This document shows, piece by piece, positions 1 to 64,000 of a stretch of 64,000 nt of DNA. Source of the stretch: a virus; the IMG/VR virus record IMGVR_UViG_3300044984_003188; one strand, given 5' to 3'. A program made the position numbers and the translations under genes. The number at the start of each line of letters is the position of its first letter. Within the stretch, counting starts at the first letter, position 1. Below the pieces are notes generated by a model, which worked only from the letters and a program-made list of their open reading frames with translations, ran no database searches and was not told the DNA's origin.

Positions 1-644
1 TTACCACAACTACCAATACAGCAACATTTGGTAATAGCGTATATATTACCGGTGGTGGAATTGTCGGCATTGGGACTAGTTCACCTAGCCAAAGTTATAA
101 GCTCACCGTTGCTGCTGCTGCATTGGCTTCAACGCTTGGTGCTACTTCTAATGCATTCCAAATATATACCACCACAAATAACGTTGATTATATTAACTTT
201 ACTAAAATCCGCCAAGCCGTAGGATCTGATTGGTCCACATCGGCTTGGAGAATACAGCATGTTGTTGATGCTACTTCCATGGCTTATATCCAATTTAGTG
301 GAAATGGAATACAAAGAGGTTTAACCTTTGGTACCGATAATGCAGAACGCATGCGCATTGATCCTTCTGGCAATGTTGGCATTGGAAATACTACACCAGA
401 TGCTAAGCTTGCTATTACAGGCACGGCTAATATTTCTGGAAATGTAGTAATTGGTGGCGTCACCACTTTAAATGCAAATGTTATTTTAGGGACTTCTGGT
501 TTATCAGCAAATGGTGGTTTTGGTTCTGCTGGTCAAGTTTTAACTTCATCCGGAGACACCGGAAATGTATATTGGTCCACAGCTTCTGGTGGCGGTGGTG
601 TATCAACTGGTAAAGCAATTGCAATGGCAATGATTTTTGGTTAA
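1..644 (+). CDS. Tail fibre/virion structural protein, C-terminal part (5' truncated by window edge)
   Basis: Frame is open from position 3 to the stop at 644. GNVGIG/ERMRI repeats are typical of phage fibre proteins; ends GKAIAMAMIFG. Confidence 0.65.
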   Translation, partial: TTTTNTATFGNSVYITGGGIVGIGTSSPSQSYKLTVAAAALASTLGATSNAFQIYTTTNNVDYINFTKIRQAVGSDWSTSAWRIQHVVDATSMAYIQFSGNGIQRGLTFGTDNAERMRIDPSGNVGIGNTTPDAKLAITGTANISGNVVIGGVTTLNANVILGTSGLSANGGFGSAGQVLTSSGDTGNVYWSTASGGGGVSTGKAIAMAMIFG

Positions 645-658
645 AGGTAATTTAATAA

Positions 659-1018
659 ATGGCAAACCCAAATATAGTAAATGTAACAAGCATTTTAGGA
701 AAAACTGCAGTTGCAAATGTAAGCACAGTATCAAGTAATATTGTCACAAATAGTGCTGGTAGCAATACAATTGTTAAGATCAACACTTTGATGGCATCAA
801 ATATCAATGCCACAGCCACATTTGATTTTTCTGCAAGCATATTTCGCAGCAGCATAGATTATTCACTTGCATCTACAATAGCTATACCATCTGATGCATC
901 TTTGGTTGTTCTTTCTAAGGATACTGCTATTTATTTGGAAGAAGGTGATTCCATTAAATGCACAGCTTCTTCCAATGGTGCTATTGTTGCCGTTTGTAGT
1001 TATGAAATAATCAGCTAA
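659..1018 (+). CDS. Hypothetical virion-associated protein
   Basis: 119 aa, beta-rich, in a structural operon directly after the fibre gene. Confidence 0.6.
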   Translation: MANPNIVNVTSILGKTAVANVSTVSSNIVTNSAGSNTIVKINTLMASNINATATFDFSASIFRSSIDYSLASTIAIPSDASLVVLSKDTAIYLEEGDSIKCTASSNGAIVAVCSYEIIS

Positions 1019-1036
1019 ATATGAGGAAATAGTCAA

Positions 1037-2002
1037 GTGGGCTTTAATTCTTTCAACGGTGGGATAATAGGGAAAGCTAATGAACCATCTGGTAGTGTAG
1101 CAAGTGGTGTGTGGTCATTAGCTAGACAATTTTTAAGTAGAACTAGTAACTTGTGGCCTACTGCAGGACTTAGTGTTGAATTTCTAGTAATAGCAGGTGG
1201 TGGCGGCGGTGGAGGCGGGGTCGGCGGTGGCGGCGGCGCCGGTGGATATCGTAGTTCTGTAATAGGTGAATCTTCTGGTGGTGGATCCACAGCCGAAGCA
1301 ACTATTCTATGTATCCCTCTTACAAATTATACCGTAACAATTGGAGCAGGTGCACCTGCTCCCCCCAACATCAGCACAGTACCAACTTCCGGTTCTAATT
1401 CAGTATTTGATATTATCACATCATCGGGAGGCGGTTCTGGTGCAGGTCGAACCGCTGGTACTTATTCTTCTGCATCAGGTGGTTCAGGCGGTGGTGGTGG
1501 GCGTGTTAACGCCAGTGGTTCACCGACTGGCGCAAGCGGAAGTAGTGGTCAAGGGCGAGCAGGTGGTACTGGTCTCGGTGACTACTCTGCTGGTGGTGGT
1601 GGAGCAAACACAGCTGGTGGTAATGCAACTGCTTCGCTAGCTGGCGCAGGTGGTGGTGGTATAACTTCAAGTATAACAGGATCCGCTTTGGCTAGGGCTG
1701 GGGGAGGTGGTGGCGTAGGTTCTAATGCTGTTGGTGGCGCTGGTGGTGCAGGCGGCGGTGGTGCTGGTGGTGCTATCGGAACAAATGGAACAGTTAATAG
1801 AGGTGGAGGGGGTGGGGGCTCCACTAGCTCAACCAGCGCAAATATCCCAGGTGGTGGTGGATCAGGTATAGTAATTTTAAAATATCCTGCCACTTTTACT
1901 TTAAATGCTAGTGTTGGTTTGACCACTTCAACCACTACAATAGGTGCTAATAAAGTCACACAAATAACAGCCGGTACTGGCACGGTTTCTTGGAGTATAT
2001 AA
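1037..2002 (+). CDS. Glycine-rich virion/fibre-associated protein
   Basis: 321 aa with many GGGGG runs, VEFLVIAGGG and GGSGIVILKY motifs; start codon uncertain (GTG). Confidence 0.65.
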   Translation: MGFNSFNGGIIGKANEPSGSVASGVWSLARQFLSRTSNLWPTAGLSVEFLVIAGGGGGGGGVGGGGGAGGYRSSVIGESSGGGSTAEATILCIPLTNYTVTIGAGAPAPPNISTVPTSGSNSVFDIITSSGGGSGAGRTAGTYSSASGGSGGGGGRVNASGSPTGASGSSGQGRAGGTGLGDYSAGGGGANTAGGNATASLAGAGGGGITSSITGSALARAGGGGGVGSNAVGGAGGAGGGGAGGAIGTNGTVNRGGGGGGSTSSTSANIPGGGGSGIVILKYPATFTLNASVGLTTSTTTIGANKVTQITAGTGTVSWSI

Positions 2003-2003
2003 T

Positions 2004-2384
2004 ATGGCACATTATGCATTTTTAGATGAAAATAACGTAGTCACAATGGTAATAGTAGGCAAAGATGAAGGTGAAGATGGCATTGATTGGGAAGACTTCT
2101 ACGGTGCTGTCCGTACTTCATATAATACCTCAGCTGGAGTTTATTATAACCCTGAAACAAGAGAACCTACGCCAGATCAAAGCAAAGCTTTCAGAAAAAA
2201 CTATGCAGGAATCGGTTACACTTATGATCCTGTGAGAGATGCATTTATTCCACCAAAGCCTTTTGATAGTTGGATTTTAAATGAGGATACATGTTGTTGG
2301 GATCCACCAATCGCTTATCCAACTGACGGAAATCAATACTATTGGGATGAGAACAATTTAAAGTGGGTAGAAATAACTAATTGA
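2004..2384 (+). CDS. Conserved phage protein (MAHYA... type), tail-associated
   Basis: TSYN...FRKNYAGIGYTYD...DAFIPPKPFDSW motif, coupled to the glycine-rich gene. Confidence 0.65.
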   Translation: MAHYAFLDENNVVTMVIVGKDEGEDGIDWEDFYGAVRTSYNTSAGVYYNPETREPTPDQSKAFRKNYAGIGYTYDPVRDAFIPPKPFDSWILNEDTCCWDPPIAYPTDGNQYYWDENNLKWVEITN

Positions 2385-2389
2385 TTCCC

Positions 2390-2397
2390 TATAAATA
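2390..2397 (+). promoter_or_regulatory. T4-type late promoter
   Basis: TATAAATA upstream of gp13. Confidence 0.7.
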
Positions 2398-2428
2398 TAA
2401 AAAAGATATTTTCAAGGAAAATAGATAA

Positions 2429-3169
2429 ATGGCTATACCAACTTCCAGAGCATCCTTTAAAGAATATTGCCTCAGATCTTTAGGAAAGCCAGTGATTGAA
2501 ATTAACGTTGATGATGATCAAGTTGATGATCGTATTGATGAAGCTCTAAAATATTACTGGGATTATCATTTTGATGGTTCTGAAAAACTTTATTTCAAAT
2601 ATCAAGTCACTGATCAAACCAAAATCGACCGTTATGTTCCAATGCCAGAAAATGTAATCGGTGTGGTAAATCTATTTCCTATTGGGCAAGCTCTGAACAC
2701 AAATAATCTGTTTAATATCAGATATCAAATTGCACTAAATGATCTCTATACATTGACCTCTGTTTCAATGGTACCATATTACATGGCTTTGCAACATGTT
2801 CAGTTCCTAGAACAAATGCTAGTAGGTCAACAACCCATCAGATATAATCGCCACATGAATAGACTCTATGTTGATATGGATTGGAATATCATAAGTGCGG
2901 GTGACTATATTGTTGCAGAGGCTTATCAGATAGTTGATCCAGATGTATATACAGATGCTTGGGCTGATCGTTGGCTTCTTCGCTATGCAACTTGCTTGAT
3001 CAAATTACAATGGGGAAACAACCTTAAGAAGTTCCAAGGTATGCAACTTCCCGGCGGGATTCAATTTAATGGTCAAAAGATTTACGAAGAAGCACTCCAA
3101 GAAAGAATTGATCTTGAAAAAGAAATGATTACTTCTTACAGCTTGCCGGTAACAGATATGATCGGCTGA
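2429..3169 (+). CDS. gp13: Neck protein gp13
   Basis: LRSLGKPVIEINVDDDQ..DRIDEAL and LPGGIQFNG motifs; T4 synteny. Confidence 0.9.
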   Translation: MAIPTSRASFKEYCLRSLGKPVIEINVDDDQVDDRIDEALKYYWDYHFDGSEKLYFKYQVTDQTKIDRYVPMPENVIGVVNLFPIGQALNTNNLFNIRYQIALNDLYTLTSVSMVPYYMALQHVQFLEQMLVGQQPIRYNRHMNRLYVDMDWNIISAGDYIVAEAYQIVDPDVYTDAWADRWLLRYATCLIKLQWGNNLKKFQGMQLPGGIQFNGQKIYEEALQERIDLEKEMITSYSLPVTDMIG

Positions 3170-3180
3170 GGGTATACCAA

Positions 3181-3927
3181 ATGCGTGGGTCAGCAAATTT
3201 CTATTTCAATAATTTTGCATCATCAGGAGAGCAAGATCTTCTTCATGATCTGATTATTGAATCCATTAGTATGTATGGGCAAGATATGATCTATCTCCCA
3301 CGTGAAGTAGTAAACTATGATAAACTACTTGGCGAGGATGACCAATCAAAATATACCAAAGCATACCAAATCGTAACATACATTGATTCCATAGATGGAT
3401 TCTCTGGTGATGGGAATTTTGCATCTAAGTTTGGTCTAGAAATACGTGATCAAATCAATCTTATCATTGCACAAAGAATATTCTCCGAAGAAGTAGGTTC
3501 GCAGACCGGTCAAACAAGACCAAATGAAGGTGACTTGCTATTCTTCCCACTCAATAAGAAGTGCTTTATTATCAGATTTGTCGATAAGTTTTCAATGTTC
3601 TATCAATTAGGGACCCTTCCTACTTGGAAACTTACATTAGAACTATTTGAATATTCAAATGAAATATTTGATACTGGCTATGCAGATATTGATATCATCC
3701 AAGAAAACTTTTCATCCAATATTATTGATTGGGCTCTACTTGATGAAAATGGTGATTATCTCACCGATGAATCTGAAAACATTTTGGTCATAGAAAAATA
3801 CAACGTTGAAACAATAAATCCATTTGCAGATAATAATACTCTACAATCCGGAGGTATAAACTTCCCAGAAGGATCAGATGATTTCATTGATTTTACAGAG
3901 AAAGATCCTTTCAGTGAAGGATTCTAA
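3181..3927 (+). CDS. gp14: Neck protein gp14
   Basis: ESISMYGQD..YLPRE, SKFGLEIRD, RPNEGDL, FYQLG motifs. Confidence 0.9.
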   Translation: MRGSANFYFNNFASSGEQDLLHDLIIESISMYGQDMIYLPREVVNYDKLLGEDDQSKYTKAYQIVTYIDSIDGFSGDGNFASKFGLEIRDQINLIIAQRIFSEEVGSQTGQTRPNEGDLLFFPLNKKCFIIRFVDKFSMFYQLGTLPTWKLTLELFEYSNEIFDTGYADIDIIQENFSSNIIDWALLDENGDYLTDESENILVIEKYNVETINPFADNNTLQSGGINFPEGSDDFIDFTEKDPFSEGF

Positions 3928-3929
3928 AA

Positions 3930-4757
3930 ATGTTTACCAATGAACCATTTTACTTTTCTTCAATTAGAAAATATGTCATTCTTTTTGGAACCCTTTTCAA
4001 TAATATTAAAATTACCAGATCAGATAATACTGGAAAAGTAACTTCTCTTATGAAGGTACCCATTGGTTATGGCCCTAAGGAAAAGATGCTTACACGTGTC
4101 ATTCAAGATCCAAATATTGATAGACAAACTGCAATTCAACTTCCTATTATGTCATTTGAAATTACTGGATTCAATTACGACGGTGATCGTAAAAGACAAA
4201 CGGTGCACCGAATTGCATCTATTGATCCAGATAACCCTGATAAAAATAAATATCAATACAGTCCAGTACCTTATAATATTGGATTCTCATTAAGCATATA
4301 TGTAAAAAATGCTGAAGATGGAACTAAAATTGTAGAACAAATACTTCCATATTTTACACCAGATTGGACCACAACAGTCAATCTGATTCCAGAAATGGAT
4401 ATAAAGATGGATATTCCATTGATACTTGAAAGAGTAAACACCGAAGATACCTACACAGGTGATTTTAAAGATCGTAGGGCTTTGGTTTGGACTTTAGAAT
4501 TTACAATGAAAGGTTATCTATATGGACCTATCAAGAAGTCTGGAATCATCAAATATATTGATGTAAATATTCATATTCCATCCATTGATGAATTAGTTGA
4601 TAGCGTAGGTAATACGGATCCAACATCTGCAATTTCAGTGCAGCCTGGTTTACTTGCCAATGGTTCACCCACCACAAATTCTGCTCTATCAATTCCTGTT
4701 TCTCAAATTAAATCAACAGACAATTATGGATTTGTCATTGATATAACGGAAAACTAA
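3930..4757 (+). CDS. gp15: Tail sheath stabiliser/terminator gp15
   Basis: SIRKYVILFGTLFNNI, VPIGYGPKEK, QILPYFTP motifs. Confidence 0.9.
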   Translation: MFTNEPFYFSSIRKYVILFGTLFNNIKITRSDNTGKVTSLMKVPIGYGPKEKMLTRVIQDPNIDRQTAIQLPIMSFEITGFNYDGDRKRQTVHRIASIDPDNPDKNKYQYSPVPYNIGFSLSIYVKNAEDGTKIVEQILPYFTPDWTTTVNLIPEMDIKMDIPLILERVNTEDTYTGDFKDRRALVWTLEFTMKGYLYGPIKKSGIIKYIDVNIHIPSIDELVDSVGNTDPTSAISVQPGLLANGSPTTNSALSIPVSQIKSTDNYGFVIDITEN

Positions 4758-4758
4758 G

Positions 4759-5166
4759 ATGAACGACGATGATCCAATTGGGAAGTCATTAGGGCTTCCA
4801 GCTTATACTAATGAAACCGCGGTGGCTAATATAGTTGCCGCGGCAAAGAATGATTCTGCGAAGGAAGATTTTACTTTTGCTAGAGCCAATATGCGTGAAG
4901 TAATTCAAAATGGGTCGGATGCCATAGAGAGAATGGCACAAATAGCAGATCAGTCTCAGAATGCTAGAGACTTTGAAGTATTATCTAATCTAATGACCAC
5001 AGTTGTCAATGCTTCAGAAAAATTATTAAGGATTCAAAAGGCAATCCGTGAAATTGACCGAACAGATGAACCTCACAATGAAGAGACTAAACAAGTGACC
5101 AACAATTTATTTGTTGGATCAACAACAGAACTTCAAAAGATCTTGTCTGACCTAAAGAACAAATAA
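4759..5166 (+). CDS. gp16: Terminase small subunit gp16
   Basis: C-terminal TNNLFVGSTTELQK motif; lies between gp15 and gp17. Confidence 0.88.
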   Translation: MNDDDPIGKSLGLPAYTNETAVANIVAAAKNDSAKEDFTFARANMREVIQNGSDAIERMAQIADQSQNARDFEVLSNLMTTVVNASEKLLRIQKAIREIDRTDEPHNEETKQVTNNLFVGSTTELQKILSDLKNK

Positions 5167-5189
5167 CCATTCCTTTAAGGTCAATACCT

Positions 5190-5218
5190 ATTATACCAAT
5201 AAAGAGTACTAATGTCAA
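5190..5218 (-). promoter_or_regulatory. Antisense sigma70-type promoter overlapping the gp17 start
   Basis: Minus strand reads TTGACA-17 nt-TATAAT, a perfect consensus. Confidence 0.6.
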
Positions 5219-6858
5219 CAAATATATTTGAACAATTTAAATCTTATAACGGCAATCCAAATTTAAAACGATCTGGAGTTGCCGTTAATTGGACTCCAGA
5301 CATTGTTGCAGAATATGCAAGATGTTCACAAGACGTGATCTACTTTGTAGAAAAATATATGATGATCATCAATGTGGATCGTGGTTTGATTAACTTTGAT
5401 CCATATATCTATCAACGTGAGATGCTCAAGTCCATGACTGATGAGCGCTATACTATTATTGCCACAGCCCGACAGGCAGGTAAGTCTACGGTTACGGTCG
5501 CATTTATTCTTTGGTATATTCTTTTTAATTCAGATAAAACCGTAGCGTTATTAGCAAACAAGGGTGAAACTGCTCGTGAAATCTTGGGTAAAGTTCAATT
5601 AGCCTATCAACATCTGCCCAAGTGGCTTCAGCAAGGTGTCACTGAATGGAATAAAGGTTCTTTTGAACTTGAAAATAATTCCAGAGTTATTGCTGCCGCC
5701 ACATCTTCCGATAACATCCGTGGTTATGCTATTAACTTGATCTTTATTGATGAGGCTGCATTCATTGAAAACTGGGATGAGTTCTTCACCTCAGTATATC
5801 CTACTATTTCTTCTGGTACATCCACAAAACTTATTCTTGTTTCAACTCCAAATGGTCTAAATCACTTCTATCATATTTGGACAAATGCACAGCTAGGCAA
5901 GAACTCTTATAAACCTATTATGGTTCATTGGTCTGCTGTTCCTGGTAGGGATGAAGCTTGGAAACAAGCCACTCTTGCCGCAATGAATTTTGATATACAG
6001 AAGTTCTCTCAAGAATATGAAGTAGAATTCCAAGGAAGTTCTGGTACACTCATTGCAGGTTGGAGATTAAAACAACTTCAAGCTGAAATACCATTTCACC
6101 AAAAAGATGGGCTAACTGTTTATGAGAATTCAGTCAAAGGGAATACCTACGTTTGCATAGTTGACGTATCACGTGGAAAGGGTTTGGACTATTCAGCCTT
6201 TAGTGTGATAGATGTATCAAGAATGCCTTATAAACAGGTTTGTGCTTACAGAAATAATTTGGTGGCACCGATTGACTATGCGGAAGTGGTTTACAGAATA
6301 TCAAAGTCTTATAATACAGCCGCAATTCTTGTTGAAGTAAATGATCTAGGTGAACAAATATCCACCTCCTTGCATTATGATTTTGAATATGAAAATCTTC
6401 TCTTTACCGAAAGTGCTGGGCGAAGTGGTAAAAAAATATCCTCTGGGTTTGGCAATAATGTCGACAAGGGAATAAGAACCACTAAGACAGTTAAGTCCGT
6501 TGGTTGCTCAATACTTAAACTTTTAATTGAGCAGGGGCAACTTTTGGTTAATGACAAGGATACTATATCCGAACTATCTACTTTCTCTAAGAAAGGCGTG
6601 TCTTACGAAGCAGAATCAGGCAATCATGATGATATGGTAATGGGATTGGTTTTGTTTGCTTGGCTTTCCGATCAGTCTTACTTCAAGGATATTACGGATA
6701 TAAATACTCTTGCTAGACTTCGTGAAAAGACTGATGAAGAGATATCTGCTGAATTGCTACCATTTGGTTTTGTTGAGGATGGTCGAGAAGATGAATCTGT
6801 TCTTGACCTCACCCCTAGAGGGAATTGGTTCTTTCAGGTAGAAGATAGTAATTTATAA
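5212..6858 (+). CDS. gp17: Terminase large subunit gp17
   Basis: YNGNPNLK, Walker A ARQAGKS, Walker B IFIDEAAF, STPNG, nuclease HDDMVM. Confidence 0.97.
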   Translation: MSTNIFEQFKSYNGNPNLKRSGVAVNWTPDIVAEYARCSQDVIYFVEKYMMIINVDRGLINFDPYIYQREMLKSMTDERYTIIATARQAGKSTVTVAFILWYILFNSDKTVALLANKGETAREILGKVQLAYQHLPKWLQQGVTEWNKGSFELENNSRVIAAATSSDNIRGYAINLIFIDEAAFIENWDEFFTSVYPTISSGTSTKLILVSTPNGLNHFYHIWTNAQLGKNSYKPIMVHWSAVPGRDEAWKQATLAAMNFDIQKFSQEYEVEFQGSSGTLIAGWRLKQLQAEIPFHQKDGLTVYENSVKGNTYVCIVDVSRGKGLDYSAFSVIDVSRMPYKQVCAYRNNLVAPIDYAEVVYRISKSYNTAAILVEVNDLGEQISTSLHYDFEYENLLFTESAGRSGKKISSGFGNNVDKGIRTTKTVKSVGCSILKLLIEQGQLLVNDKDTISELSTFSKKGVSYEAESGNHDDMVMGLVLFAWLSDQSYFKDITDINTLARLREKTDEEISAELLPFGFVEDGREDESVLDLTPRGNWFFQVEDSNL

Positions 6859-6861
6859 ATA
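6854..6861 (+). promoter_or_regulatory. T4-type late promoter
   Basis: TATAAATA upstream of gp18. Confidence 0.7.
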
Positions 6862-6905
6862 CAACAGAAATTTAAATTTATCTTCTTTAGAAAGGAGTCC
6901 TGAAT

Positions 6906-8978
6906 ATGGCGTTCCCTGTAAGTCCTGATGTAAATGTGACCGAGGTCGATTTAACAACAATTGCGCCCAGTGTGGCTACAACAACTGGTGCAATTGCTGG
7001 TGTGTTTAACTGGGGTCCGATTGGTGAAAGAGTTTCAATTGCTACTGAAAGTGATCTTGTAACTTTCTTTGGTAAGCCAAATGCAAATAACTATGAAACA
7101 TTTTTCACAGCAGCTAATTTTCTATCATATAATAATTCATTATTGGTTGCAAGAGCTGCAAACACCACTAGCATGAATGCAAATGGCACATATGGTGCTT
7201 TTGCCAATGTAGGTGCTGTTACAAATACTGCAAATCAAACTGTAAAAAATAGTGTTGATTACGAAACAAATAAACTGACATTTGATGCAAATGTTGTTTA
7301 TGTTGCTAAGTATGCTGGCGCACTAGGTAATTCACTTCGAGTTTCCGTTTGCGATAGCGTTAATGCATATCAATCAAATGTTACACTAGTAAATACTGAT
7401 GCAAACAATACCGTTACTGGCACATTTGCTCTATCGGTTGGATCTAACACAGCAACTGTCCAATTTGCGGGTAGTAATGCTGCAGGCGCTAATACCTTTG
7501 CTGCAAACTTTGCTTCATCTTTCAGTGCTGGTGATTTAGTCACTATTGGTAATAGCACTGTTGGAACTCAACTTTTAACTTTATCATCCGTTTCTGCTCC
7601 ATCTGGCTCGCCGCCGACGTTAACAATGAATTTTACCGGAATCTATACCCTTGCTTCTGATTTCAGCGCAAATACAAATCTTACAAGAAGCTGGGAATTC
7701 TCGACTTTAGTTGATTCTGCACCAACAACTTCACAATTTGTTTCTAATTTTGGTAATTCAGCAGCAGTTGATACCATGCATGTTGTGGTTGTAGATCAAG
7801 ATGGTATGTTCACCGGTATCAGTGGTCAAATTCTAGAAGTATTCACTGATGTGTCTAGAGCTACAAATGCTAAATCCGTAGATGGTGCTTCAATTTATTA
7901 CAAGCAAGTAATCAATGAAGGCTCAAATTATATCTGGTGGGCAAATGATAGAGCAAATGCTGTAAGCAATACCGCATTAAATGTTACTAGCTCAACAAAT
8001 AATTCTGCATTAAATCTTCATTTTTCTGGTGGGCAGGATGGATTCACTGAATCAAATGCACCTGTTTCAATTCTAGCATCTGGATATGATCTATTCAATG
8101 CTAAAGAAACTTCCGACATCTCACTTGTTCTTCAAGGTAAGCCTACTGGTGGTACCACAACAAGTCAAGGTCTAACTGTAAATAACTTCCAGCTAGCAAA
8201 TTATCTAATCGACAATATTGCTTCTACCAGAAAAGATTGTGTTGTTCTCATTACACCAGATGATACTCTTGCAAGAGCAAATGCAGGGCAGGAAGCTAAA
8301 TATACCGCTGCATGGGCAAATATCATCCGTGATACCTCATATGCAATGATTGATTCCGGTTATAAATATATGTATGACCGTTATAATGATGTTTACCGTT
8401 ATGTGCCTCTAAATGGTGATATTGCAGGCCTCATGGCAAGAACAGAAAATACAAATGATGCTTGGTGGTCTCCTGCAGGTTTCAACCGTGGACAAATTAA
8501 AAATATTGTCAAGCTTCGTTGGAATCCAATTAAGGCCGATAGAGATACTCTATACAAAAATGCAGTAAATCCAGTTGTGACTTTCCCAGGCCAAGGTACT
8601 GTTCTATTTGGTGACAAGACAGCAACAAGAAAACCATCTGCGTTTGATAGAATCAATGTTCGTAGATTGTTTATTGTTCTTGAAAAGTCTATTTCTGAAG
8701 CAGCAAAATATTCACTATTTGAGTTCAATGATGAATTTACAAGATCACAATTTAGAAATCTTGTCAATCCTTATCTTCGTGAAGTTCAGGGTCGCCGCGG
8801 TATCACAGACTTCCTAGTTGTCTGTGATGGGACAAATAATACACCTGAAAGAATTGACAGAAATGAGTTCTGGGGTGATATCTATATTAAACCAGCTAGA
8901 TCTATCAATTTTATTCAACTAAACTTTGTTGCTGTTCGCACTGGTGTCCAATTCTCAACCGTAGTCGGTCAATTTTAA
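6906..8978 (+). CDS. gp18: Tail sheath protein gp18
   Basis: SP.V.V.EVDLT, WWSPAGFNRG, FDRINVRRLF, IKPARSINFI motifs. Confidence 0.97.
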   Translation: MAFPVSPDVNVTEVDLTTIAPSVATTTGAIAGVFNWGPIGERVSIATESDLVTFFGKPNANNYETFFTAANFLSYNNSLLVARAANTTSMNANGTYGAFANVGAVTNTANQTVKNSVDYETNKLTFDANVVYVAKYAGALGNSLRVSVCDSVNAYQSNVTLVNTDANNTVTGTFALSVGSNTATVQFAGSNAAGANTFAANFASSFSAGDLVTIGNSTVGTQLLTLSSVSAPSGSPPTLTMNFTGIYTLASDFSANTNLTRSWEFSTLVDSAPTTSQFVSNFGNSAAVDTMHVVVVDQDGMFTGISGQILEVFTDVSRATNAKSVDGASIYYKQVINEGSNYIWWANDRANAVSNTALNVTSSTNNSALNLHFSGGQDGFTESNAPVSILASGYDLFNAKETSDISLVLQGKPTGGTTTSQGLTVNNFQLANYLIDNIASTRKDCVVLITPDDTLARANAGQEAKYTAAWANIIRDTSYAMIDSGYKYMYDRYNDVYRYVPLNGDIAGLMARTENTNDAWWSPAGFNRGQIKNIVKLRWNPIKADRDTLYKNAVNPVVTFPGQGTVLFGDKTATRKPSAFDRINVRRLFIVLEKSISEAAKYSLFEFNDEFTRSQFRNLVNPYLREVQGRRGITDFLVVCDGTNNTPERIDRNEFWGDIYIKPARSINFIQLNFVAVRTGVQFSTVVGQF

Positions 8979-9002
8979 TTTATAAAGTAGGGGTCAAGGC
9001 AA

Positions 9003-9605
9003 ATGGCTTTCAATATTAATGACTTCAAAGCAAGAGGGCTAGCGTTTGGCGGCGCTAGACCCTCACTATTCCAGGTGGATTTAACACCACCGTTTAGTAT
9101 AACAGATCCGGTAGCTAGTCAAAAATTTACTTTCACATGTAATGCAACTACAATTCCTCCAGCAAATATTGGTTCAGTTCCTGTTCCCTATTTTGGTAGA
9201 AAAATAAAGCTTGCAGGTGATAGAGAGTTTGATGATTGGAGCGTAACAGTTATGAATGATGAGGATTTCCTTGTCAGAAATATGTTCGAAAACTGGTCAA
9301 ATTTAATGAATACTCTAGCATCTAATCTTAAGATTACTCCAGGTAATTCTTATAAGTCAAATGATGCCACTGTTACACAGTTTGCAAAAGATGGCGCAAT
9401 TATTCGTCAATATTCATTTATTGGTCTATTTCCAATAAGCGTTTCAAGCATGGATTTGAACTGGGATGCTACAAACACCATTCAATCCTTTGGTGTAACT
9501 TTTGCATATGACTATTGGGTGCCTCGTAGATCCACAGCCGCACCTGCTTCTGATATTCCTACTGGTCAACCTGGTGCTGGTGCTGGTCTAGCTCCATCAG
9601 AATGA
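9003..9605 (+). CDS. gp19: Tail tube protein gp19
   Basis: GGARPSLFQV, GRKIKLAGDREFDDW, FAYDYW motifs. Confidence 0.95.
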   Translation: MAFNINDFKARGLAFGGARPSLFQVDLTPPFSITDPVASQKFTFTCNATTIPPANIGSVPVPYFGRKIKLAGDREFDDWSVTVMNDEDFLVRNMFENWSNLMNTLASNLKITPGNSYKSNDATVTQFAKDGAIIRQYSFIGLFPISVSSMDLNWDATNTIQSFGVTFAYDYWVPRRSTAAPASDIPTGQPGAGAGLAPSE

Positions 9606-9643
9606 TAAGTATAATTAGTACAAATATTTGAAAGTAATATAGA

Positions 9644-11362
9644 ATGCGTTTATTCGGCTTCGAGTTTAAAAGAAATGTAGAAGCAGACGTGATTGCTCCG
9701 TCATTTGCCCCGAAAGAGGCTGATGACGGAGCACTTATTGTAGCCGCTGGTGGTGCGTATGGTACATATATTGATCTAGATGGTACTGTAAGAACAGAAG
9801 CGGAACTAGTAACAAAATACCGTGAAATGTCGCTTCAACCTGAAATTGATGCAGCCGTTGATGAAATAGTCAATGAATCAATTGATATTGGTGAAGATGA
9901 ACTAGTACAAATAATACTAGATGATTTAGAGATATCCGATAAGACTAAAAAAGCTATACGTGAAGAATTTAAAAACGTTTTGAATATTTTAAACTTCAAT
10001 AGTAAAGCATATGAAATTTTTCGTCGTTGGTACATTGATGGTAGATTATATTATCATGTGATCATTGACGATCAGGATACTAAATCCGGAATCAAAGAAG
10101 TTAGATATATTGATCCCAGAAAAATTAGAAAAGTTCGTGAAATAAATAAAAGAAGAGTGCCAGGGGGCATTGGAAATGAAGCCGTAATTCCCAAAGTACA
10201 AAATGAATACTTTATATTCAATGATAAAGGTTTCAATTATGGGAATAAAACTGCTGGTCCAACAACCACAGGCTTAAAGATAGCAAAAGATTCAATAGTT
10301 CATATTGTTTCGGGATTGACTGATACACAAGGAACTATGGTTCTTTCATATCTTCATAAAGCCATTAAACCACTCAATCAGCTTAGAACTTTGGAAGATG
10401 CTTTAGTTATCTATAGACTTGCACGTGCGCCAGAAAGAAGAATTTGGTATATTGACGTTGGTAATCTACCAAAGATGAAAGCAGAACAATACGTTCGAGA
10501 TATCATGGTAAAGCACAAGAATAGATTGATTTATGACGGTGCAACTGGTGAAGTACGTGATGACCGTAAATTCATGACAATGCTTGAAGATTATTGGCTA
10601 CCCAGAAGAGAAGGTGGTAAAGGTACTGAAGTAACTACACTCCCTGGTGGACAAACTTTAGGTGAAATGGATGACGTCTTATACTTCCAGAAAAAACTTT
10701 ATGGTACTCTAAATGTTCCCGTTAGTAGATTAAACTCAGATGCATTATTCTCTATCGGTAGAGCTACAGAAATAACCAGAGATGAAGTAAAATTTGCTAA
10801 ATTTTTAACTAGACTTCGTGGCAGATTCTCTCAACTATTCATGAGTCTATTAGAAAAGCAACTTGTATTAAAGCAAGTAATGTCTATAGAAGATTGGTAT
10901 AACATTTCATCCGACATTAAATTTGATTTTTCTAAAGATAATTACTTTATGGAACTCAAAGACTCTGAAATTATCCAAAATAGAGTTCAACTTGTTCAAC
11001 AACTTGATGGTGCCAATCTAATTGGTAAATATTACTCAAATGAATGGGTAAGAAAGAATATCCTCAAGCAATCAGATGATATGATTGAAGAAATGGATGA
11101 AGAAATGGATGAGGAGTCTAAAGATCCTAGGTGGAATATGGAAATGATGTCACCAACTGGTGATGAAATGCCAGCGGCTGATCCAAGTGTTTCTGGACTA
11201 CCCCAAAAAGAAGATGAAGCTCCACAAGATGATGATGCAAAAAAGATTGTAGATGCGCAAAAGACATATGATCGTTTGAGCAAAATGAAAAAAAGAACTA
11301 TACAAGATGAATCTAAATACCGATCAGCAGCGCTGATACTTGCTAGAAATAAAGGAGATTAG
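9644..11362 (+). CDS. gp20: Portal protein gp20
   Basis: RRWYIDGRLYYH, RAPERRIWYIDVGNLPK, EDYWLPRREGGKGTE motifs. Confidence 0.97.
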   Translation: MRLFGFEFKRNVEADVIAPSFAPKEADDGALIVAAGGAYGTYIDLDGTVRTEAELVTKYREMSLQPEIDAAVDEIVNESIDIGEDELVQIILDDLEISDKTKKAIREEFKNVLNILNFNSKAYEIFRRWYIDGRLYYHVIIDDQDTKSGIKEVRYIDPRKIRKVREINKRRVPGGIGNEAVIPKVQNEYFIFNDKGFNYGNKTAGPTTTGLKIAKDSIVHIVSGLTDTQGTMVLSYLHKAIKPLNQLRTLEDALVIYRLARAPERRIWYIDVGNLPKMKAEQYVRDIMVKHKNRLIYDGATGEVRDDRKFMTMLEDYWLPRREGGKGTEVTTLPGGQTLGEMDDVLYFQKKLYGTLNVPVSRLNSDALFSIGRATEITRDEVKFAKFLTRLRGRFSQLFMSLLEKQLVLKQVMSIEDWYNISSDIKFDFSKDNYFMELKDSEIIQNRVQLVQQLDGANLIGKYYSNEWVRKNILKQSDDMIEEMDEEMDEESKDPRWNMEMMSPTGDEMPAADPSVSGLPQKEDEAPQDDDAKKIVDAQKTYDRLSKMKKRTIQDESKYRSAALILARNKGD

Positions 11363-11366
11363 GTGA

Positions 11367-11573
11367 ATGACTGACTATACTATTACAGATTTAATAGCAT
11401 TTAGCTCTCAACAGAGACCAGCGGAATTTGAAGCAGCATTTAATAATGTTATTGCTTCAAGACTAGAAACCGCTATAAATGATAAAAAAATAGAAGTGGC
11501 TCAAAGAATGTTCAATAGAGTCGATCAAGAAGAAATAGATATAGAGGATACGGAAGATGGCGAAATCACTTAA
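11367..11573 (+). CDS. Small acidic prohead core protein (gp67-like position)
   Basis: 68 aa with acidic C-terminus, directly after portal. Confidence 0.55.
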   Translation: MTDYTITDLIAFSSQQRPAEFEAAFNNVIASRLETAINDKKIEVAQRMFNRVDQEEIDIEDTEDGEIT

Positions 11574-12435
11574 TGACATTTTAAAAGGCGTCAAGGCTTC
11601 TAAAGTAGTTCCAGGTTCAACTGGCACCGATCCAGGTGTAGATTATGCACCAAAAGCTAAAGTAGAACAAGACTTTGTTGCTAAGCACAAAACCGAAAAG
11701 CATGAAGATCGAGTAGGCAACAAAGATGATGTCTACAAAGGTAAAACTGAATATGTTTTAGATAAAGCATCAGAAAGTCGTCATGGCTATAAAAAAGATG
11801 AGGCTGAAAAAGTCTATGAGTCACTTCAAGAACTTGAAGAAGCTACAGCCAAACAAATTAATGATAGATTAGATTCACTTGTTGCTGCCAAGAAAGCAGA
11901 AAAAGCAGGTGATAAAAAAGCTCAGTATGGACATTTAGCTGACTATCACACTAAATATGCAACACATGTAAAAAAGAGTGCTGATATAGCACACCATAAG
12001 TCTCAAGCTGAAAAATATAGATCAGCATCAAAGGCTTTTGAAGAAGCCGCTTCATGTAATATGACAAATGAGGGTACACATTGCCCAGTTCATGAAATGG
12101 CATCATGTAAAGAATCATTAGCAGTTCCATTACTCGGTGGTGATGATGAATCAGCCGAAATGGCAAAGACCCAACTTAGAGCTCTAGCTAATAAAGCACT
12201 TGCTTTAGCAATGCACCTCAATGACGATCAAGTAGTTGAACCATGGGTGCAAGCAAAAATTGCTGTAGCTAAAGATAACGTCACCGCAGTTCATGACTAT
12301 ATGGTCTATGGTAATCATGACAAACCAGAAAAAGAACAAACAGCACCATACGAAGGCGGAATGGATATGTCTGGCTCTCCCAGAAATACATATCCAAACT
12401 TTGGTGCTGATGTAAATATTGGGAGAAGTGTATAA
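11557..12435 (+). CDS. Probable internal head/prohead core protein
   Basis: Charged 292 aa protein between portal and protease; LEE/FEE-like candidate protease sites. Confidence 0.55.
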   Translation: MAKSLNDILKGVKASKVVPGSTGTDPGVDYAPKAKVEQDFVAKHKTEKHEDRVGNKDDVYKGKTEYVLDKASESRHGYKKDEAEKVYESLQELEEATAKQINDRLDSLVAAKKAEKAGDKKAQYGHLADYHTKYATHVKKSADIAHHKSQAEKYRSASKAFEEAASCNMTNEGTHCPVHEMASCKESLAVPLLGGDDESAEMAKTQLRALANKALALAMHLNDDQVVEPWVQAKIAVAKDNVTAVHDYMVYGNHDKPEKEQTAPYEGGMDMSGSPRNTYPNFGADVNIGRSV

Positions 12436-12680
12436 TGAATATAATTAAAGCTGGTGCTAATATATATTCTGTTACCACACAAAACTCAGTAAATAATACT
12501 GCAATTTTATTTGTGTCAACCACAGCAGCTGCACAGATTAATCTATACTCAAATTCTACAACACAGTATGGTTCATTTGTTCTTCCTGCAAATCAATATA
12601 TTTTTCTACAAAAAAAACCAACTGATTTGGTTTCATCAAATACTGCTGTAAACATCACACCTTCGGCTTATAGAGGTTAA
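12435..12680 (+). CDS. Hypothetical protein (head module)
   Basis: 81 aa, translationally coupled to neighbours. Confidence 0.55.
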   Translation: MNIIKAGANIYSVTTQNSVNNTAILFVSTTAAAQINLYSNSTTQYGSFVLPANQYIFLQKKPTDLVSSNTAVNITPSAYRG

Positions 12681-12681
12681 A

Positions 12682-13359
12682 ATGAAGCTTATTCTAGAAG
12701 ATTCTACAGAATTTGAATTTATAACCGAAGCTAAAGAAGACGGCTCAAAAGATCATTATATCCATGGAGTATTCTTGCAAGCAGATGTTAAAAACAGAAA
12801 CGGAAGAATGTATCCAATGCCTATTATGGAGCGTGAAGTAGAACGCTATATGAATGAGGTAGTAAAAAATAATAGAGCTTATGGTGAACTTGGTCACCCA
12901 GCAGGACCACAAATTAATCTTGATAGAGTTTCACATATGATAACTGAACTCAAGAAAAATGGAAATAATTTCATTGGTAAAGCTAAACTTACCGATACAC
13001 CCATGGGTAATATTGCAAAAGGGCTACTAAAGTCTGGTGCTAATCTAGGTGTTTCATCTCGTGGTATGGGTTCACTTAAACCAAACAAACTTGGTATTAT
13101 GGAAGTTCAAGAAGATTTTCGTTTAGCCACTGCAGCAGATATCGTTGCCGATCCATCAGCACCTGATGCTTTTGTTAAGGGCATTATGGAAAATGTTGAT
13201 TGGCTATATGATTCCGTAAAGGACACATGGATCGAACAAAAATTACATGAAACTAGAAAAATTATGAAAAAAATGTCGATGGATGAAATTGAACAAACCA
13301 AGCTTGGCATATTTGAGAGTTACATGAAGTCTCTCTCGTCAAAGAATAATCTTTTATAA
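12682..13359 (+). CDS. gp21: Prohead protease gp21
   Basis: NRNGRMYP, GELGHP, GVSSRGMGS, DIVADPSAPDAFV motifs. Confidence 0.96.
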   Translation: MKLILEDSTEFEFITEAKEDGSKDHYIHGVFLQADVKNRNGRMYPMPIMEREVERYMNEVVKNNRAYGELGHPAGPQINLDRVSHMITELKKNGNNFIGKAKLTDTPMGNIAKGLLKSGANLGVSSRGMGSLKPNKLGIMEVQEDFRLATAADIVADPSAPDAFVKGIMENVDWLYDSVKDTWIEQKLHETRKIMKKMSMDEIEQTKLGIFESYMKSLSSKNNLL

Positions 13360-13390
13360 ATATTTAAAAATCTTTTAGGGAGACAGTTTA

Positions 13391-14425
13391 ATGTCAGAAG
13401 AATTAGAAACCAAAGATCTAGATGAATCCGTAGCTTCAGAAACATTGAAGCCAAATTCACGCTCAGCTGGATCAGACCCAAAGTCCAAGATTGAAACAAT
13501 TACTTCAGTCATTGGCGCTATGCATTCCATGCGTAAAGATGATTTAACTAAGTGGTACACACAAGCAATGTCCCTTATTGGTAAAGAAGCAGATTCACTT
13601 CCATCAGGCGCAAGTGCTGATGCAAATGCCTCTTCTATTGATATGAAGACCGGCAAAGGACCAAAGACTCGTGATGCCATGCCAAAACTTTCCGTTAAGG
13701 AAGATGTTGAGGAAATGTTTGATGGCCAAGATCTATCAGAAGAATTTAAAGATAGAGCTTCAACACTATTTGAAGCTGCTGTAAATGCAAGAATTATTCT
13801 TGAATCTTCACGTCTAGAAGAACAATATGAAGCTAGACTTGAAGAAGAAGTTACAGAGATTGCAGAAGCTCTAGAAAAGAAGTTAGACACATATCTAGAT
13901 TACGTGGTTGAGAATTGGATGAAGGAGAATGAAGTTGCTATTGAATCTTCTCTCCGCAATGAAATCATGGAAGAATTCATCGACGGACTAAAAGGTCTGT
14001 TCGCTGAACACTATATCGATGTTCCTGAAGAAAAGATTGATGTAGTTGAAGAACTAGCCACTAAAGTAGATGAGCTAGAAACAATGCTTGATGAATCCAT
14101 TACTGAGAACTCCGATCTCAAGAAAATGGTCGCTGAATCTAAGAGAATTGACGTTCTAGAAGAAATGGCAACTGATCTTACTATGGTTCAAGCTGAAAAG
14201 TTCGCAGCACTTGCGGAAGGAATTGATTTTACTGGAGACATTGATTCTTATAGAAAGAAGTTGTCTTACGTAAAAGAATCCTACTTCTCAAAGAAGTCAA
14301 CACCAACCACAAATATCGAAGAAGAAACTTTTGAGGGTGATAATACACTTAACGAAAGTGTAAAGTCTTTTGATCCAGATGTTAATAGATATGCACAAGC
14401 TATCGCAAGAACCATTAAAAAGTAA
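13391..14425 (+). CDS. gp22: Prohead scaffold protein gp22
   Basis: Acidic coiled coil; LSEEFK.RASTLFEAAV and YLDYVVENW motifs; late promoter at 13355-13362. Confidence 0.92.
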   Translation: MSEELETKDLDESVASETLKPNSRSAGSDPKSKIETITSVIGAMHSMRKDDLTKWYTQAMSLIGKEADSLPSGASADANASSIDMKTGKGPKTRDAMPKLSVKEDVEEMFDGQDLSEEFKDRASTLFEAAVNARIILESSRLEEQYEARLEEEVTEIAEALEKKLDTYLDYVVENWMKENEVAIESSLRNEIMEEFIDGLKGLFAEHYIDVPEEKIDVVEELATKVDELETMLDESITENSDLKKMVAESKRIDVLEEMATDLTMVQAEKFAALAEGIDFTGDIDSYRKKLSYVKESYFSKKSTPTTNIEEETFEGDNTLNESVKSFDPDVNRYAQAIARTIKK

Positions 14426-14471
14426 AATCTTATAAATAAAGATAACCTAACAAAGAAAAGGGAAATTCTAA

Positions 14472-15836
14472 ATGTATCTAGCTGAATCACTACAGAAGAA
14501 GTGGGAGGCCGTTCTCGACCACCAAGATCTTCCTAATATTAAAGACGCTCACCGTCGTTCAGTAACTGCGGTTGTTCTTGAAAACACCCAGCGTGCTCTT
14601 CGTGAGTCTGCTTCACACGGTCAATATCAAACTCTATTTGAAGCAGGTATTGCCCCATCTCCGGTAAATGCTATCGGTAACCCTGACTCCACAAATGCTG
14701 GTGCAATTGACACTTTTGACCCAGTTCTTATCTCTCTAGTTCGTCGTGCAATGCCGAACCTGATTGCTTATGACATTTGCGGAACTCAGCCAATGACCGG
14801 TCCTACTGGTCTTATCTTTGCTATGCGTTCACGCTACAGCAATCAGGCTGGTGACGAAACTTTCTATAACGAAGTTAATACCTCATTCACTTCAGTTGTT
14901 GCAGGTAACTCAACATTTGGTCAACAGTTTACAGGTACTATTCCTGGTCAAACTAACACCACTGCACTAGTAAATACCGCTGCTTATAACACAGGCTTTG
15001 GTATGCCAACTGCTACTGCTGAAGCACTTGGTTCCAATAACTCTGGTGCAGGCGATTTTGCACAGATGGCATTCTCAATCGAGAAAGTTACTGTAACCGC
15101 CAAGTCACGTGCCCTCAAGGCAGAATACACCATGGAACTTGCACAAGATCTAAAGGCAATTCATGGTCTAGATGCTGAAACCGAACTTGCAAACATTCTT
15201 TCAGCTGAAATTCTTGCTGAAATTAACCGTGAAGTAGTTCGTACAATCAACATCACCGCCGTTGTTGGTGCTCAAGATAACACCACAACTGCTGGTATCT
15301 TCGACCTTGACACCGATTCTAACGGCCGTTGGTCAGTTGAAAAGTTCAAGGGTCTTATGTTCCAGCTTGAACGTGAAGCTAACTTTATTGCTCGTACAAC
15401 TCGTCGTGGTAAGGGTAACATTGTTATCTGTTCCTCCGATGTTGCTTCAGCTCTACAGATGGCAGGCGTTCTTGACTATGCTCCAGCTCTTAACTCAAAC
15501 AACCTACAAGTTGACGACACAGGTAATACCTTTGCTGGTGTTCTCAATGGTCGCCTAAAGGTTTACATTGATCCATATGCTATCGGTGGTAACTATCTAA
15601 CTGTTGGCTATAAGGGATCTTCTGCATTTGATGCTGGTCTGTTCTATTGCCCATACGTTCCTCTCCAAATGGTTCGTGCAGTCGATCAGCAAAGCTTCCA
15701 GCCTAAGATCGGCTTCAAGACTCGTTACGGAATGGTTGCAAATCCATTTGCTCAAGGTATTACAGCTGGTAATGGTGCACTCACCACAAACACCAACCTC
15801 TACTACCGCAAGGTAATTGTTAACAATCTTATGTAA
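14472..15836 (+). CDS. gp23: Major capsid protein gp23
   Basis: QPMTGPTGLIFAMR, KSRALKAEYTMELAQDLKAIHGLDAE, FQPKIGFKTRYG motifs; TATAAATA at 14431-14438. Confidence 0.98.
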   Translation: MYLAESLQKKWEAVLDHQDLPNIKDAHRRSVTAVVLENTQRALRESASHGQYQTLFEAGIAPSPVNAIGNPDSTNAGAIDTFDPVLISLVRRAMPNLIAYDICGTQPMTGPTGLIFAMRSRYSNQAGDETFYNEVNTSFTSVVAGNSTFGQQFTGTIPGQTNTTALVNTAAYNTGFGMPTATAEALGSNNSGAGDFAQMAFSIEKVTVTAKSRALKAEYTMELAQDLKAIHGLDAETELANILSAEILAEINREVVRTINITAVVGAQDNTTTAGIFDLDTDSNGRWSVEKFKGLMFQLEREANFIARTTRRGKGNIVICSSDVASALQMAGVLDYAPALNSNNLQVDDTGNTFAGVLNGRLKVYIDPYAIGGNYLTVGYKGSSAFDAGLFYCPYVPLQMVRAVDQQSFQPKIGFKTRYGMVANPFAQGITAGNGALTTNTNLYYRKVIVNNLM

Positions 15837-15865
15837 TCTGAACTTTTAGTTCTAATTACGAAAAT

Positions 15866-15900
15866 GACCCCGGAGGGAAACTTCCGGGGTTTATTTTATT
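15866..15900 (+). terminator. Rho-independent terminator after gp23
   Basis: GACCCCGGAG-GGAAA-CTTCCGGGGTT hairpin followed by a T-rich tail. Confidence 0.85.
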
Positions 15901-15931
15901 CTAAAATAAATAGCAATAAAGGAGGATTAAC

Positions 15932-16453
15932 ATGTCAGTTGTTGATAATAGACCAGAAAATATGAATTTTCTTTCACCACTTAATTTTAAATTTCAGATC
16001 AAAAGAACACCATCACTAAACTTCTTTGTGCAAAAAGTCAATCTTCCTGGTTTGACATTGCCAAATATAGATGAAAATACCCCATTGATTCGTATTCCAT
16101 ATTCAGGTGATCATTTGCTTTTTGATGAGCTTGTGGTAACATTTAAAGTGGATGAAAATTTAATAAATTATATGGAAATACATAATTGGCTTAGAGGTTT
16201 GGGCAAGCCTTCATATGAAGAATATAAAAATCTCAAGTCAAAATCTATATACACTGGTGAATCACTTAATTCAGATATATCACTTTCAATTCTTACAAGC
16301 TATAAAAATCCAAATTATGAAGTTATATTTACAGATGCATTTCCTGTTTCATTGAGTGGTATTGATTTTACAACCACCGCAGAAGATATTTCATATCTAG
16401 AAGCAACTGCTACTTTCAAATATTTAACTTATACCATCAAAAAAACAAATTGA
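15932..16453 (+). CDS. gp3: Tail completion protein gp3
   Basis: NFLSP..FKF, VDENL.NY.EIHNW, DAFPVSLSG motifs. Confidence 0.88.
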   Translation: MSVVDNRPENMNFLSPLNFKFQIKRTPSLNFFVQKVNLPGLTLPNIDENTPLIRIPYSGDHLLFDELVVTFKVDENLINYMEIHNWLRGLGKPSYEEYKNLKSKSIYTGESLNSDISLSILTSYKNPNYEVIFTDAFPVSLSGIDFTTTAEDISYLEATATFKYLTYTIKKTN

Positions 16454-16478
16454 CAATTGTTCTTATTTAGTTTATAAT
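16450..16478 (+). promoter_or_regulatory. Sigma70-type early promoter for uvsY/uvsW
   Basis: TTGACA-17-TATAAT. Confidence 0.75.
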
Positions 16479-16494
16479 ATACTATTATTGATTA

Positions 16495-16941
16495 ATGGAG
16501 ATATTTGTGAATTTTGAAGAACTTTTCAATGAGTGGGATAAAGATTCAGAACTAGATAAGACTAGATTGGATGATGAATCTCTGAAAATTCCAAAGCTTC
16601 ACCATAAGTATTATCGCCTTTTTGTGGTTGAGAAATCAAAACTGAGACAGTTTGAAGGTGATATGAAAAAGCTTAAACTTGAAAAACATGAATTTTATAG
16701 TCAAGGGCATAATGATGAAACCAGAGCAAAAGGATGGAAACTTCCAGCTAAAGGAATCATTATTAAGAATGATGTTCCCATGTATGTAGAGGCGGATACA
16801 GATGTGATAGACTTATCACTTAAAATTGGTGTTCAACAAGAAAAAATTGAATTTCTTGAGTCAATCATAAAGACCTTAAATAATAGAGGTTATAACATAA
16901 AAACTGCAGTTGAATTTATTAAATTTGTGAATGGATCATAA
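16495..16941 (+). CDS. uvsY: Recombination mediator UvsY
   Basis: ESLKIPKLHHKY and RGYNIKTAVEF motifs; true start may be GTG at 16507. Confidence 0.88.
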   Translation: MEIFVNFEELFNEWDKDSELDKTRLDDESLKIPKLHHKYYRLFVVEKSKLRQFEGDMKKLKLEKHEFYSQGHNDETRAKGWKLPAKGIIIKNDVPMYVEADTDVIDLSLKIGVQQEKIEFLESIIKTLNNRGYNIKTAVEFIKFVNGS

Positions 16942-18380
16942 TGGATACGGTAACTATAAGAAAATATGATGAGGTATATAATAAAATAGTCTGTGATCCA
17001 GGTATTGCCATGGAACTTGCAGATCATTTTACGTTTGAAGTGCCTGGTGCAAAGTTTATGCCTACTGTTCGTAATAAGATATGGGATGGAAAAATAAGAC
17101 TTCTTAATCCACTCACATGTCTACTTTATTCCGGATTAGCAGAAGAAGTCATAAAGTTTTGCCAATCCCGTAAATATGAATGTGAATTAGATGGAATCTC
17201 TAGTGATGAAGAGTTTTCAATCCATGAAGCACAAAAAAGGATAGAATCTCTAGGATTGACTAAAACTCCCAGAGATTATCAATTAGATGCATATGTACAT
17301 GCAATCAGAAAAAGAAGAGCAGTACTGCTCTCTCCAACAGCATCTGGTAAATCACTCATAATATATCTCATAACAAAACATTATAAAGAAAAAACTCTTA
17401 TCATAGTTCCAACTACATCTCTTGTTCATCAAATGGCATCCGACTTCAAAGACTATGGTCTAGAAGAAGAATGCCACAAGATTATGAGTGGTGAAGAAAA
17501 GATTACAAATAAAAACATTGTGATTTCAACATGGCAGTCTATATATAAACTTCCACAAAGTTGGTTCAATCAATTTAAATTAGTGATTGGAGATGAAGCA
17601 CATCTATTTAAAGCCAAATCTCTCACTACTATTATGACTAAACTACCCAATTGTAAATACAAATATGGTTTTACAGGGACCTTAGACGGCACCGATACTA
17701 ATAAGTTAGTATTAGAAGGGCTGTTTGGTCCGGTCAGAAAAGTTACAACCACAGCAGAACTCATGAATAAGGGAACTGTGGCTCAATTGCTAATTAAAGC
17801 ATTGGTTCTTAAATATACCAATGAAGATAAAAAACTTGTAAGCAATTATGACTATCAAGCTGAACTAGATTTTATAGTCACTAATCCAAAAAGAAATAAT
17901 TTTGTTAAAAATCTAGTTCTTTCACTTAAAGGTAATACCCTTGTATTCTTTAACTTTGTTGATAAACATGGTAAAATTCTATATGATTTAGTAAAATCTG
18001 AAGCCAAAGATAGAAATGTTTATTTTATATCCGGTGAAGTAAGTGCCTTAGAAAGAGAAGAAATAAGAAAGTCAGTCGAGAATGATAGAAATTGTATTAT
18101 CTTTGCTAGCTCTGGCACTAGTTCTACTGGTGTTAACATGGTAAATTTACAAAATATAGTATTCACAAGCCCATCAAAATCTAGGGTTAGAAATCTACAA
18201 TCTATCGGGCGTGCTCTCAGAAAATCTGAAACCAAAGTAAATGCCACTCTTTATGATTTAGCTGATGATTTGACCTGGAAGTCAAAAAGAAACCACACAC
18301 TCAATCACTTTATTGAAAGGATCAAAATCTATAGCTCCGAGTCATTTGACTACAAGATTTATAATATTGATCTAAACTAA
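16941..18380 (+). CDS. uvsW: Helicase UvsW
   Basis: WDGKIRL, SPTASGKS, DEAH, QSIGRALR motifs. Confidence 0.95.
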   Translation: MDTVTIRKYDEVYNKIVCDPGIAMELADHFTFEVPGAKFMPTVRNKIWDGKIRLLNPLTCLLYSGLAEEVIKFCQSRKYECELDGISSDEEFSIHEAQKRIESLGLTKTPRDYQLDAYVHAIRKRRAVLLSPTASGKSLIIYLITKHYKEKTLIIVPTTSLVHQMASDFKDYGLEEECHKIMSGEEKITNKNIVISTWQSIYKLPQSWFNQFKLVIGDEAHLFKAKSLTTIMTKLPNCKYKYGFTGTLDGTDTNKLVLEGLFGPVRKVTTTAELMNKGTVAQLLIKALVLKYTNEDKKLVSNYDYQAELDFIVTNPKRNNFVKNLVLSLKGNTLVFFNFVDKHGKILYDLVKSEAKDRNVYFISGEVSALEREEIRKSVENDRNCIIFASSGTSSTGVNMVNLQNIVFTSPSKSRVRNLQSIGRALRKSETKVNATLYDLADDLTWKSKRNHTLNHFIERIKIYSSESFDYKIYNIDLN

Positions 18381-18407
18381 TCCATTATTTCCTTTTCCTC
18401 AATGCCT

Positions 18408-18435
18408 ATTATACCTATACTATGAAAGTTGTCAA
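18408..18435 (-). promoter_or_regulatory. Antisense sigma70-type promoter upstream of gp55
   Basis: Minus strand reads TTGACA-16 nt-TATAAT. Confidence 0.5.
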
Positions 18436-18437
18436 CC

Positions 18438-18965
18438 ATGAATTTAACCACTAGACCAAAAAAACATTACGTGAACAATGCTGATTTTGTTAAGGCTTTA
18501 AATGAATATAAAGAAAAACTTAAAACCAATCCAGAAGCCAGGATTCCAGATTATATTGGGATATGCATAAGCGCCATTTGTAACAAAATGGCAACACGCC
18601 CAAACTTCTCTGGATATACTTTTAAAGAGGAAATGATAGGTGATGCCATAGAAAATTGCCTTGAGGCAGTTGGCAATTTTGATCCTGCAAAATCCATAGA
18701 AAGATCCAGAACATCGACGGTTAATGCATTTGGTTATTTTAGCTGGATAGCATGGAATGCTTTCATTAGAAGAATAGCAAAGGAAAAAAAGCAGACTTAT
18801 ATTAAGTATAAGAATATGCAGAACCTACAAATATTTGATGACTCAACTGTAAATCCATATAATAATGAAGCTACAAATCAAATTATAGAGGAGTTCGAAT
18901 CCAAGTTGACAAAAACAAAGAAAAGTGGTATAGTAGGGATAGAAAAATTTGTTGATAACGATTAA
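18438..18965 (+). CDS. gp55: Late sigma factor gp55
   Basis: HYVNNADF, RPNFSGYTFKEEMIGDAIEN, AFIRRIAKEKKQ motifs. Confidence 0.93.
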   Translation: MNLTTRPKKHYVNNADFVKALNEYKEKLKTNPEARIPDYIGICISAICNKMATRPNFSGYTFKEEMIGDAIENCLEAVGNFDPAKSIERSRTSTVNAFGYFSWIAWNAFIRRIAKEKKQTYIKYKNMQNLQIFDDSTVNPYNNEATNQIIEEFESKLTKTKKSGIVGIEKFVDND

Positions 18966-18973
18966 GGACTATC

Positions 18974-20044
18974 ATGGAAATAGCTATTATAGCCGATACT
19001 CACTGGGGCATTCGTGGTGACAATTTAACATTTATGAATGCCACTAAAAAATTCTTGGATGATATTTTCTTCCCTGAACTTGATAAAAGAAATATCAAAT
19101 GTGTTGTTCATTTAGGGGATTTATTTGATCGTCGAAAGATGACAAATACAATTACAGCACATCGTTTAAGAAAAGATTTCATCCAGCCAATGATTGACCG
19201 TGGCATTGATTATCATCAAATTATTGGTAATCATGATACCTACTATAAAAATACAAATGAAGTAAATGCTGTTGATGAGTTCTTCAGTTTTAATAGTATG
19301 AAAGTATATCGTGATCCTATCGAAGTAAAACTTTTTGATGAAAAAATTTTAATGCTTCCTTGGATCTGTGATTCTAATAGAGAAGCAAGCATGAAAGCAA
19401 TTGCTGATTCTAATGCTAGATACTGTTTCGGTCATTTAGAATTGGAAGGGTTTGAAATGTATCGTGGGCATTTTGCCACACATGGTGAAAAATCCACTTT
19501 ATTTGATAAATTTGAATTGACTTTATCTGGTCATTATCATCATAAATCAAATAAGAATTCCATAGTATATGTAGGATCACATGCTCAATTTACATGGTCT
19601 GATTACGGTGATGATAGAGGATTTCACATTCTAAATTTACAAGATTCAGAGTTGACATTTATCAAAAACCCATATATAATGTTCAATAAGATCTTTTATG
19701 ATGATGTAGGTGTAAAATCACTTGAACCTCTAATAAACAAAGATTGGAACATTTATAAAAATACTCTTTGTAAAGTGATTGTTCAAAATAAAACCAATCC
19801 TTATTGGTTTGATCTTTTTTGTGAAAAATTAGAGAATGCAAACCCAGTTGATTTCCAGATTGTGGAAGATCATCACAATTTAGACAATATTAATGAAGAT
19901 GAATTAGTGGATGAAGCGGAATCAACCATGGATATTTTTAAGAAACATATATCCCAACTAGAAGATTCTTCAGTCGATGTAAAAAAACTGGAAAAAGTTA
20001 TTACAGAACTTTATAATAAAGCTATATCAATGGGTGTAGAGTGA
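18974..20044 (+). CDS. gp47: Recombination nuclease gp47 (Mre11/SbcD-like)
   Basis: DTHWG, HLGDLFD, GNHD, SGHYH motifs; promoter TTGACA-17-TATAGT at 18906-18934. Confidence 0.93.
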   Translation: MEIAIIADTHWGIRGDNLTFMNATKKFLDDIFFPELDKRNIKCVVHLGDLFDRRKMTNTITAHRLRKDFIQPMIDRGIDYHQIIGNHDTYYKNTNEVNAVDEFFSFNSMKVYRDPIEVKLFDEKILMLPWICDSNREASMKAIADSNARYCFGHLELEGFEMYRGHFATHGEKSTLFDKFELTLSGHYHHKSNKNSIVYVGSHAQFTWSDYGDDRGFHILNLQDSELTFIKNPYIMFNKIFYDDVGVKSLEPLINKDWNIYKNTLCKVIVQNKTNPYWFDLFCEKLENANPVDFQIVEDHHNLDNINEDELVDEAESTMDIFKKHISQLEDSSVDVKKLEKVITELYNKAISMGVE

Positions 20045-21756
20045 TAGTATTTAAGAAAATCCGTTTTAAAAACTTCCTTTCAACAGGAAATCAATTTACA
20101 GAAATCGACTTATATAATTCTGGTAATACTCTTATTGTCGGAACAAATGGTGCTGGGAAATCAACACTTCTTGATGCTTTAACTTTTGGTTTATTTGGTA
20201 AAAGTTTTAGAAATATCAATAAACCACAACTTATGAATACTATAACCAAACGTGATCTTTTGGTAGAGATTGAATTTTCAATTGGTAAAAATAACTTCCT
20301 CATAAGAAGAGGAATGAAGCCCAATGTATTTGAAGTATTCTGTAATGATTCACTTCTCAATCAATCTGCTGAGATGCGAGACTATCAAGAAATTCTTGAA
20401 AAGCAGATTTTGAAATCAAACTATAAAACATTTTGTCAGGTTGATATTCTTGGATCGGCTTCATTTGTTCCATTTATGCAATTACCTGCCGCTCAACGAA
20501 GAGCTGTAATTGAAGATTTACTTGATCTACAAGTATTCAGTAATATGAACGTTCTATTGAAAGAACAGATTCAGCAAAACAATCAAGATATTCTAGAAAA
20601 TTCTTATAAAAAGAAAATTATTGATGAAAAGATGAAGTTCCTCAAAGATCATCTTGAAGAACTTACAAAAAAGAGTGCAGCTTTTATTGGGGAAAAGAAA
20701 AATACTATCCAAACCCTTAAGGAAAATATTGTCGAGAAACAAAAAGATATTAGATTAAATAATGCTAATATTAATCAATTAGTTTCCTCAATTAAACATA
20801 TTGACTATTCTACTGTAAAAACAAAACTCTCAAAATTTGAAACTTTGAAAATTGAATTAAATTCTAAAATGGATTTACTTAATAGAGAAATCCATTTTTT
20901 TGAGAATCATGAACATTGTCCAACATGCAATCAAAATATTGACTCTAAGCTTAGTTGTGATAAAATTGAGAATGGGCAAAAAAGAATCAAAGAACTTGAT
21001 GCTGGTTTGATAAAACTTAATACAATGATTTCAGAAATCAGAGATTCAATTATGTTTTATGATTCTACAAATGCAATTATTATTGCGCATAAAAATACTA
21101 TTAATTCAATAGAATTGAGTATCAAGCAAGTTGAATGGAAAATTTCCTCAATTGAGGAAGAAATCAAAGCAGCAAGTGAAAATATTTCCGATTCATCTGA
21201 TTTAAAAATTGTTGATTTGGAAAAAGAACTTGCTGATGTTGCTAAAGAACATAATGATCTTCATGAACATAGATCAGTACTATCTCATGCTGCATCCCTA
21301 CTAAAAGATGGTGGTATTAAAACCAAAATCATAAATCAGTATATTCCAATTATTAATAAGCTAATTAATAAGTATCTATCTTCTATGGATTTCTTTGTTG
21401 ATTTTCAATTGAATGGACAGTTTGAGGAAACAATTAAATCCAGACATCGTGATGAATTTAGTTATGCTTCATTTTCAGAGGGTGAAAAACAACGAATTGA
21501 TCTTGCTCTACTCTTTACATGGAGATCAATAGCCAAACTTAGAAATTCAATGAGTACAAATCTATTAATTTTGGATGAGGTATTTGATTCAAGTCTGGAT
21601 AACAATTCAACCGAAATGCTTATGCAGATTTTAAATACCATAGGCTCAGAGTGTTCTCTCTTTGTGATTTCGCATAAAGATCATTTAATTGAGAGATTTC
21701 CAAATATTATTAGATTTACAAAAAATAAAAACTTTAGCAGAATTGAGGGACAATAA
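20041..21756 (+). CDS. gp46: Recombination ATPase gp46 (Rad50/SbcC-like)
   Basis: GTNGAGKS, CPTC hook, FSEGEKQRIDL, LDEVFDSSLD motifs. Confidence 0.95.
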   Translation: MIVFKKIRFKNFLSTGNQFTEIDLYNSGNTLIVGTNGAGKSTLLDALTFGLFGKSFRNINKPQLMNTITKRDLLVEIEFSIGKNNFLIRRGMKPNVFEVFCNDSLLNQSAEMRDYQEILEKQILKSNYKTFCQVDILGSASFVPFMQLPAAQRRAVIEDLLDLQVFSNMNVLLKEQIQQNNQDILENSYKKKIIDEKMKFLKDHLEELTKKSAAFIGEKKNTIQTLKENIVEKQKDIRLNNANINQLVSSIKHIDYSTVKTKLSKFETLKIELNSKMDLLNREIHFFENHEHCPTCNQNIDSKLSCDKIENGQKRIKELDAGLIKLNTMISEIRDSIMFYDSTNAIIIAHKNTINSIELSIKQVEWKISSIEEEIKAASENISDSSDLKIVDLEKELADVAKEHNDLHEHRSVLSHAASLLKDGGIKTKIINQYIPIINKLINKYLSSMDFFVDFQLNGQFEETIKSRHRDEFSYASFSEGEKQRIDLALLFTWRSIAKLRNSMSTNLLILDEVFDSSLDNNSTEMLMQILNTIGSECSLFVISHKDHLIERFPNIIRFTKNKNFSRIEGQ

Positions 21757-21757
21757 T

Positions 21758-22879
21758 ATGTTTTTATCTATGCTTTATAAACGAACTGCAACAGGTGCAG
21801 TTCAAACATGGGTTATTGAGGTTGAAGGTGATTCATGGAGAACAATTTCTGGTCAACACGGTGGCGCTATGGTCACCTCAACTTGGCACAAATGTTTTGC
21901 TAAAAATACTGGTAAAAAGAATGCTACCACAAATGAAGAACAAGCTGTAATTGAAGCAAAAGCTAAACATAAAAAGCGACTTGAACTTGACTATTTTGAA
22001 AGCATGGATGATATTGATAATGATATCTATTTTAAACCCATGCTTGCAGCAAAATATAAAGATCGTGTAAAAAAACTTGATTTTAAAAAGCAGGTATGGA
22101 CACAACCCAAACTAGATGGGATGCGTTGTATTGTCACAATGTCTGGAATGTATTCACGAGCAGGTGAACAAGTTGTATCTTCACCGCATATTCATGAATA
22201 TATGCTTCAGAATGGATTTTGGGATCAAGATGAATCTTTGGTCTATGATGGCGAGCTATATAATCATGAGTTCCATGAAAATTTCAATGAGCTCATGAGT
22301 ATTGCTAGACAAACCAAACCAACGGCAGAAGATCTAAGCAAGTCAAAAAATCTATTACAGTACCATATCTATGATATCACTGGTGAAAAAGAAGAAACAT
22401 TTAATGAACGATTTGTTTCCAAACCACACCAAAATAGCACATGCGGAACAATTCAATTTGTTCAAACCGATGAAGTCAATAGTCTTGAACAAATTGATGC
22501 TATGTATGAAAAATATCTAGAATTAAATTATGAAGGACAAATGGTCCGAGTCAATGATTTATATCATAATAAGCGTTGCAATACACTCTTAAAAAGAAAA
22601 GAATTCATTGATGAAGAATATAAGATTCTTGATATTGTTGAAGGTAATGGTAATCGTGCTGGTATGGCAGGTAGAATTACTCTTCAGAAGGAAGATAAGC
22701 GTACCTTTGGTGCTGGGATTAAAGGATCACATGAATATTGTAAAAAACTATTACTTGAAAAAGATAAGTATCTCAACAATAATTCAGAGGCAACCATTCG
22801 GTATTTTAAATTAACACCAGATGGAATTCCTCGCTTTCCTGTTGCTGTTTATCTTTATGAAAATGGTAGAAAGGAATAA
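21758..22879 (+). CDS. ATP-dependent DNA ligase
   Basis: PMLA, KLDGMRC, DGELY, YEGQMVR, LLKRKEF, GIPRFP motifs. Confidence 0.92.
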   Translation: MFLSMLYKRTATGAVQTWVIEVEGDSWRTISGQHGGAMVTSTWHKCFAKNTGKKNATTNEEQAVIEAKAKHKKRLELDYFESMDDIDNDIYFKPMLAAKYKDRVKKLDFKKQVWTQPKLDGMRCIVTMSGMYSRAGEQVVSSPHIHEYMLQNGFWDQDESLVYDGELYNHEFHENFNELMSIARQTKPTAEDLSKSKNLLQYHIYDITGEKEETFNERFVSKPHQNSTCGTIQFVQTDEVNSLEQIDAMYEKYLELNYEGQMVRVNDLYHNKRCNTLLKRKEFIDEEYKILDIVEGNGNRAGMAGRITLQKEDKRTFGAGIKGSHEYCKKLLLEKDKYLNNNSEATIRYFKLTPDGIPRFPVAVYLYENGRKE

Positions 22880-23229
22880 TGAAAGTTATTATTGCTGGAA
22901 GTCGTAAAATAAAAGATCCTGAAATAGTTTTAAATGCTATAGAAAATTCTGGCTATAATATAACTGAAGTTGTTTCTGGTAAAGCCAAAGGTGTTGATAC
23001 CATAGGTGAGGCCTATGCTAATATGATGGAAATTCCAATAAAAGAATTTCCTGCAGAATGGACTAAATATGGTAAAACTATTGCTGGACCCATCAGAAAT
23101 AAAGAAATGTCCTTATATGCTGATGCTGCAATTATAATTTGGAATGGTACCTCAACTGGTACTCATAATATGATCCAAAATATGAAAAAAGTTAAGAAAC
23201 CATATTTTTTAGTGAAAGTTAAACAATGA
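22879..23229 (+). CDS. SLOG-family (YspA/DUF2493-like) protein
   Basis: MKVIIAGSR, VVSG.AKGVD, AGPIRN..M, STGT..MI motifs. Confidence 0.8.
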   Translation: MKVIIAGSRKIKDPEIVLNAIENSGYNITEVVSGKAKGVDTIGEAYANMMEIPIKEFPAEWTKYGKTIAGPIRNKEMSLYADAAIIIWNGTSTGTHNMIQNMKKVKKPYFLVKVKQ

Positions 23230-23702
23230 ACTTAATTGAATATACAGACCCAATTTTAAAAGAAATTAGCAAACAATTTGATTTTCAAAATCCACCATTT
23301 GACGCTCTTGAGTTCTCTCAAGAGCTAGTTAAGACAATGTATGATAATAATGGGATTTGTCTTGCCGCTATTCAAGTTGGAATCCCTCTTAGAATATTTG
23401 CTATGAGAGGAACACCAGAGAATTTTGTTTGCTTTAATCCAAGAATTGTGCAACCCTCAGAACAAATGATTCGACTTGAAGAAAAGTCATTGACATACCC
23501 TGGCTTATGTGTTAAAGTAAATCGACCACAACATTGCAGAGTAAGATTTGCTACTCCGAATGGTGAGGTTAGAACAGAAACATTTACAGGGATAACAGCT
23601 CGTGTATTTCAACAATCCATGGACTTTCTTGATGGGCAGCTATTTTACTCAGCTGCTAATTTTATTCATCGTCAGCAAGCTCTAAGGAAATGGAAGCGGT
23701 AA
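23226..23702 (+). CDS. Peptide deformylase homologue with degenerate catalytic motifs
   Basis: PDF fold cues (DPILK, LAA.QVG, FNP.I, ARVF..DG) are present, but HExxH reads QSMDF and EGCLS reads EKSLT. Confidence 0.8.
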   Translation: MNLIEYTDPILKEISKQFDFQNPPFDALEFSQELVKTMYDNNGICLAAIQVGIPLRIFAMRGTPENFVCFNPRIVQPSEQMIRLEEKSLTYPGLCVKVNRPQHCRVRFATPNGEVRTETFTGITARVFQQSMDFLDGQLFYSAANFIHRQQALRKWKR

Positions 23703-23703
23703 A

Positions 23704-24243
23704 GTGAATATTTTCTATCTATCAACTGATGCAGCCGAAGCCGCACAATGGATGGTTGATAAACATGTTGTCAAAATGATTCTAGAATCAGCACAACTAT
23801 TATCTACAGCACACCGTATTTTAGATGGACTTGAAGTTTCCGGTAAATCCAAGACCGGTCGTAATGTAAAGCGTTGGGTACTAAATGATGGGCGTGAATC
23901 TATCATTTATACTGCTACTCATGTAAATCATCCTAGTGCTGTTTGGTGCCGGCAATCAATTGAAAATTATAATTGGCTTGTAGAGCATTTTCACGCTTTA
24001 GGTCAAGAATATACATATCGCTATGGTAAGACACACAAATGTTTTCAGGGTGATTTAGCATATATGCTATCTTCACCCCCAAACAATCTTAAGAACTATG
24101 AATGGACTAAAATGCCATCGGCTATGGCTGATGAGTATAAAATCAGCGATGATCCCTTGACAAACTACAGAAATTATTATAAAGTAGCAAAATCACGGAT
24201 GCACTCGTGGAAAAATCGTCAACCCCCAGAATGGATTATATAA
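23704..24243 (+). CDS. Pyrimidine-dimer DNA glycosylase-like (DenV-related) protein
   Basis: MNIFYL..DKHVVKMILESAQLLSTAH, THVNHPSAVW, YRNYY motifs. Confidence 0.75.
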   Translation: MNIFYLSTDAAEAAQWMVDKHVVKMILESAQLLSTAHRILDGLEVSGKSKTGRNVKRWVLNDGRESIIYTATHVNHPSAVWCRQSIENYNWLVEHFHALGQEYTYRYGKTHKCFQGDLAYMLSSPPNNLKNYEWTKMPSAMADEYKISDDPLTNYRNYYKVAKSRMHSWKNRQPPEWII

Positions 24244-24244
24244 T

Positions 24245-24451
24245 ATGGCTAATTTTTTAGAAGAACATGGTTCTACTTTAATTGTGTTTGTTACAGGAAC
24301 AATTGTACTTGTATCGCTAATCATCGGTGTCTCTATTAGTACTATGAATGGTAATCAGCATTATTATGATGGTATGGAAAAATGTATTAATGCAAAAGGA
24401 ACATGGATCCCTCAACATAATGTTGGTATTTGTCTAGTAAATAAGGTGTAA
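24245..24451 (+). CDS. Small membrane protein
   Basis: One hydrophobic segment. Confidence 0.55.
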   Translation: MANFLEEHGSTLIVFVTGTIVLVSLIIGVSISTMNGNQHYYDGMEKCINAKGTWIPQHNVGICLVNKV

Positions 24452-24455
24452 AAAA

Positions 24456-24824
24456 ATGACAAAATATTCACTCACATTTCAAGAAATTAATGCACTTACC
24501 AGTATTCAAAATAAGCTTTATGGTCAATCCAAGGAAATGGGTTGGCATGATAAACCACGTGAAATTGGAACTAGAATTGCACTTTGTCATTCTGAGCTTT
24601 CTGAAGCACTAGAAGGTGCTCGTAAAAATCTAATGGATGATCATTTGCCTTCTCGCAAGATGCTTGAAGTTGAACTAGCAGATTGTATTATTCGTATCTT
24701 TGATCTTGCCGGTAGTGAAGGTCTAGACGTTGCTGGTGCTATTGCTGAAAAGCATGACTATAATGCCAATCGTGCTGATCACAAGCGTGAAAATCGTGCA
24801 GCAGCTGGTGGTAAAGCTTTCTAA
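24456..24824 (+). CDS. MazG-like NTP pyrophosphohydrolase
   Basis: ALCHSELSEALEG..EVELAD..IRIFD motif. Confidence 0.85.
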   Translation: MTKYSLTFQEINALTSIQNKLYGQSKEMGWHDKPREIGTRIALCHSELSEALEGARKNLMDDHLPSRKMLEVELADCIIRIFDLAGSEGLDVAGAIAEKHDYNANRADHKRENRAAAGGKAF

Positions 24825-24826
24825 AC

Positions 24827-25276
24827 ATGCTACACGATAGTGAGCGTAGAACAAAAACTGGTGCACTTGGTGAAAAATTGGTTGCACGTTACTATCGCTC
24901 ACTTGGTTTCACAGTTGAAGAATCATTAAATCTTAATGATAGCAAAAAAGATATGCTTGTAGGTAATAAAACATGTGAAGTAAAAACACAACAAGTTTGG
25001 CATAAAGAAAACTCTTTTTCTATCAGGGTAAATCAACTAAAAAAATGTAATGATGTTGATATTCTAATATTTGTGGAAACTCCTTCTAAATACAATCAAA
25101 ATACCGTTCGACTACATGAAATGCCAAAAGATAAACGAAAAGTCAAAACACTTACAACATCAGATGGTCGAACAATGCACTTATTCTCTAAGAATAATGC
25201 TATTCTATTAAAAACTATTACTGATGAAGATATCGTAAAACAATTTGAACGATATTCACTTTCAAAATGGAAATAA
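24827..25276 (+). CDS. PD-(D/E)XK nuclease-like protein
   Basis: GALGE..V, D-x(8)-EVK pattern. Confidence 0.6.
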   Translation: MLHDSERRTKTGALGEKLVARYYRSLGFTVEESLNLNDSKKDMLVGNKTCEVKTQQVWHKENSFSIRVNQLKKCNDVDILIFVETPSKYNQNTVRLHEMPKDKRKVKTLTTSDGRTMHLFSKNNAILLKTITDEDIVKQFERYSLSKWK

Positions 25277-25278
25277 AG

Positions 25279-25581
25279 ATGGAAATTAAAGACACATCAA
25301 AAGATTACGAGGACTTAATTGGCTTTAAATCAAAAGAAACAATCCCTGTAAGTCTTGCTGAATTTCTTGGCGAGGAAATTGATACCAAACCAAGAATCAA
25401 ACCAAAACCGGTGGATAAAGAATATCCAGAAGATTGGCAAAATCTTTTTGTGAATTTTAGATCGGAAGAAGATTATATTCAGTTCATGAAAAAAATCAAT
25501 AAAAATCCAGATCCAAAAACATCTGTTTTTGTTTATACAAAAGATAAACAAAATAGTATCCTTGATTTTATGGAATCTTAA
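25279..25581 (+). CDS. Hypothetical protein (similar to the next ORF)
   Basis: LFVNFRSEEDYIQF resembles the neighbour's IKLKFKTMEDRQAF. Confidence 0.6.
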   Translation: MEIKDTSKDYEDLIGFKSKETIPVSLAEFLGEEIDTKPRIKPKPVDKEYPEDWQNLFVNFRSEEDYIQFMKKINKNPDPKTSVFVYTKDKQNSILDFMES

Positions 25582-25583
25582 TT

Positions 25584-25847
25584 ATGCTGTTAGCTGAAAC
25601 CGTTGAAGATCTTCAAAATGAATGGCGCAATCCATACCTTCAATGGTATGCAGCAGGTATGCCAGCATTTAATACGTACGATATTTCACCATATAAACAG
25701 ATTAAACTTAAGTTTAAAACTATGGAAGATCGTCAAGCATTTGCCGACTATCTAGAATATCCATTGACAGAAAAAACAAATGTGATATGGTATCCAGATA
25801 AGGGTAGAGAGAAGAATATTATGAACAGGATTATTGAAGATGAATGA
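25584..25847 (+). CDS. Hypothetical protein linked to the glycosyltransferase
   Basis: W..GMP.F...F...ED...F...LTEKT..IWYP pattern. Confidence 0.6.
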   Translation: MLLAETVEDLQNEWRNPYLQWYAAGMPAFNTYDISPYKQIKLKFKTMEDRQAFADYLEYPLTEKTNVIWYPDKGREKNIMNRIIEDE

Positions 25848-26784
25848 TATCTATCATACTAGATTTCCAATTTATATTATTTCCAAAGGTCGGTGGGAGT
25901 CTAGGTATACTTCCAAGGCTCTAGAAAGCATGGGTGTTCCGTATTTCATTGCGGTTGAACCTCAAGAGTATGAGCAGTATGCTGCAGTCATTGATCCCAA
26001 AAAAGTTTTAACACTACCTTTTTCCAATCATGGTAAAGGTTCTGGACCAGCCCGTAATTGGTGCTGGGAACATTCGCAGGCTAATGGATTTAAACGCCAT
26101 TGGCTAATGGATGATAATATTTTTGAGTTCTGGCGCTTTCATAATAACAAACGCTATAGAATTGGTCGTGGTTCTGCTTGTTTTAGATCAGTAGAAGATT
26201 TTGTTGATCGCTTTGAAAATGTTGCTCTAGCAGGACTTCAATACAAGTTCTTTTGTGTTGATGATTATCCTTATCCTCCTTATATTCTAAATACACGAAT
26301 TATGTCATGCTTTCTTATTGATAACGATTGCCCACATAAGTGGCGTGGTCGCTATAATGAGGACGTTGATCTTTCTATTCGAGTACTTAAGGAAGGTCTA
26401 TGCACAATGCTTTTCTACTCTTTTCTATGTGGTAAAGCAAGAACCGGCACAATTAAAGGTGGTAACACTTCAGAAATTTACAACAATTATCAAGAAGATG
26501 CATCACTAAAAAAGTCTCAAATGCTTCTAGAGATGCACCCTGATGTGGTGACTCTACAGGAAAGATATGGTAGAATCCATCATCAAGTTGACCTTGAAGC
26601 AATCATTAATAAAAATGGTCAACCTGCTAGACTAAATCCACTTATTCTCAAAAAAGATGTAAAAATTGTGAATAAAAATGATAACTACGGTATGAAACTA
26701 ATTCGTGAGTTTGGCACTGATCAAGCTTATGAGGATACCGAATATTCAATTGAAAAATATCCAAGCGGTAGGAAAAACTTTTAA
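25840..26784 (+). CDS. GT-A fold glycosyltransferase (TET-associated/GREB1-like type), putative DNA base glycosylation
   Basis: PIYIISKGR, ARNWCWEHS, HWLMDDNI, WRGRYNEDVDLS motifs. Confidence 0.75.
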   Translation: MNDIYHTRFPIYIISKGRWESRYTSKALESMGVPYFIAVEPQEYEQYAAVIDPKKVLTLPFSNHGKGSGPARNWCWEHSQANGFKRHWLMDDNIFEFWRFHNNKRYRIGRGSACFRSVEDFVDRFENVALAGLQYKFFCVDDYPYPPYILNTRIMSCFLIDNDCPHKWRGRYNEDVDLSIRVLKEGLCTMLFYSFLCGKARTGTIKGGNTSEIYNNYQEDASLKKSQMLLEMHPDVVTLQERYGRIHHQVDLEAIINKNGQPARLNPLILKKDVKIVNKNDNYGMKLIREFGTDQAYEDTEYSIEKYPSGRKNF

Positions 26785-27740
26785 TGGCTCATATTTTTAT
26801 TACAGGTATTGCTGGTTTTATTGGCTTTCATCTAGCACAAAAGCTACATGAAGCTGGTCATGAAGTTTCTGGGATGGATAATTTTAATGATTACTATGAT
26901 GTAACTCTTAAAAATACACGTGCTGATATTTTAGATAAAAATTATATTTTTGTTTATCGACGTAATTTACTAGATAAAAATGATACTTTCTACACTTTAA
27001 AGAATGAAAACCCAGATATGGTCATTCATCTAGCTGCATATGCTGGTGTCCGACATTCATATGATCATGCTATGGATTATATCCAAAATAATATTGTTGC
27101 TACACAGAATCTTATTGAAGTGCTTGAAGAACTTAATATCAATAAAGCAATCTATGCTTCTACTTCTTGTGTCATGGCAGGCAATCAACTACCATGGAAA
27201 GAAGATGAACCTACTGGGCATCAACTAAACCCATATGGATATACCAAGCGCACAAATGAATGTCAGTTTAAAACTTCCAAGATCAAGCAAAATATTGGTC
27301 TAAGGTTCTTTACTGTTTATGGTCCATATGGTCGACCTGATATGGCGCTATTTCAGTTTGCCGAAGCTGCTGTAAAAGGTAAAACCATCGATGTTTATAA
27401 CTACGGTGATATGAAACGTGATTTTACCTATGTAGATGATATTGTGAATGGAATTGAAATCTTGATGAATCATATTTTAAATACTGAAGAATCACAAGCA
27501 GAAATCTACAACATTGGTCGTGGTCAACAAGTTCAGCTTATGGACTTTATTTCAGAGATCGAAAAGAATATGGGTCATGAAATCAAGAAAAATCTAGTAC
27601 CACGCCATCCTGCTGATACACTAGAAACTTGGTCAGATACCACAAAGCTCCAAGCACTTGGATGGAAACCAAAAGTTTCTATTTCAGAAGGTGTTGCTAA
27701 ATTTTGTGAGTGGTATAAGCAATATTATAAGGTGAACTAA
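26784..27740 (+). CDS. NAD-dependent epimerase (UDP-glucuronate 4-epimerase-like)
   Basis: GIAGFIG, HLAAYAGVRHS, YxxxK, RFFTVYGPYGRPDMA, RDFTYVDD motifs. Confidence 0.9.
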   Translation: MAHIFITGIAGFIGFHLAQKLHEAGHEVSGMDNFNDYYDVTLKNTRADILDKNYIFVYRRNLLDKNDTFYTLKNENPDMVIHLAAYAGVRHSYDHAMDYIQNNIVATQNLIEVLEELNINKAIYASTSCVMAGNQLPWKEDEPTGHQLNPYGYTKRTNECQFKTSKIKQNIGLRFFTVYGPYGRPDMALFQFAEAAVKGKTIDVYNYGDMKRDFTYVDDIVNGIEILMNHILNTEESQAEIYNIGRGQQVQLMDFISEIEKNMGHEIKKNLVPRHPADTLETWSDTTKLQALGWKPKVSISEGVAKFCEWYKQYYKVN

Positions 27741-28189
27741 TGAAATGGCACTGGAACTATCTAAATCTTGCTAAAGAGATTTCAACTTGGTCTAAGGACC
27801 CATCCACAAAAATTGGTGCTGTTGCGGTGGGTAAACATGGTCAGATATTAGCGACCGGTTATAATGGCTTTCCTCGTAAAATTAAAGATACTGAGAAAAG
27901 ACTTAATGATAAAGAAATTAAATACTCATACACAATTCATGGAGAAATGAATTGCATTTATAATGCAACGCTCACTGGTGTAAGTTTACATAAAGCAACT
28001 CTTTATGTACATGGATTACCAGTTTGCTCCGAATGTGCTAAGGGTATTGCGCAAGTTGGCATTAAGCGTGTTTTTGCTTGTCATCCAATAAATGTTAATG
28101 TTAAATGGGAACAATCAAACTACTTAAGTCAACAAATTTTCAATGAAGCTGGAATTGAATATAACAGCATAATCTCTGAAAGACAATAA
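27740..28189 (+). CDS. dCMP deaminase
   Basis: SKDPSTKIGAV, GYNGFPR, HGEMN, C..C motifs. Confidence 0.9.
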   Translation: MKWHWNYLNLAKEISTWSKDPSTKIGAVAVGKHGQILATGYNGFPRKIKDTEKRLNDKEIKYSYTIHGEMNCIYNATLTGVSLHKATLYVHGLPVCSECAKGIAQVGIKRVFACHPINVNVKWEQSNYLSQQIFNEAGIEYNSIISERQ

Positions 28190-28192
28190 AAT

Positions 28193-28585
28193 ATGAATTA
28201 TGAAAATGATACATATCACTACTATAATGGTCTAAAAGCTTCTGATAATCCAGATCCACTAGATACTTCGGAATATACTTTACAACAATATAAAACTTAC
28301 AAGAATACCCCAAGCATTGATTATAAATACTCTGAAGATATGATTATTCAGGATCTATCTGAGTACATTAATTGTACCTATGGTGAGCACTATAAAGCAC
28401 AAGATGAAATTGAATGCTTTGATGCTTGGATTGCCCTAGGTACTGCTTCCGGCACATTTCGTGATAATGCAATGAAATATCTATGGCGATATGGCAAAAA
28501 GAACGGATCTAATAAAGATGATTTAATGAAAGCTTTGCATTATATCATGTTACTACTTCACAATGATTTTTATAAAAAGGGCTAA
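28193..28585 (+). CDS. DUF3310-like protein
   Basis: HY...IE..D, NAMKYLWRYGKK, DLMKALHY motifs. Confidence 0.75.
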   Translation: MNYENDTYHYYNGLKASDNPDPLDTSEYTLQQYKTYKNTPSIDYKYSEDMIIQDLSEYINCTYGEHYKAQDEIECFDAWIALGTASGTFRDNAMKYLWRYGKKNGSNKDDLMKALHYIMLLLHNDFYKKG

Positions 28586-28589
28586 ATGA

Positions 28590-29438
28590 ATGGAAATTAA
28601 AATTGATATGGATGTCCTCCGCCAGAGGAAGTTATTTGTAGCCACACCCATGTACGGTGGGCAATGCGCTGGTATGTTTACCAAATCAGTAGCAGATTTA
28701 GCCGCTATTTGCTCTGCAAATGGTCTGGATCTTAGATCATATTTTCTCTTTAACGAATCTCTTATTACTAGAGCTAGAAACTATTGTGTCGATGAGTTCA
28801 TGCGCTCTGATTGCACACATATGATGTTCATTGACTCTGATATTGGATTTGATCCACGAGATATTATTGCAATGCTTGCCCTTCAATCAGAAGAATCTGA
28901 ATATGATGTTCTTGCAGGACCATACCCAAAGAAAACAATTTCTTGGGAAAAGATCAAGATGGCAGTCGATAAGGGTATTGCGGATGAAGACCCATCGGTT
29001 CTAGAAAAGTTTGTTGGTGATTATGTTTTCAATCCAAAAGCCAATACAACACAAGTAAGAATTGATGAACCAGTCGAAGTTTCTGAAGTCGGTACTGGGT
29101 TCATGATGACCAGACGTTCAGCTTTTGAAAAGTTTGCAAAGGCTTATCCTGATTATTCTTATAGACCAGACCATGTTCGTACCGAACATTTTGATGGTTC
29201 TCGTGAAATCATGCAGTACTTCCAAGCTGAAATTGATCCTGCTTCAAAGCGTTATCTATCTGAAGACTACTGGTTCTGCCAAAAGCTAATGGCTATCGGT
29301 GGAAAGATTTGGTATTGCCCATGGATGAAACTACAACATGTTGGTTCTTATATCTTTGGTGGATCACTTGCTGACCTAGCATCTATTGGAGCCCCTGCTA
29401 CTGCAGATCCTTCTCAACTCCGTAAAGGAAAGAAATAA
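28590..29438 (+). CDS. GT-A fold glycosyltransferase-like protein
   Basis: VATPMYGG, ESLITRARN, FIDSDI, GTGFM, YLSEDYWFC motifs. Confidence 0.75.
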   Translation: MEIKIDMDVLRQRKLFVATPMYGGQCAGMFTKSVADLAAICSANGLDLRSYFLFNESLITRARNYCVDEFMRSDCTHMMFIDSDIGFDPRDIIAMLALQSEESEYDVLAGPYPKKTISWEKIKMAVDKGIADEDPSVLEKFVGDYVFNPKANTTQVRIDEPVEVSEVGTGFMMTRRSAFEKFAKAYPDYSYRPDHVRTEHFDGSREIMQYFQAEIDPASKRYLSEDYWFCQKLMAIGGKIWYCPWMKLQHVGSYIFGGSLADLASIGAPATADPSQLRKGKK

Positions 29439-29442
29439 TATT

Positions 29443-30039
29443 ATGAATAAAGTTTATATTCTACTTGATCGTTCTGGTTCAATGGCTTCAATGTGGAAGC
29501 AAGCCATTGACGGTATCAATTCTTATGTAAGGAATATTGAAAATACCCAAATTATGATTGCTGCTTTTGATACAGTTGATTATACAGTTGTAAGAAATTG
29601 CACAAAGGAAAACTGGGATCCATTAAGTTATAATGAAATTACTCCCCGTGGTGGAACTCCACTTCTAGATGCTTCTGGTAGAATCATGTGGTCTATGCAT
29701 GATTCTAAGGCTAAAAGAGCAATCTTAGTTGTAGTCACTGATGGGCATGAAAATTCATCAACCAAGTTCAAAGCATCTGAAATCAAGGACATGACTAAGA
29801 AGTTGACAACTGATTTAAATTATGATATAGTCTTCCTAGGTGCTAATTTTGATGGCATTGGTGAAGTTGCAAATAAAAATTTCGGGTGGAGTGACCAATC
29901 TAGAATGGTGCAAACCTCTGTTAGAGGATTTGGTGATGTAATGGTTGGTCTAAGCGCTAAGACCTCAGATTATTTTACCACTGGTGCAAAAGCCACTGCA
30001 TTATATAATGCAGATGAATTAAGTAAAGCAAAGTCCTAA
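29443..30039 (+). CDS. vWA domain protein
   Basis: LDRSGSM MIDAS motif, GGTPLLDA, TDGHENSS. Confidence 0.85.
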   Translation: MNKVYILLDRSGSMASMWKQAIDGINSYVRNIENTQIMIAAFDTVDYTVVRNCTKENWDPLSYNEITPRGGTPLLDASGRIMWSMHDSKAKRAILVVVTDGHENSSTKFKASEIKDMTKKLTTDLNYDIVFLGANFDGIGEVANKNFGWSDQSRMVQTSVRGFGDVMVGLSAKTSDYFTTGAKATALYNADELSKAKS

Positions 30040-30058
30040 TAGGAGATTATATTATATC

Positions 30059-30709
30059 ATGAAGCTAAGTGCCCGTACTCTACATCTACTAAAGAACTTC
30101 AGCACAATCAATCCTTCCATTGTGCTGAAGCCGGGAGGGATTGCAACAACAATCTCTCCTAACAAGACTATTCTAGCCCGTGCATCCATTGGTGACGAAA
30201 TTCCAAATGTTGTAGCAATTTATAATCTCAGTAGGTTTATTTCTACACTATCATTATTTGAAAATCCTGATTTGGATTTTAGTGATAAGTCCGTCCGAAT
30301 TTCCGATGGAAATCGTAGTGTTGTGTATCATTATGCTGATGCATCTATTATTATGGTGCCACCTGAAAAGCAAATTAAGCTTCCATCAACAGATGCTGAA
30401 TGCTTTATTACCAATAAGGACTTTCAGAATATCACAAAAGCACTTAGTGTTCTAGGTCTACCAGAAATTGCCATTGTTGGCGATGGTGAAAATATTTCAC
30501 TGCAAGCAATTGATACCAAGAATCCAGCGGATACATTCAGTATTATTGTTGGTCAATCTTCAAATGTTTTTCGTGCCATTTTCAAGTCCGAAAATCTCAA
30601 AATTATGGATGGTGATTACACCGTATCTATTTCCTCTAAAGGTATTTCTCAGTTTGTTGGTACTGAGGTGTCTTATTGGATTGCGGTTGAGGCTACTTCT
30701 ACTTTTTAA
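30059..30709 (+). CDS. gp45: Sliding clamp gp45
   Basis: MKLS..T..LLKNFSTINPSI and YWIAVE motifs. Confidence 0.93.
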   Translation: MKLSARTLHLLKNFSTINPSIVLKPGGIATTISPNKTILARASIGDEIPNVVAIYNLSRFISTLSLFENPDLDFSDKSVRISDGNRSVVYHYADASIIMVPPEKQIKLPSTDAECFITNKDFQNITKALSVLGLPEIAIVGDGENISLQAIDTKNPADTFSIIVGQSSNVFRAIFKSENLKIMDGDYTVSISSKGISQFVGTEVSYWIAVEATSTF

Positions 30710-30762
30710 TTGAATTGTGTGCCTAATCTTATGGATTAGGCACTTTATTATGGAGATTGTGA

Positions 30763-31701
30763 ATGCTTGAACATATTCAGTGGGTTGAAAAGTATCGTCC
30801 AAAGAAGGTAGCAGATACCATTCTTCCGTGCGAGCTTAAGTCAATCTTTCAGGGATTTGTAAATGCTGGTAATATTAATAACATGACTCTAGCAGGCGGT
30901 GCAGGTGTTGGTAAAACAACTATTGCACGTGCCATGCTAGAGGAACTTGGTTGTGATTATATTGTTATCAACGGTTCAATGAACGGTAATATTGATACAC
31001 TACGAAATGAAATTCTACAATTTGCTTCATCTGTTTCACTTATGGGTGGCAGAAAGTATGTCATTCTAGATGAGGCTGATTATCTTAACCCAAACTCTAC
31101 ACAGCCAGCTCTTCGTAACTTTATGGAAGAGTTTTCTAAGAACTGTGGTTTTATTCTTACCTGCAATTATAAAGATCGAATTATTAAACCACTACATTCT
31201 CGAGCACCAATTATTGAGTTTCGTATTCCAAAGAAAGAAATGCCAAAACTTGCTACACAATTTATGAAGCGAGTGGAGATGATTCTTACTACTGAGAATG
31301 TAAACTATGATAAACAGGCAGTTGTGGAAGTCATCCAAAAATTCTTCCCTGATTGGCGCCGAATCCTAAATGAACTCCAGACATACTCAATTAATGGTAA
31401 AATTGACTCTGGTATTTTTAGTTCTTTCACCACTTCCACAGTGAAGGAAGTGATTGGTCATTGCAAGACTAAAAACCTAGAAGGCATCCGTAAGTGGATT
31501 CATGATAATTCGGATTCTGATTCAACATCAATCTTTAGGGCTGTTTATGACAACTCTTGTGAACTATTCACAAAACGTTCTATTCCAGCTTTAATTTTAA
31601 AGATTGCTGATTATCAGTACAAGGCGGCATTTGTTGCCGATTCCGAGATCAATCTCATGGCTTTCTTTGTTGAAATTTGCATGGAGTGTGAATTTGTATG
31701 A
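30763..31701 (+). CDS. gp44: Clamp loader large subunit gp44
   Basis: WVEKYRP, GVGKTT, ILDEADYL, QPALRNFMEEFS motifs. Confidence 0.95.
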   Translation: MLEHIQWVEKYRPKKVADTILPCELKSIFQGFVNAGNINNMTLAGGAGVGKTTIARAMLEELGCDYIVINGSMNGNIDTLRNEILQFASSVSLMGGRKYVILDEADYLNPNSTQPALRNFMEEFSKNCGFILTCNYKDRIIKPLHSRAPIIEFRIPKKEMPKLATQFMKRVEMILTTENVNYDKQAVVEVIQKFFPDWRRILNELQTYSINGKIDSGIFSSFTTSTVKEVIGHCKTKNLEGIRKWIHDNSDSDSTSIFRAVYDNSCELFTKRSIPALILKIADYQYKAAFVADSEINLMAFFVEICMECEFV

Positions 31702-32171
31702 GCCAAACATCAACCCTATTTGGGATTGTAGAGCATAGGGAAGAGCCAACTGAAAAATCCACCCTTAATGTGTGGACTTTCATTGGTGATATCTCAAAGG
31801 ATAAACAATATCTTTTAGATGATAATACAGCACGTCTATATGAGCCATGGATTGTAAATAAATCTTTTATGGCGCATCCAGATACACTGGTGTTTGCAGA
31901 ACAAGCAAATAGAATGCATCATTTAGATAAAAAGTTGCAACATGACTTCATGTTTTATTCCGTTGAAGCACGAGCCAAAAGGTATAAACCATGGCTCAAA
32001 AAGACTGAAGCTGAAAAGAAGGAGCTAAAACTCCTTCAGGATATTTCAAAAGTTGTCAGTCTCAATCTACAAAGAACCAAGCAATTTTGGAAAGTTCTTA
32101 ATCAGGATCAGCGGAAAGAGTTTGTGAGTAAATTTATTACTCCGGATTCTAAAAATGATAAAAGATTATAA
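31698..32171 (+). CDS. gp62: Clamp loader small subunit gp62
   Basis: Y.PWIVN...N..H.LDKKLQ.DF pattern; lies between gp44 and regA. Confidence 0.8.
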   Translation: MSQTSTLFGIVEHREEPTEKSTLNVWTFIGDISKDKQYLLDDNTARLYEPWIVNKSFMAHPDTLVFAEQANRMHHLDKKLQHDFMFYSVEARAKRYKPWLKKTEAEKKELKLLQDISKVVSLNLQRTKQFWKVLNQDQRKEFVSKFITPDSKNDKRL

Positions 32172-32203
32172 AAAAATAAATATATAGTCTTTTATTGTGA
32201 GGA

Positions 32204-32605
32204 ATGACTATGACTATTTTAAATACATTTTTGGAAATAAAGCTAGCTGAAAACGAAGATTTCTTAAAGGTAAAAGAAACTCTGACTCGTATGGGTGTGG
32301 CTTCAAAGAGAGATAAGATTCTTTATCAATCTTGCCACATATTACACAAACAAGGGCGCTATTATATAGTGCACTTCAAAGAACTTTTTGCACTTGATGG
32401 TAAACCAACAGATTTTACTCATGAGGATTGCTCTAGAAGAAATACCATAGCTAGACTTTTGGAAGATTGGAATCTAATAAAAATTATAAACAAAGATATA
32501 ATTGAAGATATGATTCCATTAAGTCAAGTTAAAATCATCTCATTTAAAGAAAAAGAAATGTGGACGTTAACTAGCAAATATAGCGTTGGTAAAAAGAAAT
32601 TTTAA
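32204..32605 (+). CDS. regA: Translational repressor RegA
   Basis: DFLKVKETLTRMGVAS..LYQSCHILHKQGRYYIVHFKELF motif. Confidence 0.96.
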   Translation: MTMTILNTFLEIKLAENEDFLKVKETLTRMGVASKRDKILYQSCHILHKQGRYYIVHFKELFALDGKPTDFTHEDCSRRNTIARLLEDWNLIKIINKDIIEDMIPLSQVKIISFKEKEMWTLTSKYSVGKKKF

Positions 32606-32620
32606 TGGAAGCAATATATC

Positions 32621-32956
32621 ATGTTTTCTTGGTTTAAAAAGAAGCCCAAACAATTTGAGAGGAAAGAACTTGAGCTTATTGCCCAAATTCTTTTCCCCTC
32701 ACTTGAGACTAGAATTGATAAAGATGGAAATGTCTATCAGATAGATAAGTCAGTAGACACTAATTTGGAATCAATTTTATACGAACTTCAAGATGGCAAT
32801 AATGATCGAGTATCGCATGACTCTTTAAATAGCGTCATAGGGCGACTTATTGAAGTACGTAAGATACTAGATGTCTATCCAGAATTGGATAAAAAAACTA
32901 AGTACATTATCGTTGATGATGACGTAAAAAGAAATATAGCTGACTCTATAGAGTAG
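32621..32956 (+). CDS. Hypothetical protein
   Basis: 111 aa ORF following regA. Confidence 0.55.
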   Translation: MFSWFKKKPKQFERKELELIAQILFPSLETRIDKDGNVYQIDKSVDTNLESILYELQDGNNDRVSHDSLNSVIGRLIEVRKILDVYPELDKKTKYIIVDDDVKRNIADSIE

Positions 32957-33341
32957 CATATCCATCATCAGTTGAATAGACTACATTCTTGATGTTAAAA
33001 CTAACAATGGCTCGCATACATCCTACACAGGGTTTTGCGAGCCCATTTGTTTCAACTCCATTTACCTTCTTGCTCCGATAGATGTAGAGAGTGCTGCGCT
33101 GCAAATCCTCAACACTAGTGCACTTGAGTGCATTCTTGATAGCATCAATTTCTGCATGAAGAAAAATACATTCCTCATTCTTACCAAACTTGGCTTGAAA
33201 TGGGTGACTCTTTCGCTTATTAAAACCAAATGAAAGAATGTTGTTCTTAAGAACAACACACGAAGAAATCCTGGCGCCTGCTACCTTCTCAAGGGAAGTA
33301 GAAAGCTTAGCCAGGATACTCATATAATGATCATGCTTCAT
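32946..33341 (-). CDS. Zinc-dependent cytidine/deoxycytidylate deaminase-family protein
   Basis: HAEIDA and KPCVGC motifs. Confidence 0.8.
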   Translation of the reverse strand: MKHDHYMSILAKLSTSLEKVAGARISSCVVLKNNILSFGFNKRKSHPFQAKFGKNEECIFLHAEIDAIKNALKCTSVEDLQRSTLYIYRSKKVNGVETNGLAKPCVGCMRAIVSFNIKNVVYSTDDGYATL

Positions 33342-33347
33342 TTTATT

Positions 33348-33584
33348 TTAGTCCAAATATTCCATAGAACTAATGCGTGTTGGCCAACAACCATCATTAT
33401 TTACCCAACCCCAGTGATTATCGGCTGGATTAGATTCATTCATACCATATTCATATCGTTGTTGCACAGTTAGTGCATCTTCTAAAGTGTATACTTCCAT
33501 AATTTTAAGCCATCCATACCCATGGCAAGTTTTACCCCAACTTTCTATACTATAGTACATTTTACTTACCCGAAATGCGTTCAT
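33348..33584 (-). CDS. Hypothetical protein
   Basis: ORF in the leftward early operon; start uncertain. Confidence 0.45.
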   Translation of the reverse strand: MNAFRVSKMYYSIESWGKTCHGYGWLKIMEVYTLEDALTVQQRYEYGMNESNPADNHWGWVNNDGCWPTRISSMEYLD

Positions 33585-33717
33585 TTGTAGCTGAACAAAT
33601 CGTGATTCCGACGTTGCCAGTCATTATGTACATACTTACAATTGAAAAAAAAGATACAATATATGAAAGCATTACAACTGTGACAATAGTACTAAAGAAA
33701 ATTTTAAGAAATGGCAT
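33562..33717 (-). CDS. Small membrane protein
   Basis: MPFLKIFF... hydrophobic helix. Confidence 0.45.
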   Translation of the reverse strand: MPFLKIFFSTIVTVVMLSYIVSFFSIVSMYIMTGNVGITICSATNERISGK

Positions 33718-33718
33718 T

Positions 33719-34090
33719 TTAATTCTCCAGTTCTGCAATCTCATTTTTGATGCGCTCGAGTTCAGCCTTAAGGTCCTTGACTTTCTTATGATTATTCTTG
33801 AGTTCATTTACACTATCAGCAGTAATCTTCTTAATCTTCTTGGAAGAATAAGCCTCAATATTTCCACCAGAGCCCCAATTATACCATCCGGGGAGTAGAA
33901 CTACATAATTAATCACATCTTCGAGCTTACCCTCAAAGATACCAAGCTCCGGTAGGTTATGAGAACCACCCATATCACAGTTAGGATCTTCACCACGGGC
34001 TTTCCAAAACCCATAATCTGATAGACTATGCTTTTCAAGCAGTCGACTACCAGACCAACCGTTCATAAACTTCTTGACATGTTCGTTCAT
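33719..34090 (-). CDS. Hypothetical early protein
   Basis: RGEDPNCDMGG motif; SD AAGGGA; upstream in-frame ATG at 34108. Confidence 0.6.
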   Translation of the reverse strand: MNEHVKKFMNGWSGSRLLEKHSLSDYGFWKARGEDPNCDMGGSHNLPELGIFEGKLEDVINYVVLLPGWYNWGSGGNIEAYSSKKIKKITADSVNELKNNHKKVKDLKAELERIKNEIAELEN

Positions 34091-34122
34091 CGTGTGTCCC
34101 TTATTCATTGTATTAAGCTTTA

Positions 34123-34341
34123 TTACCGTTCACTATAGTGCTTGGTGGCACACTTTTGCGCCCAGTCAATATTTTCGGTAACAATTGTCTCAAGTGCAAT
34201 CCGCTGCTTTTTGCTGAGCTTGATATCCTGGTTATGCATCAAATCATTAATCATCGACTGCATCCAACCTAGAGCGTAGTCGGAGCCGACGTCGCCACGG
34301 AGGATATCGGAAAGCTTTTCAAGCTGCGGAAGAATTGTCAT
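34123..34341 (-). CDS. Hypothetical early protein
   Basis: Own promoter cassette (34394-34366) and SD. Confidence 0.6.
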   Translation of the reverse strand: MTILPQLEKLSDILRGDVGSDYALGWMQSMINDLMHNQDIKLSKKQRIALETIVTENIDWAQKCATKHYSER

Positions 34342-34390
34342 GTTCATTCCCTTGTTCATAGTCATCTTATAATCCAATCTGGGATTAAAG

Positions 34391-34594
34391 TCAACCCACA
34401 ATCGCAACGCCACGAAAGTGAAGTCCAGCCTGAACGGCACGCTCACCTACCGCAACCGGGATGAACCGACCTTCGGAAGAGACCGCCACAAAGCACTGGA
34501 TGCCGTGGCTAGTGATTTCCTTCTGCAGCTTACGCTGAGCAGCGGCATAGGTGGCGTAGCCCTTGATGCCCTCGAAGGTGTTCAGATTGGTCAT
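34391..34594 (-). CDS. Hypothetical early protein
   Basis: Own promoter (34647-34619); its stop TGA overlaps the next -35 box. Confidence 0.6.
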   Translation of the reverse strand: MTNLNTFEGIKGYATYAAAQRKLQKEITSHGIQCFVAVSSEGRFIPVAVGERAVQAGLHFRGVAIVG

Positions 34595-34605
34595 ATCTGC
34601 CTCAT

Positions 34606-35066
34606 TCATCATAGTCTCTTTATATCCCTACCCACTTTAAAAGTCAATCCCAACAAAATCAATGTGTTAGACTTAAGTGGTTGATATGATTACCAAAAAT
34701 TTTTCAACTTTTTTTGAAAAAAATCAGACCTAATCTTTTCAATAGGTTAGGTAAGAATACGTCTAAGATCGTGCTAAGTGGGCTAGGTGGATAATCCATA
34801 TGACTGAGGCGGCTTAGACTGCCGAGAAACGTCTTGAGCGCCTAACCCATTGATATGATTGGGTTTTGGTAAAGTGCTAACCTATTGAAAAGATTAGGTT
34901 TTACCGTCTAGCGGCGCCCACGGCATCAACGGCACGAAAAAATCTCAACTTTTTTGAAAAATTATTTTTGAATCTTTTCAATGGGTTAGGTCCAATCCGA
35001 TGCTAACCCATTGATATCCTTGCCATTGACTTTTAAATCAGGTGGTGGTATAAAGAGACTATGATG
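34606..35066. repeat. Non-coding hub A: seven CTAACCCATTGA-type boxes with A/T tracts between divergent early promoters
   Basis: Boxes at about 34659, 34673, 34739, 34842, 34877, 34978 and 35003; inverted homologue of 51812-52285. Confidence 0.85.
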
Positions 35067-35084
35067 AATGAGGGTCACACGATG
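35026..35084 (+). promoter_or_regulatory. Early promoter plus ATG-leader cassette
   Basis: TTGACT-17-TATAAA-GAGACT-ATG, followed by SD and an in-frame ATG. Confidence 0.8.
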
Positions 35085-35267
35085 AACGTCTACCAGGTTG
35101 AACTGGCTATCTCTTTAAAGGATCGTTGGGCCATTCTGCTGATGGAGGTAAACGCCACCACTGAGAATGAGGCTATGGATTTTGCGGTAGCCCAAGCCGA
35201 GGAATCCGAACTGGTTGTGTCGGTCAACGGTTGCACTTATCTTTATCCTTGTGAAACCCTAAACTAA
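35082..35267 (+). CDS. Hypothetical early protein
   Basis: SD GAGG; GC-richer codons. Confidence 0.55.
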   Translation: MNVYQVELAISLKDRWAILLMEVNATTENEAMDFAVAQAEESELVVSVNGCTYLYPCETLN

Positions 35268-35429
35268 GGGTTGACTTTTTTCCCTGAGCGTGTATAATGG
35301 TTAGTGACCAAATAAGGATGGTATAGGTAATGACTCGCCAAGGTGATGCTAATGCCTGCTGGTTCCTGCTCCATATCCTGGTGGCAGGTGCCTTTGCCTT
35401 TACCATGGTTCTGATTGGAGGTATTTGAT

Positions 35430-35711
35430 ATGGCTAGCCGAAAGACTTTTCCAGTTGATGAATATAGGGTTAGGGTAAATTATACCCTAGCTACTAGCTA
35501 TATGCCTGCTAGCTATAGGCAAGGTTTGATTGACCTGCTCGAGCATATTCTACAATCATCTGGTAATTATAAGGGATTTAAGTATCTAGGTAAGGATGAA
35601 ATGGGTGAAATGATTAAGGATCATCCTCCTGGGATCAATACACCAATTGAAGATCTAAGTCATGAGGAGCGGTTCCAGGGTACTGATGACACCCGCCGTT
35701 ACTATTTTTAA
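35430..35711 (+). CDS. Hypothetical protein
   Basis: SD GGAGG; LE.IL..SGNYKGF.YL and DDTRRYYF motifs. Confidence 0.65.
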   Translation: MASRKTFPVDEYRVRVNYTLATSYMPASYRQGLIDLLEHILQSSGNYKGFKYLGKDEMGEMIKDHPPGINTPIEDLSHEERFQGTDDTRRYYF

Positions 35712-35712
35712 T

Positions 35713-36250
35713 ATGATTTGGGTTCAAGATAAGGTTTGGAATTTACCTCGGGTTGAGGTATATCGTAAAGTTTGGTATCAAGTATCTGATGAACTATCGG
35801 TTGCATTATCACTTGAACTACCACAGCAAATACCACATGTATTTTCCGATCAAATTGTTCATCAAATTCATGAGGATGAATTATGAATATTGTAAGATTT
35901 GAAGTTTGTCAGATGATTCGACATCAAGTTGAGTATTTAATCTGGGAACGGGTAAATTATATAGTCTGGGATCAAGTAATGGATCATTGTGTTGGCGATA
36001 AAATGATTGTGGAACCAGTTGATGATTTAATCTACCATCAACTCTGGGATCCAATTTAATGGAATCAGTCATAGAGAATGTTTTATTTGCACCTCTAGAC
36101 TTATCTATAGTTAAATCAAGAACTATCTTATCCAACGATCTTAGATATCAAATAAGAAAGTCAACTTTATATAAAGTTGAAAATTCTGCTCAAATTTTAA
36201 AATTTGATGGGAATTTAAATTTCATGGTTGACACATTAAGCCAACCATGA
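35713..36250 (+). CDS. Three tandem small ORFs (35713-35886, 35883-36059, 36059-36250); the first two are V/W/Q-periodic
   Basis: Overlapping stop/start junctions; repeated V..QV / VWDQV patterns. Confidence 0.5.
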
Positions 36251-36283
36251 TATATTGATCATAACAACAAGGAAGACACTTAA

Positions 36284-36463
36284 ATGCGGTATATTCATTT
36301 TCAAATTCAGGATGGTTGGTCTTGGCGCACTGTAGGGTCTTCCGAGGAAGGCACACTGGATTCGGCAATTCTGATTGAAATGCGGAACGTCAAGATGCGC
36401 TTTCCAGACCGTCGAATTCGTTGTGTGAATGATGATGGGCGTATTCTTGATATGATGGACTAA
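36284..36463 (+). CDS. Hypothetical protein (59 aa)
   Basis: SD AAGGAAG; MRYIHFQIQDG...RIRCVNDDGRILDMMD. Confidence 0.55.
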   Translation: MRYIHFQIQDGWSWRTVGSSEEGTLDSAILIEMRNVKMRFPDRRIRCVNDDGRILDMMD

Positions 36464-36611
36464 ATCATTCAAGCATATGCTTGGTTTTAGATATTCTTTC
36501 AACTAAGATTACAACTCTTACGGTTTCGGATTATAGATTAGAACTTACTGCTCTAAAAATTGACCAAAAGTTTTGGTTGACAGAGTTTCGGATATAGGAT
36601 ATACTAACTTT

Positions 36612-36667
36612 AAGGATTCCACTACCGACCGTGACCTTCACGAGTTATATGCGGATATGTGGACCTT
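36612..36667 (+). ncRNA. Candidate small structured RNA
   Basis: Starts about 6 nt after TTGACA-17-TATACT (36577-36605); nested stems AAGG/CCTT, TCCAC/GTGGA, CGTGA/TCACG; no ORF. Confidence 0.45.
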
Positions 36668-36757
36668 GCATTATCAATATCAAAAATGACCAAAAAAATG
36701 GTTGCAACCATTTTTTTTGGTATAATATGACTAAATAATGATGAGGGATGTATAAAT

Positions 36758-36964
36758 ATGAACACCGAGTCTAAAACTGATAAGCTCTATCGCTCTATTA
36801 TTCTGAAGCGCCAGCGACTTACTTCTCGCCAAATTGCTTCTCGATATCGTGTTTCTAATCCTTACGATCTTATCTATCGACTTCGTAATGAAGGGCATGA
36901 TATCTATAGCGATAAGATTGTAAACAGTCGTGGTAAGACTGTAGTTCGATATACTAGCTACTAA
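36758..36964 (+). CDS. Small helix-turn-helix protein
   Basis: LTSRQIASRY.V.NP...IYRLRNEGHDIY pattern. Confidence 0.65.
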   Translation: MNTESKTDKLYRSIILKRQRLTSRQIASRYRVSNPYDLIYRLRNEGHDIYSDKIVNSRGKTVVRYTSY

Positions 36965-37033
36965 TTGACCTATCGGTTGGGAGCCAAAACTTCCAACCAC
37001 TTTGTTCTTTGACTTATAAATATGATAGAATAT

Positions 37034-37105
37034 GGACCGGTAATTCAGAGGTAGAATAGTGGACTCTTACTCCATATGCCGTCGGTTCGATCCCGACTCG
37101 GTCCT
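37034..37105 (+). tRNA. tRNA-Lys(CTT), CCA not encoded
   Basis: Cloverleaf; anticodon loop CTCTTAC; followed by CATAAGCAC. Confidence 0.85.
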
Positions 37106-37173
37106 CATAAGCACCTCCGTTGTATAAATAGCAATGTCAATAAGACTATTTCACAACGGAGGGTTAGCGCCAA
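37106..37173 (+). promoter_or_regulatory. Hairpin containing a late promoter and sequestering the endonuclease RBS (copy 1)
   Basis: CCTCCGTTGTATAAATAG pairs with CTATTTCACAACGGAGG; TATAAATA at 37123-37130. Confidence 0.8.
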
Positions 37174-38046
37174 ATGCACTATACTATTTATAAAATAACT
37201 AATAAGATTAATGGCAACTTTTATATAGGAAAACATAAAACCAAGAATCTAAATGATAAATATATGGGTTCTGGTAAACTTATACAAGCAGCCATAAAAA
37301 AACATGGTATTGAAAATTTTGAGAAAGAAATACTTGAGACTTTCAATACTGAAGAAGAAATGAATGAGGCCGAAAAAAGATATGTAGTTCTAGGTGAAGG
37401 TAGCTATAATCTTTGCCCTGGTGGACAAGGTGGTTGGGGTTATGTAAACACTAATAATCTTGGTGGTACCTTAGGATTAAAACACACTGAAGAATATAAA
37501 AACAATCATTCATTAATAACAAAAAGAATATATGAAAATAGGGATGAAGAAACTAAAAAAGATATTTCTAAGAAAATAGCTGCTGGTTTAAAAGCTGTAA
37601 ACTATGATCCAAGAAACTTTTTAGGTAAAAAACATACTCAAGAAGCAATACAAAAAATGTCCTTATCAAAGGAAGGACATGGACTTGGAGAAAAAAATAG
37701 TCAGTTTGGTACCATATGGATTTCTAATGGTATAGAAGAAAAAAAGATTAAAGCTTCTGATCAAATCCCAGAAGGATGGACTAAACAAAGATTACAATCA
37801 TTTAAAAATGATATATTAAAAGATATCAAGAAAAAAGAAAAAGAACAACAAAAAAATATTGCTCTTGAAACTAAAAAACAAGAACTACATAAACTTTATG
37901 AAATATATAAAGTTAAAGGTTTTGCAGGAGTTAGACAAGAAGACTATAAATATAGTCAACCATATTTAGTTATGAGTTTTGCAAAATATTTTCCTGATTT
38001 TACCCCACAAATGGGGAAGAAAAGAAAACAAAAATATTCCTCGTGA
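37174..38046 (+). CDS. Free-standing GIY-YIG (Seg-like) homing endonuclease
   Basis: YTIYKITNKIN..FYIGKH, YMGSG, YNL..GG motifs, NUMOD3-like GKKHT.E.IQKMS. Confidence 0.88.
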   Translation: MHYTIYKITNKINGNFYIGKHKTKNLNDKYMGSGKLIQAAIKKHGIENFEKEILETFNTEEEMNEAEKRYVVLGEGSYNLCPGGQGGWGYVNTNNLGGTLGLKHTEEYKNNHSLITKRIYENRDEETKKDISKKIAAGLKAVNYDPRNFLGKKHTQEAIQKMSLSKEGHGLGEKNSQFGTIWISNGIEEKKIKASDQIPEGWTKQRLQSFKNDILKDIKKKEKEQQKNIALETKKQELHKLYEIYKVKGFAGVRQEDYKYSQPYLVMSFAKYFPDFTPQMGKKRKQKYSS

Positions 38047-38114
38047 TCCGAGCAAGCGAACGGACCCGGCTGTTAACCGGAGTTTGCCAGGGGCGGTACC
38101 TGGACGAGGAGCCA
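38038..38114 (+). tRNA. tRNA-Asn(GTT), non-canonical D/T loops
   Basis: Acceptor TCCTCGT/ACGAGGA, loop CTGTTAA, T-loop GGCGGTA, G-CCA. Confidence 0.75.
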
Positions 38115-38122
38115 GTTTTATT

Positions 38123-38199
38123 GCTCCCTTAGCCCAACTGGTAGAGGCGTCTGACTTAAGATCAGATTAGTGCCAGTTCAAATCTGGCAGGGAGTACCA
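38123..38199 (+). tRNA. tRNA-Leu(TAA), short variable loop
   Basis: Loop CTTAAGA; CCA. Confidence 0.88.
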
Positions 38200-38203
38200 C
38201 TTT

Positions 38204-38288
38204 GGATCAGTAGCGTATATGTCAGGCAAGTGCTACAGCCGGGCTTTTAATCCGGTCGCAAGGGGAGCGTTACCTCACTGATCCTCCA
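38204..38288 (+). tRNA. tRNA-Lys(TTT), enlarged D-arm, non-canonical T-loop
   Basis: GGATCAG/CTGATCC, loop CTTTTAA, T-loop AGCGTTA, T-CCA. Confidence 0.7.
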
Positions 38289-38294
38289 CTTTAA

Positions 38295-38370
38295 TGTCCT
38301 GTAGCTCAATTGGGAGAGCATTTGCTTGATAAGCGAAAGGTAGTTGGATCGAAACCAACCAGGACAACCA
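38295..38370 (+). tRNA. tRNA-Ile(GAT)
   Basis: Loop TTGATAA; T-loop ATCGAAA; CCA. Confidence 0.85.
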
Positions 38371-38457
38371 TTCAGTTCTTGTTTCTCTTTCTATAGAGAA
38401 ATATAGAAGAGGCCTTCCAGTTGGGCTGATGAAATACACTGGATATATTCTAAGTTT

Positions 38458-38535
38458 GCGGTAGTCTTCTAATTGGACTAGGAACCCTGACTTTCAATCA
38501 GGCCAATGCGGGTTCGATTCCCGTCTACCGCACCA
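38458..38535 (+). tRNA. tRNA-Glu(TTC)
   Basis: Loop CTTTCAA; CCA. Confidence 0.88.
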
Positions 38536-38540
38536 AACTT

Positions 38541-38615
38541 GCTCTTAAAGCATAAGTGGCGATGCACGGGTTTTGTAATCCTGAGAACTTGGTTCGATTC
38601 CGAGTGAGAGCACCA
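38541..38615 (+). tRNA. tRNA-Thr(TGT)
   Basis: Loop TTTGTAA; CCA. Confidence 0.85.
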
Positions 38616-38675
38616 AATATCTATTGACTTTCCTTTAGTCTGTGATATAAAGATCATATAATGAGAGGTGATGAC

Positions 38676-39062
38676 ATGAGTACAATGAACCGAATTGGTA
38701 ATGCAGGCAATCGCTTCCAGGGCCAATTTAAACGGGTGCTATGTGTTTGCTCTGCAGGTCTTCTTAGGTCTCCAACCACAGCATTTGTTCTTTCACAAGA
38801 ACCTTATAACTTCAATACTCGTGCTGTTGGTATTTCTCGTGAATATGCTCTGATTCCGATTGATTCCGTTCATCTCCATTGGGCTGATGAAATTGTGACA
38901 ATGGAGAAAGCACATACTAAAGTTGTTGAAGAACTGATTAATACTTCTGGTCTAGGTTCAACTGGACCTAAAGTTATTCAGTTGAATATTCCCGACGATT
39001 TTGCATATCGTGATCCTCAGCTAATTGAACTTATCAAGAAGGCTTACGATTCACATAAATAA
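38676..39062 (+). CDS. Low-molecular-weight protein tyrosine phosphatase-like protein
   Basis: VLCVCSAGLLRSPT (CX5R), WADEI, IPDDF motifs. Confidence 0.8.
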   Translation: MSTMNRIGNAGNRFQGQFKRVLCVCSAGLLRSPTTAFVLSQEPYNFNTRAVGISREYALIPIDSVHLHWADEIVTMEKAHTKVVEELINTSGLGSTGPKVIQLNIPDDFAYRDPQLIELIKKAYDSHK

Positions 39063-39128
39063 AAGTTGTGGTATTAAGCGAAAATCAATTGACAGCTGAT
39101 TATATCCATGGTATACTATCTTAGTTAA

Positions 39129-39219
39129 GGGCGTGAGGGCTGGTGCTCACCAGGAGCTTATACCTCCTTAGGCAGCTGATTACTGTTGGGATAGGGTTCA
39201 ATTCCCTACGTGCCTACCA
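39129..39219 (+). tRNA. tRNA with TAT anticodon (Ile) and long variable arm
   Basis: AGGAG-CTTATAC-CTCCT; variable arm of about 23 nt; T-loop TTCAATT; A-CCA. Confidence 0.75.
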
Positions 39220-39306
39220 AAATTTTGATCTAGCTCAGATTAGGAATTACCTGGTTTGCGATGATGCTAGACGGATAGACCAATACGTGAGGTTTATCAA
39301 CAATTT

Positions 39307-39383
39307 GCTCCTGTTGACTAACTGGATAAGTTCACTGCCTTCTAAGCAGTTTTATGGGGGTTCGAATCCCTCCAGGAGTACCA
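39307..39383 (+). tRNA. tRNA-Arg(TCT)
   Basis: Loop CTTCTAA; CCA. Confidence 0.88.
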
Positions 39384-39402
39384 CTTTTAAAGGATCTATA
39401 CT

Positions 39403-39573
39403 ATGACAGGTAATGAAGATAACCAGCTTGCCGGATTAATTCTATTTGTAATTGGCATGTTTCTTTGTGGTTGTGCTGTAGGTGTATTTTTTGGTAAAGG
39501 ATTTGGATTCTTATTTGTAGGACTTCCATTACTTGCCATCGGCATTTACGGTATACTTACAGGCCCAAAGTAA
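39403..39573 (+). CDS. Small two-helix membrane protein
   Basis: SD AAGGA; 56 aa, hydrophobic. Confidence 0.55.
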   Translation: MTGNEDNQLAGLILFVIGMFLCGCAVGVFFGKGFGFLFVGLPLLAIGIYGILTGPK

Positions 39574-39745
39574 GTTCAGATATTGTGGTAAGTAAAGTCT
39601 ACGCTAAATCGGCTAGCTAGCGATGATAAGGTAGAGTGGATATAATCAATCCATAAAAGGAGAATGGGCAGATAATATCTCATAAATATTATTGGATACC
39701 TCACCTGCCACAAACCAGAACTTCTAATATAGAAAGGAATATATT

Positions 39746-40297
39746 ATGTCTTTCAACGTTCATGATCACTACAAGGATCTGAGTGTAGAAGATTTGAAGT
39801 TAATTTCTAATGCTACTCGACTACCATATGCAGTTTGTCTACTCAATTTAGAATATGACCTAAATATTGGCAACTGTATTCGAACTGCTCATATTTTTGG
39901 TGCTGAACAAGTCTTTATCTTTGGTCGTCGACGCTATGATCTAAGATCAACTGTTGGTGCTAATCACTATACTAATATTGTTAAGTATGATTTTGATGAA
40001 CTTACTGATGATGAAGTGATTGTCAATCAGTTTGAAAATATGGTTTATGACTATAATCTTGAGCCCTTGCTGATTGATAAAACAGCAGAATCAAGAGATA
40101 TTTCTGAATCTCACATTTATAATAATGGCGATCTAACAACACCATGTTTAGTCTTTGGAAATGAAAATTCTGGTATTCCGACTTGTCTAACGGATAAATA
40201 TCCATGCTTTCATATTCCACAACGTGGTGTAATTCGTTCACTCAATGTTGCTTCTGCCGCTGCGGTTGCAATGTATGAGTTCTCTAAATATCTATAA
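39746..40297 (+). CDS. SpoU/TrmH-family (SPOUT) RNA 2'-O-methyltransferase
   Basis: NIGNCIRTA, LVFGNENSGI, IPQRG..RSLNVASAAAVAMYE motifs. Confidence 0.9.
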   Translation: MSFNVHDHYKDLSVEDLKLISNATRLPYAVCLLNLEYDLNIGNCIRTAHIFGAEQVFIFGRRRYDLRSTVGANHYTNIVKYDFDELTDDEVIVNQFENMVYDYNLEPLLIDKTAESRDISESHIYNNGDLTTPCLVFGNENSGIPTCLTDKYPCFHIPQRGVIRSLNVASAAAVAMYEFSKYL

Positions 40298-40303
40298 GAA
40301 TAA

Positions 40304-40377
40304 GCGGAATTGGCGTAAAGGTAGCGTCTTTGGCTTCCACCCAAATGGCACGAGTTCGAATCTCGTATTCCGCACCA
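40304..40377 (+). tRNA. tRNA-Gly(TCC)
   Basis: Loop CTTCCAC; A-CCA. Confidence 0.88.
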
Positions 40378-40599
40378 GAGACCCGGTCTATAATCACGTA
40401 GCAATCAGTGGCTTGATTTGGTGAATCAAGATATTGTGGACAACCATCTACAGCTGAGTATGTTGAGTATAAATCGGTAAGAATTGATTCTTACGCTCGT
40501 GTGCAGGAACGACCTGCTAACCTTGTGTTTCAAGAGGTCTCGGCGCCTCGAGCTCCGTTCCGGGATTGCGAAACATAGTAAACGTAAGAATCAAACAGT

Positions 40600-40675
40600 T
40601 GCAGGGTAGAGGAGCTCGGTCGTCCTCGCCTGGTTCATACCCAGGAAATCGTGGGTTCAAATCCCACCTCTGCTA
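40600..40675 (+). tRNA. tRNA-Met(CAT), initiator-like, CCA not encoded
   Basis: 1:72 mismatch (T/T); loop TTCATAC; followed by CATAAGCAC. Confidence 0.8.
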
Positions 40676-40742
40676 CATAAGCACCTTGATTATATAAATA
40701 GCAATATCAATAAGACTATTATATAATCAAGGGTTAGCTTAA
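40676..40742 (+). promoter_or_regulatory. Late-promoter/RBS-sequestering hairpin (copy 2)
   Basis: CCTTGATTATATAAATAG pairs with CTATTATATAATCAAGG; TATAAATA at 40693-40700. Confidence 0.8.
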
Positions 40743-41441
40743 ATGTACTATACTATATACAAAATTACCAATAAGATTAATAATAAATTTTATATTGGTA
40801 AACACAAGACTAAAAAATTAGATGATGGTTATATGGGCTCAGGAAAACTTATCAAAGCCGCCATCAAAAAACACGGTAAAGAAAACTTTGAGAAAGAAAT
40901 ACTTGGTTTTTTTAATACCGAAAAAGAAATGGATGAAGCTGAAAAAATATATGTAGTTTTAAGTGAAAGTAGTTATAATCTTTGTCCTGGTGGGGAAGGT
41001 GGATGGGGATATGTTAATGAAAATAAATTATCTCCTATTATGAATCCTGAAACAAAAGTATATCAAAACGGTCGTAAAGCAACTGATCTTATTTTAGAAA
41101 GTAAATATGGTGAAAATTGGAGATCTGTTCTTTCAAATATTGCTAATTCTAAACTAAAAGCAATCTTAGAAAAAGACCCATTATATCTATCTAGTAAAAT
41201 TGGTTCTTTAAACCATTTCTTTGGGAAAAACCACACATCACATACAAAACAAAAAATGTCTTTATCTCACAAACATAAACACAATGGTGAGAAAAATTCA
41301 CAATTTGGTACCATTTGGATAACTGATGGTACCAATAATAAAAAAATAAAATTAGATGAACCGATGCCTGATAATTGGTATCGTGGTAGAAATATAAATG
41401 CCTTCAGATCAAGTGATCTCGGTCGTCTCATAAGCGACTAG
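40743..41441 (+). CDS. Free-standing GIY-YIG homing endonuclease
   Basis: YTIYKITNKINNKFYIGKH; paralogue of 37174. Confidence 0.88.
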   Translation: MYYTIYKITNKINNKFYIGKHKTKKLDDGYMGSGKLIKAAIKKHGKENFEKEILGFFNTEKEMDEAEKIYVVLSESSYNLCPGGEGGWGYVNENKLSPIMNPETKVYQNGRKATDLILESKYGENWRSVLSNIANSKLKAILEKDPLYLSSKIGSLNHFFGKNHTSHTKQKMSLSHKHKHNGEKNSQFGTIWITDGTNNKKIKLDEPMPDNWYRGRNINAFRSSDLGRLISD

Positions 41442-41471
41442 ATCGTGGAGCGTTACCACGTGAAGGCACCA
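41400..41471 (+). tRNA. Highly atypical tRNA(CAT)
   Basis: GCCTTCA/TGAAGGC, mini D-arm GATC-AAGT-GATC, 6-bp anticodon stem, loop CTCATAA, T-loop AGCGTTA, A-CCA. Confidence 0.65.
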
Positions 41472-41492
41472 ATTTGCTTTTAGGATAATGAT

Positions 41493-42188
41493 ATGAGTGT
41501 AGTTAGATTTTTTCTAGATGATTTATTCACAACCGATAGTTCGGAATATGAAATTTTACATAAAGCGGTTTTAGAGTGTAAAGATGTTCCTGGAGCTATA
41601 GTTGAAATAGGCACCAGAATGGGTGGTTCTGCTAGAATCATCATTGATTCTCTAGTATATAATTCAGATACGGATCGTTCAATGTTTTGTATTGATCCTT
41701 ATGGTAATATTGACTATATTAGTACAAATTTAAATGTAACACAACATTATCCAGGCACGCCAGTTTCTGGTGATCCTACTTCTAAAGATATAACTCAACC
41801 TATAAAACTTGATTATTCTAATGAAATGAGGAATAAAATTATTCCTTCTTTATATTATTATGCTTTTAGTAAAGGTATTAATTTTACTTTCTTTTGTATG
41901 GAAGACAGTGAATTTTTTGCTAGATTTAGCGATGGTGTGCCCGTCTATAATCAATTTAAGAAACTAGAAAATCAATATGCATTTGTTTTCTTTGATGGTC
42001 CACATCACAATGAAGCAGTTGAATTAGAAACAAAGTTCTTTGCAGAAAGATCAACCATCGGCACAGTTTTTGTTGCAGATGATATCTGGATGTATAATCA
42101 TGATTTATTTGAAAAAATTATTTTTGATCATGGCTTTACAGTCCTTGAAAAAGGTAATATTAAAGCTTCTTATAAGAAAACATCTTAA
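41493..42188 (+). CDS. Class I SAM-dependent methyltransferase (TylF/Methyltransf_24-like)
   Basis: GAIVEIGTRMGGS, IDPYG, FFDGPH, VADD motifs. Confidence 0.75.
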   Translation: MSVVRFFLDDLFTTDSSEYEILHKAVLECKDVPGAIVEIGTRMGGSARIIIDSLVYNSDTDRSMFCIDPYGNIDYISTNLNVTQHYPGTPVSGDPTSKDITQPIKLDYSNEMRNKIIPSLYYYAFSKGINFTFFCMEDSEFFARFSDGVPVYNQFKKLENQYAFVFFDGPHHNEAVELETKFFAERSTIGTVFVADDIWMYNHDLFEKIIFDHGFTVLEKGNIKASYKKTS

Positions 42189-42198
42189 GGTTTAAAAT

Positions 42199-42831
42199 AT
42201 GCTTGAAACGTGTTGTGACTTAATGGTTGAAGCCTATGAAAAAGGGCTTATGACTTCTAGAGATGGGAATGTATCTCTACGCTATAGAGGTCAAGACTTT
42301 TTCTATCTATCTCCAACAGATATGCGAAAACAGACTCTTAAGCCAGATCAGTTTAAGAAACTATCCACTTCACTAAAGGAAGATCGTTCACCAATTGCTC
42401 TTCCTTATACAAATATTTCTCTTGGTTTAAAGCCGTCGGGTGAGTTTCCATTGCACTACATGCTACAACGATTGCTTCCAAAGGATTGGGAAACTCGGGT
42501 AGTAATTCATACTCATTCAACTTATACAGTTGCCGCTATGCATGCTGGTCTAGAACTTCATCGGCTTAAAGATCACTTTCCTGAGATTGCTAGATATACT
42601 AAAGTAGCTAAAAGCACTGATGATGTTCCTCCTATTTCTTGGGATTTAGCTGAAGCTTGTATGGAAAACATGAAGCTAAATATGGCTACCGGTGAAACTG
42701 AGTTTAATATTGTCGGTATTAAAGGTCATGGTGTGGTTTCAGTTGATAAGACTCCTTGGAGAGCTTATGAGCATATCGAGAGGCTTGAACACATCTCTAA
42801 GATAATTTTGAGCTCAGGTAAAGGAATTTAA
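42199..42831 (+). CDS. Class II aldolase/adducin family protein
   Basis: RDGNVS, PSGE..LH, IHTHS, GHGV motifs. Confidence 0.85.
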   Translation: MLETCCDLMVEAYEKGLMTSRDGNVSLRYRGQDFFYLSPTDMRKQTLKPDQFKKLSTSLKEDRSPIALPYTNISLGLKPSGEFPLHYMLQRLLPKDWETRVVIHTHSTYTVAAMHAGLELHRLKDHFPEIARYTKVAKSTDDVPPISWDLAEACMENMKLNMATGETEFNIVGIKGHGVVSVDKTPWRAYEHIERLEHISKIILSSGKGI

Positions 42832-42871
42832 TTGACACACTAACTATAGTGTGATATATTAAATAAATAAT

Positions 42872-42960
42872 GGGGAGGCTGTTCCGACGGTGGTGGGACG
42901 GCAGTCTGTAAAACTGTTACATTAGAAACATTGTAGGTTCGAATCCTATCCTCCCCACCA
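42872..42960 (+). tRNA. tRNA-Tyr(GTA)
   Basis: Loop CTGTAAA; long variable arm; CCA. Confidence 0.88.
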
Positions 42961-42984
42961 TTTTTCAATGAAAAGGATATAAAT

Positions 42985-43494
42985 ATGAAGACTATTCTTA
43001 TGGCTACAATTATGGCACTTGGTATGACTTCGGTTGCAATTGCCCAGAGTAAGAACGCTTCCGATAGTGGATTTTTTGTCGGTGGGCAGGTAGGATCATT
43101 TACAGGTAAGAATGATCAAGTTACCATTGGTTTAAATGGTGGATATCAAGTCAATCGTTTTCTCCGTGGTGAAGTTACTGTAGAAAATGCTTGGAAGACC
43201 GGAACAGGTTCTGGAACTATGGTATTTGCAAATGTTGTTCCGCAGTACCGAATCCCTGGCACTACTCTAACACCATATGCAGTGGCAGGTGTAGGTTATG
43301 CTTTTGATTCCCTAGGTGCAGTTAAGAGTGGTGTTGCTTCTCCGGTTTATAATCTAGGACTAGGAACACGTGTCATGATCACTGATAATCTTGATGCTGA
43401 TCTTCGCTGGCGTAATGTCCGTTCAATGAATGGTTCTAATGCTCGTGTTCGTGATGACCATATTTTTATGGTTGGTGCATCTTATAAGTTCTAA
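42985..43494 (+). CDS. Outer-membrane beta-barrel protein (OmpA-TM/Ail-like)
   Basis: Signal peptide, alternating beta strands, TPYAVAGVGY, C-terminal GASYKF. Confidence 0.8.
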   Translation: MKTILMATIMALGMTSVAIAQSKNASDSGFFVGGQVGSFTGKNDQVTIGLNGGYQVNRFLRGEVTVENAWKTGTGSGTMVFANVVPQYRIPGTTLTPYAVAGVGYAFDSLGAVKSGVASPVYNLGLGTRVMITDNLDADLRWRNVRSMNGSNARVRDDHIFMVGASYKF

Positions 43495-43576
43495 AATAAA
43501 TACGGGGACGTGGGATAAACACCCGACAATCCATGTCTTAATTTGAGAATTGGTAATCTCTCCCGAAACATTTTAT

Positions 43577-43652
43577 GGTGAGTGGAGTCAGTAGGTATGG
43601 ACGGTGGTCTGTGAAACCATCTAAGCGGGATCAATACCCGTCACTCACCCCA
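43577..43652 (+). tRNA. tRNA-His(GTG) with G-1:C73
   Basis: G-GTGAGTG/CACTCAC-C-CCA; loop CTGTGAA. Confidence 0.85.
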
Positions 43653-43665
43653 ACTTAAATAATAC

Positions 43666-43758
43666 GGAGAGTGAACCGGACAGGCGTACCGGGCTCGCCT
43701 TGAAAGCGATGCGAACCCTTAAAAAGGTTTGGACTTCGAGTGTACCCGCTCTCCGCCA
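43666..43758 (+). tRNA. tRNA-Ser(TGA)
   Basis: Loop CTTGAAA; long variable arm; G-CCA. Confidence 0.85.
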
Positions 43759-43774
43759 TTTTTTTAGGTCTACA

Positions 43775-43951
43775 ATGCAAGATATAGATCAACATATAGA
43801 CACTAAAGAATTCAATCAGTCATTTTGGGAATGGTTTGACAATCTTCCCGAGATTAAACGAAATCAATTCAACTATTATAAAAGTGATCTTGCTAAAATA
43901 AACTTTTATAATACACAATGGCGTTATCGACTCCATGGCTCGAATGGCTAG
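43775..43951 (+). CDS. Small hypothetical protein overlapping tRNA-Cys
   Basis: MQDIDQH...FWEWFDNL; stop lies inside tRNA-Cys. Confidence 0.5.
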   Translation: MQDIDQHIDTKEFNQSFWEWFDNLPEIKRNQFNYYKSDLAKINFYNTQWRYRLHGSNG

Positions 43952-44004
43952 GCAGAGGACTGCAAATCCTTTTAATCTCAGTTCAAATCTGGGTGGAGTC
44001 TCCA
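43929..44004 (+). tRNA. tRNA-Cys(GCA)
   Basis: Loop CTGCAAA; T-CCA. Confidence 0.88.
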
Positions 44005-44008
44005 ACTT

Positions 44009-44428
44009 ATGAAATATATTCTAGCTTTTTTAATATCACTATATGCTACCTCTGCTCTAGCTAATCCATATCAGTACAGAGTTACTCGAGTACTTGATGG
44101 AGATACTATTGAGTTTGATGCTCCATTTCTCCCAGTTGAACTAAAACAAGTCCTAAAGCTTAGGATTATTGAGGTTGATACACCCGAAAAAGGTAGTTTA
44201 GCTAAATGTCGGGCAGAAGCAGATAAGGCTCTTAGAGCTACAAACTTTACTAAGAGAATGGTCGGCACTGCTACTCGACATGAAGTTATTCTTGTAAGTT
44301 GGGATAAATATGGCGGTAGAGTTCTAGGCGATCTTATTCTAGATGGCAAGAGTCTTAAGAAAATGCTAATAGAATCTGGTCATGCTAGACCATATGATGG
44401 TGGTAAAAAAGCTAGCTGGTGCAATTAA
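44009..44428 (+). CDS. Secreted thermonuclease (SNase family)
   Basis: Signal peptide; RVLDGDT, VDTPE, DKYGGRVL motifs. Confidence 0.88.
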   Translation: MKYILAFLISLYATSALANPYQYRVTRVLDGDTIEFDAPFLPVELKQVLKLRIIEVDTPEKGSLAKCRAEADKALRATNFTKRMVGTATRHEVILVSWDKYGGRVLGDLILDGKSLKKMLIESGHARPYDGGKKASWCN

Positions 44429-44487
44429 TTGTTGACAAATCTGCTAGTTGTGGTATAAATAACTTATACTGATTGAGAGGAATTTAA

Positions 44488-44643
44488 ATGCCTGACAGTT
44501 ATTCAATTCAGATGCTTAAAGCTTCAGCCTTTGATCATGAATTGAGAAATGTCATTGATCTTTTACCTCTAGATCAACAAGATGAAGAAACAGTAGTTGT
44601 AAAGAATTATTTGGCTAAACGAATTCTTGAACTTAAAAAATAA
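44488..44643 (+). CDS. Small hypothetical protein
   Basis: SD GAGG; upstream promoter TTGACA..TATAAA. Confidence 0.5.
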   Translation: MPDSYSIQMLKASAFDHELRNVIDLLPLDQQDEETVVVKNYLAKRILELKK

Positions 44644-44718
44644 CCGGGTGTAGCTCAGAGGAAGAGCGCTAGTTTTGGGAACTAGAGGCCGAGATTTCGA
44701 TACTCTCCATCCGGACCA
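44644..44718 (+). tRNA. tRNA-Pro(TGG)
   Basis: Loop TTTGGGA; CCA. Confidence 0.85.
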
Positions 44719-44849
44719 TTATAAATTACATATATGCGGTTAGCGCCGGTCACTTAGTTATAAATGGATAACTCTACGATTTATAACGATATAGAAGCTT
44801 GATCCAAGAGTAAGTGAGTTTGAGGGATCAACTATATGTAAACTTTAAT

Positions 44850-44925
44850 GCCTGATTAGCACAGCGGTAGTTGCATCTGCTTTACACGCAGAATGTCGGC
44901 GGTTCAATCCCGTCATCAGGTACCA
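44850..44925 (+). tRNA. tRNA-Val(TAC)
   Basis: Loop TTTACAC; CCA. Confidence 0.88.
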
Positions 44926-44942
44926 TATTATGTGAGGAAGTT

Positions 44943-45128
44943 ATGACAAAAACAGTAGAGATTATTCTTTGTAAAACTTGTAAAGGTACTGGTCAAACTT
45001 CTTACGAAGAATGTGTCAATTATCATAAAAGAGAATACGACACAATCTATAAAACTTGCTATAATTGCAAAGGTTCTGGTAGACTTAAACATATTACAAC
45101 TGTTGAAATTGAACCATATTGCAATTGA
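44943..45128 (+). CDS. Small DnaJ-type zinc-finger protein
   Basis: CKTCKGTG and CYNCKGSG motifs. Confidence 0.7.
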   Translation: MTKTVEIILCKTCKGTGQTSYEECVNYHKREYDTIYKTCYNCKGSGRLKHITTVEIEPYCN

Positions 45129-45134
45129 CTTAAT

Positions 45135-45210
45135 GCCGCCTTGGTGAAGCTGGTGCTCACGTGCCTCTGAAGAAGGTGAAAACTCTGTTCGATTCAGAGA
45201 GGCGGCACCA
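45135..45210 (+). tRNA. tRNA-Phe(GAA)
   Basis: Loop CTGAAGA; CCA. Confidence 0.85.
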
Positions 45211-45216
45211 TAATAT

Positions 45217-45291
45217 AGCCTCTTAGCATAACGGTAGTGCAACAGACTTTGAATCTGTAAAGTCCAAGTTCGAATCTTGGAGAGGCTGCCA
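45217..45291 (+). tRNA. tRNA-Gln(TTG)
   Basis: Loop CTTTGAA; G-CCA. Confidence 0.88.
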
Positions 45292-45301
45292 ATCTTATTG
45301 A

Positions 45302-45377
45302 AGCCATCTAGCATAACGGCTAGTGCGCTTGACTCTGACTCAAGTTTGTCTAGGTTCGAATCCTAGGATGGCTACCA
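45302..45377 (+). tRNA. tRNA-Gln(CTG)
   Basis: Loop CTCTGAC; CCA. Confidence 0.88.
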
Positions 45378-45381
45378 CTTT

Positions 45382-45456
45382 GCTGATATAATTCAATGGT
45401 AGAATTCTTCGTTGCCAACGAAGTTGTTATCGGTTCGAGTCCGATTATCAGCTCCA
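45382..45456 (+). tRNA. tRNA-Gly(GCC)
   Basis: Loop TTGCCAA; T-CCA. Confidence 0.88.
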
Positions 45457-45462
45457 CTTTAT

Positions 45463-45539
45463 ACTCCCGTAGCTCAACTGAATAGAGCACTAGTTTACGA
45501 AGCTATTGGTTGCAGGTTTGAATCCTGTCGGGAGTTCCA
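45463..45539 (+). tRNA. tRNA-Arg(ACG)
   Basis: Loop TTACGAA; CCA. Confidence 0.85.
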
Positions 45540-45545
45540 CTTTAT

Positions 45546-45622
45546 GCCTGTGTAGTCCAATTGGTAGAGATGCTAGTTTTAGAAACTAGATGTTGCTGGT
45601 TCAAATCCAGTCACAGGTACCA
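45546..45622 (+). tRNA. tRNA-Leu(TAG), short variable loop
   Basis: Loop TTTAGAA; CCA. Confidence 0.85.
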
Positions 45623-45729
45623 ACTTAATCGCCTAACCTGAGTTGATCACGGGTCGTTTCTTGATAATGTCAACTACATCGGATATTACCCGACTAATAT
45701 GTTGACTAATTGGGGCGGTTAACAATAAT

Positions 45730-45805
45730 GAATCTTTAGCTCAGTTGGGAGAGCACTTGCTTGACATGCAAGAGGTCGCTGGGTCGGGACCAGCAAGATT
45801 CACCA
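45730..45805 (+). tRNA. tRNA-Val(GAC)
   Basis: Loop TTGACAT; T-loop GTCGGGA; CCA. Confidence 0.82.
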
Positions 45806-45811
45806 ATTTTT

Positions 45812-45886
45812 GGGGGTAGGGCAGAGTACCCGGGGTTCCCTTGCACGGAGCCAGCCTGGTGGGTTTGAGTCCCACTACTTCCACCA
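45812..45886 (+). tRNA. tRNA-Ala(TGC)
   Basis: G3:U70 pair; loop CTTGCAC; CCA. Confidence 0.8.
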
Positions 45887-45918
45887 ATAATAGAGTTACT
45901 CTACATATGTAGAGTTAT

Positions 45919-46005
45919 GGGGGAGATTCCACGTGGTGTGGATTTATCCAGCTGGATAACTACAGCAACAAATTTTAATTGGTTCGAGTCCGATTTCCCC
46001 CGCCA
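45919..46005 (+). ncRNA. tRNA-like RNA without a normal anticodon loop
   Basis: Acceptor GGGGGAG/TTCCCCC-G-CCA and canonical T-arm; the anticodon arm is the palindrome TTATCCAGCTGGATAA. Confidence 0.6.
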
Positions 46006-46011
46006 AGTTAA

Positions 46012-46085
46012 GTCGCATTCGTTTAATGGTAGGACGTCCGCCTGTCCAGCGGATAGCGGGGGTTCAATTCCCCCATGCGGCGCCA
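46012..46085 (+). tRNA. tRNA-Asp(GTC)
   Basis: Loop CTGTCCA; G-CCA. Confidence 0.88.
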
Positions 46086-46094
46086 CTGAATATT

Positions 46095-46186
46095 GGAGCG
46101 TAAACCGGACAGGCGTGCCGGACTTCCCTGCTAAGGAATGTGGACTTAGAAATAAGTTTTAGTTTCAAATACTATGCGCTCCGCCA
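46095..46186 (+). tRNA. tRNA-Ser(GCT)
   Basis: Loop CTGCTAA; long variable arm; G-CCA; 3' end overlapped antisense by the GT4 gene. Confidence 0.82.
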
Positions 46187-47184
46187 TTCTTAATAACAAC
46201 AAGATTTTCAAGAAAAATATCTGTTGTTTTTTCCCATGAAAAATGATTGCTACTGTCCATAACTTTTTGTCTATCTAAAGTTAAGCATTTTTCAATTGCT
46301 AGTTCCAGATTAGAATCCATGCACCCAGTAACACCTTCGTTGATGACATCAATGGGGCCTGTTACTGGGTATGCTGCTATTGGTGTTCCGCATGCCATGG
46401 CTTCAATCATTACAACACCAAAAGTATCTGATTTACTTGGAAAAACAAATACATCAGCATTTGCATAATAATAAGCTAATTCATCACCTTGTTTAAAACC
46501 TAAAAATAAAACATCTGGATATTTTTGTCTTAATTTATCTAGATATGGGCCATCACCTATTAGAAGTTTAATCCCATTGGTTTTTAGACCACAGAAATCA
46601 TCTAAGCCTTTTTCTCTACTTGCTCTACTAACACATAATAATATAGGTTGTTGTTTTAAAGATTTTACTCTTGGGGAACTATTAAATATAGATCTATCTA
46701 CACCTCTGGTCCATACAACTAAATTTTTAAATCCTTGATCTTCAAGTTCTTTTTTCATACTTTTTGTAGTGACTAATATTCTTTGTGAAAATTTATGAAA
46801 TAATCTCATCAAAAAATAACCAGCTTTTAATGGCAATCCAATGTGAATTTTTAGATATTCAGGAAATTTTGTATGATAACTAGTATTGTGTGGGATATTA
46901 TTCTTTTTTATTTTACAGTACCATCTAGCAGCAAAGCCTAAAGTCCCTTCAGTGCTTATATGAATTGCATCTGGTTGAAATTCCTCAATAAGATCAATTG
47001 TTTTCCAGAAATTGATAGCGATATCATTATCCGGATAAAACCATGGTTTAATAGTCTTAAATAAAGATGGCTCTATTACCAGAACTGTGTGACCACGTTT
47101 TTCAAGCTCATGGACCAAAGCTTTCATGGTTGTGGCAACACCATTAATATTATTCCAGGTATCTGATACTATACATATTTTCAT
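46165..47184 (-). CDS. GT4-family glycosyltransferase (Agt-like diacylglycerol glycosyltransferase)
   Basis: IVSDTW..NGV, IHISTEGTLG, TSYHTKFPEY, RGVD, DTFGVVMIEAMACGTP, PVTGPIDVI motifs. Confidence 0.85.
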   Translation of the reverse strand: MKICIVSDTWNNINGVATTMKALVHELEKRGHTVLVIEPSLFKTIKPWFYPDNDIAINFWKTIDLIEEFQPDAIHISTEGTLGFAARWYCKIKKNNIPHNTSYHTKFPEYLKIHIGLPLKAGYFLMRLFHKFSQRILVTTKSMKKELEDQGFKNLVVWTRGVDRSIFNSSPRVKSLKQQPILLCVSRASREKGLDDFCGLKTNGIKLLIGDGPYLDKLRQKYPDVLFLGFKQGDELAYYYANADVFVFPSKSDTFGVVMIEAMACGTPIAAYPVTGPIDVINEGVTGCMDSNLELAIEKCLTLDRQKVMDSSNHFSWEKTTDIFLENLVVIKNGGAHSI

Positions 47185-47945
47185 TAATATACTTTAACTA
47201 CCTCCATTTTATCATTTTCCAATATTAAAAGATGAAATTCTCCATCATAAGTTTCTACTATGGCTGAGCAAGTTTCAACCCAATCACCAGTATTCATATA
47301 TGTGATATTATTTAATGTTTTTATTGTTGGCGTATGTATATGCCCACAAATAACTCCGTGATATCCACCTTCTTTGGTGTGTTTGACTAGATGTTCTTCA
47401 AATTTATATATAAAATTTACAGCTTGTTTAGTACGAGTTTTAATGTATTTACTTAAACTCCAATACCCTAGACCAAATTTTGTTCTTATAAAATGTAAAA
47501 TGCCATTTGAAGAAAGAAGAAGATTATAACCTATATCTCCTACTATGCTAATCCACTTCCAATGTCTTGTAACTTGGTCAAATAAATCCCCATGCGTTAT
47601 TAGCCATTTTCTACCTTTGATATCAGTATATTCATAGTTATTAACTAAACTGATATTTCCTACATCAAATTTATGTTTTAGCCACTTTCGTAGAAATTCA
47701 TCGTGATTTCCTACAATATATACTATTTTAGTCCCTCTTTTGGCTTTTGTTAAAAATCTTCTAATAACATTGCTATGTGCTTGATTCCAACTCCATCCAC
47801 GCTGTAATTTCCACCCATCAATAATATCACCTACTAGATAAAGTTCTTCACAATCATTTTCTTTTAGAAAAGAACATATTTCATTTGCTTTACATGAATT
47901 AGACCCCAGATGAATATCTGATATCCATATAGCTTTATATTTCAT
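47184..47945 (-). CDS. PlcP-like metallophosphoesterase (LpxH-like family)
   Basis: SDIHLG, LYLVGDIIDGW, GNHDE, HGDLFD, GYWSLS, CGHIH, YMNTGDWVE motifs. Confidence 0.82.
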   Translation of the reverse strand: MKYKAIWISDIHLGSNSCKANEICSFLKENDCEELYLVGDIIDGWKLQRGWSWNQAHSNVIRRFLTKAKRGTKIVYIVGNHDEFLRKWLKHKFDVGNISLVNNYEYTDIKGRKWLITHGDLFDQVTRHWKWISIVGDIGYNLLLSSNGILHFIRTKFGLGYWSLSKYIKTRTKQAVNFIYKFEEHLVKHTKEGGYHGVICGHIHTPTIKTLNNITYMNTGDWVETCSAIVETYDGEFHLLILENDKMEVVKVY

Positions 47946-47999
47946 CTAAAAATACCTCATAAATAACCCACCATTATTTAATATAGGAGTTTCCATGGA

Positions 48000-48359
48000 A
48001 TGGAAAGTATATCAACTTTAGGTAAACATTTGATTTTGGAAGTTTGGGGAGCCGAGAAATCCCTACCTTTTTGGCAAATGGATGAAGCAGCTGAAGTACT
48101 AAAACAAGCTGCTATTGATGCAGGTGCAACTGTTCTATCTGAACGCTGGCACCATTTTGGTGAAGGCTTTGGTTATACCGGAGTTGTTATATTAGCAGAA
48201 AGTCATATATCTGTGCATTCATGGCCAGAGCATGGATATGCTGCTCTGGATATATTCATGTGTGGTGTTGCCGATCCAATGCTTACTATTCCTGCTATAG
48301 AAAAGTTCTATAAACCTCACAGAATGGAAACTACTCTTCTGGAAAGAGGCAAAAAATAA
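48000..48359 (+). CDS. speD: S-adenosylmethionine decarboxylase proenzyme
   Basis: GKHLI, G.TGVVILAESHISVHSWPE.GYAALDIFMCG motifs. Confidence 0.93.
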   Translation: MESISTLGKHLILEVWGAEKSLPFWQMDEAAEVLKQAAIDAGATVLSERWHHFGEGFGYTGVVILAESHISVHSWPEHGYAALDIFMCGVADPMLTIPAIEKFYKPHRMETTLLERGKK

Positions 48360-48381
48360 AGGGGCAGTGATGCCCCTTTTT
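48358..48381. terminator. Bidirectional intrinsic terminator
   Basis: AAAGGGGCA-GTGA-TGCCCCTTTTT between convergent genes. Confidence 0.8.
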
Positions 48382-48388
48382 AGTATTC

Positions 48389-51300
48389 TTATCTATCTAG
48401 ATACCATGTCCATTTAGTCATAACAAATCCATTTGGAACTTGATGCTTTTCCAGTAAAGAAATAATCTTTTCCATTATTAGGCGTGTTTTTGATTTTGGT
48501 ATAAATGCTCGTGGTGAATCCCATTCCTTGCAGAATGTATCGTAGAACTCATAATCTTCACCTAGTTTAGTTCCATCAAACAGCATTAGTGGACCACAGT
48601 ATTTTACTTGGTCATGATATCGTAGTCGACTAAGCAACTTTCTAATCATAATCATATCTTTATGAAAGACAAAATCATTGTATTGGTGTTTCATGATTGA
48701 AATTTAACCTTTTATCGTTTAAAGTGTTCTTGTATAATTGCAGTTAAAATAGTTCTTAGAGTTCCATCATGATTTAAAATTCTGTGGGGTTGCTGTCTAA
48801 TATCTGTACTAATATTTGCATTCCTAAGCTTTACTCTCAATAAGAAATCAGCTTCAAGTGAAACCAAATGTTTTACTGTGTGTTTAACTTGTTTCAAAGA
48901 TCAACTCAAGATGTATATTGCTAATAATATTAGTATTATCAAATATTAGATATATTTTGAGATCTTTGGAAAGATCTAAGGTTATATTATCCATTTCAAT
49001 AAAATCCACACCAACCGATGGTATACCAAATACCATATCAAAAACTTTATTCATTAGTCTTTATGCCAGCGTTGTGGATTATCATCCCAATCAGGTTGTC
49101 GCCACTGACCATTAATCCAAACGTAGTTAGAACCTGGCTTTTTGGGCCTAGGTTCTGGTTTATGCCATGACTGTGGGTTATCTGGTTGATCATCATAATC
49201 TGAATTAGACTCATAATCGTCTTTCCAGCGGTCCATTTTACCTCCTAAATGATCTATTCATTTCAGTGCGAGTTACTAAATGTTGTCCAGCACCTACGCT
49301 AAGAATATAGCTTACGTCTGAACACCATCCAACATGGGATACCATACCTCGTAGTGGGCTGTCAAGTTGGGCTTCAATGGGATACATACCCATTGAACTC
49401 TCACCCATATTTACTATAGTAAGTGTATCTAGAATTTCTCGAATCTCATACACATAGTTGGGTTTGAGCAGGTTGGTGTCCTGCTCTCGAAACATAGCGC
49501 CCAGGATAAGGTCGCCCTTTGAATACTGGTTATCAGCAGGGCGAATGGCAAATCTAGCAAGTGTTTTCATATTATGAACCTCTATGTTGCAGAGCTGGTG
49601 CGACGCACGCTGCCCTCGTAGTGGGTGAGTTGACACTGTTCGACGGGCAGTACATCCCAGCCCTCATACTCATAGTCCCGACGAGCTCGCATCCATTGCG
49701 CAACCTGGTGCAGATAATAGCTGGTGGGGTTGGTGTTGGGCCGTTCCAAAGGGTCCTGGAGACGCTTGAGCAGCAGTGCAATGTGACCCGCATCACTGAG
49801 ATGCCGCATGGGCCACAACCTGTCAATCTGATCACTGCCATTCTCAGTGTCATACCAATAGCCTTCATCCAACCTTTCCTGTGCAACCTGCGCTAGGATC
49901 AGCTGGTATTCCTCTTTGGTTTTGAAAAGGAAAACTCGATCGCCATGCTTCTCGTGGAATCGAAGGATCTTCATTTGGGTCAGTCCTTGCTTGGTCCTGT
50001 GCATTGTAGCACGACTCTAGTCGGTGTCAACCACATCTTCTACAGTTACGACAGAAATATTCAGCATGGCATCCTGTGCAAGGATGCCATAATCTTGACA
50101 TTCCAGGGTATATTTTACCTGGCTGAGAAGCCATTCTGTGTCAAAGGGATTGGGTGTGACTTGACCTCGAACAATCACTGAGTCTGCATGATCGTAAATG
50201 AATTCTGTCAGAATTACAACACGTTTCTTTGTCACGTTCATTTTATCCTAAGCAAGTTGCCAAATAACTTTATCTCTTAGTTCAAGAATTTCGGAACCAT
50301 CATGTTCCTTAATACGGAATAAAGTTCCCTTAGGGATAAGGGCAATCTCTAGACTATCTAGATTAGATCCAATGCACATTTTTGGATATTTGTTTTCTAG
50401 ATAAGAAACAAGTTCAATCTTTTCTTCAGGATCTTCGCCATCTTCAAGCCATTGAATGACTCGTTCATCTCTCAGTAGTTCTGGGTATTGGGTATTCCAG
50501 GAATACCAACCAGAGCCAAAACCGGGGCTAAATAGAATCTTAACTTTTTCAGTCATTTCAATAATCCTTTGGTGGGTTGATATCAGCATCAACTAGCACA
50601 GGTTTCTCTGCAAAGATATAGTAATCAGGAACGTAAGAAAGATTGTTCTTGGCGTTCTCGGTCTGATAGTAGGCATGAGCTAGTTCAAGACTTTCAAAAT
50701 CTTGATCCAGGAAAGGCTTGCGACCCCATCCACGTTCACTTTCCCAAAGAGTCACACGATATTTTGCATTCATGCTTTATCTCCAAACCGTATGTTCATG
50801 TGGATCAAAAGAACCACCCTGACGGTCTACATGACCTTCCCAACTTGATTTAATATTTCTTGTTGTAGCTTTCTTTAACTCGGCACGAAGTTGTTCAATC
50901 TCAATAGCTGCCTCAAGCATAAGACCATTAAGAACGGCATCGGTCTTAGTAATTTTACCACCAAAGACACCTTCACGGAGAAGGACAACAATATCAGTCA
51001 TGCTTTAAGCCTTTCCGAACTTCTTCTTCAACCGCTCAAATTCATGACGATCACGCTCTTCTCGTATTGTAGCATGATGCTCTTCTCGAGTAATACGGTC
51101 CGTCATCTCTCGGTCCGTTTCCGGTTCACATACCATGATTGCAAGGTATGTTCCGTCACTATACTCATGATGGCGTTCATCAATACGTGCGTCGCCACCA
51201 TAGTCTTCACGATAACGCTGAAGATTAGCAATAGCTTCGTCCAGGGTATCATATTCAAAATCAATGCTGGTCTTTTCGTGCCAAACCAGCTTGCGTTCAC

Positions 51301-51801
51301 GGTTCACGGTCATGTTTTGTTCCTTTCTTAGCCGCAGTTCTTGCGGAGATAGATATAGATACGGCCATTATGATATGGACTTGTCGAGCGCTTGATGGAG
51401 AGACTGACGCCATAGTCCCGAGCTCCATCATAGAGCTGAGCGATGAAGTCATCTTGACGATCAAATACCTTCCTAACAGTGGCCTTACCATATACTTCAA
51501 GTTTATTCCAGACGAGGTTGGTGTCGATACGATTCACGGTCATGTTCTGTTCCTTGTTCATAGTCTCTTTATAACCCAACTTGGTATTAAAGTCAATAGG
51601 TATTTTTCAATCCTTGCGACTGACCCAGAGCACGTCGGAATCGAGGCGGGCCGCCATCTCGGTCAGATCCAAACCATAATGGATCACTCGGTCGAGCAGG
51701 TCACTCTTCTTAACCTCGACCCAAAAGAATTCGTTTCGGCTGTTAACCAGCACTCTGATGGGCCCACGGTGGGCCTTGATGGTGGAGTATAGGTCGGTCA
51801 T
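48389..51801 (-). CDS. Leftward operon of about 12 small hypothetical early proteins (e.g. 48389-48694, 49054-49236, 49238-49570, 49582-49974, 50017-50241, 50248-50556, 50558-50773, 50777-51001, 51005-51313, 51328-51543, 51607-51801)
   Basis: Tightly packed same-strand ORFs with SD sites, fed by promoters at 51596 and 51854; no recognisable function. Confidence 0.6.
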
Positions 51802-51811
51802 GTTTGTTTCC

Positions 51812-52285
51812 TTCATCATAGTCTCTTTATACCACCATCTGATTTAAAAGTCAACACTAAGGATATCAATGACTTAGCCGTTTCAGGTACCTAACCCTTT
51901 GAAAAGATTATCAAAACTTTTTTAGGCAATCCAAAAAAATTTCAAAAAAGTTTGAGCACACCATGGTGCCCAGACACCCATAGAACCAAAAAGTCAATCT
52001 TTTCAATGGGTTAGGCTTTAAGCAAAAGTTAATGATATCAATGGGTTAGGCTAAGAAAGGGTTTCTGGGCAGCCTAAGCCACCATGGATGGATATACCAT
52101 ATGCCTAACTCAAAGCTAGCAGAGGTCGTCATGCTAACCCATTGATAAGATTAAGACCTACATTTTTTTCAAAAAATTTAAGTTTTTTATTCCAAGGAAA
52201 TCAATGGGTTAGGTAGGTCGCCATGCTAACCCATTGATTTGTCACGGTTGACATTTTTTATGGATGGTGGTATAAAGTGACTATG
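51812..52285. repeat. Non-coding hub B: inverted homologue of hub A with seven CTAACCCATTGA-type boxes
   Basis: Boxes at about 51866, 51891, 52003, 52038, 52134, 52201 and 52226; divergent promoters at both ends. Confidence 0.85.
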
Positions 52286-52321
52286 AACAAGGGAATGACG
52301 ATGAACAAGGGAATGACGATG
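52283..52321 (+). repeat. Tandem duplication of the 18-nt leader ATGAACAAGGGAATGACG
   Basis: Two exact copies, then ATG at 52319. Confidence 0.9.
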
Positions 52322-52525
52322 ACCGCTAACGAAATCTGGGACACCCTCGAGGAAACCGGTCGGTTTGCCTCTCGTGAGGCTTATGGGTCGATGTGGGCTG
52401 ACCGCATCGCTGAGCTGAAGGCTGAACTGTATGCTGCCGCCAAGGAATATGGGGTGCGTCTATCCATCACCTGGGCCTTGACCAACGACAAGTTTTATGT
52501 CCAGCTGCGTAAGAATGTGGGTTGA
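52319..52525 (+). CDS. Hypothetical early protein (paralogue of 51328-51543)
   Basis: AELYAAAKEYGVRLSI..FYVQLRKNVG versus AQLYDGARDYGVSLSI..IYIYLRKNCG. Confidence 0.65.
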   Translation: MTANEIWDTLEETGRFASREAYGSMWADRIAELKAELYAAAKEYGVRLSITWALTNDKFYVQLRKNVG

Positions 52526-52574
52526 CTTTAATACCAAGTTGGGTTATAAAGAGACTATGAACAAGGAAGTCAAG

Positions 52575-52970
52575 ATGACCAAAGAAACGGCTACCCAGCG
52601 TCGTGCACGTGAACGGCAGGAACTGGTTCGGGCGCAGCAGGAGCGTGAGCAGAAGTTTGAAGCTGAGAAATCCATTCGACTCCTGCATGCCATAGCTCGT
52701 GCTCATCATCAGGGGGTGGATGCGCAAATGTTTTACCGCTATGACAATGTGCTCTACTATGACTTCAACTTCAGCAAGATCAACCTGCCCAACAGCTACG
52801 ACTCGATTTGCGGTCCGGTGGCTGAACTCAGCGAGTGGATGATGGACAGCATCGAAAATCAACTCAAGCTTGTTGAAGAAGCTCGTGACCGTGGCAAGCG
52901 GTTGGCAAATCTTAAGAAAGAAGTGCTGGCTCGACTGAGTGACGAGGAACGTGAAGCTCTGGGAGTTTAA
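52575..52970 (+). CDS. Hypothetical early protein
   Basis: Own promoter cassette 52522-52550; C-terminal L..L..EEREALGV. Confidence 0.65.
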   Translation: MTKETATQRRARERQELVRAQQEREQKFEAEKSIRLLHAIARAHHQGVDAQMFYRYDNVLYYDFNFSKINLPNSYDSICGPVAELSEWMMDSIENQLKLVEEARDRGKRLANLKKEVLARLSDEEREALGV

Positions 52971-52975
52971 TAACA

Positions 52976-53491
52976 ATGAATGACCGTTTCCGTAAGACTC
53001 TTGTTCTTGCACTTCGACCGGATACCGGAGAGAACGAAGCTGCAGCTGCTTTTAGCGCTCTTCGTAGAATGGCTTCAAGCGGAAACGTTTCTACTCTTCT
53101 AGATGAAAAGCCTGAAACTAAGGTTGTTTATAAAGATAAAACCGTGTATATGTCTGAATCTTATACACACAAACTTACATATACAGTTAATATTAAAGCA
53201 ACATACCTTCAGGATTATATCCACACTGTTTTTACAAATGCAGTAAAAGGTGGTATGTGCATTCATATTATCCATCTAAAATCTTCTGATAACAAGATCA
53301 CATCTCCATCAGAACTTAAGTTCAATGTTCTTGGATATGAAAAGGGTATTAAACGATTTTCTGATTTTCTTGATCGTGTTGAGCTCGAAATGCTTCAAAA
53401 ATCACAGAATAATTCTAAAGCACCTGATTACTCAGACAAAGTGAAAAAGCCTGGTTTTATGAAGCAACTTTTTCGAGCCATATTTAACTAA
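52976..53491 (+). CDS. Hypothetical protein (N-terminus resembles DUF2786-type helices)
   Basis: LALR.DT.ENEAAAAF pattern. Confidence 0.55.
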   Translation: MNDRFRKTLVLALRPDTGENEAAAAFSALRRMASSGNVSTLLDEKPETKVVYKDKTVYMSESYTHKLTYTVNIKATYLQDYIHTVFTNAVKGGMCIHIIHLKSSDNKITSPSELKFNVLGYEKGIKRFSDFLDRVELEMLQKSQNNSKAPDYSDKVKKPGFMKQLFRAIFN

Positions 53492-53564
53492 AAGGTATTG
53501 ACATTTACCCAAATATGGATATAATAGTCTATGACAAAATGATGTAATATGGAAAGATTATAAT

Positions 53565-53744
53565 ATGCAAGTATATAATGATGTTTGGGGTAAAGTAAGG
53601 TGTCAAGTCTCGGATCAAGTCCATGTTAAAGTACCAATGCAAATTTGTAATGAAGCCTGGAGACAATTATGGGGTTCAAATGCAAGACATATTTCACGTC
53701 AAGTATTTCATACATTAAATGAACTAGATGAAACCAGTCTATAA
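53565..53744 (+). CDS. Small V/W/Q-periodic protein
   Basis: VW.KV..QVSDQV, similar to the 35713 and 35883 ORFs. Confidence 0.45.
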   Translation: MQVYNDVWGKVRCQVSDQVHVKVPMQICNEAWRQLWGSNARHISRQVFHTLNELDETSL

Positions 53745-53803
53745 TCAAGTATTTCATGAACTCTTAGACTAAAAATATAAAAATACACAGAAAAGGAAAA
53801 AAG

Positions 53804-54226
53804 ATGAGTGACTTTAAAGACTTTGCAGGACAGACTCTAAAGTGGACCGCTATCGGTGGTGTTTGTTTAGGTATTGTTGCTGGTGGGGCATTTTTGCTCA
53901 ATGTTGCAACCCAACCTCTTCGTACCGCTGGTGGTGTTATCAATCGAACATTTGATGCAGACAATGTGATTGCTAAATATGAATGGTTCCATGATGCACA
54001 TGGACAATACCAAGCACGAGTCAATCAAATTGTGTCGACCCGACAAATGTATATCGAAGAGAAAGATGTTGCCGAGCGTTCTCGCCTTCGGATTGAACTA
54101 TCTGCACAACGTCAATCTTGCCGTGATATCGTGACTCGATATAATGCAAATGCTACCAAGACTAATGTCTCGATTTTCCAAGGTCGAGAAGCACCTTCTT
54201 CCCTTAACATTCAAACTTGTGAGTAA
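53804..54226 (+). CDS. Membrane-anchored hypothetical protein
   Basis: N-terminal transmembrane helix; YEWF..., YNANA motifs. Confidence 0.65.
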   Translation: MSDFKDFAGQTLKWTAIGGVCLGIVAGGAFLLNVATQPLRTAGGVINRTFDADNVIAKYEWFHDAHGQYQARVNQIVSTRQMYIEEKDVAERSRLRIELSAQRQSCRDIVTRYNANATKTNVSIFQGREAPSSLNIQTCE

Positions 54227-54232
54227 TATATA

Positions 54233-54763
54233 ATGAATAAGATGATCTTCCCCGTCGTTGCTCTAGTTTCTGGCGCTATTCTTCTTACTGGTTGTAATGA
54301 AGATAAGCCTGCACAACCACAAGTAAAGAATGCCCAGGCTGAACTTGCCCAACGAGCAGCAAATTCAATTCAGTTCACCGATAATGCTGAAATTGACAAT
54401 ATCAAGAACCGAGTTGAACTTACCAGCAAGCCAGGTCTTCTTGGTTATGTAATTCTATTCAATGAATCCGGACAGCCCATTATGTATGAAGGTGTTCGTG
54501 GTAAGATTACTTCTGGTTCTAAGCGCCTAACAGCACCCGATCGTGCACAACAGATTTCCACTCATGGCAATAACGGCGGTCAGCACTCTGTGGTTCGCCA
54601 AGCACCATCTGATGAAGGAACTTATGGTTCTTCCAACCCATATATCTTCTATTGGAATATTGATGGTGTTTATCGCCAGTGGAGTGGCCACTATCTCTAT
54701 TCTACACAGCCAATGCGTCTAACCATTCAGCCTCTAGTTGTTAATATTGAGGAAAAGAAGTAA
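54233..54763 (+). CDS. Lipoprotein
   Basis: Lipobox LTGC. Confidence 0.7.
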   Translation: MNKMIFPVVALVSGAILLTGCNEDKPAQPQVKNAQAELAQRAANSIQFTDNAEIDNIKNRVELTSKPGLLGYVILFNESGQPIMYEGVRGKITSGSKRLTAPDRAQQISTHGNNGGQHSVVRQAPSDEGTYGSSNPYIFYWNIDGVYRQWSGHYLYSTQPMRLTIQPLVVNIEEKK

Positions 54764-55215
54764 TGGATTATACCATTACAATTGGTTGTGATCATGCAGG
54801 TCTGGAGCTAGCCCGAGAAATCTCGGTATGGCTCTTTGACTCTGGTCATAAGATCCACACTTTCTTTCCGGCACCAAATACACACGTTGATTATCCAGAC
54901 TATGCCCATAGAACATGTTCTTCCGTTACTCTAGAATCTCACACTACAAGTCGTGGTATTCTGGTCTGTGGTTCTGGTGTAGGCATGGCAATTGCGGCTA
55001 ATCGACATGCTGGAATTCGTTGTGTAAATACAAATGATCCAGAGATTGCTAAGATTGCAAGAGAACATAATGATGTAAATGTTCTTGCACTTGGTGCTCG
55101 ATTTGCATCTGATAGAGATAAAATCTGGAATTGCATCACTAATTTCCTTCAGACTAAATATGAAGGTGGGCGACATGAACAACGAGTTATGAAACTATTT
55201 GGAGTATATAAATGA
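54763..55215 (+). CDS. rpiB: Ribose-5-phosphate isomerase B
   Basis: GCDHAG, DYPDYA, CGSGVGM.IAANR, AREHND.NVL.LGAR, GGRH motifs. Confidence 0.93.
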   Translation: MDYTITIGCDHAGLELAREISVWLFDSGHKIHTFFPAPNTHVDYPDYAHRTCSSVTLESHTTSRGILVCGSGVGMAIAANRHAGIRCVNTNDPEIAKIAREHNDVNVLALGARFASDRDKIWNCITNFLQTKYEGGRHEQRVMKLFGVYK

Positions 55216-56180
55216 AATTTGTAATTGCAGGCTTAACGGCAACTCTACTGACTACAACAGCACATGCACAAGTACTAAACGGTGCTGGTGCTACATTCCC
55301 TGCACCGATTTATTCTAAATGGGCAGAAGAATCTAAATCTGCTGGATTTGGAATTAACTATCAAGCAATTGGTTCTGGTGGTGGGCAAAATCAAATCATC
55401 AACCGAACAGTTGATTTTGGAGCATCAGATGCTCCTATGACACTAGAAAAACTAAAACAATATAATCTGTTTCAAGTTCCTACGGTTATGGGATCGGTTG
55501 TTGTTATTGTAAATATTCCTGGTATTGCTACAAATACCTTAAATATTTCTGGGCAAAATCTAGTTGATATTTTCAATGGTAAGATTACCAAATGGAATGA
55601 TCCAAAGATTGTTGTAGATAATCCAAGTTTAAAACTACCTAATATGGCAATTGCACCAGTCTATCGTGCTGATGGTTCAGGTACCACATTTGTGTTTGTT
55701 TCATATCTACATTCACAAGATAAAGATTTTAGTGTGCCTGCGGTATCAATCAAGTGGAATGCTGGTTCAGGCGCCCGTGGTAATGATGGCGTAGCAGCCA
55801 CTGTAAAGCGCATGCCGGGATCAATCGGTTATGTTGAAAAAGTTTTTGCCACAAATAATAATATTCCAACTGCAGTGCTAAAGAGTGCAACTGGAGCTTG
55901 GGTAGCACCTAGCAATAAAAGCTTTATGGCAGCAGTAGCTAAAGCAGATTGGTCGGATACTAATGAAGCAAATGTAATTAATCGCTCTTGTGATGAATGC
56001 TATCCTATTGTATCCGCAACATATGTTCTTATTCCCAAGGACTCTAAGAAGCTAAATGAGATTACAAGTTGGCTAGAATGGGTTTATAAAAATGGAAATG
56101 CCTCAGCGATTTCCCTTGACTTTATCCCACTTTCGGATTATAATAAGGGTATGGTAATCAAACAACTAAAGAATCAGTAA
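55212..56180 (+). CDS. pstS: Phosphate-binding periplasmic protein PstS
   Basis: GAGATFPAPIY, YQAIGSGGG, VDFGASDAP, RADGSGTT motifs. Confidence 0.95.
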   Translation: MKFVIAGLTATLLTTTAHAQVLNGAGATFPAPIYSKWAEESKSAGFGINYQAIGSGGGQNQIINRTVDFGASDAPMTLEKLKQYNLFQVPTVMGSVVVIVNIPGIATNTLNISGQNLVDIFNGKITKWNDPKIVVDNPSLKLPNMAIAPVYRADGSGTTFVFVSYLHSQDKDFSVPAVSIKWNAGSGARGNDGVAATVKRMPGSIGYVEKVFATNNNIPTAVLKSATGAWVAPSNKSFMAAVAKADWSDTNEANVINRSCDECYPIVSATYVLIPKDSKKLNEITSWLEWVYKNGNASAISLDFIPLSDYNKGMVIKQLKNQ

Positions 56181-56190
56181 TAGTTTAACT

Positions 56191-56265
56191 GCGCCTATAG
56201 CTTAACAGTAAAGCCGACAGCTCATAACTGTCTTGATCTCCGGGCAGAACGGGGTGGGCGCACCA
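56191..56265 (+). tRNA. tRNA(CAT), Ile2 or elongator Met, non-canonical T-loop
   Basis: Loop CTCATAA; T-loop GGCAGAA; A-CCA. Confidence 0.75.
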
Positions 56266-56277
56266 AAGGAATATATC

Positions 56278-56505
56278 ATGCTACTAAAAGACTTCATTTC
56301 ATTACTTCAAGATAAATATGAGAATGCAACTGCTGATGAAGCATATCTTGAAGTAATGGGTGAACCTGAAATTTATGTAGATACATTTGAAGAAGCAGGT
56401 GGATATCGGTATGTTTATGCCGGCTATTCACCGGATATCAAAGTTGATATGGATCCTGCTAATGGTAATTACGTAATATCTGCTTTTGGAGATTCTCGTG
56501 AGTAA
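56278..56505 (+). CDS. Hypothetical protein
   Basis: SD AAGGA; 75 aa. Confidence 0.55.
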   Translation: MLLKDFISLLQDKYENATADEAYLEVMGEPEIYVDTFEEAGGYRYVYAGYSPDIKVDMDPANGNYVISAFGDSRE

Positions 56506-56535
56506 ATTGACAGGTTCTATTTTTAAAGCTAAAAT

Positions 56536-56609
56536 GCCCGTATAGCCCAATTGGCAGAGGTAGCAGTTTCAAAAACTGTGTGTTGTCGGTTCGAATCCGA
56601 CTACGGGTA
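56536..56609 (+). tRNA. tRNA-Leu(CAA), short variable loop, CCA not encoded
   Basis: Loop TTCAAAA; followed by CATAAGCAC. Confidence 0.85.
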
Positions 56610-56677
56610 CATAAGCACTCGAAAATTATAAATAGCAATATCAATAAGACTATTTATAATTTTCGAGGTTAGCTCAA
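56610..56677 (+). promoter_or_regulatory. Late-promoter/RBS-sequestering hairpin (copy 3)
   Basis: CTCGAAAATTATAAATAG pairs with CTATTTATAATTTTCGAG; TATAAATA at 56627-56634. Confidence 0.8.
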
Positions 56678-57364
56678 ATGTTTTATACTATCTATAAAAT
56701 TACTAATAAAATTAATAACAAATATTATGTAGGTAAACATCAAACCAAAAATTTAGATGATAATTATATGGGTTCTGGTAAACTTATCAAAGCAGCCATT
56801 AAAAAACATGGTAAAGAAAACTTTAAAAAAGAAATATTACATATATTTGATAATGAATTAGAAATGAATACCAAAGAAAAAGAATTGGTTGTAGTAAGTG
56901 AATCAACTTATAATCTTATTGAAGGTGGTAAGGGTGGGTTTAGTTACATTAATAAAAATAATCTTAAATTACCACTTAATGAAAATAGCAAACAAAAAAT
57001 AGCAAATACTGTCAGAGAACATTGGCAAAATGGTGTTTATGAAAAAAATAAACAAAAGTTAATTAAACAAAATAGAACAATAAAGAAATCTACAAATTTT
57101 TCAATTAATAAATCTATACTTAAAAAAGCATTAGAACAAGCACAATCTCCCAATGCTGTTATGAAAAGAAAACAGACTTTTATAGAAAATAAACATCAAC
57201 AAGGATCAAAAAATTCTCAGTTTAATACCTGCTGGATTAATAATGGTTTTGAAAATAAAAAAATTAAAAAAGATCAACTTGAAATTTATCTTGAACAAAA
57301 CTGGATAAAAGGTAGGTTGATCCTTCAAAAGGAAATATATTATGGAAGATATGAAGTTTTGTAA
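56678..57364 (+). CDS. Free-standing GIY-YIG homing endonuclease
   Basis: YTIYKITNKINNKYYVGKH; paralogue of 37174 and 40743. Confidence 0.88.
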   Translation: MFYTIYKITNKINNKYYVGKHQTKNLDDNYMGSGKLIKAAIKKHGKENFKKEILHIFDNELEMNTKEKELVVVSESTYNLIEGGKGGFSYINKNNLKLPLNENSKQKIANTVREHWQNGVYEKNKQKLIKQNRTIKKSTNFSINKSILKKALEQAQSPNAVMKRKQTFIENKHQQGSKNSQFNTCWINNGFENKKIKKDQLEIYLEQNWIKGRLILQKEIYYGRYEVL

Positions 57365-57563
57365 AGATTGTAAATTTGAAAAGCGTGATCCTATGTCTTA
57401 TATTCCTATTTTAGGGATACCATTTAAAAAGTATTCTAAGTGTGGTCATCCGAAATTTGTGGAGATTGATTCAGTTACAGGTCGAAGTGCTTACAATTCT
57501 TATTGTGCCGTTATTAGAATATTTAAATGTGGTGATGAAGCCAAATACTTTGAACCAAAATAA
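57342..57563 (+). CDS. Small Cys-rich protein
   Basis: FCKDCK..C..C..CG.EAKYFE pattern. Confidence 0.55.
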   Translation: MEDMKFCKDCKFEKRDPMSYIPILGIPFKKYSKCGHPKFVEIDSVTGRSAYNSYCAVIRIFKCGDEAKYFEPK

Positions 57564-57622
57564 TGGTTGACAAGCACTAAAGCCTAATATATAATCCACT
57601 TATACAATGAATGAGGTGAAAA

Positions 57623-57979
57623 ATGAGTCGAGGTCGAGTTAATACCTTTTGTGTTGAGCCTTTCAATAACAGCTTTGAGCAGGAAGTAAAGCCTGGAAAT
57701 AAGGTTGTCTTTGCCGCAACTTCTTGGAAACGTACACGACTTGAAGAAGGCATTTTTAATGGTGTAAATAAGAATAAGTCTGGGCAGATTCAATCCGTTC
57801 GAGTTTCTTATCCTATTATCAAGTATGTGCCAAATGGCAAGACTGAGTCTACCACATATCAGCGATATAACTATCAAACACGAAGGTATGAAGAAGTTAC
57901 CTATAATCGGATGCTTTTTGATGAAGTGCCAGGTACAGGGCATTCTACTCTTCAACTAATGCGTGTGTTTAAGATCTAA
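57623..57979 (+). CDS. Hypothetical protein
   Basis: Upstream promoter TTGACA..TATAAT and SD GAGGTG. Confidence 0.6.
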   Translation: MSRGRVNTFCVEPFNNSFEQEVKPGNKVVFAATSWKRTRLEEGIFNGVNKNKSGQIQSVRVSYPIIKYVPNGKTESTTYQRYNYQTRRYEEVTYNRMLFDEVPGTGHSTLQLMRVFKI

Positions 57980-57991
57980 TAATACAATTAA

Positions 57992-58581
57992 GGATTTGTT
58001 TCAGCAACTAAAAAAGTTTTTATTGGAAAAAACAAAAACACACCAATCCGAAAAAATCTATTGACATTGACATAAATCTGGTATATAATACGCTTATAAA
58101 TTAAGGAATAAGGGTTGGGTTCAGCCTATAAAAGCTAATCCAAACAGCAACCAAGTCCAACCCGCTAACTTATAGATTCGTTTCAGCAATCAAATAGCAA
58201 TTGACCTTGTAAATCAAAACTGCAAAAAAAAGCGAATCTGATATCTAAAGGATGTTTTCAGCAAACCAAATAGTAGCTCATCGGTAGAGCAAAGTGTCCT
58301 CAAAACACCTGGTAGTTGGTTCAAATCCAACCTAAAAAAACAACATTCTGCTATCTTCTAAGAATAAAGAATAGTTACAGCAACATAAAAATCTTCTCTT
58401 TGAACAAGAACCGTGGTCGTTCGATTCGACCGTTGCGAGGCTGGTGCCAGGAAAAGCATGCTATTCTGTTATCTTACTTAAGATTAACTTCCGCTAAAAA
58501 CAATCTCCAGTCACTTTTTGTGATATCAAAGAACCCAACGATCTGGGCGCAGGTGTGATAACTTGCAGATCGGTTAATCTG
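57992..58581 (+). ncRNA. Array of six related stem-loop RNAs (Y RNA-like / tRNA-mimic candidates)
   Basis: Each unit is a 7-9 bp closing stem, then a TTCAGCAA-like motif, an inner hairpin and a 3' G; the stems covary. Confidence 0.75.
58061..58089 (+). promoter_or_regulatory. Consensus sigma70 promoter driving RNA units 2-6 and the vWA gene
   Basis: TTGACA-17-TATAAT. Confidence 0.8.
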
Positions 58582-58601
58582 TCAATGAAAGGAACTATAT
58601 T

Positions 58602-60029
58602 ATGAACGCTTTTGCTAAAGCTGCTCTCAATCAAACTACTCGTACCACAAACGGTATGAAGGCTCTAAAGAGCACAACCAATCCATGTGTTGATCTATTC
58701 TATAAGATCGGTGCTTCACGTGGTAAGAATATCCTACCAGACTTTATTGCAGCATATGTTCAAGATAAGGAACTTGCTTGCCGTATTGCTCTATGGGCTC
58801 GTGATATTCGATCCGGTGCAGGTGAACGTGAAATTTTCCGTTCTATTCTTGCATATGTCTCTGATAACGATCCAAATATGGCTTCTCGTCTAGTACTTCG
58901 TGTACCAGAACTTGGGCGTTGGGATGACGTATTCTCTACTTCTGGTGAAGCACGTAATATTGCTATTGGAATGGTTCGACGTGCTCTTGCAACACGTGAT
59001 GGTCTAGCTGCAAAGTGGATGCCACGTAAGGGACCAATTGCTATTGAACTTCGTAATGCTCTAGGTTTCACTCCTAAGCAGTACCGTAAGACTCTAGTCA
59101 ATCTCTCTTCTGTTGTTGAGAGCCAGATGTGCGCTAAAGATTGGGATTCTATCAACTTCAATCATGTCCCATCTGTTGCTTCTGCTCGCTATAAGAAGGC
59201 CTTCAACCGTAATACTACCAAGTATAAGGAATGGACATCAAAGCTTGTCAGCACTGATCCTAAGGTTCGTGAAGAAGTCAAGATCAATGCTGGTGCAGTC
59301 TATCCTTATGATGTACTCAAGGGTAAGATTAGTCACTATCGGACTTCAGCTGGGTACTCTCAAGCAGAACTAAATGCTGTTCGGGCTCAGTGGGAAGCAC
59401 TACCAAACTATATGAATGGTTCAAACGTTCTTCCTCTGGTTGACGTTTCTGGATCCATGACATGCCCAGTTGGTGGTTCTAGCACCACATCTTGCCTTGA
59501 TGTGGCTGTTTCTCTTGGTCTGTATTGTGCTGATAAGAATACTGGGGACTTTAAGGACATGTTCCTTACATTCTCTAGTCAACCAGAACTACTAACTCTT
59601 CGTGGTAATATCCTACAGAAGATTGATCAGATGATTAAATCTTCATGGGCTATGAGCACCAACATTGTTGCCGCAATGGATCTAATCCTTCACACTGCAG
59701 TCAATGGTAATGTGCCACAGGAGGATATGCCTTCCACTCTTCTTATTCTTTCAGACATGCAGTTTAATCAATGCGCTCGCTTTGATGGCTCTGCTATGGA
59801 AACATTCCGTCGCAAGTTTACAGATGCCGGTTATACAATGCCAAAGATTGTTTTCTGGAATCTAAATTCACACGACAATGTTCCTGTAAAGGAAAATGAG
59901 AATGGTGTGGCTCTAGTCTCTGGTTTCAGCCCATCTATCCTCAAGTCTATTCTGGCTTCCGATCTAGAACAGTTTACACCAGAGGCAATGATGATGAAGA
60001 CCCTTATGGCTGAAAGGTACAATTTCTAA
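58602..60029 (+). CDS. DUF2828-type helical plus vWA protein (possibly Ro60/TROVE-like)
   Basis: T.NG, WARDIR.G.GER, GRWDD, AAKWMPR, HVPSVA, MIDAS VDVSGSM, SDMQF, PKIVFWNL, VSGFSP motifs. Confidence 0.8.
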   Translation: MNAFAKAALNQTTRTTNGMKALKSTTNPCVDLFYKIGASRGKNILPDFIAAYVQDKELACRIALWARDIRSGAGEREIFRSILAYVSDNDPNMASRLVLRVPELGRWDDVFSTSGEARNIAIGMVRRALATRDGLAAKWMPRKGPIAIELRNALGFTPKQYRKTLVNLSSVVESQMCAKDWDSINFNHVPSVASARYKKAFNRNTTKYKEWTSKLVSTDPKVREEVKINAGAVYPYDVLKGKISHYRTSAGYSQAELNAVRAQWEALPNYMNGSNVLPLVDVSGSMTCPVGGSSTTSCLDVAVSLGLYCADKNTGDFKDMFLTFSSQPELLTLRGNILQKIDQMIKSSWAMSTNIVAAMDLILHTAVNGNVPQEDMPSTLLILSDMQFNQCARFDGSAMETFRRKFTDAGYTMPKIVFWNLNSHDNVPVKENENGVALVSGFSPSILKSILASDLEQFTPEAMMMKTLMAERYNF

Positions 60030-60211
60030 TGAATATTGTACTTGTTGTCTCTATGTTAATCGGTGGGGTTCCTACGGGCTCCCCGATTAATCTACAGAGC
60101 ACTAGCCCTGATTGCAGAGATGAGATAAATATGGTTGAGCATATGAATAGCGTATTTCAGAAGCATAAGTCTGAAATTCAATATAAGATTATAGAGTGTA
60201 AAAAGACTTAA
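60029..60211 (+). CDS. Small hypothetical protein
   Basis: Translationally coupled to the vWA gene. Confidence 0.5.
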   Translation: MNIVLVVSMLIGGVPTGSPINLQSTSPDCRDEINMVEHMNSVFQKHKSEIQYKIIECKKT

Positions 60212-60215
60212 TACT

Positions 60216-60290
60216 ATCAGTGTGGTGTAGCGGTAACATGCCGGTCTCCAAAACCGTGCGTCCTGGGTTCGAATCCTAGCACTGGTGCCA
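60216..60290 (+). tRNA. tRNA-Trp(CCA)
   Basis: Loop CTCCAAA; G-CCA. Confidence 0.88.
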
Positions 60291-60361
60291 AACTTTTTGA
60301 TTGACAACCACCACAGGTGGTATATAATATACATATAAATTGTTTCTTAGGAGTTAAGAAC

Positions 60362-61357
60362 ATGAAAACATTAGGCGTATTCATTGGGCGTTTTCAGCCC
60401 TTACATGAAGGTCATATTCAGGCAATCAAGGTTGCCGCTAAGCAAGTAGACCTTCTTCTGGTCCTTATCGGTTCGGCTAATCAGTGCCGTAGCATTAAAA
60501 ATCCATGGACCTATTCAGAGCGAGTTCAGATGTTCCATTCAAAATGGGAACAGATTGACAATCTGATTGACATTCTTCCCCTTAATGACTATCAATACTC
60601 CCATACTCAGTGGATGGCAGATGTACGTGCAAGCGTAGAGTATACCCAAAAGAATTGGGGCATCTATTCACCACCGACTCTTTTTGGTCACACAAAAGAT
60701 GGTAATGACTATCTTAACTGGTTTCCAGATTGGAACTTCAAAAATATTGAAGCCGAATATACAGTAAATGCTACATCTATTCGTGCAAAGATGTTTGCAG
60801 AACATGATAAGCGTATGCCGGAAACGGTCTATCAAGATCATCTGTTCTATAAGAAAGAACAAGAACTGTTTGCAAACTATCCATTCCCTGATACTCTCAA
60901 CTTCAACTGCTCTGATGCTGTTCTAGAATGTCAGGGTCATGTTCTTCTAATCCAACGTAAGTTTGCTCCAGGTGCTGGATGTTGGGCTCTACCAGGTGGA
61001 TTTAGAAATAATAAAGAAACTTTTCTTGATTGTGCTATTCGTGAACTTCAAGAAGAAACAAATGTTCGAGTACCAGAAAAAGTTCTTCGTGGCTCTATTG
61101 TCAAGACTCAACTTTTTGATTCACCGTCTCGATCATTTGGCTTGCTAAGGAATACATTAGCAGTCTATATGAGGATCAGTCCAAATCCAGACTATTCTCT
61201 ACCACGAGCAAATGGCGCCGATGATGCTGCACTATGTAAATGGGTGCCACTCACTGATGCTCTTAATACATATGAGCTCTATGATGACCATGCTGCTATT
61301 ATCTCTACTATGACTGGTGTTATGCCAATGCCAGCTTTTACCAAACTTAAGAAATAA
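60362..61357 (+). CDS. Bifunctional NMN adenylyltransferase / Nudix ADP-ribose pyrophosphatase (NadM-Nudix)
   Basis: GRFQPLHEGH (HxGH) and Nudix box GG..ET..CAIRELQEET, GADDA. Confidence 0.92.
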   Translation: MKTLGVFIGRFQPLHEGHIQAIKVAAKQVDLLLVLIGSANQCRSIKNPWTYSERVQMFHSKWEQIDNLIDILPLNDYQYSHTQWMADVRASVEYTQKNWGIYSPPTLFGHTKDGNDYLNWFPDWNFKNIEAEYTVNATSIRAKMFAEHDKRMPETVYQDHLFYKKEQELFANYPFPDTLNFNCSDAVLECQGHVLLIQRKFAPGAGCWALPGGFRNNKETFLDCAIRELQEETNVRVPEKVLRGSIVKTQLFDSPSRSFGLLRNTLAVYMRISPNPDYSLPRANGADDAALCKWVPLTDALNTYELYDDHAAIISTMTGVMPMPAFTKLKK

Positions 61358-61374
61358 GATAAGGAGTTTATCTA

Positions 61375-62760
61375 ATGACTATTCTAAAAAATATTCTACT
61401 TAATGTTGACAGCTATAAAGTTTCAATGTTTGAACAATACCCAGAAGGGACTGAAATTGTTCACAGCTACATTGAATCACGAGGTGGTGAACATCTAGAA
61501 ACTTTATTCTTTGGTCTACAGGGTTTCATTAAAGATTATCTTCTAACGCCGGTGACAATGGCAGACATTGATCTAGCAGAAGAAATTATGCAAGCCCATG
61601 GTGAACCATTTAATCGTGTTGGTTGGGAATATATTGTTACCAACCACGGTGGTAAACTACCAGTCCATATCCGTGCAGTTCCAGAAGGTACTATTGTTCC
61701 TGTAAGTAATGTTCTACTTACTATTGAAAATACAGATCCAAATTGTTTTTGGTTGACAACACATTTGGAAACAGCTCTGCTTCGTGCAATTTGGTATCCT
61801 ACAACTGTAGCAACCAACAGCAAAGCCATCAAGAATCTAATTAAAGGATTCTTAGAAAAGAATGGTGATCCTGCTGGACTTAGCTTTAAACTTCATGACT
61901 TCGGTGCACGTGGTGTTTCAAGTCAAGAATCCGCTGGAATTGGTGGTGCTGCGCATCTAATTAATTTCATGGGTACTGATACCATTGCGGGTATTCTTTG
62001 GGCTCGTGAGCATTATAATGCAGGCATTGCTGGTTTCTCTATTCCAGCCGCAGAACACAGCACAATTACTAGTTGGGGTCGCCCATATGAAGTAAAAGCA
62101 TATGAAAATATGCTGAATAAGTTTGCCAAGCCTGGTGCTATTCTTGCTGTTGTGAGTGATAGTTATGATGTATTCAATGCAGCAGAAAATCTCTGGGGTG
62201 GTGAGCTGAAACAAAAGATCATCGACTCTGGTGCTACTCTGGTTATTCGACCAGATTCTGGTGAACCGGTTGCTGTAAATTGTAAACTTATTCAGCTCCT
62301 AGATAAGAAATTTGGCTCTACAGTAAATGATAAGGGATACCGAGTCCTGAATAATGTTAGATTAATCCAGGGTGATGGGGTCAATTATAACACAGTCAAG
62401 GATATCCTTACTGTCTTTGATAATAACGGCTACTCTGCTGATAATATTGCTTTTGGTATGGGTGGTGCTCTTCTTCAACAGGTGAATAGGGATACACAGA
62501 AATTTGCAATGAAATGCTCTGCTGTGCGAATCGGTAAACATGATTGGAGAAAAGTTCTAAAGGATCCTATTACCGATTCAGGTAAGAAAAGCAAAGCAGG
62601 TCTACTTGAACTGTGGCGTAAAGATAATAAATTTGCCACAAGTGAAACAACACCTGAATTACTCAATGGTTGGAAACATGGACTTGAAACCGTTTACCTT
62701 AATGGTAAACTAATCCGTGATATGACTTTTGAGGAAATTAGGAACAATTCAAATAGCTAA
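61375..62760 (+). CDS. nadV: Nicotinamide phosphoribosyltransferase (NAMPT)
   Basis: DSYK.S..QYP, LHDFGARG, IPAAEHS, VSDSYD, IRPDSG, IQGDG, FGMGGALLQ motifs. Confidence 0.95.
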   Translation: MTILKNILLNVDSYKVSMFEQYPEGTEIVHSYIESRGGEHLETLFFGLQGFIKDYLLTPVTMADIDLAEEIMQAHGEPFNRVGWEYIVTNHGGKLPVHIRAVPEGTIVPVSNVLLTIENTDPNCFWLTTHLETALLRAIWYPTTVATNSKAIKNLIKGFLEKNGDPAGLSFKLHDFGARGVSSQESAGIGGAAHLINFMGTDTIAGILWAREHYNAGIAGFSIPAAEHSTITSWGRPYEVKAYENMLNKFAKPGAILAVVSDSYDVFNAAENLWGGELKQKIIDSGATLVIRPDSGEPVAVNCKLIQLLDKKFGSTVNDKGYRVLNNVRLIQGDGVNYNTVKDILTVFDNNGYSADNIAFGMGGALLQQVNRDTQKFAMKCSAVRIGKHDWRKVLKDPITDSGKKSKAGLLELWRKDNKFATSETTPELLNGWKHGLETVYLNGKLIRDMTFEEIRNNSNS

Positions 62761-62764
62761 ACTA

Positions 62765-62797
62765 AAAAGGGAGAACCTAGGTTCTCCCTTTATTTTT
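62765..62797. terminator. Bidirectional intrinsic terminator
   Basis: AAAAGGGAGAAC-CTAG-GTTCTCCCTTT between convergent genes. Confidence 0.8.
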
Positions 62798-63071
62798 ATG
62801 GTTCATATCCCATACGAAGCAAATCATGTATATATAATAAAGCGGTTTCCTTTGCTGAATCCAGAGAAAAATGCATCCCTTTTGAATTTACAACTTTATC
62901 TTTCCACATTATAAAATAAACACCATAATTTGGTTGATATGCTATTGATACCTCAGTTGTGTTTAAATTTAAAACACCGGGTGAAGTTACTATCCATTCT
63001 GGTTCAAGATCAAAATTCATTTCTTCTCCATACGAAAAACCCATGTGAACCTGATATTTATAATCAGACAC
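62796..63071 (-). CDS. Hypothetical protein
   Basis: 91 aa leftward ORF. Confidence 0.5.
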   Translation of the reverse strand: MSDYKYQVHMGFSYGEEMNFDLEPEWIVTSPGVLNLNTTEVSIAYQPNYGVYFIMWKDKVVNSKGMHFSLDSAKETALLYIHDLLRMGYEP

Positions 63072-63093
63072 ATGGGTTTTTTTATATTATAGA

Positions 63094-63366
63094 CTATTCT
63101 GATAAGATTCTATAATTGACAGTTACATATTCACCAAACTCATCTAAGATTTGTTTTCGAAGAACATTTCTTGCATTTTGGACCATAACACCATTTTCTT
63201 TTGTGTCATGCACAGTGATTGTTTTAGTTCCACAATTCTTAAGAACCTTAGCTTCAATGACATACTTTCTGTATTTACTTAAATCTTTCTTTTTTCGAAG
63301 ATCTGTAAAGTAGCCATAAGGCTTATTGTTCCAGATATCTTCTAGTTCTTCTCGTGTAAAATTCAT
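63094..63366 (-). CDS. Hypothetical protein
   Basis: 90 aa leftward ORF. Confidence 0.55.
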   Translation of the reverse strand: MNFTREELEDIWNNKPYGYFTDLRKKKDLSKYRKYVIEAKVLKNCGTKTITVHDTKENGVMVQNARNVLRKQILDEFGEYVTVNYRILSE

Positions 63367-63728
63367 GATGCTTCCTTAATGTGTTTGCATGTACGCCTGA
63401 AACCAAATCCAGTGCACGTACATGTGCTATGTTTACCGTCAATTGTAACGGTGTAAATTTCTCCTTTGGAGCCCTTTACATTAAATGTTTTGATGGGGTT
63501 TATTGGCTTAGCAACTACAGGCTTTTGTGTCGTATCATCAATAGAAACAATTAATCTTTTGGGGATGATGCGCATCTTGGATGGAATATCAGCCGTAATG
63601 CACAATGAATCTGCTTCAGCCCAGGTTGGTATGGGTAGAAGTTCACCATAGAAAGTATCATATTGATCAATATGAAAGAAGCACAAATGCTTTCTATCCC
63701 ACATTGGATTTTTAGCTACAATTTTCAT
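63363..63728 (-). CDS. SWIM zinc-finger protein
   Basis: GSKG..YTV...CTCTGF.FRRTCKHI motif. Confidence 0.75.
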   Translation of the reverse strand: MKIVAKNPMWDRKHLCFFHIDQYDTFYGELLPIPTWAEADSLCITADIPSKMRIIPKRLIVSIDDTTQKPVVAKPINPIKTFNVKGSKGEIYTVTIDGKHSTCTCTGFGFRRTCKHIKEAS

Positions 63729-64000
63729 CACAACACCAAAAACACAAAAATTAGAAAAGCAAAAACCAAAATCCAAGTAATTACATCACTGAATTCCAAG
63801 CGCATTATTGTTTTTCCTCCATATGATCCGTGCAGCCTGTTTTACAATACATACACCAGTCATTAATGACCAACCTTCTTGAGCTTCTATTAGGAGTTGG
63901 TCACAAATTAGAGGCTTGAGATTATACACTAGCTTATCCCATTTACTAAGTTCAATATCCTTGAAGGTTTCATCCTTAGATAGGATAATATCATTTCCAA

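Follow-up and report, generated by a model that had tools for sequence, protein, structure and literature searches.

The 64,000-nucleotide stretch of viral DNA analyzed here (the window), which belongs to a T4-like phage known only by its sequence, carries three GIY-YIG endonuclease genes, each lying behind a tRNA gene without a contiguous CCA, and syntenic relatives differ in the presence or absence of such free-standing cassettes in their tRNA clusters. The three cassette ORFs are members of the T4 SegB family of free-standing GIY-YIG homing endonucleases. The best explanation of our observations, and in our judgement a very probable one, is that the cassettes are free-standing SegB-family homing genes that have their own regulatory leader and target the 3' ends of tRNA genes.

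Three SegB-like cassettes and the tRNA genes they adjoin

ARAGORN identified 24 tRNA genes in the window, and for 21 of these N73-CCA could be read directly from the 3' end. The earlier note had named tRNA-Lys(CTT), an unusual tRNA-Met(CAT) and tRNA-Leu(CAA) as the only genes without CCA after N73, and this was confirmed. Within the window, CCA is encoded by none of the three cassette-adjoining tRNA genes versus all 21 others (Fisher p = 5e-4). The arrangement described for the three genes, in which N73 is followed by a shared sequence, a hairpin, GGTTAGC..AAATG and a GIY-YIG ORF, was likewise recovered at each of them, the shared sequence being CATAAGCAC. This 9-mer is confined to the three cassettes, since a search of both strands gave no other copy in the window. 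The base 3' of N73 is a C at all three junctions, so that the cassette either left C74 in place or brought it along; the junction accordingly falls at N73^C or at C74^A.

Over ~94% of their length the three ORFs share about 38–44% identity with T4 SegB (E-values 2e-43, 9e-42 and 6e-37). For the Lys-cassette protein the identity is 43.8% (E 9e-42) and for the Met-cassette protein 43.5% over 94% of T4 SegB (tblastn), with segB as the top of the five places in T4 that the latter matches. All three ORFs match PHROG 314 'homing endonuclease' (E 1e-35 to 3e-44), and they score barely above the cut-off of 22.6 bits for the Pfam GIY-YIG family PF01541 (22.7–24.6 bits). In a four-way alignment of the three ORFs and T4 SegB the residues Y3, Y6, Y17, G19, E67 and N79 are invariant; we take Glu67 and Asn79 to be the equivalents of Glu75 and Asn90 of I-TevI. 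An N-terminal GIY-YIG domain and the blocks GKKHT..KMS, GEKNSQFG..WI and KKIK are also common to the window proteins and T4 SegB, and NUMOD3 (PF07460) gave a score in the Met copy only, 19.4 bits against a cut-off of 20.4. The C-terminal (DNA-binding) halves show at most 43% identity to any homologue, so that they may not share the specificity of T4 SegB. No fourth SegB-like copy was found in the window.

Features of the window that are relevant to the three cassettes
Feature	Position	Strand	Remarks
tRNA-Lys(CTT)	37034..37105	+	Ends at discriminator T37105; no encoded CCA; ARAGORN, Rfam tRNA 62.1 bits
Lys-cassette leader	37106..37173	+	CATAAGCAC, hairpin with TATAAATA (37123-37130), GGAGG in 3' arm, GGTTAGC
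Lys-cassette SegB-like GIY-YIG endonuclease	37174..38046	+	290 aa; stop codon inside next tRNA-like gene
tRNA-Asn(GTT)-like gene, non-canonical, with CCA	38040..38116	+	Right boundary of Lys cassette; read from sequence
tRNA-Arg(TCT) with CCA	39307..39383	+	Empty site in window; sister cassette here in L094, L096, L098 and L099
tRNA-Met(CAT), unusual	40600..40675	+	Ends at discriminator A40675; no encoded CCA; ARAGORN, Rfam 51 bits
Met-cassette leader	40676..40742	+	Hairpin; TATAAATA at 40693-40700; AAGG in 3' arm
Met-cassette SegB-like GIY-YIG endonuclease	40743..41441	+	232 aa; 3' end overlaps next tRNA-like gene
Minimal tRNA-like gene	41400..41472	+	Anticodon loop CTCATAA, CCA end; right boundary of Met cassette
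tRNA-Leu(CAA)	56536..56609	+	Ends at discriminator A56609; CCA not contiguous; ARAGORN, Rfam 56.1 bits
Leu cassette	56610..57554	+	945-nt insertion versus empty allele L103; position ambiguous by 2 nt
Leu-cassette SegB-like GIY-YIG endonuclease	56678..57364	+	228 aa; clade other than that of Lys and Met copies
Cys-rich ORF	57342..57563	+	73 aa; within Leu inserted segment
Displaced CCA of tRNA-Leu(CAA)	57555..57557	+	Followed by original flank AAATAATGGTTGACA; alignment to L103 2557-2616

Empty and occupied sites in related phages

The relatives used for comparison (L089–L104 and others) are metagenomic contigs and not direct ancestors of the window phage. They are syntenic with the window, as judged by a SpoU-family methylase (window 39746-40297; 79–88% identical) and a Ro60-like protein (86%). 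According to the earlier note, cassette-free relatives should carry CCA at the tRNA genes concerned, and such alleles were found for all three. The orthologous tRNA-Lys(CTT) of L094, L091, L092 and L093 continues with T-CCA-TTCTT, with an acceptor end identical to the window's in L094 and L091; the anticodon stem differs from that of L094 by a compensatory change, an indication that the window gene is still under selection. In L089 to L093 the orthologous tRNA-Met continues with A-CCA-CTTT and then the next gene, without a cassette, and the orthologs of L003 and L100 likewise end in CCA. In L103, tRNA-Leu(CAA) has the same acceptor end and is followed by A-CCA-AAATAATGG, again without a cassette. 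The base after CCA in these empty alleles is C, T or A, and thus not uniformly the CCAR preferred by T4 SegB. The reciprocal situation exists at tRNA-Arg(TCT): the window has an intact gene, and four relatives carry a sister cassette there (Table). This reciprocal occupancy shows mobility among tRNA genes and, together with the empty alleles, supports the earlier proposal of a mobile unit that targets tRNA 3' ends. Decay products were also observed: in L098 a cassette with an internal deletion, and in L104 a leader on its own.

The insertion is clean at the Leu site, where window 56530-56610 aligns with positions 2478-2557 of L103 and window 57554-57616 with 2556-2616 (87%); the ambiguity of 2 nt arises because AC is repeated at both ends. 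The small Cys-rich ORF of this segment matched neither Pfam nor PHROG. The Arg cassette of L094 ends in ...TTAA followed at the boundary by CCGTTTCAAG, compared to CCACTTTCAAG in the empty allele, and its displaced CCA is present as CCG. The claim that the cassette replaces the CCA needs correcting at least for the Leu site and the L094 Arg site, where the CCA was split or displaced. No displaced CCA was found at the Lys and Met right junctions, and these two insertions are therefore not demonstrably clean. At the Lys site, homology to the empty allele L091 picks up again at 38023. The tRNA-Asn(GTT)-like gene at this boundary was called by neither ARAGORN nor Rfam and has the T-loop GGCGGTA without GTTCRA; with L091 4716-4811 it shares 90% identity, the anticodon stem differing by compensatory changes. 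As its minimum free energy is no better than that of shuffled sequences (z +0.23), this stem covariation is the structural evidence for the gene. The minimal tRNA-like gene at the Met boundary (dG −26.3, z −3.5) is located 4 nt past the CCA of tRNA-Met in the empty allele L091, with three compensatory pairs in its acceptor stem (GCCTTCA/TGAAGGC versus GCTTTTG/CAAAAGC).

The same association was analyzed across 80 SegB-like loci from IMG/VR metagenomes, counting as adjoining any upstream tRNA on the same strand whose N73 lies 30–90 nt before the ATG. Such a tRNA was present at 48 of the 80 loci, and CCA was missing in 42 of these 48 versus 53 of the 594 other tRNAs of the same loci. Expressed as CCA kept, 6/48 adjoining tRNAs compare to 541/594 other tRNAs at these loci (Fisher p = 8e-33) and to 708/725 in an independent tRNA sample (p = 6e-49), where near-duplicates among the 80 loci cause the p-values to overstate independence. 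The adjoining tRNAs represent 17 isotypes on unrelated contigs, and the register of the junction tracks the protein tree: in one clade 25 of 26 junctions read N73-CA(T/C), and in the clade with T4 SegB they read CCY, CCA or otherwise. In this tree the Arg copy of a relative groups with the Lys and Met copies (SH-aLRT 99), and the Leu copy belongs to a separate clade as sister to L059, whose cassette lies behind tRNA-Ile. The suggested spread within the genome is thus borne out for the Lys and Met copies. Tentatively, and with rather more doubt than confidence, we consider a wider generalization, in which SegB cassettes would be separate elements, their ends defined to the nucleotide, that can enter the CCA of a tRNA gene of any isotype. 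The insertion register (after C74, C75 or A76) would then be inherited within each enzyme clade and reveal the position of the cut. CCA-less tRNA genes and rearranged tRNA clusters would arise repeatedly in T4-like phages as cassettes are gained, move and decay, and tRNA genes whose T-loops have been rewired, like the two beside the window cassettes, would go unrecognized by the enzyme.

Leader, proposed mechanism and alternative explanations

The leader hairpins of the three window cassettes have dG values of −19 to −22 kcal/mol with z-scores of −4.5 to −7.2 (Lys: −21.1 and −4.5; Met: −19.2 and −5.1), and none of 200 shuffled sequences folds as well. They share covarying stems and a conserved loop, TATAAATAGCAAT(A/G)TCAATAAGACTA, which a search of the window located only at the three cassettes, and are followed by GGTTAGC..AAATG. 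The Lys leader and ORF start are 91% identical to the L094 Arg cassette over 339 nt, with one compensatory stem pair, and the N-terminal 95 aa of the two proteins are 95% identical. A long hairpin was found in 29 of 29 leaders from different contigs (dG −12.8 to −28.5, z at most −2.0), and all eight consensus pairs show compensatory changes in this set. The ribosome-binding site is buried in the hairpin, and the T4 late-promoter consensus TATAAATA lies inside it in all three window leaders. This consensus occurs 18 times in the window versus 7.7 expected (0/100 shuffles reach 18), for instance at 6854 upstream of the tail sheath gene (ATG at 6906) and at 14431 upstream of the major capsid gene (ATG at 14472). 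From these sequence features, cassette expression appears to be restricted in time by an I-TevI-type control via the candidate late promoter. The hairpin would hide the ribosome-binding site in RNA that reads through from the tRNA cluster, and initiation at the candidate promoter would yield a translatable transcript without the 5' arm, so that the cassette ORFs would be translated only late.

T4 SegB recognizes the tRNA T-arm motif GGTTCRANTCC within a required 27 bp, cuts mostly just 3' of CCAR leaving 2-nt 3' overhangs, and also cleaves a site without CCA, at a position 3 nt upstream (PMC2330249). The insertion point in our cassettes, C74/C75, is within 1–3 nt of this mapped cut (PMC2330249). 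By analogy, we infer that the cassette proteins cleave at the CCA region: in a genome that lacks the cassette, the enzyme would bind a tRNA gene at the T-arm and the 3' part of the acceptor and make a staggered double-strand cut at or beside the CCA. The break would then be repaired by recombination with a cassette-bearing genome, whereby the cassette is copied in, with tRNA-N73-C, the cassette and (C)CA-flank as the product. As the T-arm motif and CCA are common to every tRNA gene, the element could also reach non-allelic tRNA genes; in this phage lineage it is found at the Lys, Met, Arg and Leu(CAA) genes. Once the insertion has parted CCA and T-arm, the preferred cut lacks its positioning sequence and self-cleavage is probably lowered, but the cutting of CCA-less sites by T4 SegB implies that loss of the CCA alone cannot give full immunity. 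The tRNA transcript left by the insertion would have to be trimmed and then given CCA after transcription, and the three tRNAs would thus depend on CCA addition. In T4, CCA is added to the CCA-less tRNAs after transcription.

An unlikely alternative is that the cassettes have ceased to be selfish elements: the phage would have domesticated these SegB paralogues and would retain them for the recombination, amplification or exchange of the tRNA array that cuts in tRNA genes promote. One such benefit would be escape from host defences that target tRNAs, which has been shown for T6 SegB. This alternative overlaps with the homing explanation, the difference being which benefit maintains the genes. 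The intactness of the three window ORFs would fit domestication, as would the variable content and order of the tRNA cluster between relatives and the complete T4 SegB core motif in 12 of the 24 window tRNA genes. However, close relatives differ in occupancy and the copies in L098 and L104 have decayed; such a cycle of gain and loss is what selfish homing genes should show, and not what one expects of useful genes that have become fixed, and no amplified tRNA segment was seen in the window.

Two further explanations dispense with targeted insertion as the cause of the missing CCA, and we consider both to be highly improbable. If the CCA had been lost before the cassettes settled preferentially behind, or were tolerated at, CCA-less tRNA genes, it would be understandable that only one of the four CCA-less tRNA genes of T4 adjoins segB, and that in the independent sample only ~3 of ~15 well-formed CCA-less tRNAs are linked to a SegB cassette or remnant. 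These numbers indicate that CCA loss has other causes too, but at each of the four sites (Lys, Met, Leu(CAA) and Arg) the cassette-free ortholog carries CCA, and the displaced CCA with the original flank at the Leu right end and the CCG at the L094 Arg cassette also contradict a prior loss. The shared junction could instead reflect segmental duplication of a block consisting of a tRNA 3' end plus cassette, or a leader that is merely a common phage promoter or processing module. Indeed, the leader and the first ~90 codons are far closer between copies than the rest of the genes, which shows that the 5' module was exchanged by recombination. Against this stand the similarity between copies that starts exactly after N73 while the three tRNA bodies are unrelated, the empty alleles with CCA, the occurrence of the junction behind many isotypes on unrelated contigs, and the restriction of CATAAGCAC and the loop motif to the three cassettes.

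Relation to known systems

The biochemistry of T4 SegB (PMC2330249) and the clustering of its homologues, which are widely associated with tRNA genes of many isotypes and for which the T6 SegB cleavage motif RAWTSGAAC corresponds to the T-loop on the other strand (PMC13096335), have already been published, and the targeting of tRNA 3' ends is therefore not new. The window cassettes are fresh members of a known family, and the empty alleles of Lys, Met and Leu(CAA) and the occupied Arg gene are among the new facts, as are the clean 945-nt insertion at the Leu site, the CCA counts at the IMG/VR loci and the late-promoter consensus in a leader hairpin that buries the ribosome-binding site. The published survey works at a scale of ±1000 bp, with 0 occurrences of the term CCA, and does not include the nucleotide-level junction, the CCA state of the adjoining tRNA or the leader architecture (PMC13096335), all of which are given by the present analysis.

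Like the window genes, T4 segB is intergenic in a tRNA cluster, wedged against the next tRNA gene, starts a few tens of nucleotides past a CCA-less tRNA (41 nt after tRNA-Ile) and has a hairpin that occludes translation initiation. Unlike T4, the window has three copies in 20 kb, a junction after C74 instead of after N73 or CCA, and a late-promoter consensus in the hairpin, whereas no promoter is known near T4 segB (PMC2330249). Moreover, the C-terminal halves have strongly diverged, the Lys copy bears a C-terminal extension of ~75 aa, and the Leu cassette carries a second small ORF. The proposed regulation resembles that of I-TevI, where the ribosome-binding site or start codon lies in the 3' arm of a hairpin and a late promoter lies within or just before it, such that only late transcripts are translatable; the window genes differ in being free-standing and in having a hairpin that starts 5–9 nt past the tRNA discriminator base and thus also makes the 3' trailer of the tRNA precursor. 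Integrase-borne islands and prophages insert in the 3' end of tRNA genes and rebuild the tRNA end from their own attachment site. The cassettes described here share with them the 3' part of a tRNA gene as the target, but a GIY-YIG nuclease is their sole enzyme, and they deprive the tRNA of a contiguous CCA.

Endonuclease cassettes and CCA-less tRNA genes in the phage

The window belongs to a T4-like myovirus and encodes large terminase, tail sheath, portal and major capsid protein, as well as a gp15 sheath stabiliser, a clamp-loader subunit, a DNA ligase, a UvsW-type helicase, a gp46-like nuclease subunit, and PstS-like and NAD-salvage genes. The best matches of the capsid protein are 66-71% identical and come from Stenotrophomonas DLP_6, Methylophilales Melnitz and Sinorhizobium phiM12. 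The one hit of a nucleotide search against deposited phage genomes was a tRNA match of 77 nt, so that no cultured phage is closely related. One ORF matches the TET-associated glycosyltransferase family (PF20691, E 6e-48), which suggests that the phage DNA may contain a glycosylated modified base; this is relevant because T4 SegB cuts modified DNA.

ARAGORN identified 24 tRNA genes in the window, all on the + strand, and 21 of these encode N73-CCA, N73 being the discriminator base. Just three genes lack a contiguous CCA: tRNA-Lys(CTT), a tRNA-Met(CAT) whose D arm is unusual, and tRNA-Leu(CAA). All three read N73-CATAAGCAC, a 9-mer that is absent elsewhere in the window, followed by a long hairpin, the motif GGTTAGC..AAATG and an ORF of 290, 232 or 228 aa. 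The tRNA 3' ends and the ORFs thus confirmed an earlier note, which had described three endonuclease cassettes, at these coordinates, that begin at the discriminator base and replace the CCA. The three encoded proteins match the Pfam GIY-YIG family only just over threshold, and PHROG 314 'homing endonuclease' strongly. T4 SegB is matched by all three copies (E 2e-43 to 6e-37); the Met-cassette protein is 43.5% identical to it over 94% of the length, and segB is the top of the five places in T4 that this protein matches. The alignment with T4 SegB conserves the GIY-YIG tyrosines, Glu67 and Asn79, and the blocks GKKHT..KMS, GEKNSQFG..WI and KKIK are common to the copies and T4 SegB. The window contains only three SegB-like copies, each adjoining a tRNA gene. 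The cassettes can be assigned to the SegB family as real and well-defined members.

The Rfam tRNA model scores the three CCA-less tRNAs normally (51-62 bits), and tRNA-Lys(CTT) has a compensatory anticodon-stem change relative to its ortholog at an empty site, so that all three genes seem functional. After transcription, their RNAs would have to be trimmed and completed with CCA, or CA. In T4, the CCA-less tRNAs depend on the host RNase BN and tRNA nucleotidyltransferase. A Pfam scan of 29 window ORFs detected no phage enzyme for CCA addition or trimming.

Coordinates of features in the window and in the metagenomic (IMG/VR) contigs compared with it
Sequence	Position	Feature
Window	25834-26784	ORF matching PF20691
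Window	37015-37022	TATAAATA box upstream of tRNA-Lys(CTT)
Window	38040-38116	tRNA-Asn(GTT)-like gene
Window	39307-39383	tRNA-Arg(TCT)
Window	39746-40297	SpoU-family methylase gene
Window	41400-41472	minimal tRNA-like gene
Window	41418	CTCGGTC(GT)CTCATAAGC
Window	44738	GGTTAGCGCC after tRNA-Pro
Window	56610	end of homology with L103
Window	57554	resumption of homology with L103
Window	57342-57563	73-aa Cys-rich ORF
L003	1533-1607	counterpart of minimal tRNA-like gene
L008	4894	N73 of tRNA-Pro(TGG)
L091	4672-4731	spacer after CCA at the empty Lys site
L091	4733-4811	counterpart of tRNA-Asn(GTT)-like gene
L091	about 7046-7119	counterpart of minimal tRNA-like gene
L095	65-141	tRNA-Arg(TCT)
L098	5658-5830	decayed cassette

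Cassette-free and cassette-bearing alleles of four tRNA genes

Relatives were found via the SpoU-family methylase gene that is located between the Lys and Met cassettes. This search returned syntenic metagenomic relatives with 79-88% protein identity, which have in common the order Glu, Thr, Ile, Arg, SpoU, Gly, Met, Tyr, Cys, Pro, Val, Phe, Gln and so on. The Lys site is empty in contig L094, where a near-identical tRNA-Lys(CTT) ends ...CTCGGTCC-T-CCA-TTCTTAAATC. The CCA and flank are the same in L091-L093, and the tRNA body differs, partly by compensating acceptor-stem changes. The Met site is empty in L089-L093: the unusual tRNA-Met ends A-CCA-CTTT, directly followed by a small tRNA-like gene. 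The Arg site shows the reciprocal situation, since tRNA-Arg(TCT) ends G-CATAAGCAC and is followed by a cassette in L094, L096, L098 and L099, and has an A-CCA-CTTT end without a cassette in the window. For the Leu site, contig L103 was found via a Ro60-like gene (86% identity); it has the same tRNA-Leu(CAA) acceptor end, then CCA-AAATAATGGTTGACA. Taken together, at all four sites the empty allele has CCA and the occupied allele N73-C plus cassette. Cassette-free relatives keep CCA at the Lys, Met and Leu(CAA) tRNA genes, so that the overall reading of the earlier note, a mobile family directed at tRNA 3' ends, was right in substance and is supported by the comparison of relatives that the note itself had proposed.

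The interrupted homology between the window and L103, which resumes with A-CCA-AAATAATGGTTGACA (87% over 63 nt), identifies the Leu cassette as a clean 945-nt insertion within CCA, with the CCA and original flank displaced to the right end of the cassette. The register is the same at the right end of the L094 Arg cassette, which reads ...ACTTAA and then CCGTTTCAAG, compared to CCACTTTCAAG in the empty allele. The Met cassette exactly fills the space from N73-C to the next gene, replacing CA-CTTT, and the Lys cassette stands in place of a spacer of about 45-50 nt; neither of these two sites shows a displaced CCA. As read from these junctions, the insertion point lies at most 1-3 nt from the T4 SegB cut. 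We considered a 2-nt target duplication, as AC is present at both ends of the Leu cassette. This is absent at the L094 Arg site and was treated as coincidence. A 73-aa Cys-rich ORF (CxxC ... C ... C) lies inside the Leu insertion and is thus carried along with the endonuclease gene; neither Pfam nor PHROG gave a match for it.

Two further alleles deserve mention. In L095, tRNA-Arg(TCT) reads N73-CAC-TTCTTATG and leads directly into the SpoU-family methylase gene without a cassette, which may reflect a one-base loss inside CCA or a sequencing error. At the empty Lys site of L091, the spacer after the CCA is a hairpin whose loop contains TATAAATA, and there is no ORF between this hairpin and the next tRNA-like gene.

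The minimal tRNA-like gene next to the Met site has a reduced D arm, the anticodon loop CTCATAA, the T-loop AGCGTTA and a CCA end. It lies directly behind tRNA-Met in the empty alleles and directly behind the cassette in the occupied window allele. Three compensatory pairs in its acceptor stem, window versus L091, indicate that the structure is under selection. The GTTCRA core that a SegB site contains is missing from this gene. The Met cassette has CTCGGTC(GT)CTCATAAGC at its 3' end, which was considered as a relic of a tRNA-Lys/cassette junction; this was rejected because these bases form the D and anticodon part of the same conserved tRNA-like gene, which also follows tRNA-Met in empty alleles. 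The tRNA-Asn(GTT)-like gene, with the T-loop GGCGGTA and a CCA end, has compensatory changes in the anticodon stem relative to its L091 copy; the equivalent region of L094 contains a canonical tRNA-Asn instead. ARAGORN misses the tRNA-Asn(GTT)-like gene, and Rfam at a permissive threshold recognised neither of the two flanking genes.

Leader hairpins, distribution and decay of the cassettes

The leaders of the three window cassettes fold into hairpins of -19 to -22 kcal/mol (z -4.5 to -7.2), with GGAGG, AAGG or GAGG in the 3' arm, 9-11 nt ahead of the ATG, and TATAAATA in the 5' arm or loop. The 29 leaders compared from different contigs, T4 among them, all fold alike, and compensatory changes occur in 8 of the 8 consensus-stem pairs. 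In one sub-type, T4 included, the start codon itself lies inside the 3' arm. The sequence TATAAATA, the T4 late-promoter consensus, occurs 18 times in the window (7.7 expected) and is found 30-50 nt upstream of the sheath and capsid genes. One TATAAATA box stops 11 nt short of the first base of tRNA-Lys(CTT), so that this tRNA may be transcribed late too, with a very short leader. The 10-mer GGTTAGCGCC after tRNA-Pro was examined as a solo leader and attributed to chance, since hairpin and junction motif are absent and CCA is present. In L008, tRNA-Pro(TGG) is followed by a typical SegB-type leader (CATAAGCGCC, hairpin, GGGTCA) and then by a different, Cys-rich ORF of 230 aa; here another gene may have taken over the leader module.

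Scanning IMG/VR with an alignment of SegB-like proteins yielded 80 loci, and in 48 of them the N73 of a same-strand tRNA lies 30-90 nt upstream of the start codon. These 48 tRNAs represent 17 isotypes; CCA is kept in only 6 of them, and 26 read N73-CAT. This compares to CCA in 541/594 other tRNAs of the same loci (p = 8e-33) and in 708/725 tRNAs of an independent sample of 80 loci picked via an unrelated protein (p = 6e-49), p-values that overstate independence due to near-duplicates among the SegB-like loci. The isotype spread and the protein tree show that there were many separate events, and several loci have a second cassette behind another CCA-less tRNA, so that multiple copies per genome are common. 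In the tree, the window Lys and Met copies and the L094 Arg copy form one clade (SH-aLRT 99), and the Leu copy is placed elsewhere, beside a cassette that follows tRNA-Ile. The junction register tracks the tree: 25 of 26 junctions in a clade of 37 read N73-CA(T/C), and those in a clade of 28, which holds T4 SegB, read N73-CC(T/C), retain CCA or are of other types. In the window lineage, identity is 81-95% for the leader and the first 95 residues, and the C-terminal halves have at most 43% identity to anything; the Lys cassette shares 91% DNA identity with the L094 Arg cassette up to about codon 90. This pattern indicates that the 5' module has been exchanged by recombination. The C-terminal domain showed no correlation with the isotype of the neighbouring tRNA.

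Decayed cassettes that leave the tRNA without CCA are present in L098, L096 and L099. The L098 remnant is internally deleted, consisting of the leader (promoter mutated to TAGAAATAG) and fragments of the first and last codons. In L104, a CCA-less tRNA-Gly(TCC) is followed by the leader alone and then by an unrelated, epimerase-like ORF. The idea that most CCA-less phage tRNA genes are SegB footprints was not supported: in the independent sample only about 3 of about 15 well-formed exceptions could be tied to a cassette or remnant, and cassettes thus account for some of these genes, not most. When IMG/VR was scanned for exact patterns, the tRNA-Lys 3' end gave no hit, and all hits of the tRNA-Leu 3' end were unrelated tRNA-Leu(TAA) genes, which are CCA-less too and have a hairpin but no SegB-like gene behind them. 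In the unrelated viral contigs L084-L087, the hairpin behind such a tRNA-Leu(TAA) carries a late-promoter-like box and precedes ORFs that are not SegB-like, and other homing genes may follow a similar rule.

Comparison with T4 SegB

The T4 SegB site comprises 27 bp, the 5' part of which, GGTTCRANTCC, is the tRNA T-arm motif; the enzyme cuts mostly immediately 3' of CCAR, leaving 2-nt 3' overhangs, and on a CCA-less site the cut is shifted 3 nt upstream (PMC2330249). Homing of segB into T2L, which lacks segB, is about 100% efficient (PMC2330249, Brok-Volchanskaya et al.). Enrichment of SegB homologues within 1 kb of tRNA genes, irrespective of isotype, has been shown, as has the amplification of tRNA genes driven by T6 SegB (PMC13096335, 2026). 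Based on this biochemistry and enrichment, the central inference of the earlier note, tRNA 3'-end targeting, is established biology for the type member, and the principle is already published. The term CCA is absent from the 2026 paper (PMC13096335). In T4, segB starts 41 nt past tRNA-Ile, which itself lacks CCA; tRNA-Gln, tRNA-Pro and tRNA-Ser are also CCA-less and do not adjoin segB.

To this, the present sequence comparisons add three things: the rule, at nucleotide resolution, that insertion takes place inside CCA in a clade-specific register; reciprocal pairs of empty and occupied alleles for four tRNA genes; and a complete leader with a late-promoter consensus in the hairpin. The rule ties sequence to published biochemistry, as relatives in dozens of uncultivated phages are inserted at the region beside CCA that T4 SegB cuts. 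For annotation, a phage tRNA gene that has N73-CA(T/C) or N73-CC(T/C) and precedes a hairpin containing TATAAATA marks a SegB-type cassette or remnant, and the paired alleles are natural substrates for studies of GIY-YIG target choice and self-cut avoidance. Recent work links SegB to the evasion of bacterial defences that cleave tRNAs, which makes the location of SegB genes in tRNA arrays useful for reading phage genomes. The established picture of homing endonucleases is unchanged by these results. Late control of the I-TevI type, in which the hairpin hides the ribosome-binding site and a late transcript without the 5' arm is translatable, was suspected for segB by the 2008 authors, whose argument was incomplete, T4 having no promoter there (PMC2330249). 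The present leaders differ from that of T4 segB in that the putative promoter consensus is in place.

What the first reader, a model, noticed from the sequence alone, without database searches (positions are those of the whole stretch)
57992..60029. Array of six anticodon-displaying stem-loop RNAs in front of a Ro60-like (DUF2828/vWA) protein: candidate new phage ribonucleoprotein system
Seen in sequence: six units share an architecture but not a sequence. U1 57992-58050 is GGATTTGT-TTCAGCAA...ACCAATCC-G. U2 58112-58164 is GGGTTGG-GTTCAGCC...CCAACCC-G. U3 58174-58240 is AGATTCGT-TTCAGCAA...GCGAATCT-G. U4 58249-58350 is AGGATGTT-TTCAGCAA...AACATTCT-G. U5 58368-58468 is AGAATAGT-TACAGCAA...GCTATTCT-G. 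U6 58481-58581 is AGATTAACT-TCCGCTA...GGTTAATCT-G. The stems differ yet stay paired, which points to selection on RNA structure. Each inner hairpin carries a different anticodon-like loop: TTGGAA (TGG), TCCAAA (CCA), CTTGTAAA (TGT or GTA), CCTCAAA (TCA or CAA), CTTTGAA (TTG), TTGTGAT (GTG). U4 also has a D-arm (TAGCTCATCGGTAGAGC) and T-arm (GTTGG-TTCAAAT-CCAAC) but no acceptor stem or CCA; U5 has a T-arm (GGTCG-TTCGATT-CGACC). A consensus promoter precedes U2, and the vWA gene starts 21 nt after U6. Established: bacterial Ro60 (TROVE+vWA) binds Y RNAs through a terminal stem, and YrlA Y RNAs carry tRNA-like domains. Inference: this protein binds the stem+CAGCAA handle and presents a library of tRNA mimics, for example as decoys or inhibitors of host anticodon nucleases or as adaptors for RNA repair or decay.
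Basis: partly seen in the sequence, partly recalled or inferred. Interest (0 to 1): 0.93.

Follow-up and report, generated by a model that had tools for sequence, protein, structure and literature searches.

The report
Phage Ro60-like protein with partner RNAs
A large tRNA-rich phage encodes a ring-shaped Ro60-like protein preceded by six small structured RNAs that share one conserved "handle" (some carry tRNA-like parts); the same protein-RNA pairing recurs in very different phages and the handle closely resembles the unexplained Class I RNAs of Dictyostelium.

Summary
Six stem-closed units lie at 57992-58581, just upstream of a DUF2828/DUF7788 gene (58602-60029). A covariance model built from relatives finds five of them and nothing else in the 64 kb. 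The sixth is a conserved variant.

- **RNA family:** the handle is a 7-9 bp terminal helix, (U)UCAGCAA after the 5' arm, an A-rich 3' strand and a CUG end. It recurs beside homologous genes in 80 metagenomic phage contigs, with all 157 hits on the gene's strand.
- **Spread:** it also recurs in phages of Listeria, Staphylococcus, Campylobacter, E. coli, Klebsiella, Bacillus, Enterococcus and Mycobacterium, and in a cyanophage. The helix covaries strongly.
- **Protein:** the predicted fold matches Ro60 over both domains (Z 16.7 to Thermus phage Ro60). No sequence match to TROVE was found.
- **tRNA parts:** U4 has a tRNA-like core and U5 a T-arm. "An anticodon in every unit" is only partly supported.
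- **Best reading:** a Ro60/Y-RNA-like ribonucleoprotein system. Binding and expression are untested.
- **Dictyostelium link:** the handle matches Rfam's Dictyostelium Class I RNA model below threshold, and one dictyostelid (T. lacteum) encodes a full-length homologue.

This scan has noted the same family before on many other genomes. A preprint (Bas63 gp130) already reported the Ro60-like fold and an anti-Ppl role.

The parts
57992..58050 (+). U1: handle RNA unit upstream of the operon promoter (GGAUUUGU-UUCAGCAA ... ACCAAUCC-G)
   Evidence: R1 hit at 57989-58053, 34.6 bits, E 8.5e-6. Sub-threshold RF01414 hit, 23.1 bits. One mismatch in the stem.
58061..58089 (+). Sigma-70 consensus promoter (TTGACA-17-TATAAT) for U2-U6 plus the gene
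   Evidence: 12 of 12 match. Conserved in L004.
58112..58164 (+). U2: handle RNA unit with variant motif (GUUCAGCC) and a second inner CAGCAA
   Evidence: R1 hit at 58109-58167, 26.8 bits. Perfect 7-bp stem. Nearly identical in L004.
58174..58240 (+). U3: short handle RNA with an anticodon-loop-like hairpin (CUUGUAA)
   Evidence: R1 54.6 bits, but this is a training sequence. RF01414 20.7 bits. The L004 orthologue has loop CUGUUAA.
58249..58350 (+). U4: handle RNA whose interior is a tRNA-like body (D, anticodon and T arms) with no acceptor stem or CCA
   Evidence: R1 24.0 bits. Rfam tRNA 35.1 bits at 58271-58334, model positions 5-66. Not called by ARAGORN. Compensatory changes in the handle and T-arm against L004.
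58368..58468 (+). U5: handle RNA with a T-arm-like hairpin (GGUCG-UUCGAUU-CGACC)
   Evidence: R1 39.3 bits. T-arm kept through compensatory changes in L004, where the motif reads CCGCAA.
58481..58581 (+). U6: variant unit (UCCGCUA motif), 9-bp terminal stem, ending 21 nt before the start codon
   Evidence: Not found by R1. Fold z -2.6. Stem and motif conserved in L004. In most relatives a unit lies immediately upstream of the start codon.
58602..60029 (+). Gene for the Ro60-like protein (DUF2828 + DUF7788, with a vWA domain and DxSxS MIDAS motif at 281-285)
   Evidence: Pfam PF11443 and PF25043. phrog_850 'RNA-binding protein', E 6.5e-140. AF2 model pLDDT 73. Top structural matches are all Ro60: Foldseek E 4e-7, Z 16.7-10.7 over residues 27-475. 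MIDAS residues invariant.

Best explanation
This is a phage Ro60/Y-RNA-like ribonucleoprotein module.

Shown: an early sigma-70 promoter stands in front of five small RNA units (U2-U6) and the gene for a ring-plus-vWA protein. A sixth unit (U1) lies just upstream of the promoter.

Inferred: the units are transcribed with the gene's mRNA and cut out of that transcript. Each has a handle made of a 7-9 bp terminal helix with fixed G-C and U-A pairs, the single-stranded (U)UCAGCAA on the 5' side, an A-rich 3' strand and a CUG end. The protein binds this handle, as Ro60 binds the conserved stem of Y RNAs.

Inferred: the variable interiors are an anticodon-arm-like hairpin, a T-arm or a whole tRNA-like body. 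They then present tRNA-like surfaces to host or phage enzymes that act on tRNA or RNA, such as PNPase-type decay, RtcB-type repair or defence nucleases. The likely benefit is protection of the phage's RNA and tRNA economy, or blunting of a host defence.
For: **Protein fold**
- The 13 best Foldseek PDB matches are all Ro60/TROVE chains, each aligned over about 500 columns.
- Z 16.7 (9kop, Thermus phage Ro60), 12.6 (Rsr) and 12.0 (human Ro60) over residues 27-475. vWA-only matches reach about Z 10.
- MIDAS DVSGS is invariant.

**The RNA family is real**
- CAGCAA is enriched in the 600 nt upstream of the gene in 80 loci: 190 hits against about 4 per bin elsewhere.
- All 157 R1 hits are on the gene's strand.
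- 97.8% of helix cells pair, against 26-43% in slid controls, with 227 compensatory cells in 106 distinct sequences.
- In a mixed set of the window, the cyanophage and five distant phages, 7 of 8 pairs change on both sides.

**Co-occurrence far beyond close relatives**
- Units adjoin the gene in Listeria P100plus, Staphylococcus CF9, Campylobacter F360, E. coli wV8, Klebsiella KP13-26 and Synechococcus phage BUCT-ZZ01.
- With filters off, also in Bacillus Thrax3 and Enterococcus Porthos. A weaker hit lies beside the gene in Mycobacterium CicholasNage (14.6 bits, E 0.28).

**Link to Y RNAs**
- Sub-threshold YrlA hits lie next to the gene in KP13-26 and CicholasNage.
- Citrobacter phage Ci1 has tRNA-shaped RNAs whose anticodon arm is replaced by an ACAGCAA module.
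- U4 is tRNA-like. T-loop-like and anticodon-loop-like 7-nt loops are enriched.

**Literature**
- Bacterial and phage Ro60 genes have Y RNAs encoded nearby on the same strand (PMC4201824).
- Thermus phage phiLo Ro60 binds two upstream-encoded Y-like RNAs and host PNPase (PMC12135203).
- Bas63 gp130 is Ro60-like and counters the Ppl defence (10.1101/2024.10.10.617714).

**Domain fusions in the family**
- DUF2828 is fused to a 2'-5' RNA ligase-superfamily (2H) domain, to R3H and to a zinc knuckle.
- RtcB lies 1.3 kb from the gene in P100plus.
Against:
- There is no sequence-level match to TROVE or to any solved Ro60. The likeness rests on a medium-confidence model (pLDDT 73).
- The handle differs from known Ro-binding helices, namely the bulged helix of animal Y RNAs and the CGAA motif of phiLo Yrl RNAs.
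- In the preprint, gp130 alone, expressed from a plasmid without phage RNAs, restored T7 growth on Ppl. At least that activity may not need the RNAs.
- The covariation counts come from alignments fitted to the model and from related sequences.
- Two homologue loci (Vibrio phage nt-1 and Ci1) have no canonical unit.
Confidence: 0.66

Rival explanations
1. The units are cis-acting elements of the transcript rather than stable partner RNAs. They could be processing or insulation signals in tRNA-type operons. The unit abutting the ribosome-binding site could be an operator through which the protein controls its own translation.
For: A unit lies immediately upstream of the start codon in most relatives, and U6 ends 21 nt before it here. 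Units are interleaved with tRNA genes in several phages. All are co-transcribed with the gene from one promoter.
Against: In other phages units lie downstream of the gene or several kb away among tRNAs. U1 lies outside the operon. Three to seven diverse copies per locus, with conserved tRNA-like interiors kept by compensatory change, is more than an operator or cleavage site needs. Autoregulation and a trans role are not exclusive.
Confidence: 0.14
2. The RNAs act on their own as tRNA or anticodon-arm decoys, or as regulators. The Ro60-like protein works independently, and the two are linked only because both sit in the phage's tRNA region.
For: gp130 alone counters Ppl in T7. Anticodon-loop-like hairpins are enriched. 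The gene sits beside tRNA arrays in almost every phage examined.
Against: Adjacency and shared strand persist across phages of at least five bacterial phyla whose tRNA regions have different layouts. Units occur beside the gene where few tRNA genes lie close by, as in Staphylococcus CF9 and Campylobacter F360. The invariant handle suggests a common protein ligand.
Confidence: 0.15
3. The units are DNA-level repeats, such as miniature inverted-repeat elements or recombination or homing sites, with no RNA function.
For: Terminal inverted repeats. A GIY-YIG homing endonuclease gene lies 0.6 kb upstream. Copy number varies between close relatives: L004 has two extra units.
Against: All 157 hits have the same orientation relative to the gene. 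The asymmetric motif is always on the 5' arm. Arms covary while pairing is kept, including G-U pairs that work only in RNA. The interiors are tRNA-like.
Confidence: 0.03

Closest known systems
Ro60 (Rsr, TROVE+vWA) with Y RNAs: bacterial and phage YrlA/YrlB (Rfam RF02553; Chen et al. 2014, PMC4201824) and Thermus phage phiLo Ro60 with Yrl1/Yrl2 (PMC12135203; PDB 9kop, 9l5y)
   Same: - Ring-plus-vWA fold.
- Small RNAs closed by a 5'/3' terminal stem, encoded next to the gene on the same strand.
- Some carry tRNA-like domains.
- Relatives show sub-threshold YrlA matches.
   Different: - No detectable sequence similarity to TROVE.
- The handle motif is (U)UCAGCAA plus an A-rich strand, not the Y-RNA bulged helix or CGAA.
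- Up to six or seven units per locus.
- In U4 the handle replaces the acceptor stem, not the anticodon arm as in YrlA.
- No window unit matches RF02553.
Bas63 (Escherichia phage JohannRWettstein, Felixounavirus) gp130, anti-Ppl counter-defence protein (PhageMaP preprint 10.1101/2024.10.10.617714)
   Same: It is a Ro60-like protein encoded directly upstream of a tRNA array in a Felixounavirus. The Felixounavirus wV8 homologue in that position is 38.9% identical to the window protein over its full length and has a handle unit among its tRNAs.
   Different: Orthology of gp130 itself to the window protein is inferred, not tested; I did not fetch the Bas63 record. The preprint defines no RNA partner, and gp130 worked without phage RNAs.
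Dictyostelium Class I RNAs (Rfam RF01414; Kjellin et al. 2021, PMC7919456)
   Same: - Short covarying terminal stem.
- UUACAGCAA directly after the 5' arm, at the same distance from the 5' end.
- Conserved (A)AG start and CUG(U) end, an A-rich 3' strand and a variable interior.
- RF01414 matches the window units (U1, U3, U4) and one unit of relative L029; no other family did in the window apart from tRNA on the U4 core.
- One dictyostelid with validated Class I RNAs, T. lacteum, encodes a full-length DUF2828 homologue: 29% identity, E 1e-56.
   Different: - Scores reach only 18-23 bits against a gathering score of 41.5.
- The first four bases of the 11-nt motif are not shared.
- Class I genes are eukaryotic, dispersed and driven by the DUSE promoter.
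- The only demonstrated direct binder is the RRM protein Rnp1A/CIBP.
- No D. discoideum DUF2828 orthologue surfaced.

Membership tests
DUF2828/DUF7788 protein family (PF11443 + PF25043; phrog_850) | Profile matches above the curated cut-offs | tested here: met
   PF25043 157 bits (cut-off 27.1) and PF11443 76.5 bits (cut-off 29). phrog_850 E 6.5e-140 over the full length.
Ro60 / TROVE (Rsr) | Sequence match to the TROVE domain or to solved Ro60 proteins | tested here: not met
   No TROVE family at E<=0.01 in Pfam. phmmer and a 22-sequence profile against PDB sequences found no Ro60.
Ro60 / TROVE (Rsr) | HEAT-repeat ring closed by a C-terminal vWA domain | tested here: met
   On a predicted model (pLDDT 73, pTM 0.64), the top 13 Foldseek hits are Ro60. 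Z 16.7-10.7 with 346-383 aligned residues spanning 27-475.
Ro60 / TROVE (Rsr) | MIDAS motif in the vWA domain | tested here: met
   D281-V-S283-G-S285, T353 and D385 are invariant in 22 homologues.
Ro60 / TROVE (Rsr) | Binds Y RNA through a conserved terminal helix | not testable with these tools
   Needs EMSA, RIP or a structure. No RNA-protein prediction tool was available.
Y RNA, YrlA type (RF02553) | Covariance-model score at or above the gathering score (69 bits) | tested here: not met
   No RF02553 hit in 57900-58650 at E<=10. Relatives reach 40.1, 39.8 and 32.5 bits.
Y RNA, YrlA type (RF02553) | Encoded within a few kb of the Ro60-type gene on the same strand | tested here: met
   All six units lie within 610 nt upstream on the + strand. 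157 of 157 hits in relatives are on the gene's strand.
Y RNA, YrlA type (RF02553) | tRNA-like domain in at least one RNA | tested here: met
   U4 core scores 35.1 bits on RF00005, gathering score 29. The topology differs: the handle sits at the acceptor end.
Dictyostelium Class I RNA (RF01414) | Covariance-model score at or above the gathering score (41.5 bits) | tested here: not met
   23.1, 20.7 and 18.3 bits for U1, U3 and U4. 20.6 bits in L029.
Dictyostelium Class I RNA (RF01414) | Short 5'/3' stem conserved in structure but not sequence, with fixed terminal residues ((A)AG ... CUGU) | tested here: met
   U3-U6 start (A/U)AG and end CUG. The features are as described in PMC7919456.
Dictyostelium Class I RNA (RF01414) | 11-nt motif CCUUACAGCAA next to the 5' arm | tested here: inconclusive
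   The 3' seven or eight bases ((U)UACAGCAA or UUCAGCAA) are shared at the same distance from the 5' end. CCU is not shared.
Dictyostelium Class I RNA (RF01414) | DUSE promoter about 60 nt upstream | tested here: not met
   Here the units follow a bacterial sigma-70 promoter and are arrayed in an operon.
tRNA (RF00005), for U4 only | Complete cloverleaf with acceptor stem and 3' end | tested here: not met
   Only model positions 5-66 match. ARAGORN does not call it. A 3-bp acceptor remnant opens into the handle.

The most novel reading that the evidence does not exclude
The CAGCAA-handle RNAs of phages and the Class I RNAs of Dictyostelium would be one RNA family, whose common protein partner is the Ro60-like DUF2828 protein. 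Class I RNAs would then not be unique to social amoebae. Their unknown function would become testable as a Ro60/Y-RNA-type particle. One lead I could not resolve: DDB_G0281243, the protein of unknown function pulled down with Class I RNA DdR-21, may or may not be a DUF2828 protein.
Probability: 0.3. Interest if true: 0.9.

Novelty: new variant of a known kind. Interest (0 to 1): 0.74.

Why it matters
Ro60-Y RNA particles are known from animals, some bacteria and a few phages. This protein family is Ro60-like only in fold. It occurs in at least 711 sequenced phages and in thousands of metagenomic proteins, and the inferred Felixounavirus orthologue, Bas63 gp130, already has a counter-defence phenotype.

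Defining its RNA partners would give a concrete model for what these phages do with it: tRNA-shaped baits on a common handle. It would also supply a handle motif for mutagenesis.

The near-identity of the handle to Dictyostelium Class I RNAs, abundant RNAs of unknown mechanism reported as unique to dictyostelids, offers a testable candidate protein partner for them.

Tried and rejected
**Searches that found nothing or could not run**
- Near-identity DNA search of the phage collection: no match.
- Sequence searches against PDB, by single sequence and by profile: no Ro60.
- NCBIfam: nothing.
Expression and extra copies elsewhere in the genome therefore could not be checked.
- Searching the T. 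lacteum record with the phage model was not possible.
- The Avesson 2011 paper is not held. The supplements of Kjellin 2021 do not mention DDB_G0281243 or DUF2828.

**Checks with a negative or weak outcome**
- A naive stem+CAGCAA scan gives background hits with 6-7 bp stems across the window, so it was replaced by a covariance model.
- The 21.5 kb around the T. lacteum gene holds no Class I-like RNA.
- The nearest relatives of the T. lacteum protein are unnamed environmental sequences; no D. discoideum orthologue appeared.
- A guess at the Bas63 accession returned another phage, so gp130 orthology stays inferred.
- YrlA and other Rfam families do not match the window units.

**Not used**
- Complex prediction, because it takes proteins and small ligands, not RNA.
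Full report
**Observation.** The region 57992-58581 holds six units closed by 7-9 bp terminal stems. Five have (U)UCAGCAA, or CAGCC in U2, directly after the 5' arm. U6 has UCCGCUA. The 3' arms are followed by G. A perfect TTGACA-17-TATAAT promoter lies between U1 and U2. The ORF at 58602-60029 starts 21 nt after U6. ARAGORN finds 24 tRNAs in the window but none in this stretch. Rfam's tRNA model matches the U4 interior (58271-58334) at 35.1 bits over positions 5-66, so the core is tRNA-like without an acceptor stem. Energies of single units are mostly unremarkable against shuffles; only U6 stands out at z -2.6. The case therefore rests on comparison with relatives.

**Comparative test of the RNAs.** The protein has thousands of homologues. 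In 80 IMG/VR loci with 60-86% identical proteins, CAGCAA is concentrated in the 600 nt upstream of the gene: 190 occurrences against about 4 per 200-nt bin elsewhere. Most occurrences sit in units with the same build but different stem sequences, for example UAGGAUCG/CGAUCCUG, UAGAAUGU/ACAUUCUG and UAGGUUAA/UUAACCUG.

I built model R1 from 22 short units with an 8-bp helix.
- In the window it finds U1-U5 and nothing else at E<=1.
- In the 80 loci, all 157 hits at E<=0.01 are on the gene's strand.
- On 106 distinct sequences, 97.8% of helix cells pair, against 26-43% when partners are slid. There are 227 doubly changed cells.
- On a mixed set (the window, the cyanophage and five distant phages), 7 of 8 pairs change on both sides.
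- These alignments are fitted to the model and the sequences are related, so the figures are strong but not independent proof.

The handle consensus is UU(U)AG-R-W-U-N-N, 2-3 nt, C-A-G-C-A-A ... N-N-A-W-Y-C-U-G-U. An A-rich 3' strand lies before the 3' arm, about 85% A at positions -5 to -3.

**Closest relative.** In L004 (86% protein identity) the promoter and U2-U6 are conserved and two extra units sit between U5 and U6. The U4 handle, the U4 T-arm and the U5 T-arm differ by compensatory changes. U6's variant motif is kept, and U5 reads CCGCAA there. Both the interiors and the variant motifs are thus under constraint.

**Distant phages.** The gene occurs in 711 phage records, almost always beside tRNA arrays. 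R1 finds units on the gene's strand next to the gene in the following phages.
- Listeria P100plus: two units upstream.
- Staphylococcus CF9: one unit 17 nt downstream.
- Campylobacter F360: two units upstream.
- E. coli wV8: one unit among the tRNAs downstream.
- Klebsiella KP13-26: two units downstream.
- Synechococcus phage BUCT-ZZ01.
- With filters off: Bacillus Thrax3 and Enterococcus Porthos, plus a weaker hit in Mycobacterium CicholasNage (14.6 bits, E 0.28).

Sub-threshold YrlA matches lie beside the gene in KP13-26 and CicholasNage. Citrobacter phage Ci1 has, just downstream of the gene, two tRNA-shaped RNAs whose anticodon arm is replaced by a module containing ACAGCAA or UUCAGCA. That is the YrlA topology. 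Vibrio phage nt-1 shows nothing.

**Interiors.** Over 141 distinct units, predicted hairpins with 7-nt loops number 70, against 21.8 in shuffles. Twenty-nine fit Y-U-NNN-R-N, against 1.4 in shuffles. Ten of these are T-loop-like and nineteen anticodon-loop-like. These sequences are related to one another. In the window, U3 and U4 fit an anticodon-arm reading and U5 has a T-arm. U1, U2 and U6 are ambiguous. The 'anticodon' of U3 differs between the window and L004, so no particular anticodon is conserved.

**Protein.** Pfam gives DUF2828 + DUF7788, and PHROGs gives phrog_850 'RNA-binding protein'. An AlphaFold2 model from a 22-sequence alignment has pLDDT 73 and pTM 0.64.
- The 13 best Foldseek PDB matches are all Ro60, with E from 4e-7 to 1e-4 and about 500 aligned columns.
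- VIA-align gives Z 16.7 and 14.4 (phiLo Ro60), 12.6 (Deinococcus Rsr) and 12.0 (human Ro60) over residues 27-475.
- vWA-only matches reach about Z 10.
- The MIDAS residues are invariant.
- Sequence methods find no TROVE or Ro60.
- Rare long homologues are fused to a 2'-5' RNA ligase-superfamily domain, to R3H or to a zinc knuckle.

**Literature.**
- Chen et al. 2014 found YrlA-type Y RNAs beside TROVE-annotated genes in bacteria and phages. They searched only genomes with an annotated TROVE protein.
- phiLo Ro60 binds two upstream-encoded Y-like RNAs with a CGAA motif and, together with them, host PNPase.
- The PhageMaP preprint reports that Bas63 gp130 resembles Ro60, counters Ppl and does so when expressed alone. 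It guesses that some neighbouring 'tRNA genes' are Y RNAs.
- Bas63 is a Felixounavirus, like wV8. Orthology of gp130 to the window protein is inferred from this.
- I found no paper or Rfam family describing the CAGCAA handle in phages.

**Dictyostelium.** In the window stretch the only Rfam matches near the units, apart from tRNA on the U4 core and two weak reverse-strand hits, are to RF01414, at 18-23 bits against a gathering score of 41.5. One unit of relative L029 scores 20.6 bits. Kjellin et al. describe Class I RNAs as having a short covarying 5'/3' stem, the motif CCUUACAGCAA after the 5' arm, conserved AAG and CUGU ends and a variable interior. They report them as unique to Dictyostelia. 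D. discoideum sequences from their supplement align with phage units over arm plus UUACAGCAA at the same spacing.

On the protein side:
- Amoebozoa encode DUF2828 proteins: Cavostelium, Nematostelium and Flabellula.
- So does the dictyostelid Tieghemostelium (Dictyostelium) lacteum: KYR00564.1, 504 aa, 29% identical to the window protein over 488 residues, E 1e-56.
- That gene is intronless and sits among ordinary nuclear genes. No Class I-like RNA lies within 10 kb.
- No D. discoideum orthologue surfaced, and the nearest relatives of the T. lacteum protein are unnamed environmental sequences.
- The bioRxiv version lists four proteins pulled down with DdR-21. One is DDB_G0281243, of unknown function. 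I could not determine its family.

**Verdict.** The most likely reading (0.66) is a Ro60/Y-RNA-like particle in which the protein binds the shared handle and the interiors present tRNA-like parts. Binding, expression and biological role are inferred. The rivals are cis-acting leader or processing elements, independent decoy RNAs, and DNA repeats. This is a new variant of a known kind of system, not a new kind. The same family has been noted repeatedly by this scan on other genomes.

Noticed in passing
window 60317-62760: Behind their own consensus promoter (60301-60328) lie a NadR-like NMN adenylyltransferase fused to Nudix, and a nicotinamide phosphoribosyltransferase. Together they form a phage NAD+ salvage pair of the kind known from KVP40-type phages.
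   Followed up: partly
window 55212-56180 and 56678-57364: A PstS-like phosphate-binding protein gene, and a GIY-YIG (SegE-like) homing endonuclease gene next to tRNA-Leu (56536-56610), lie just upstream of the RNA array.
   Followed up: partly
L085 3468-4019 (Listeria phage P100plus): A ROOL RNA-like match (86 bits, gathering score 99.1) lies about 1 kb upstream of the Ro60-like gene, in the tRNA region. An RtcB-type RNA ligase gene lies 1.3 kb downstream of that gene (7851-9062).
   Followed up: no
L002 4373-4607 (Citrobacter phage Ci1): Two tRNA-shaped RNAs with acceptor, D and T arms have the anticodon arm replaced by a long module holding ACAGCAA or UUCAGCA. One is annotated 'tRNA-Pseudo'. 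The handle position is inverted relative to the window's U4.
   Followed up: partly
P0127, P0128, P0136 (long homologues): DUF2828/DUF7788 is fused to a 2'-5' RNA ligase-superfamily domain, to a CCHC zinc knuckle, or to R3H plus SAM domains. All three fusions point to RNA-related roles.
   Followed up: partly
L092 10001-11515 (Tieghemostelium lacteum LODT01000013.1): An intronless, phage-sized DUF2828 gene sits among ordinary nuclear genes. Its nearest relatives in an exhaustive search are unnamed environmental sequences, so it may have been acquired horizontally.
   Followed up: partly
window 60029-60290: A 60-aa ORF with no family match overlaps the stop codon of the Ro60-like gene, and tRNA-Trp follows it. 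Both probably belong to the same transcript.
   Followed up: no
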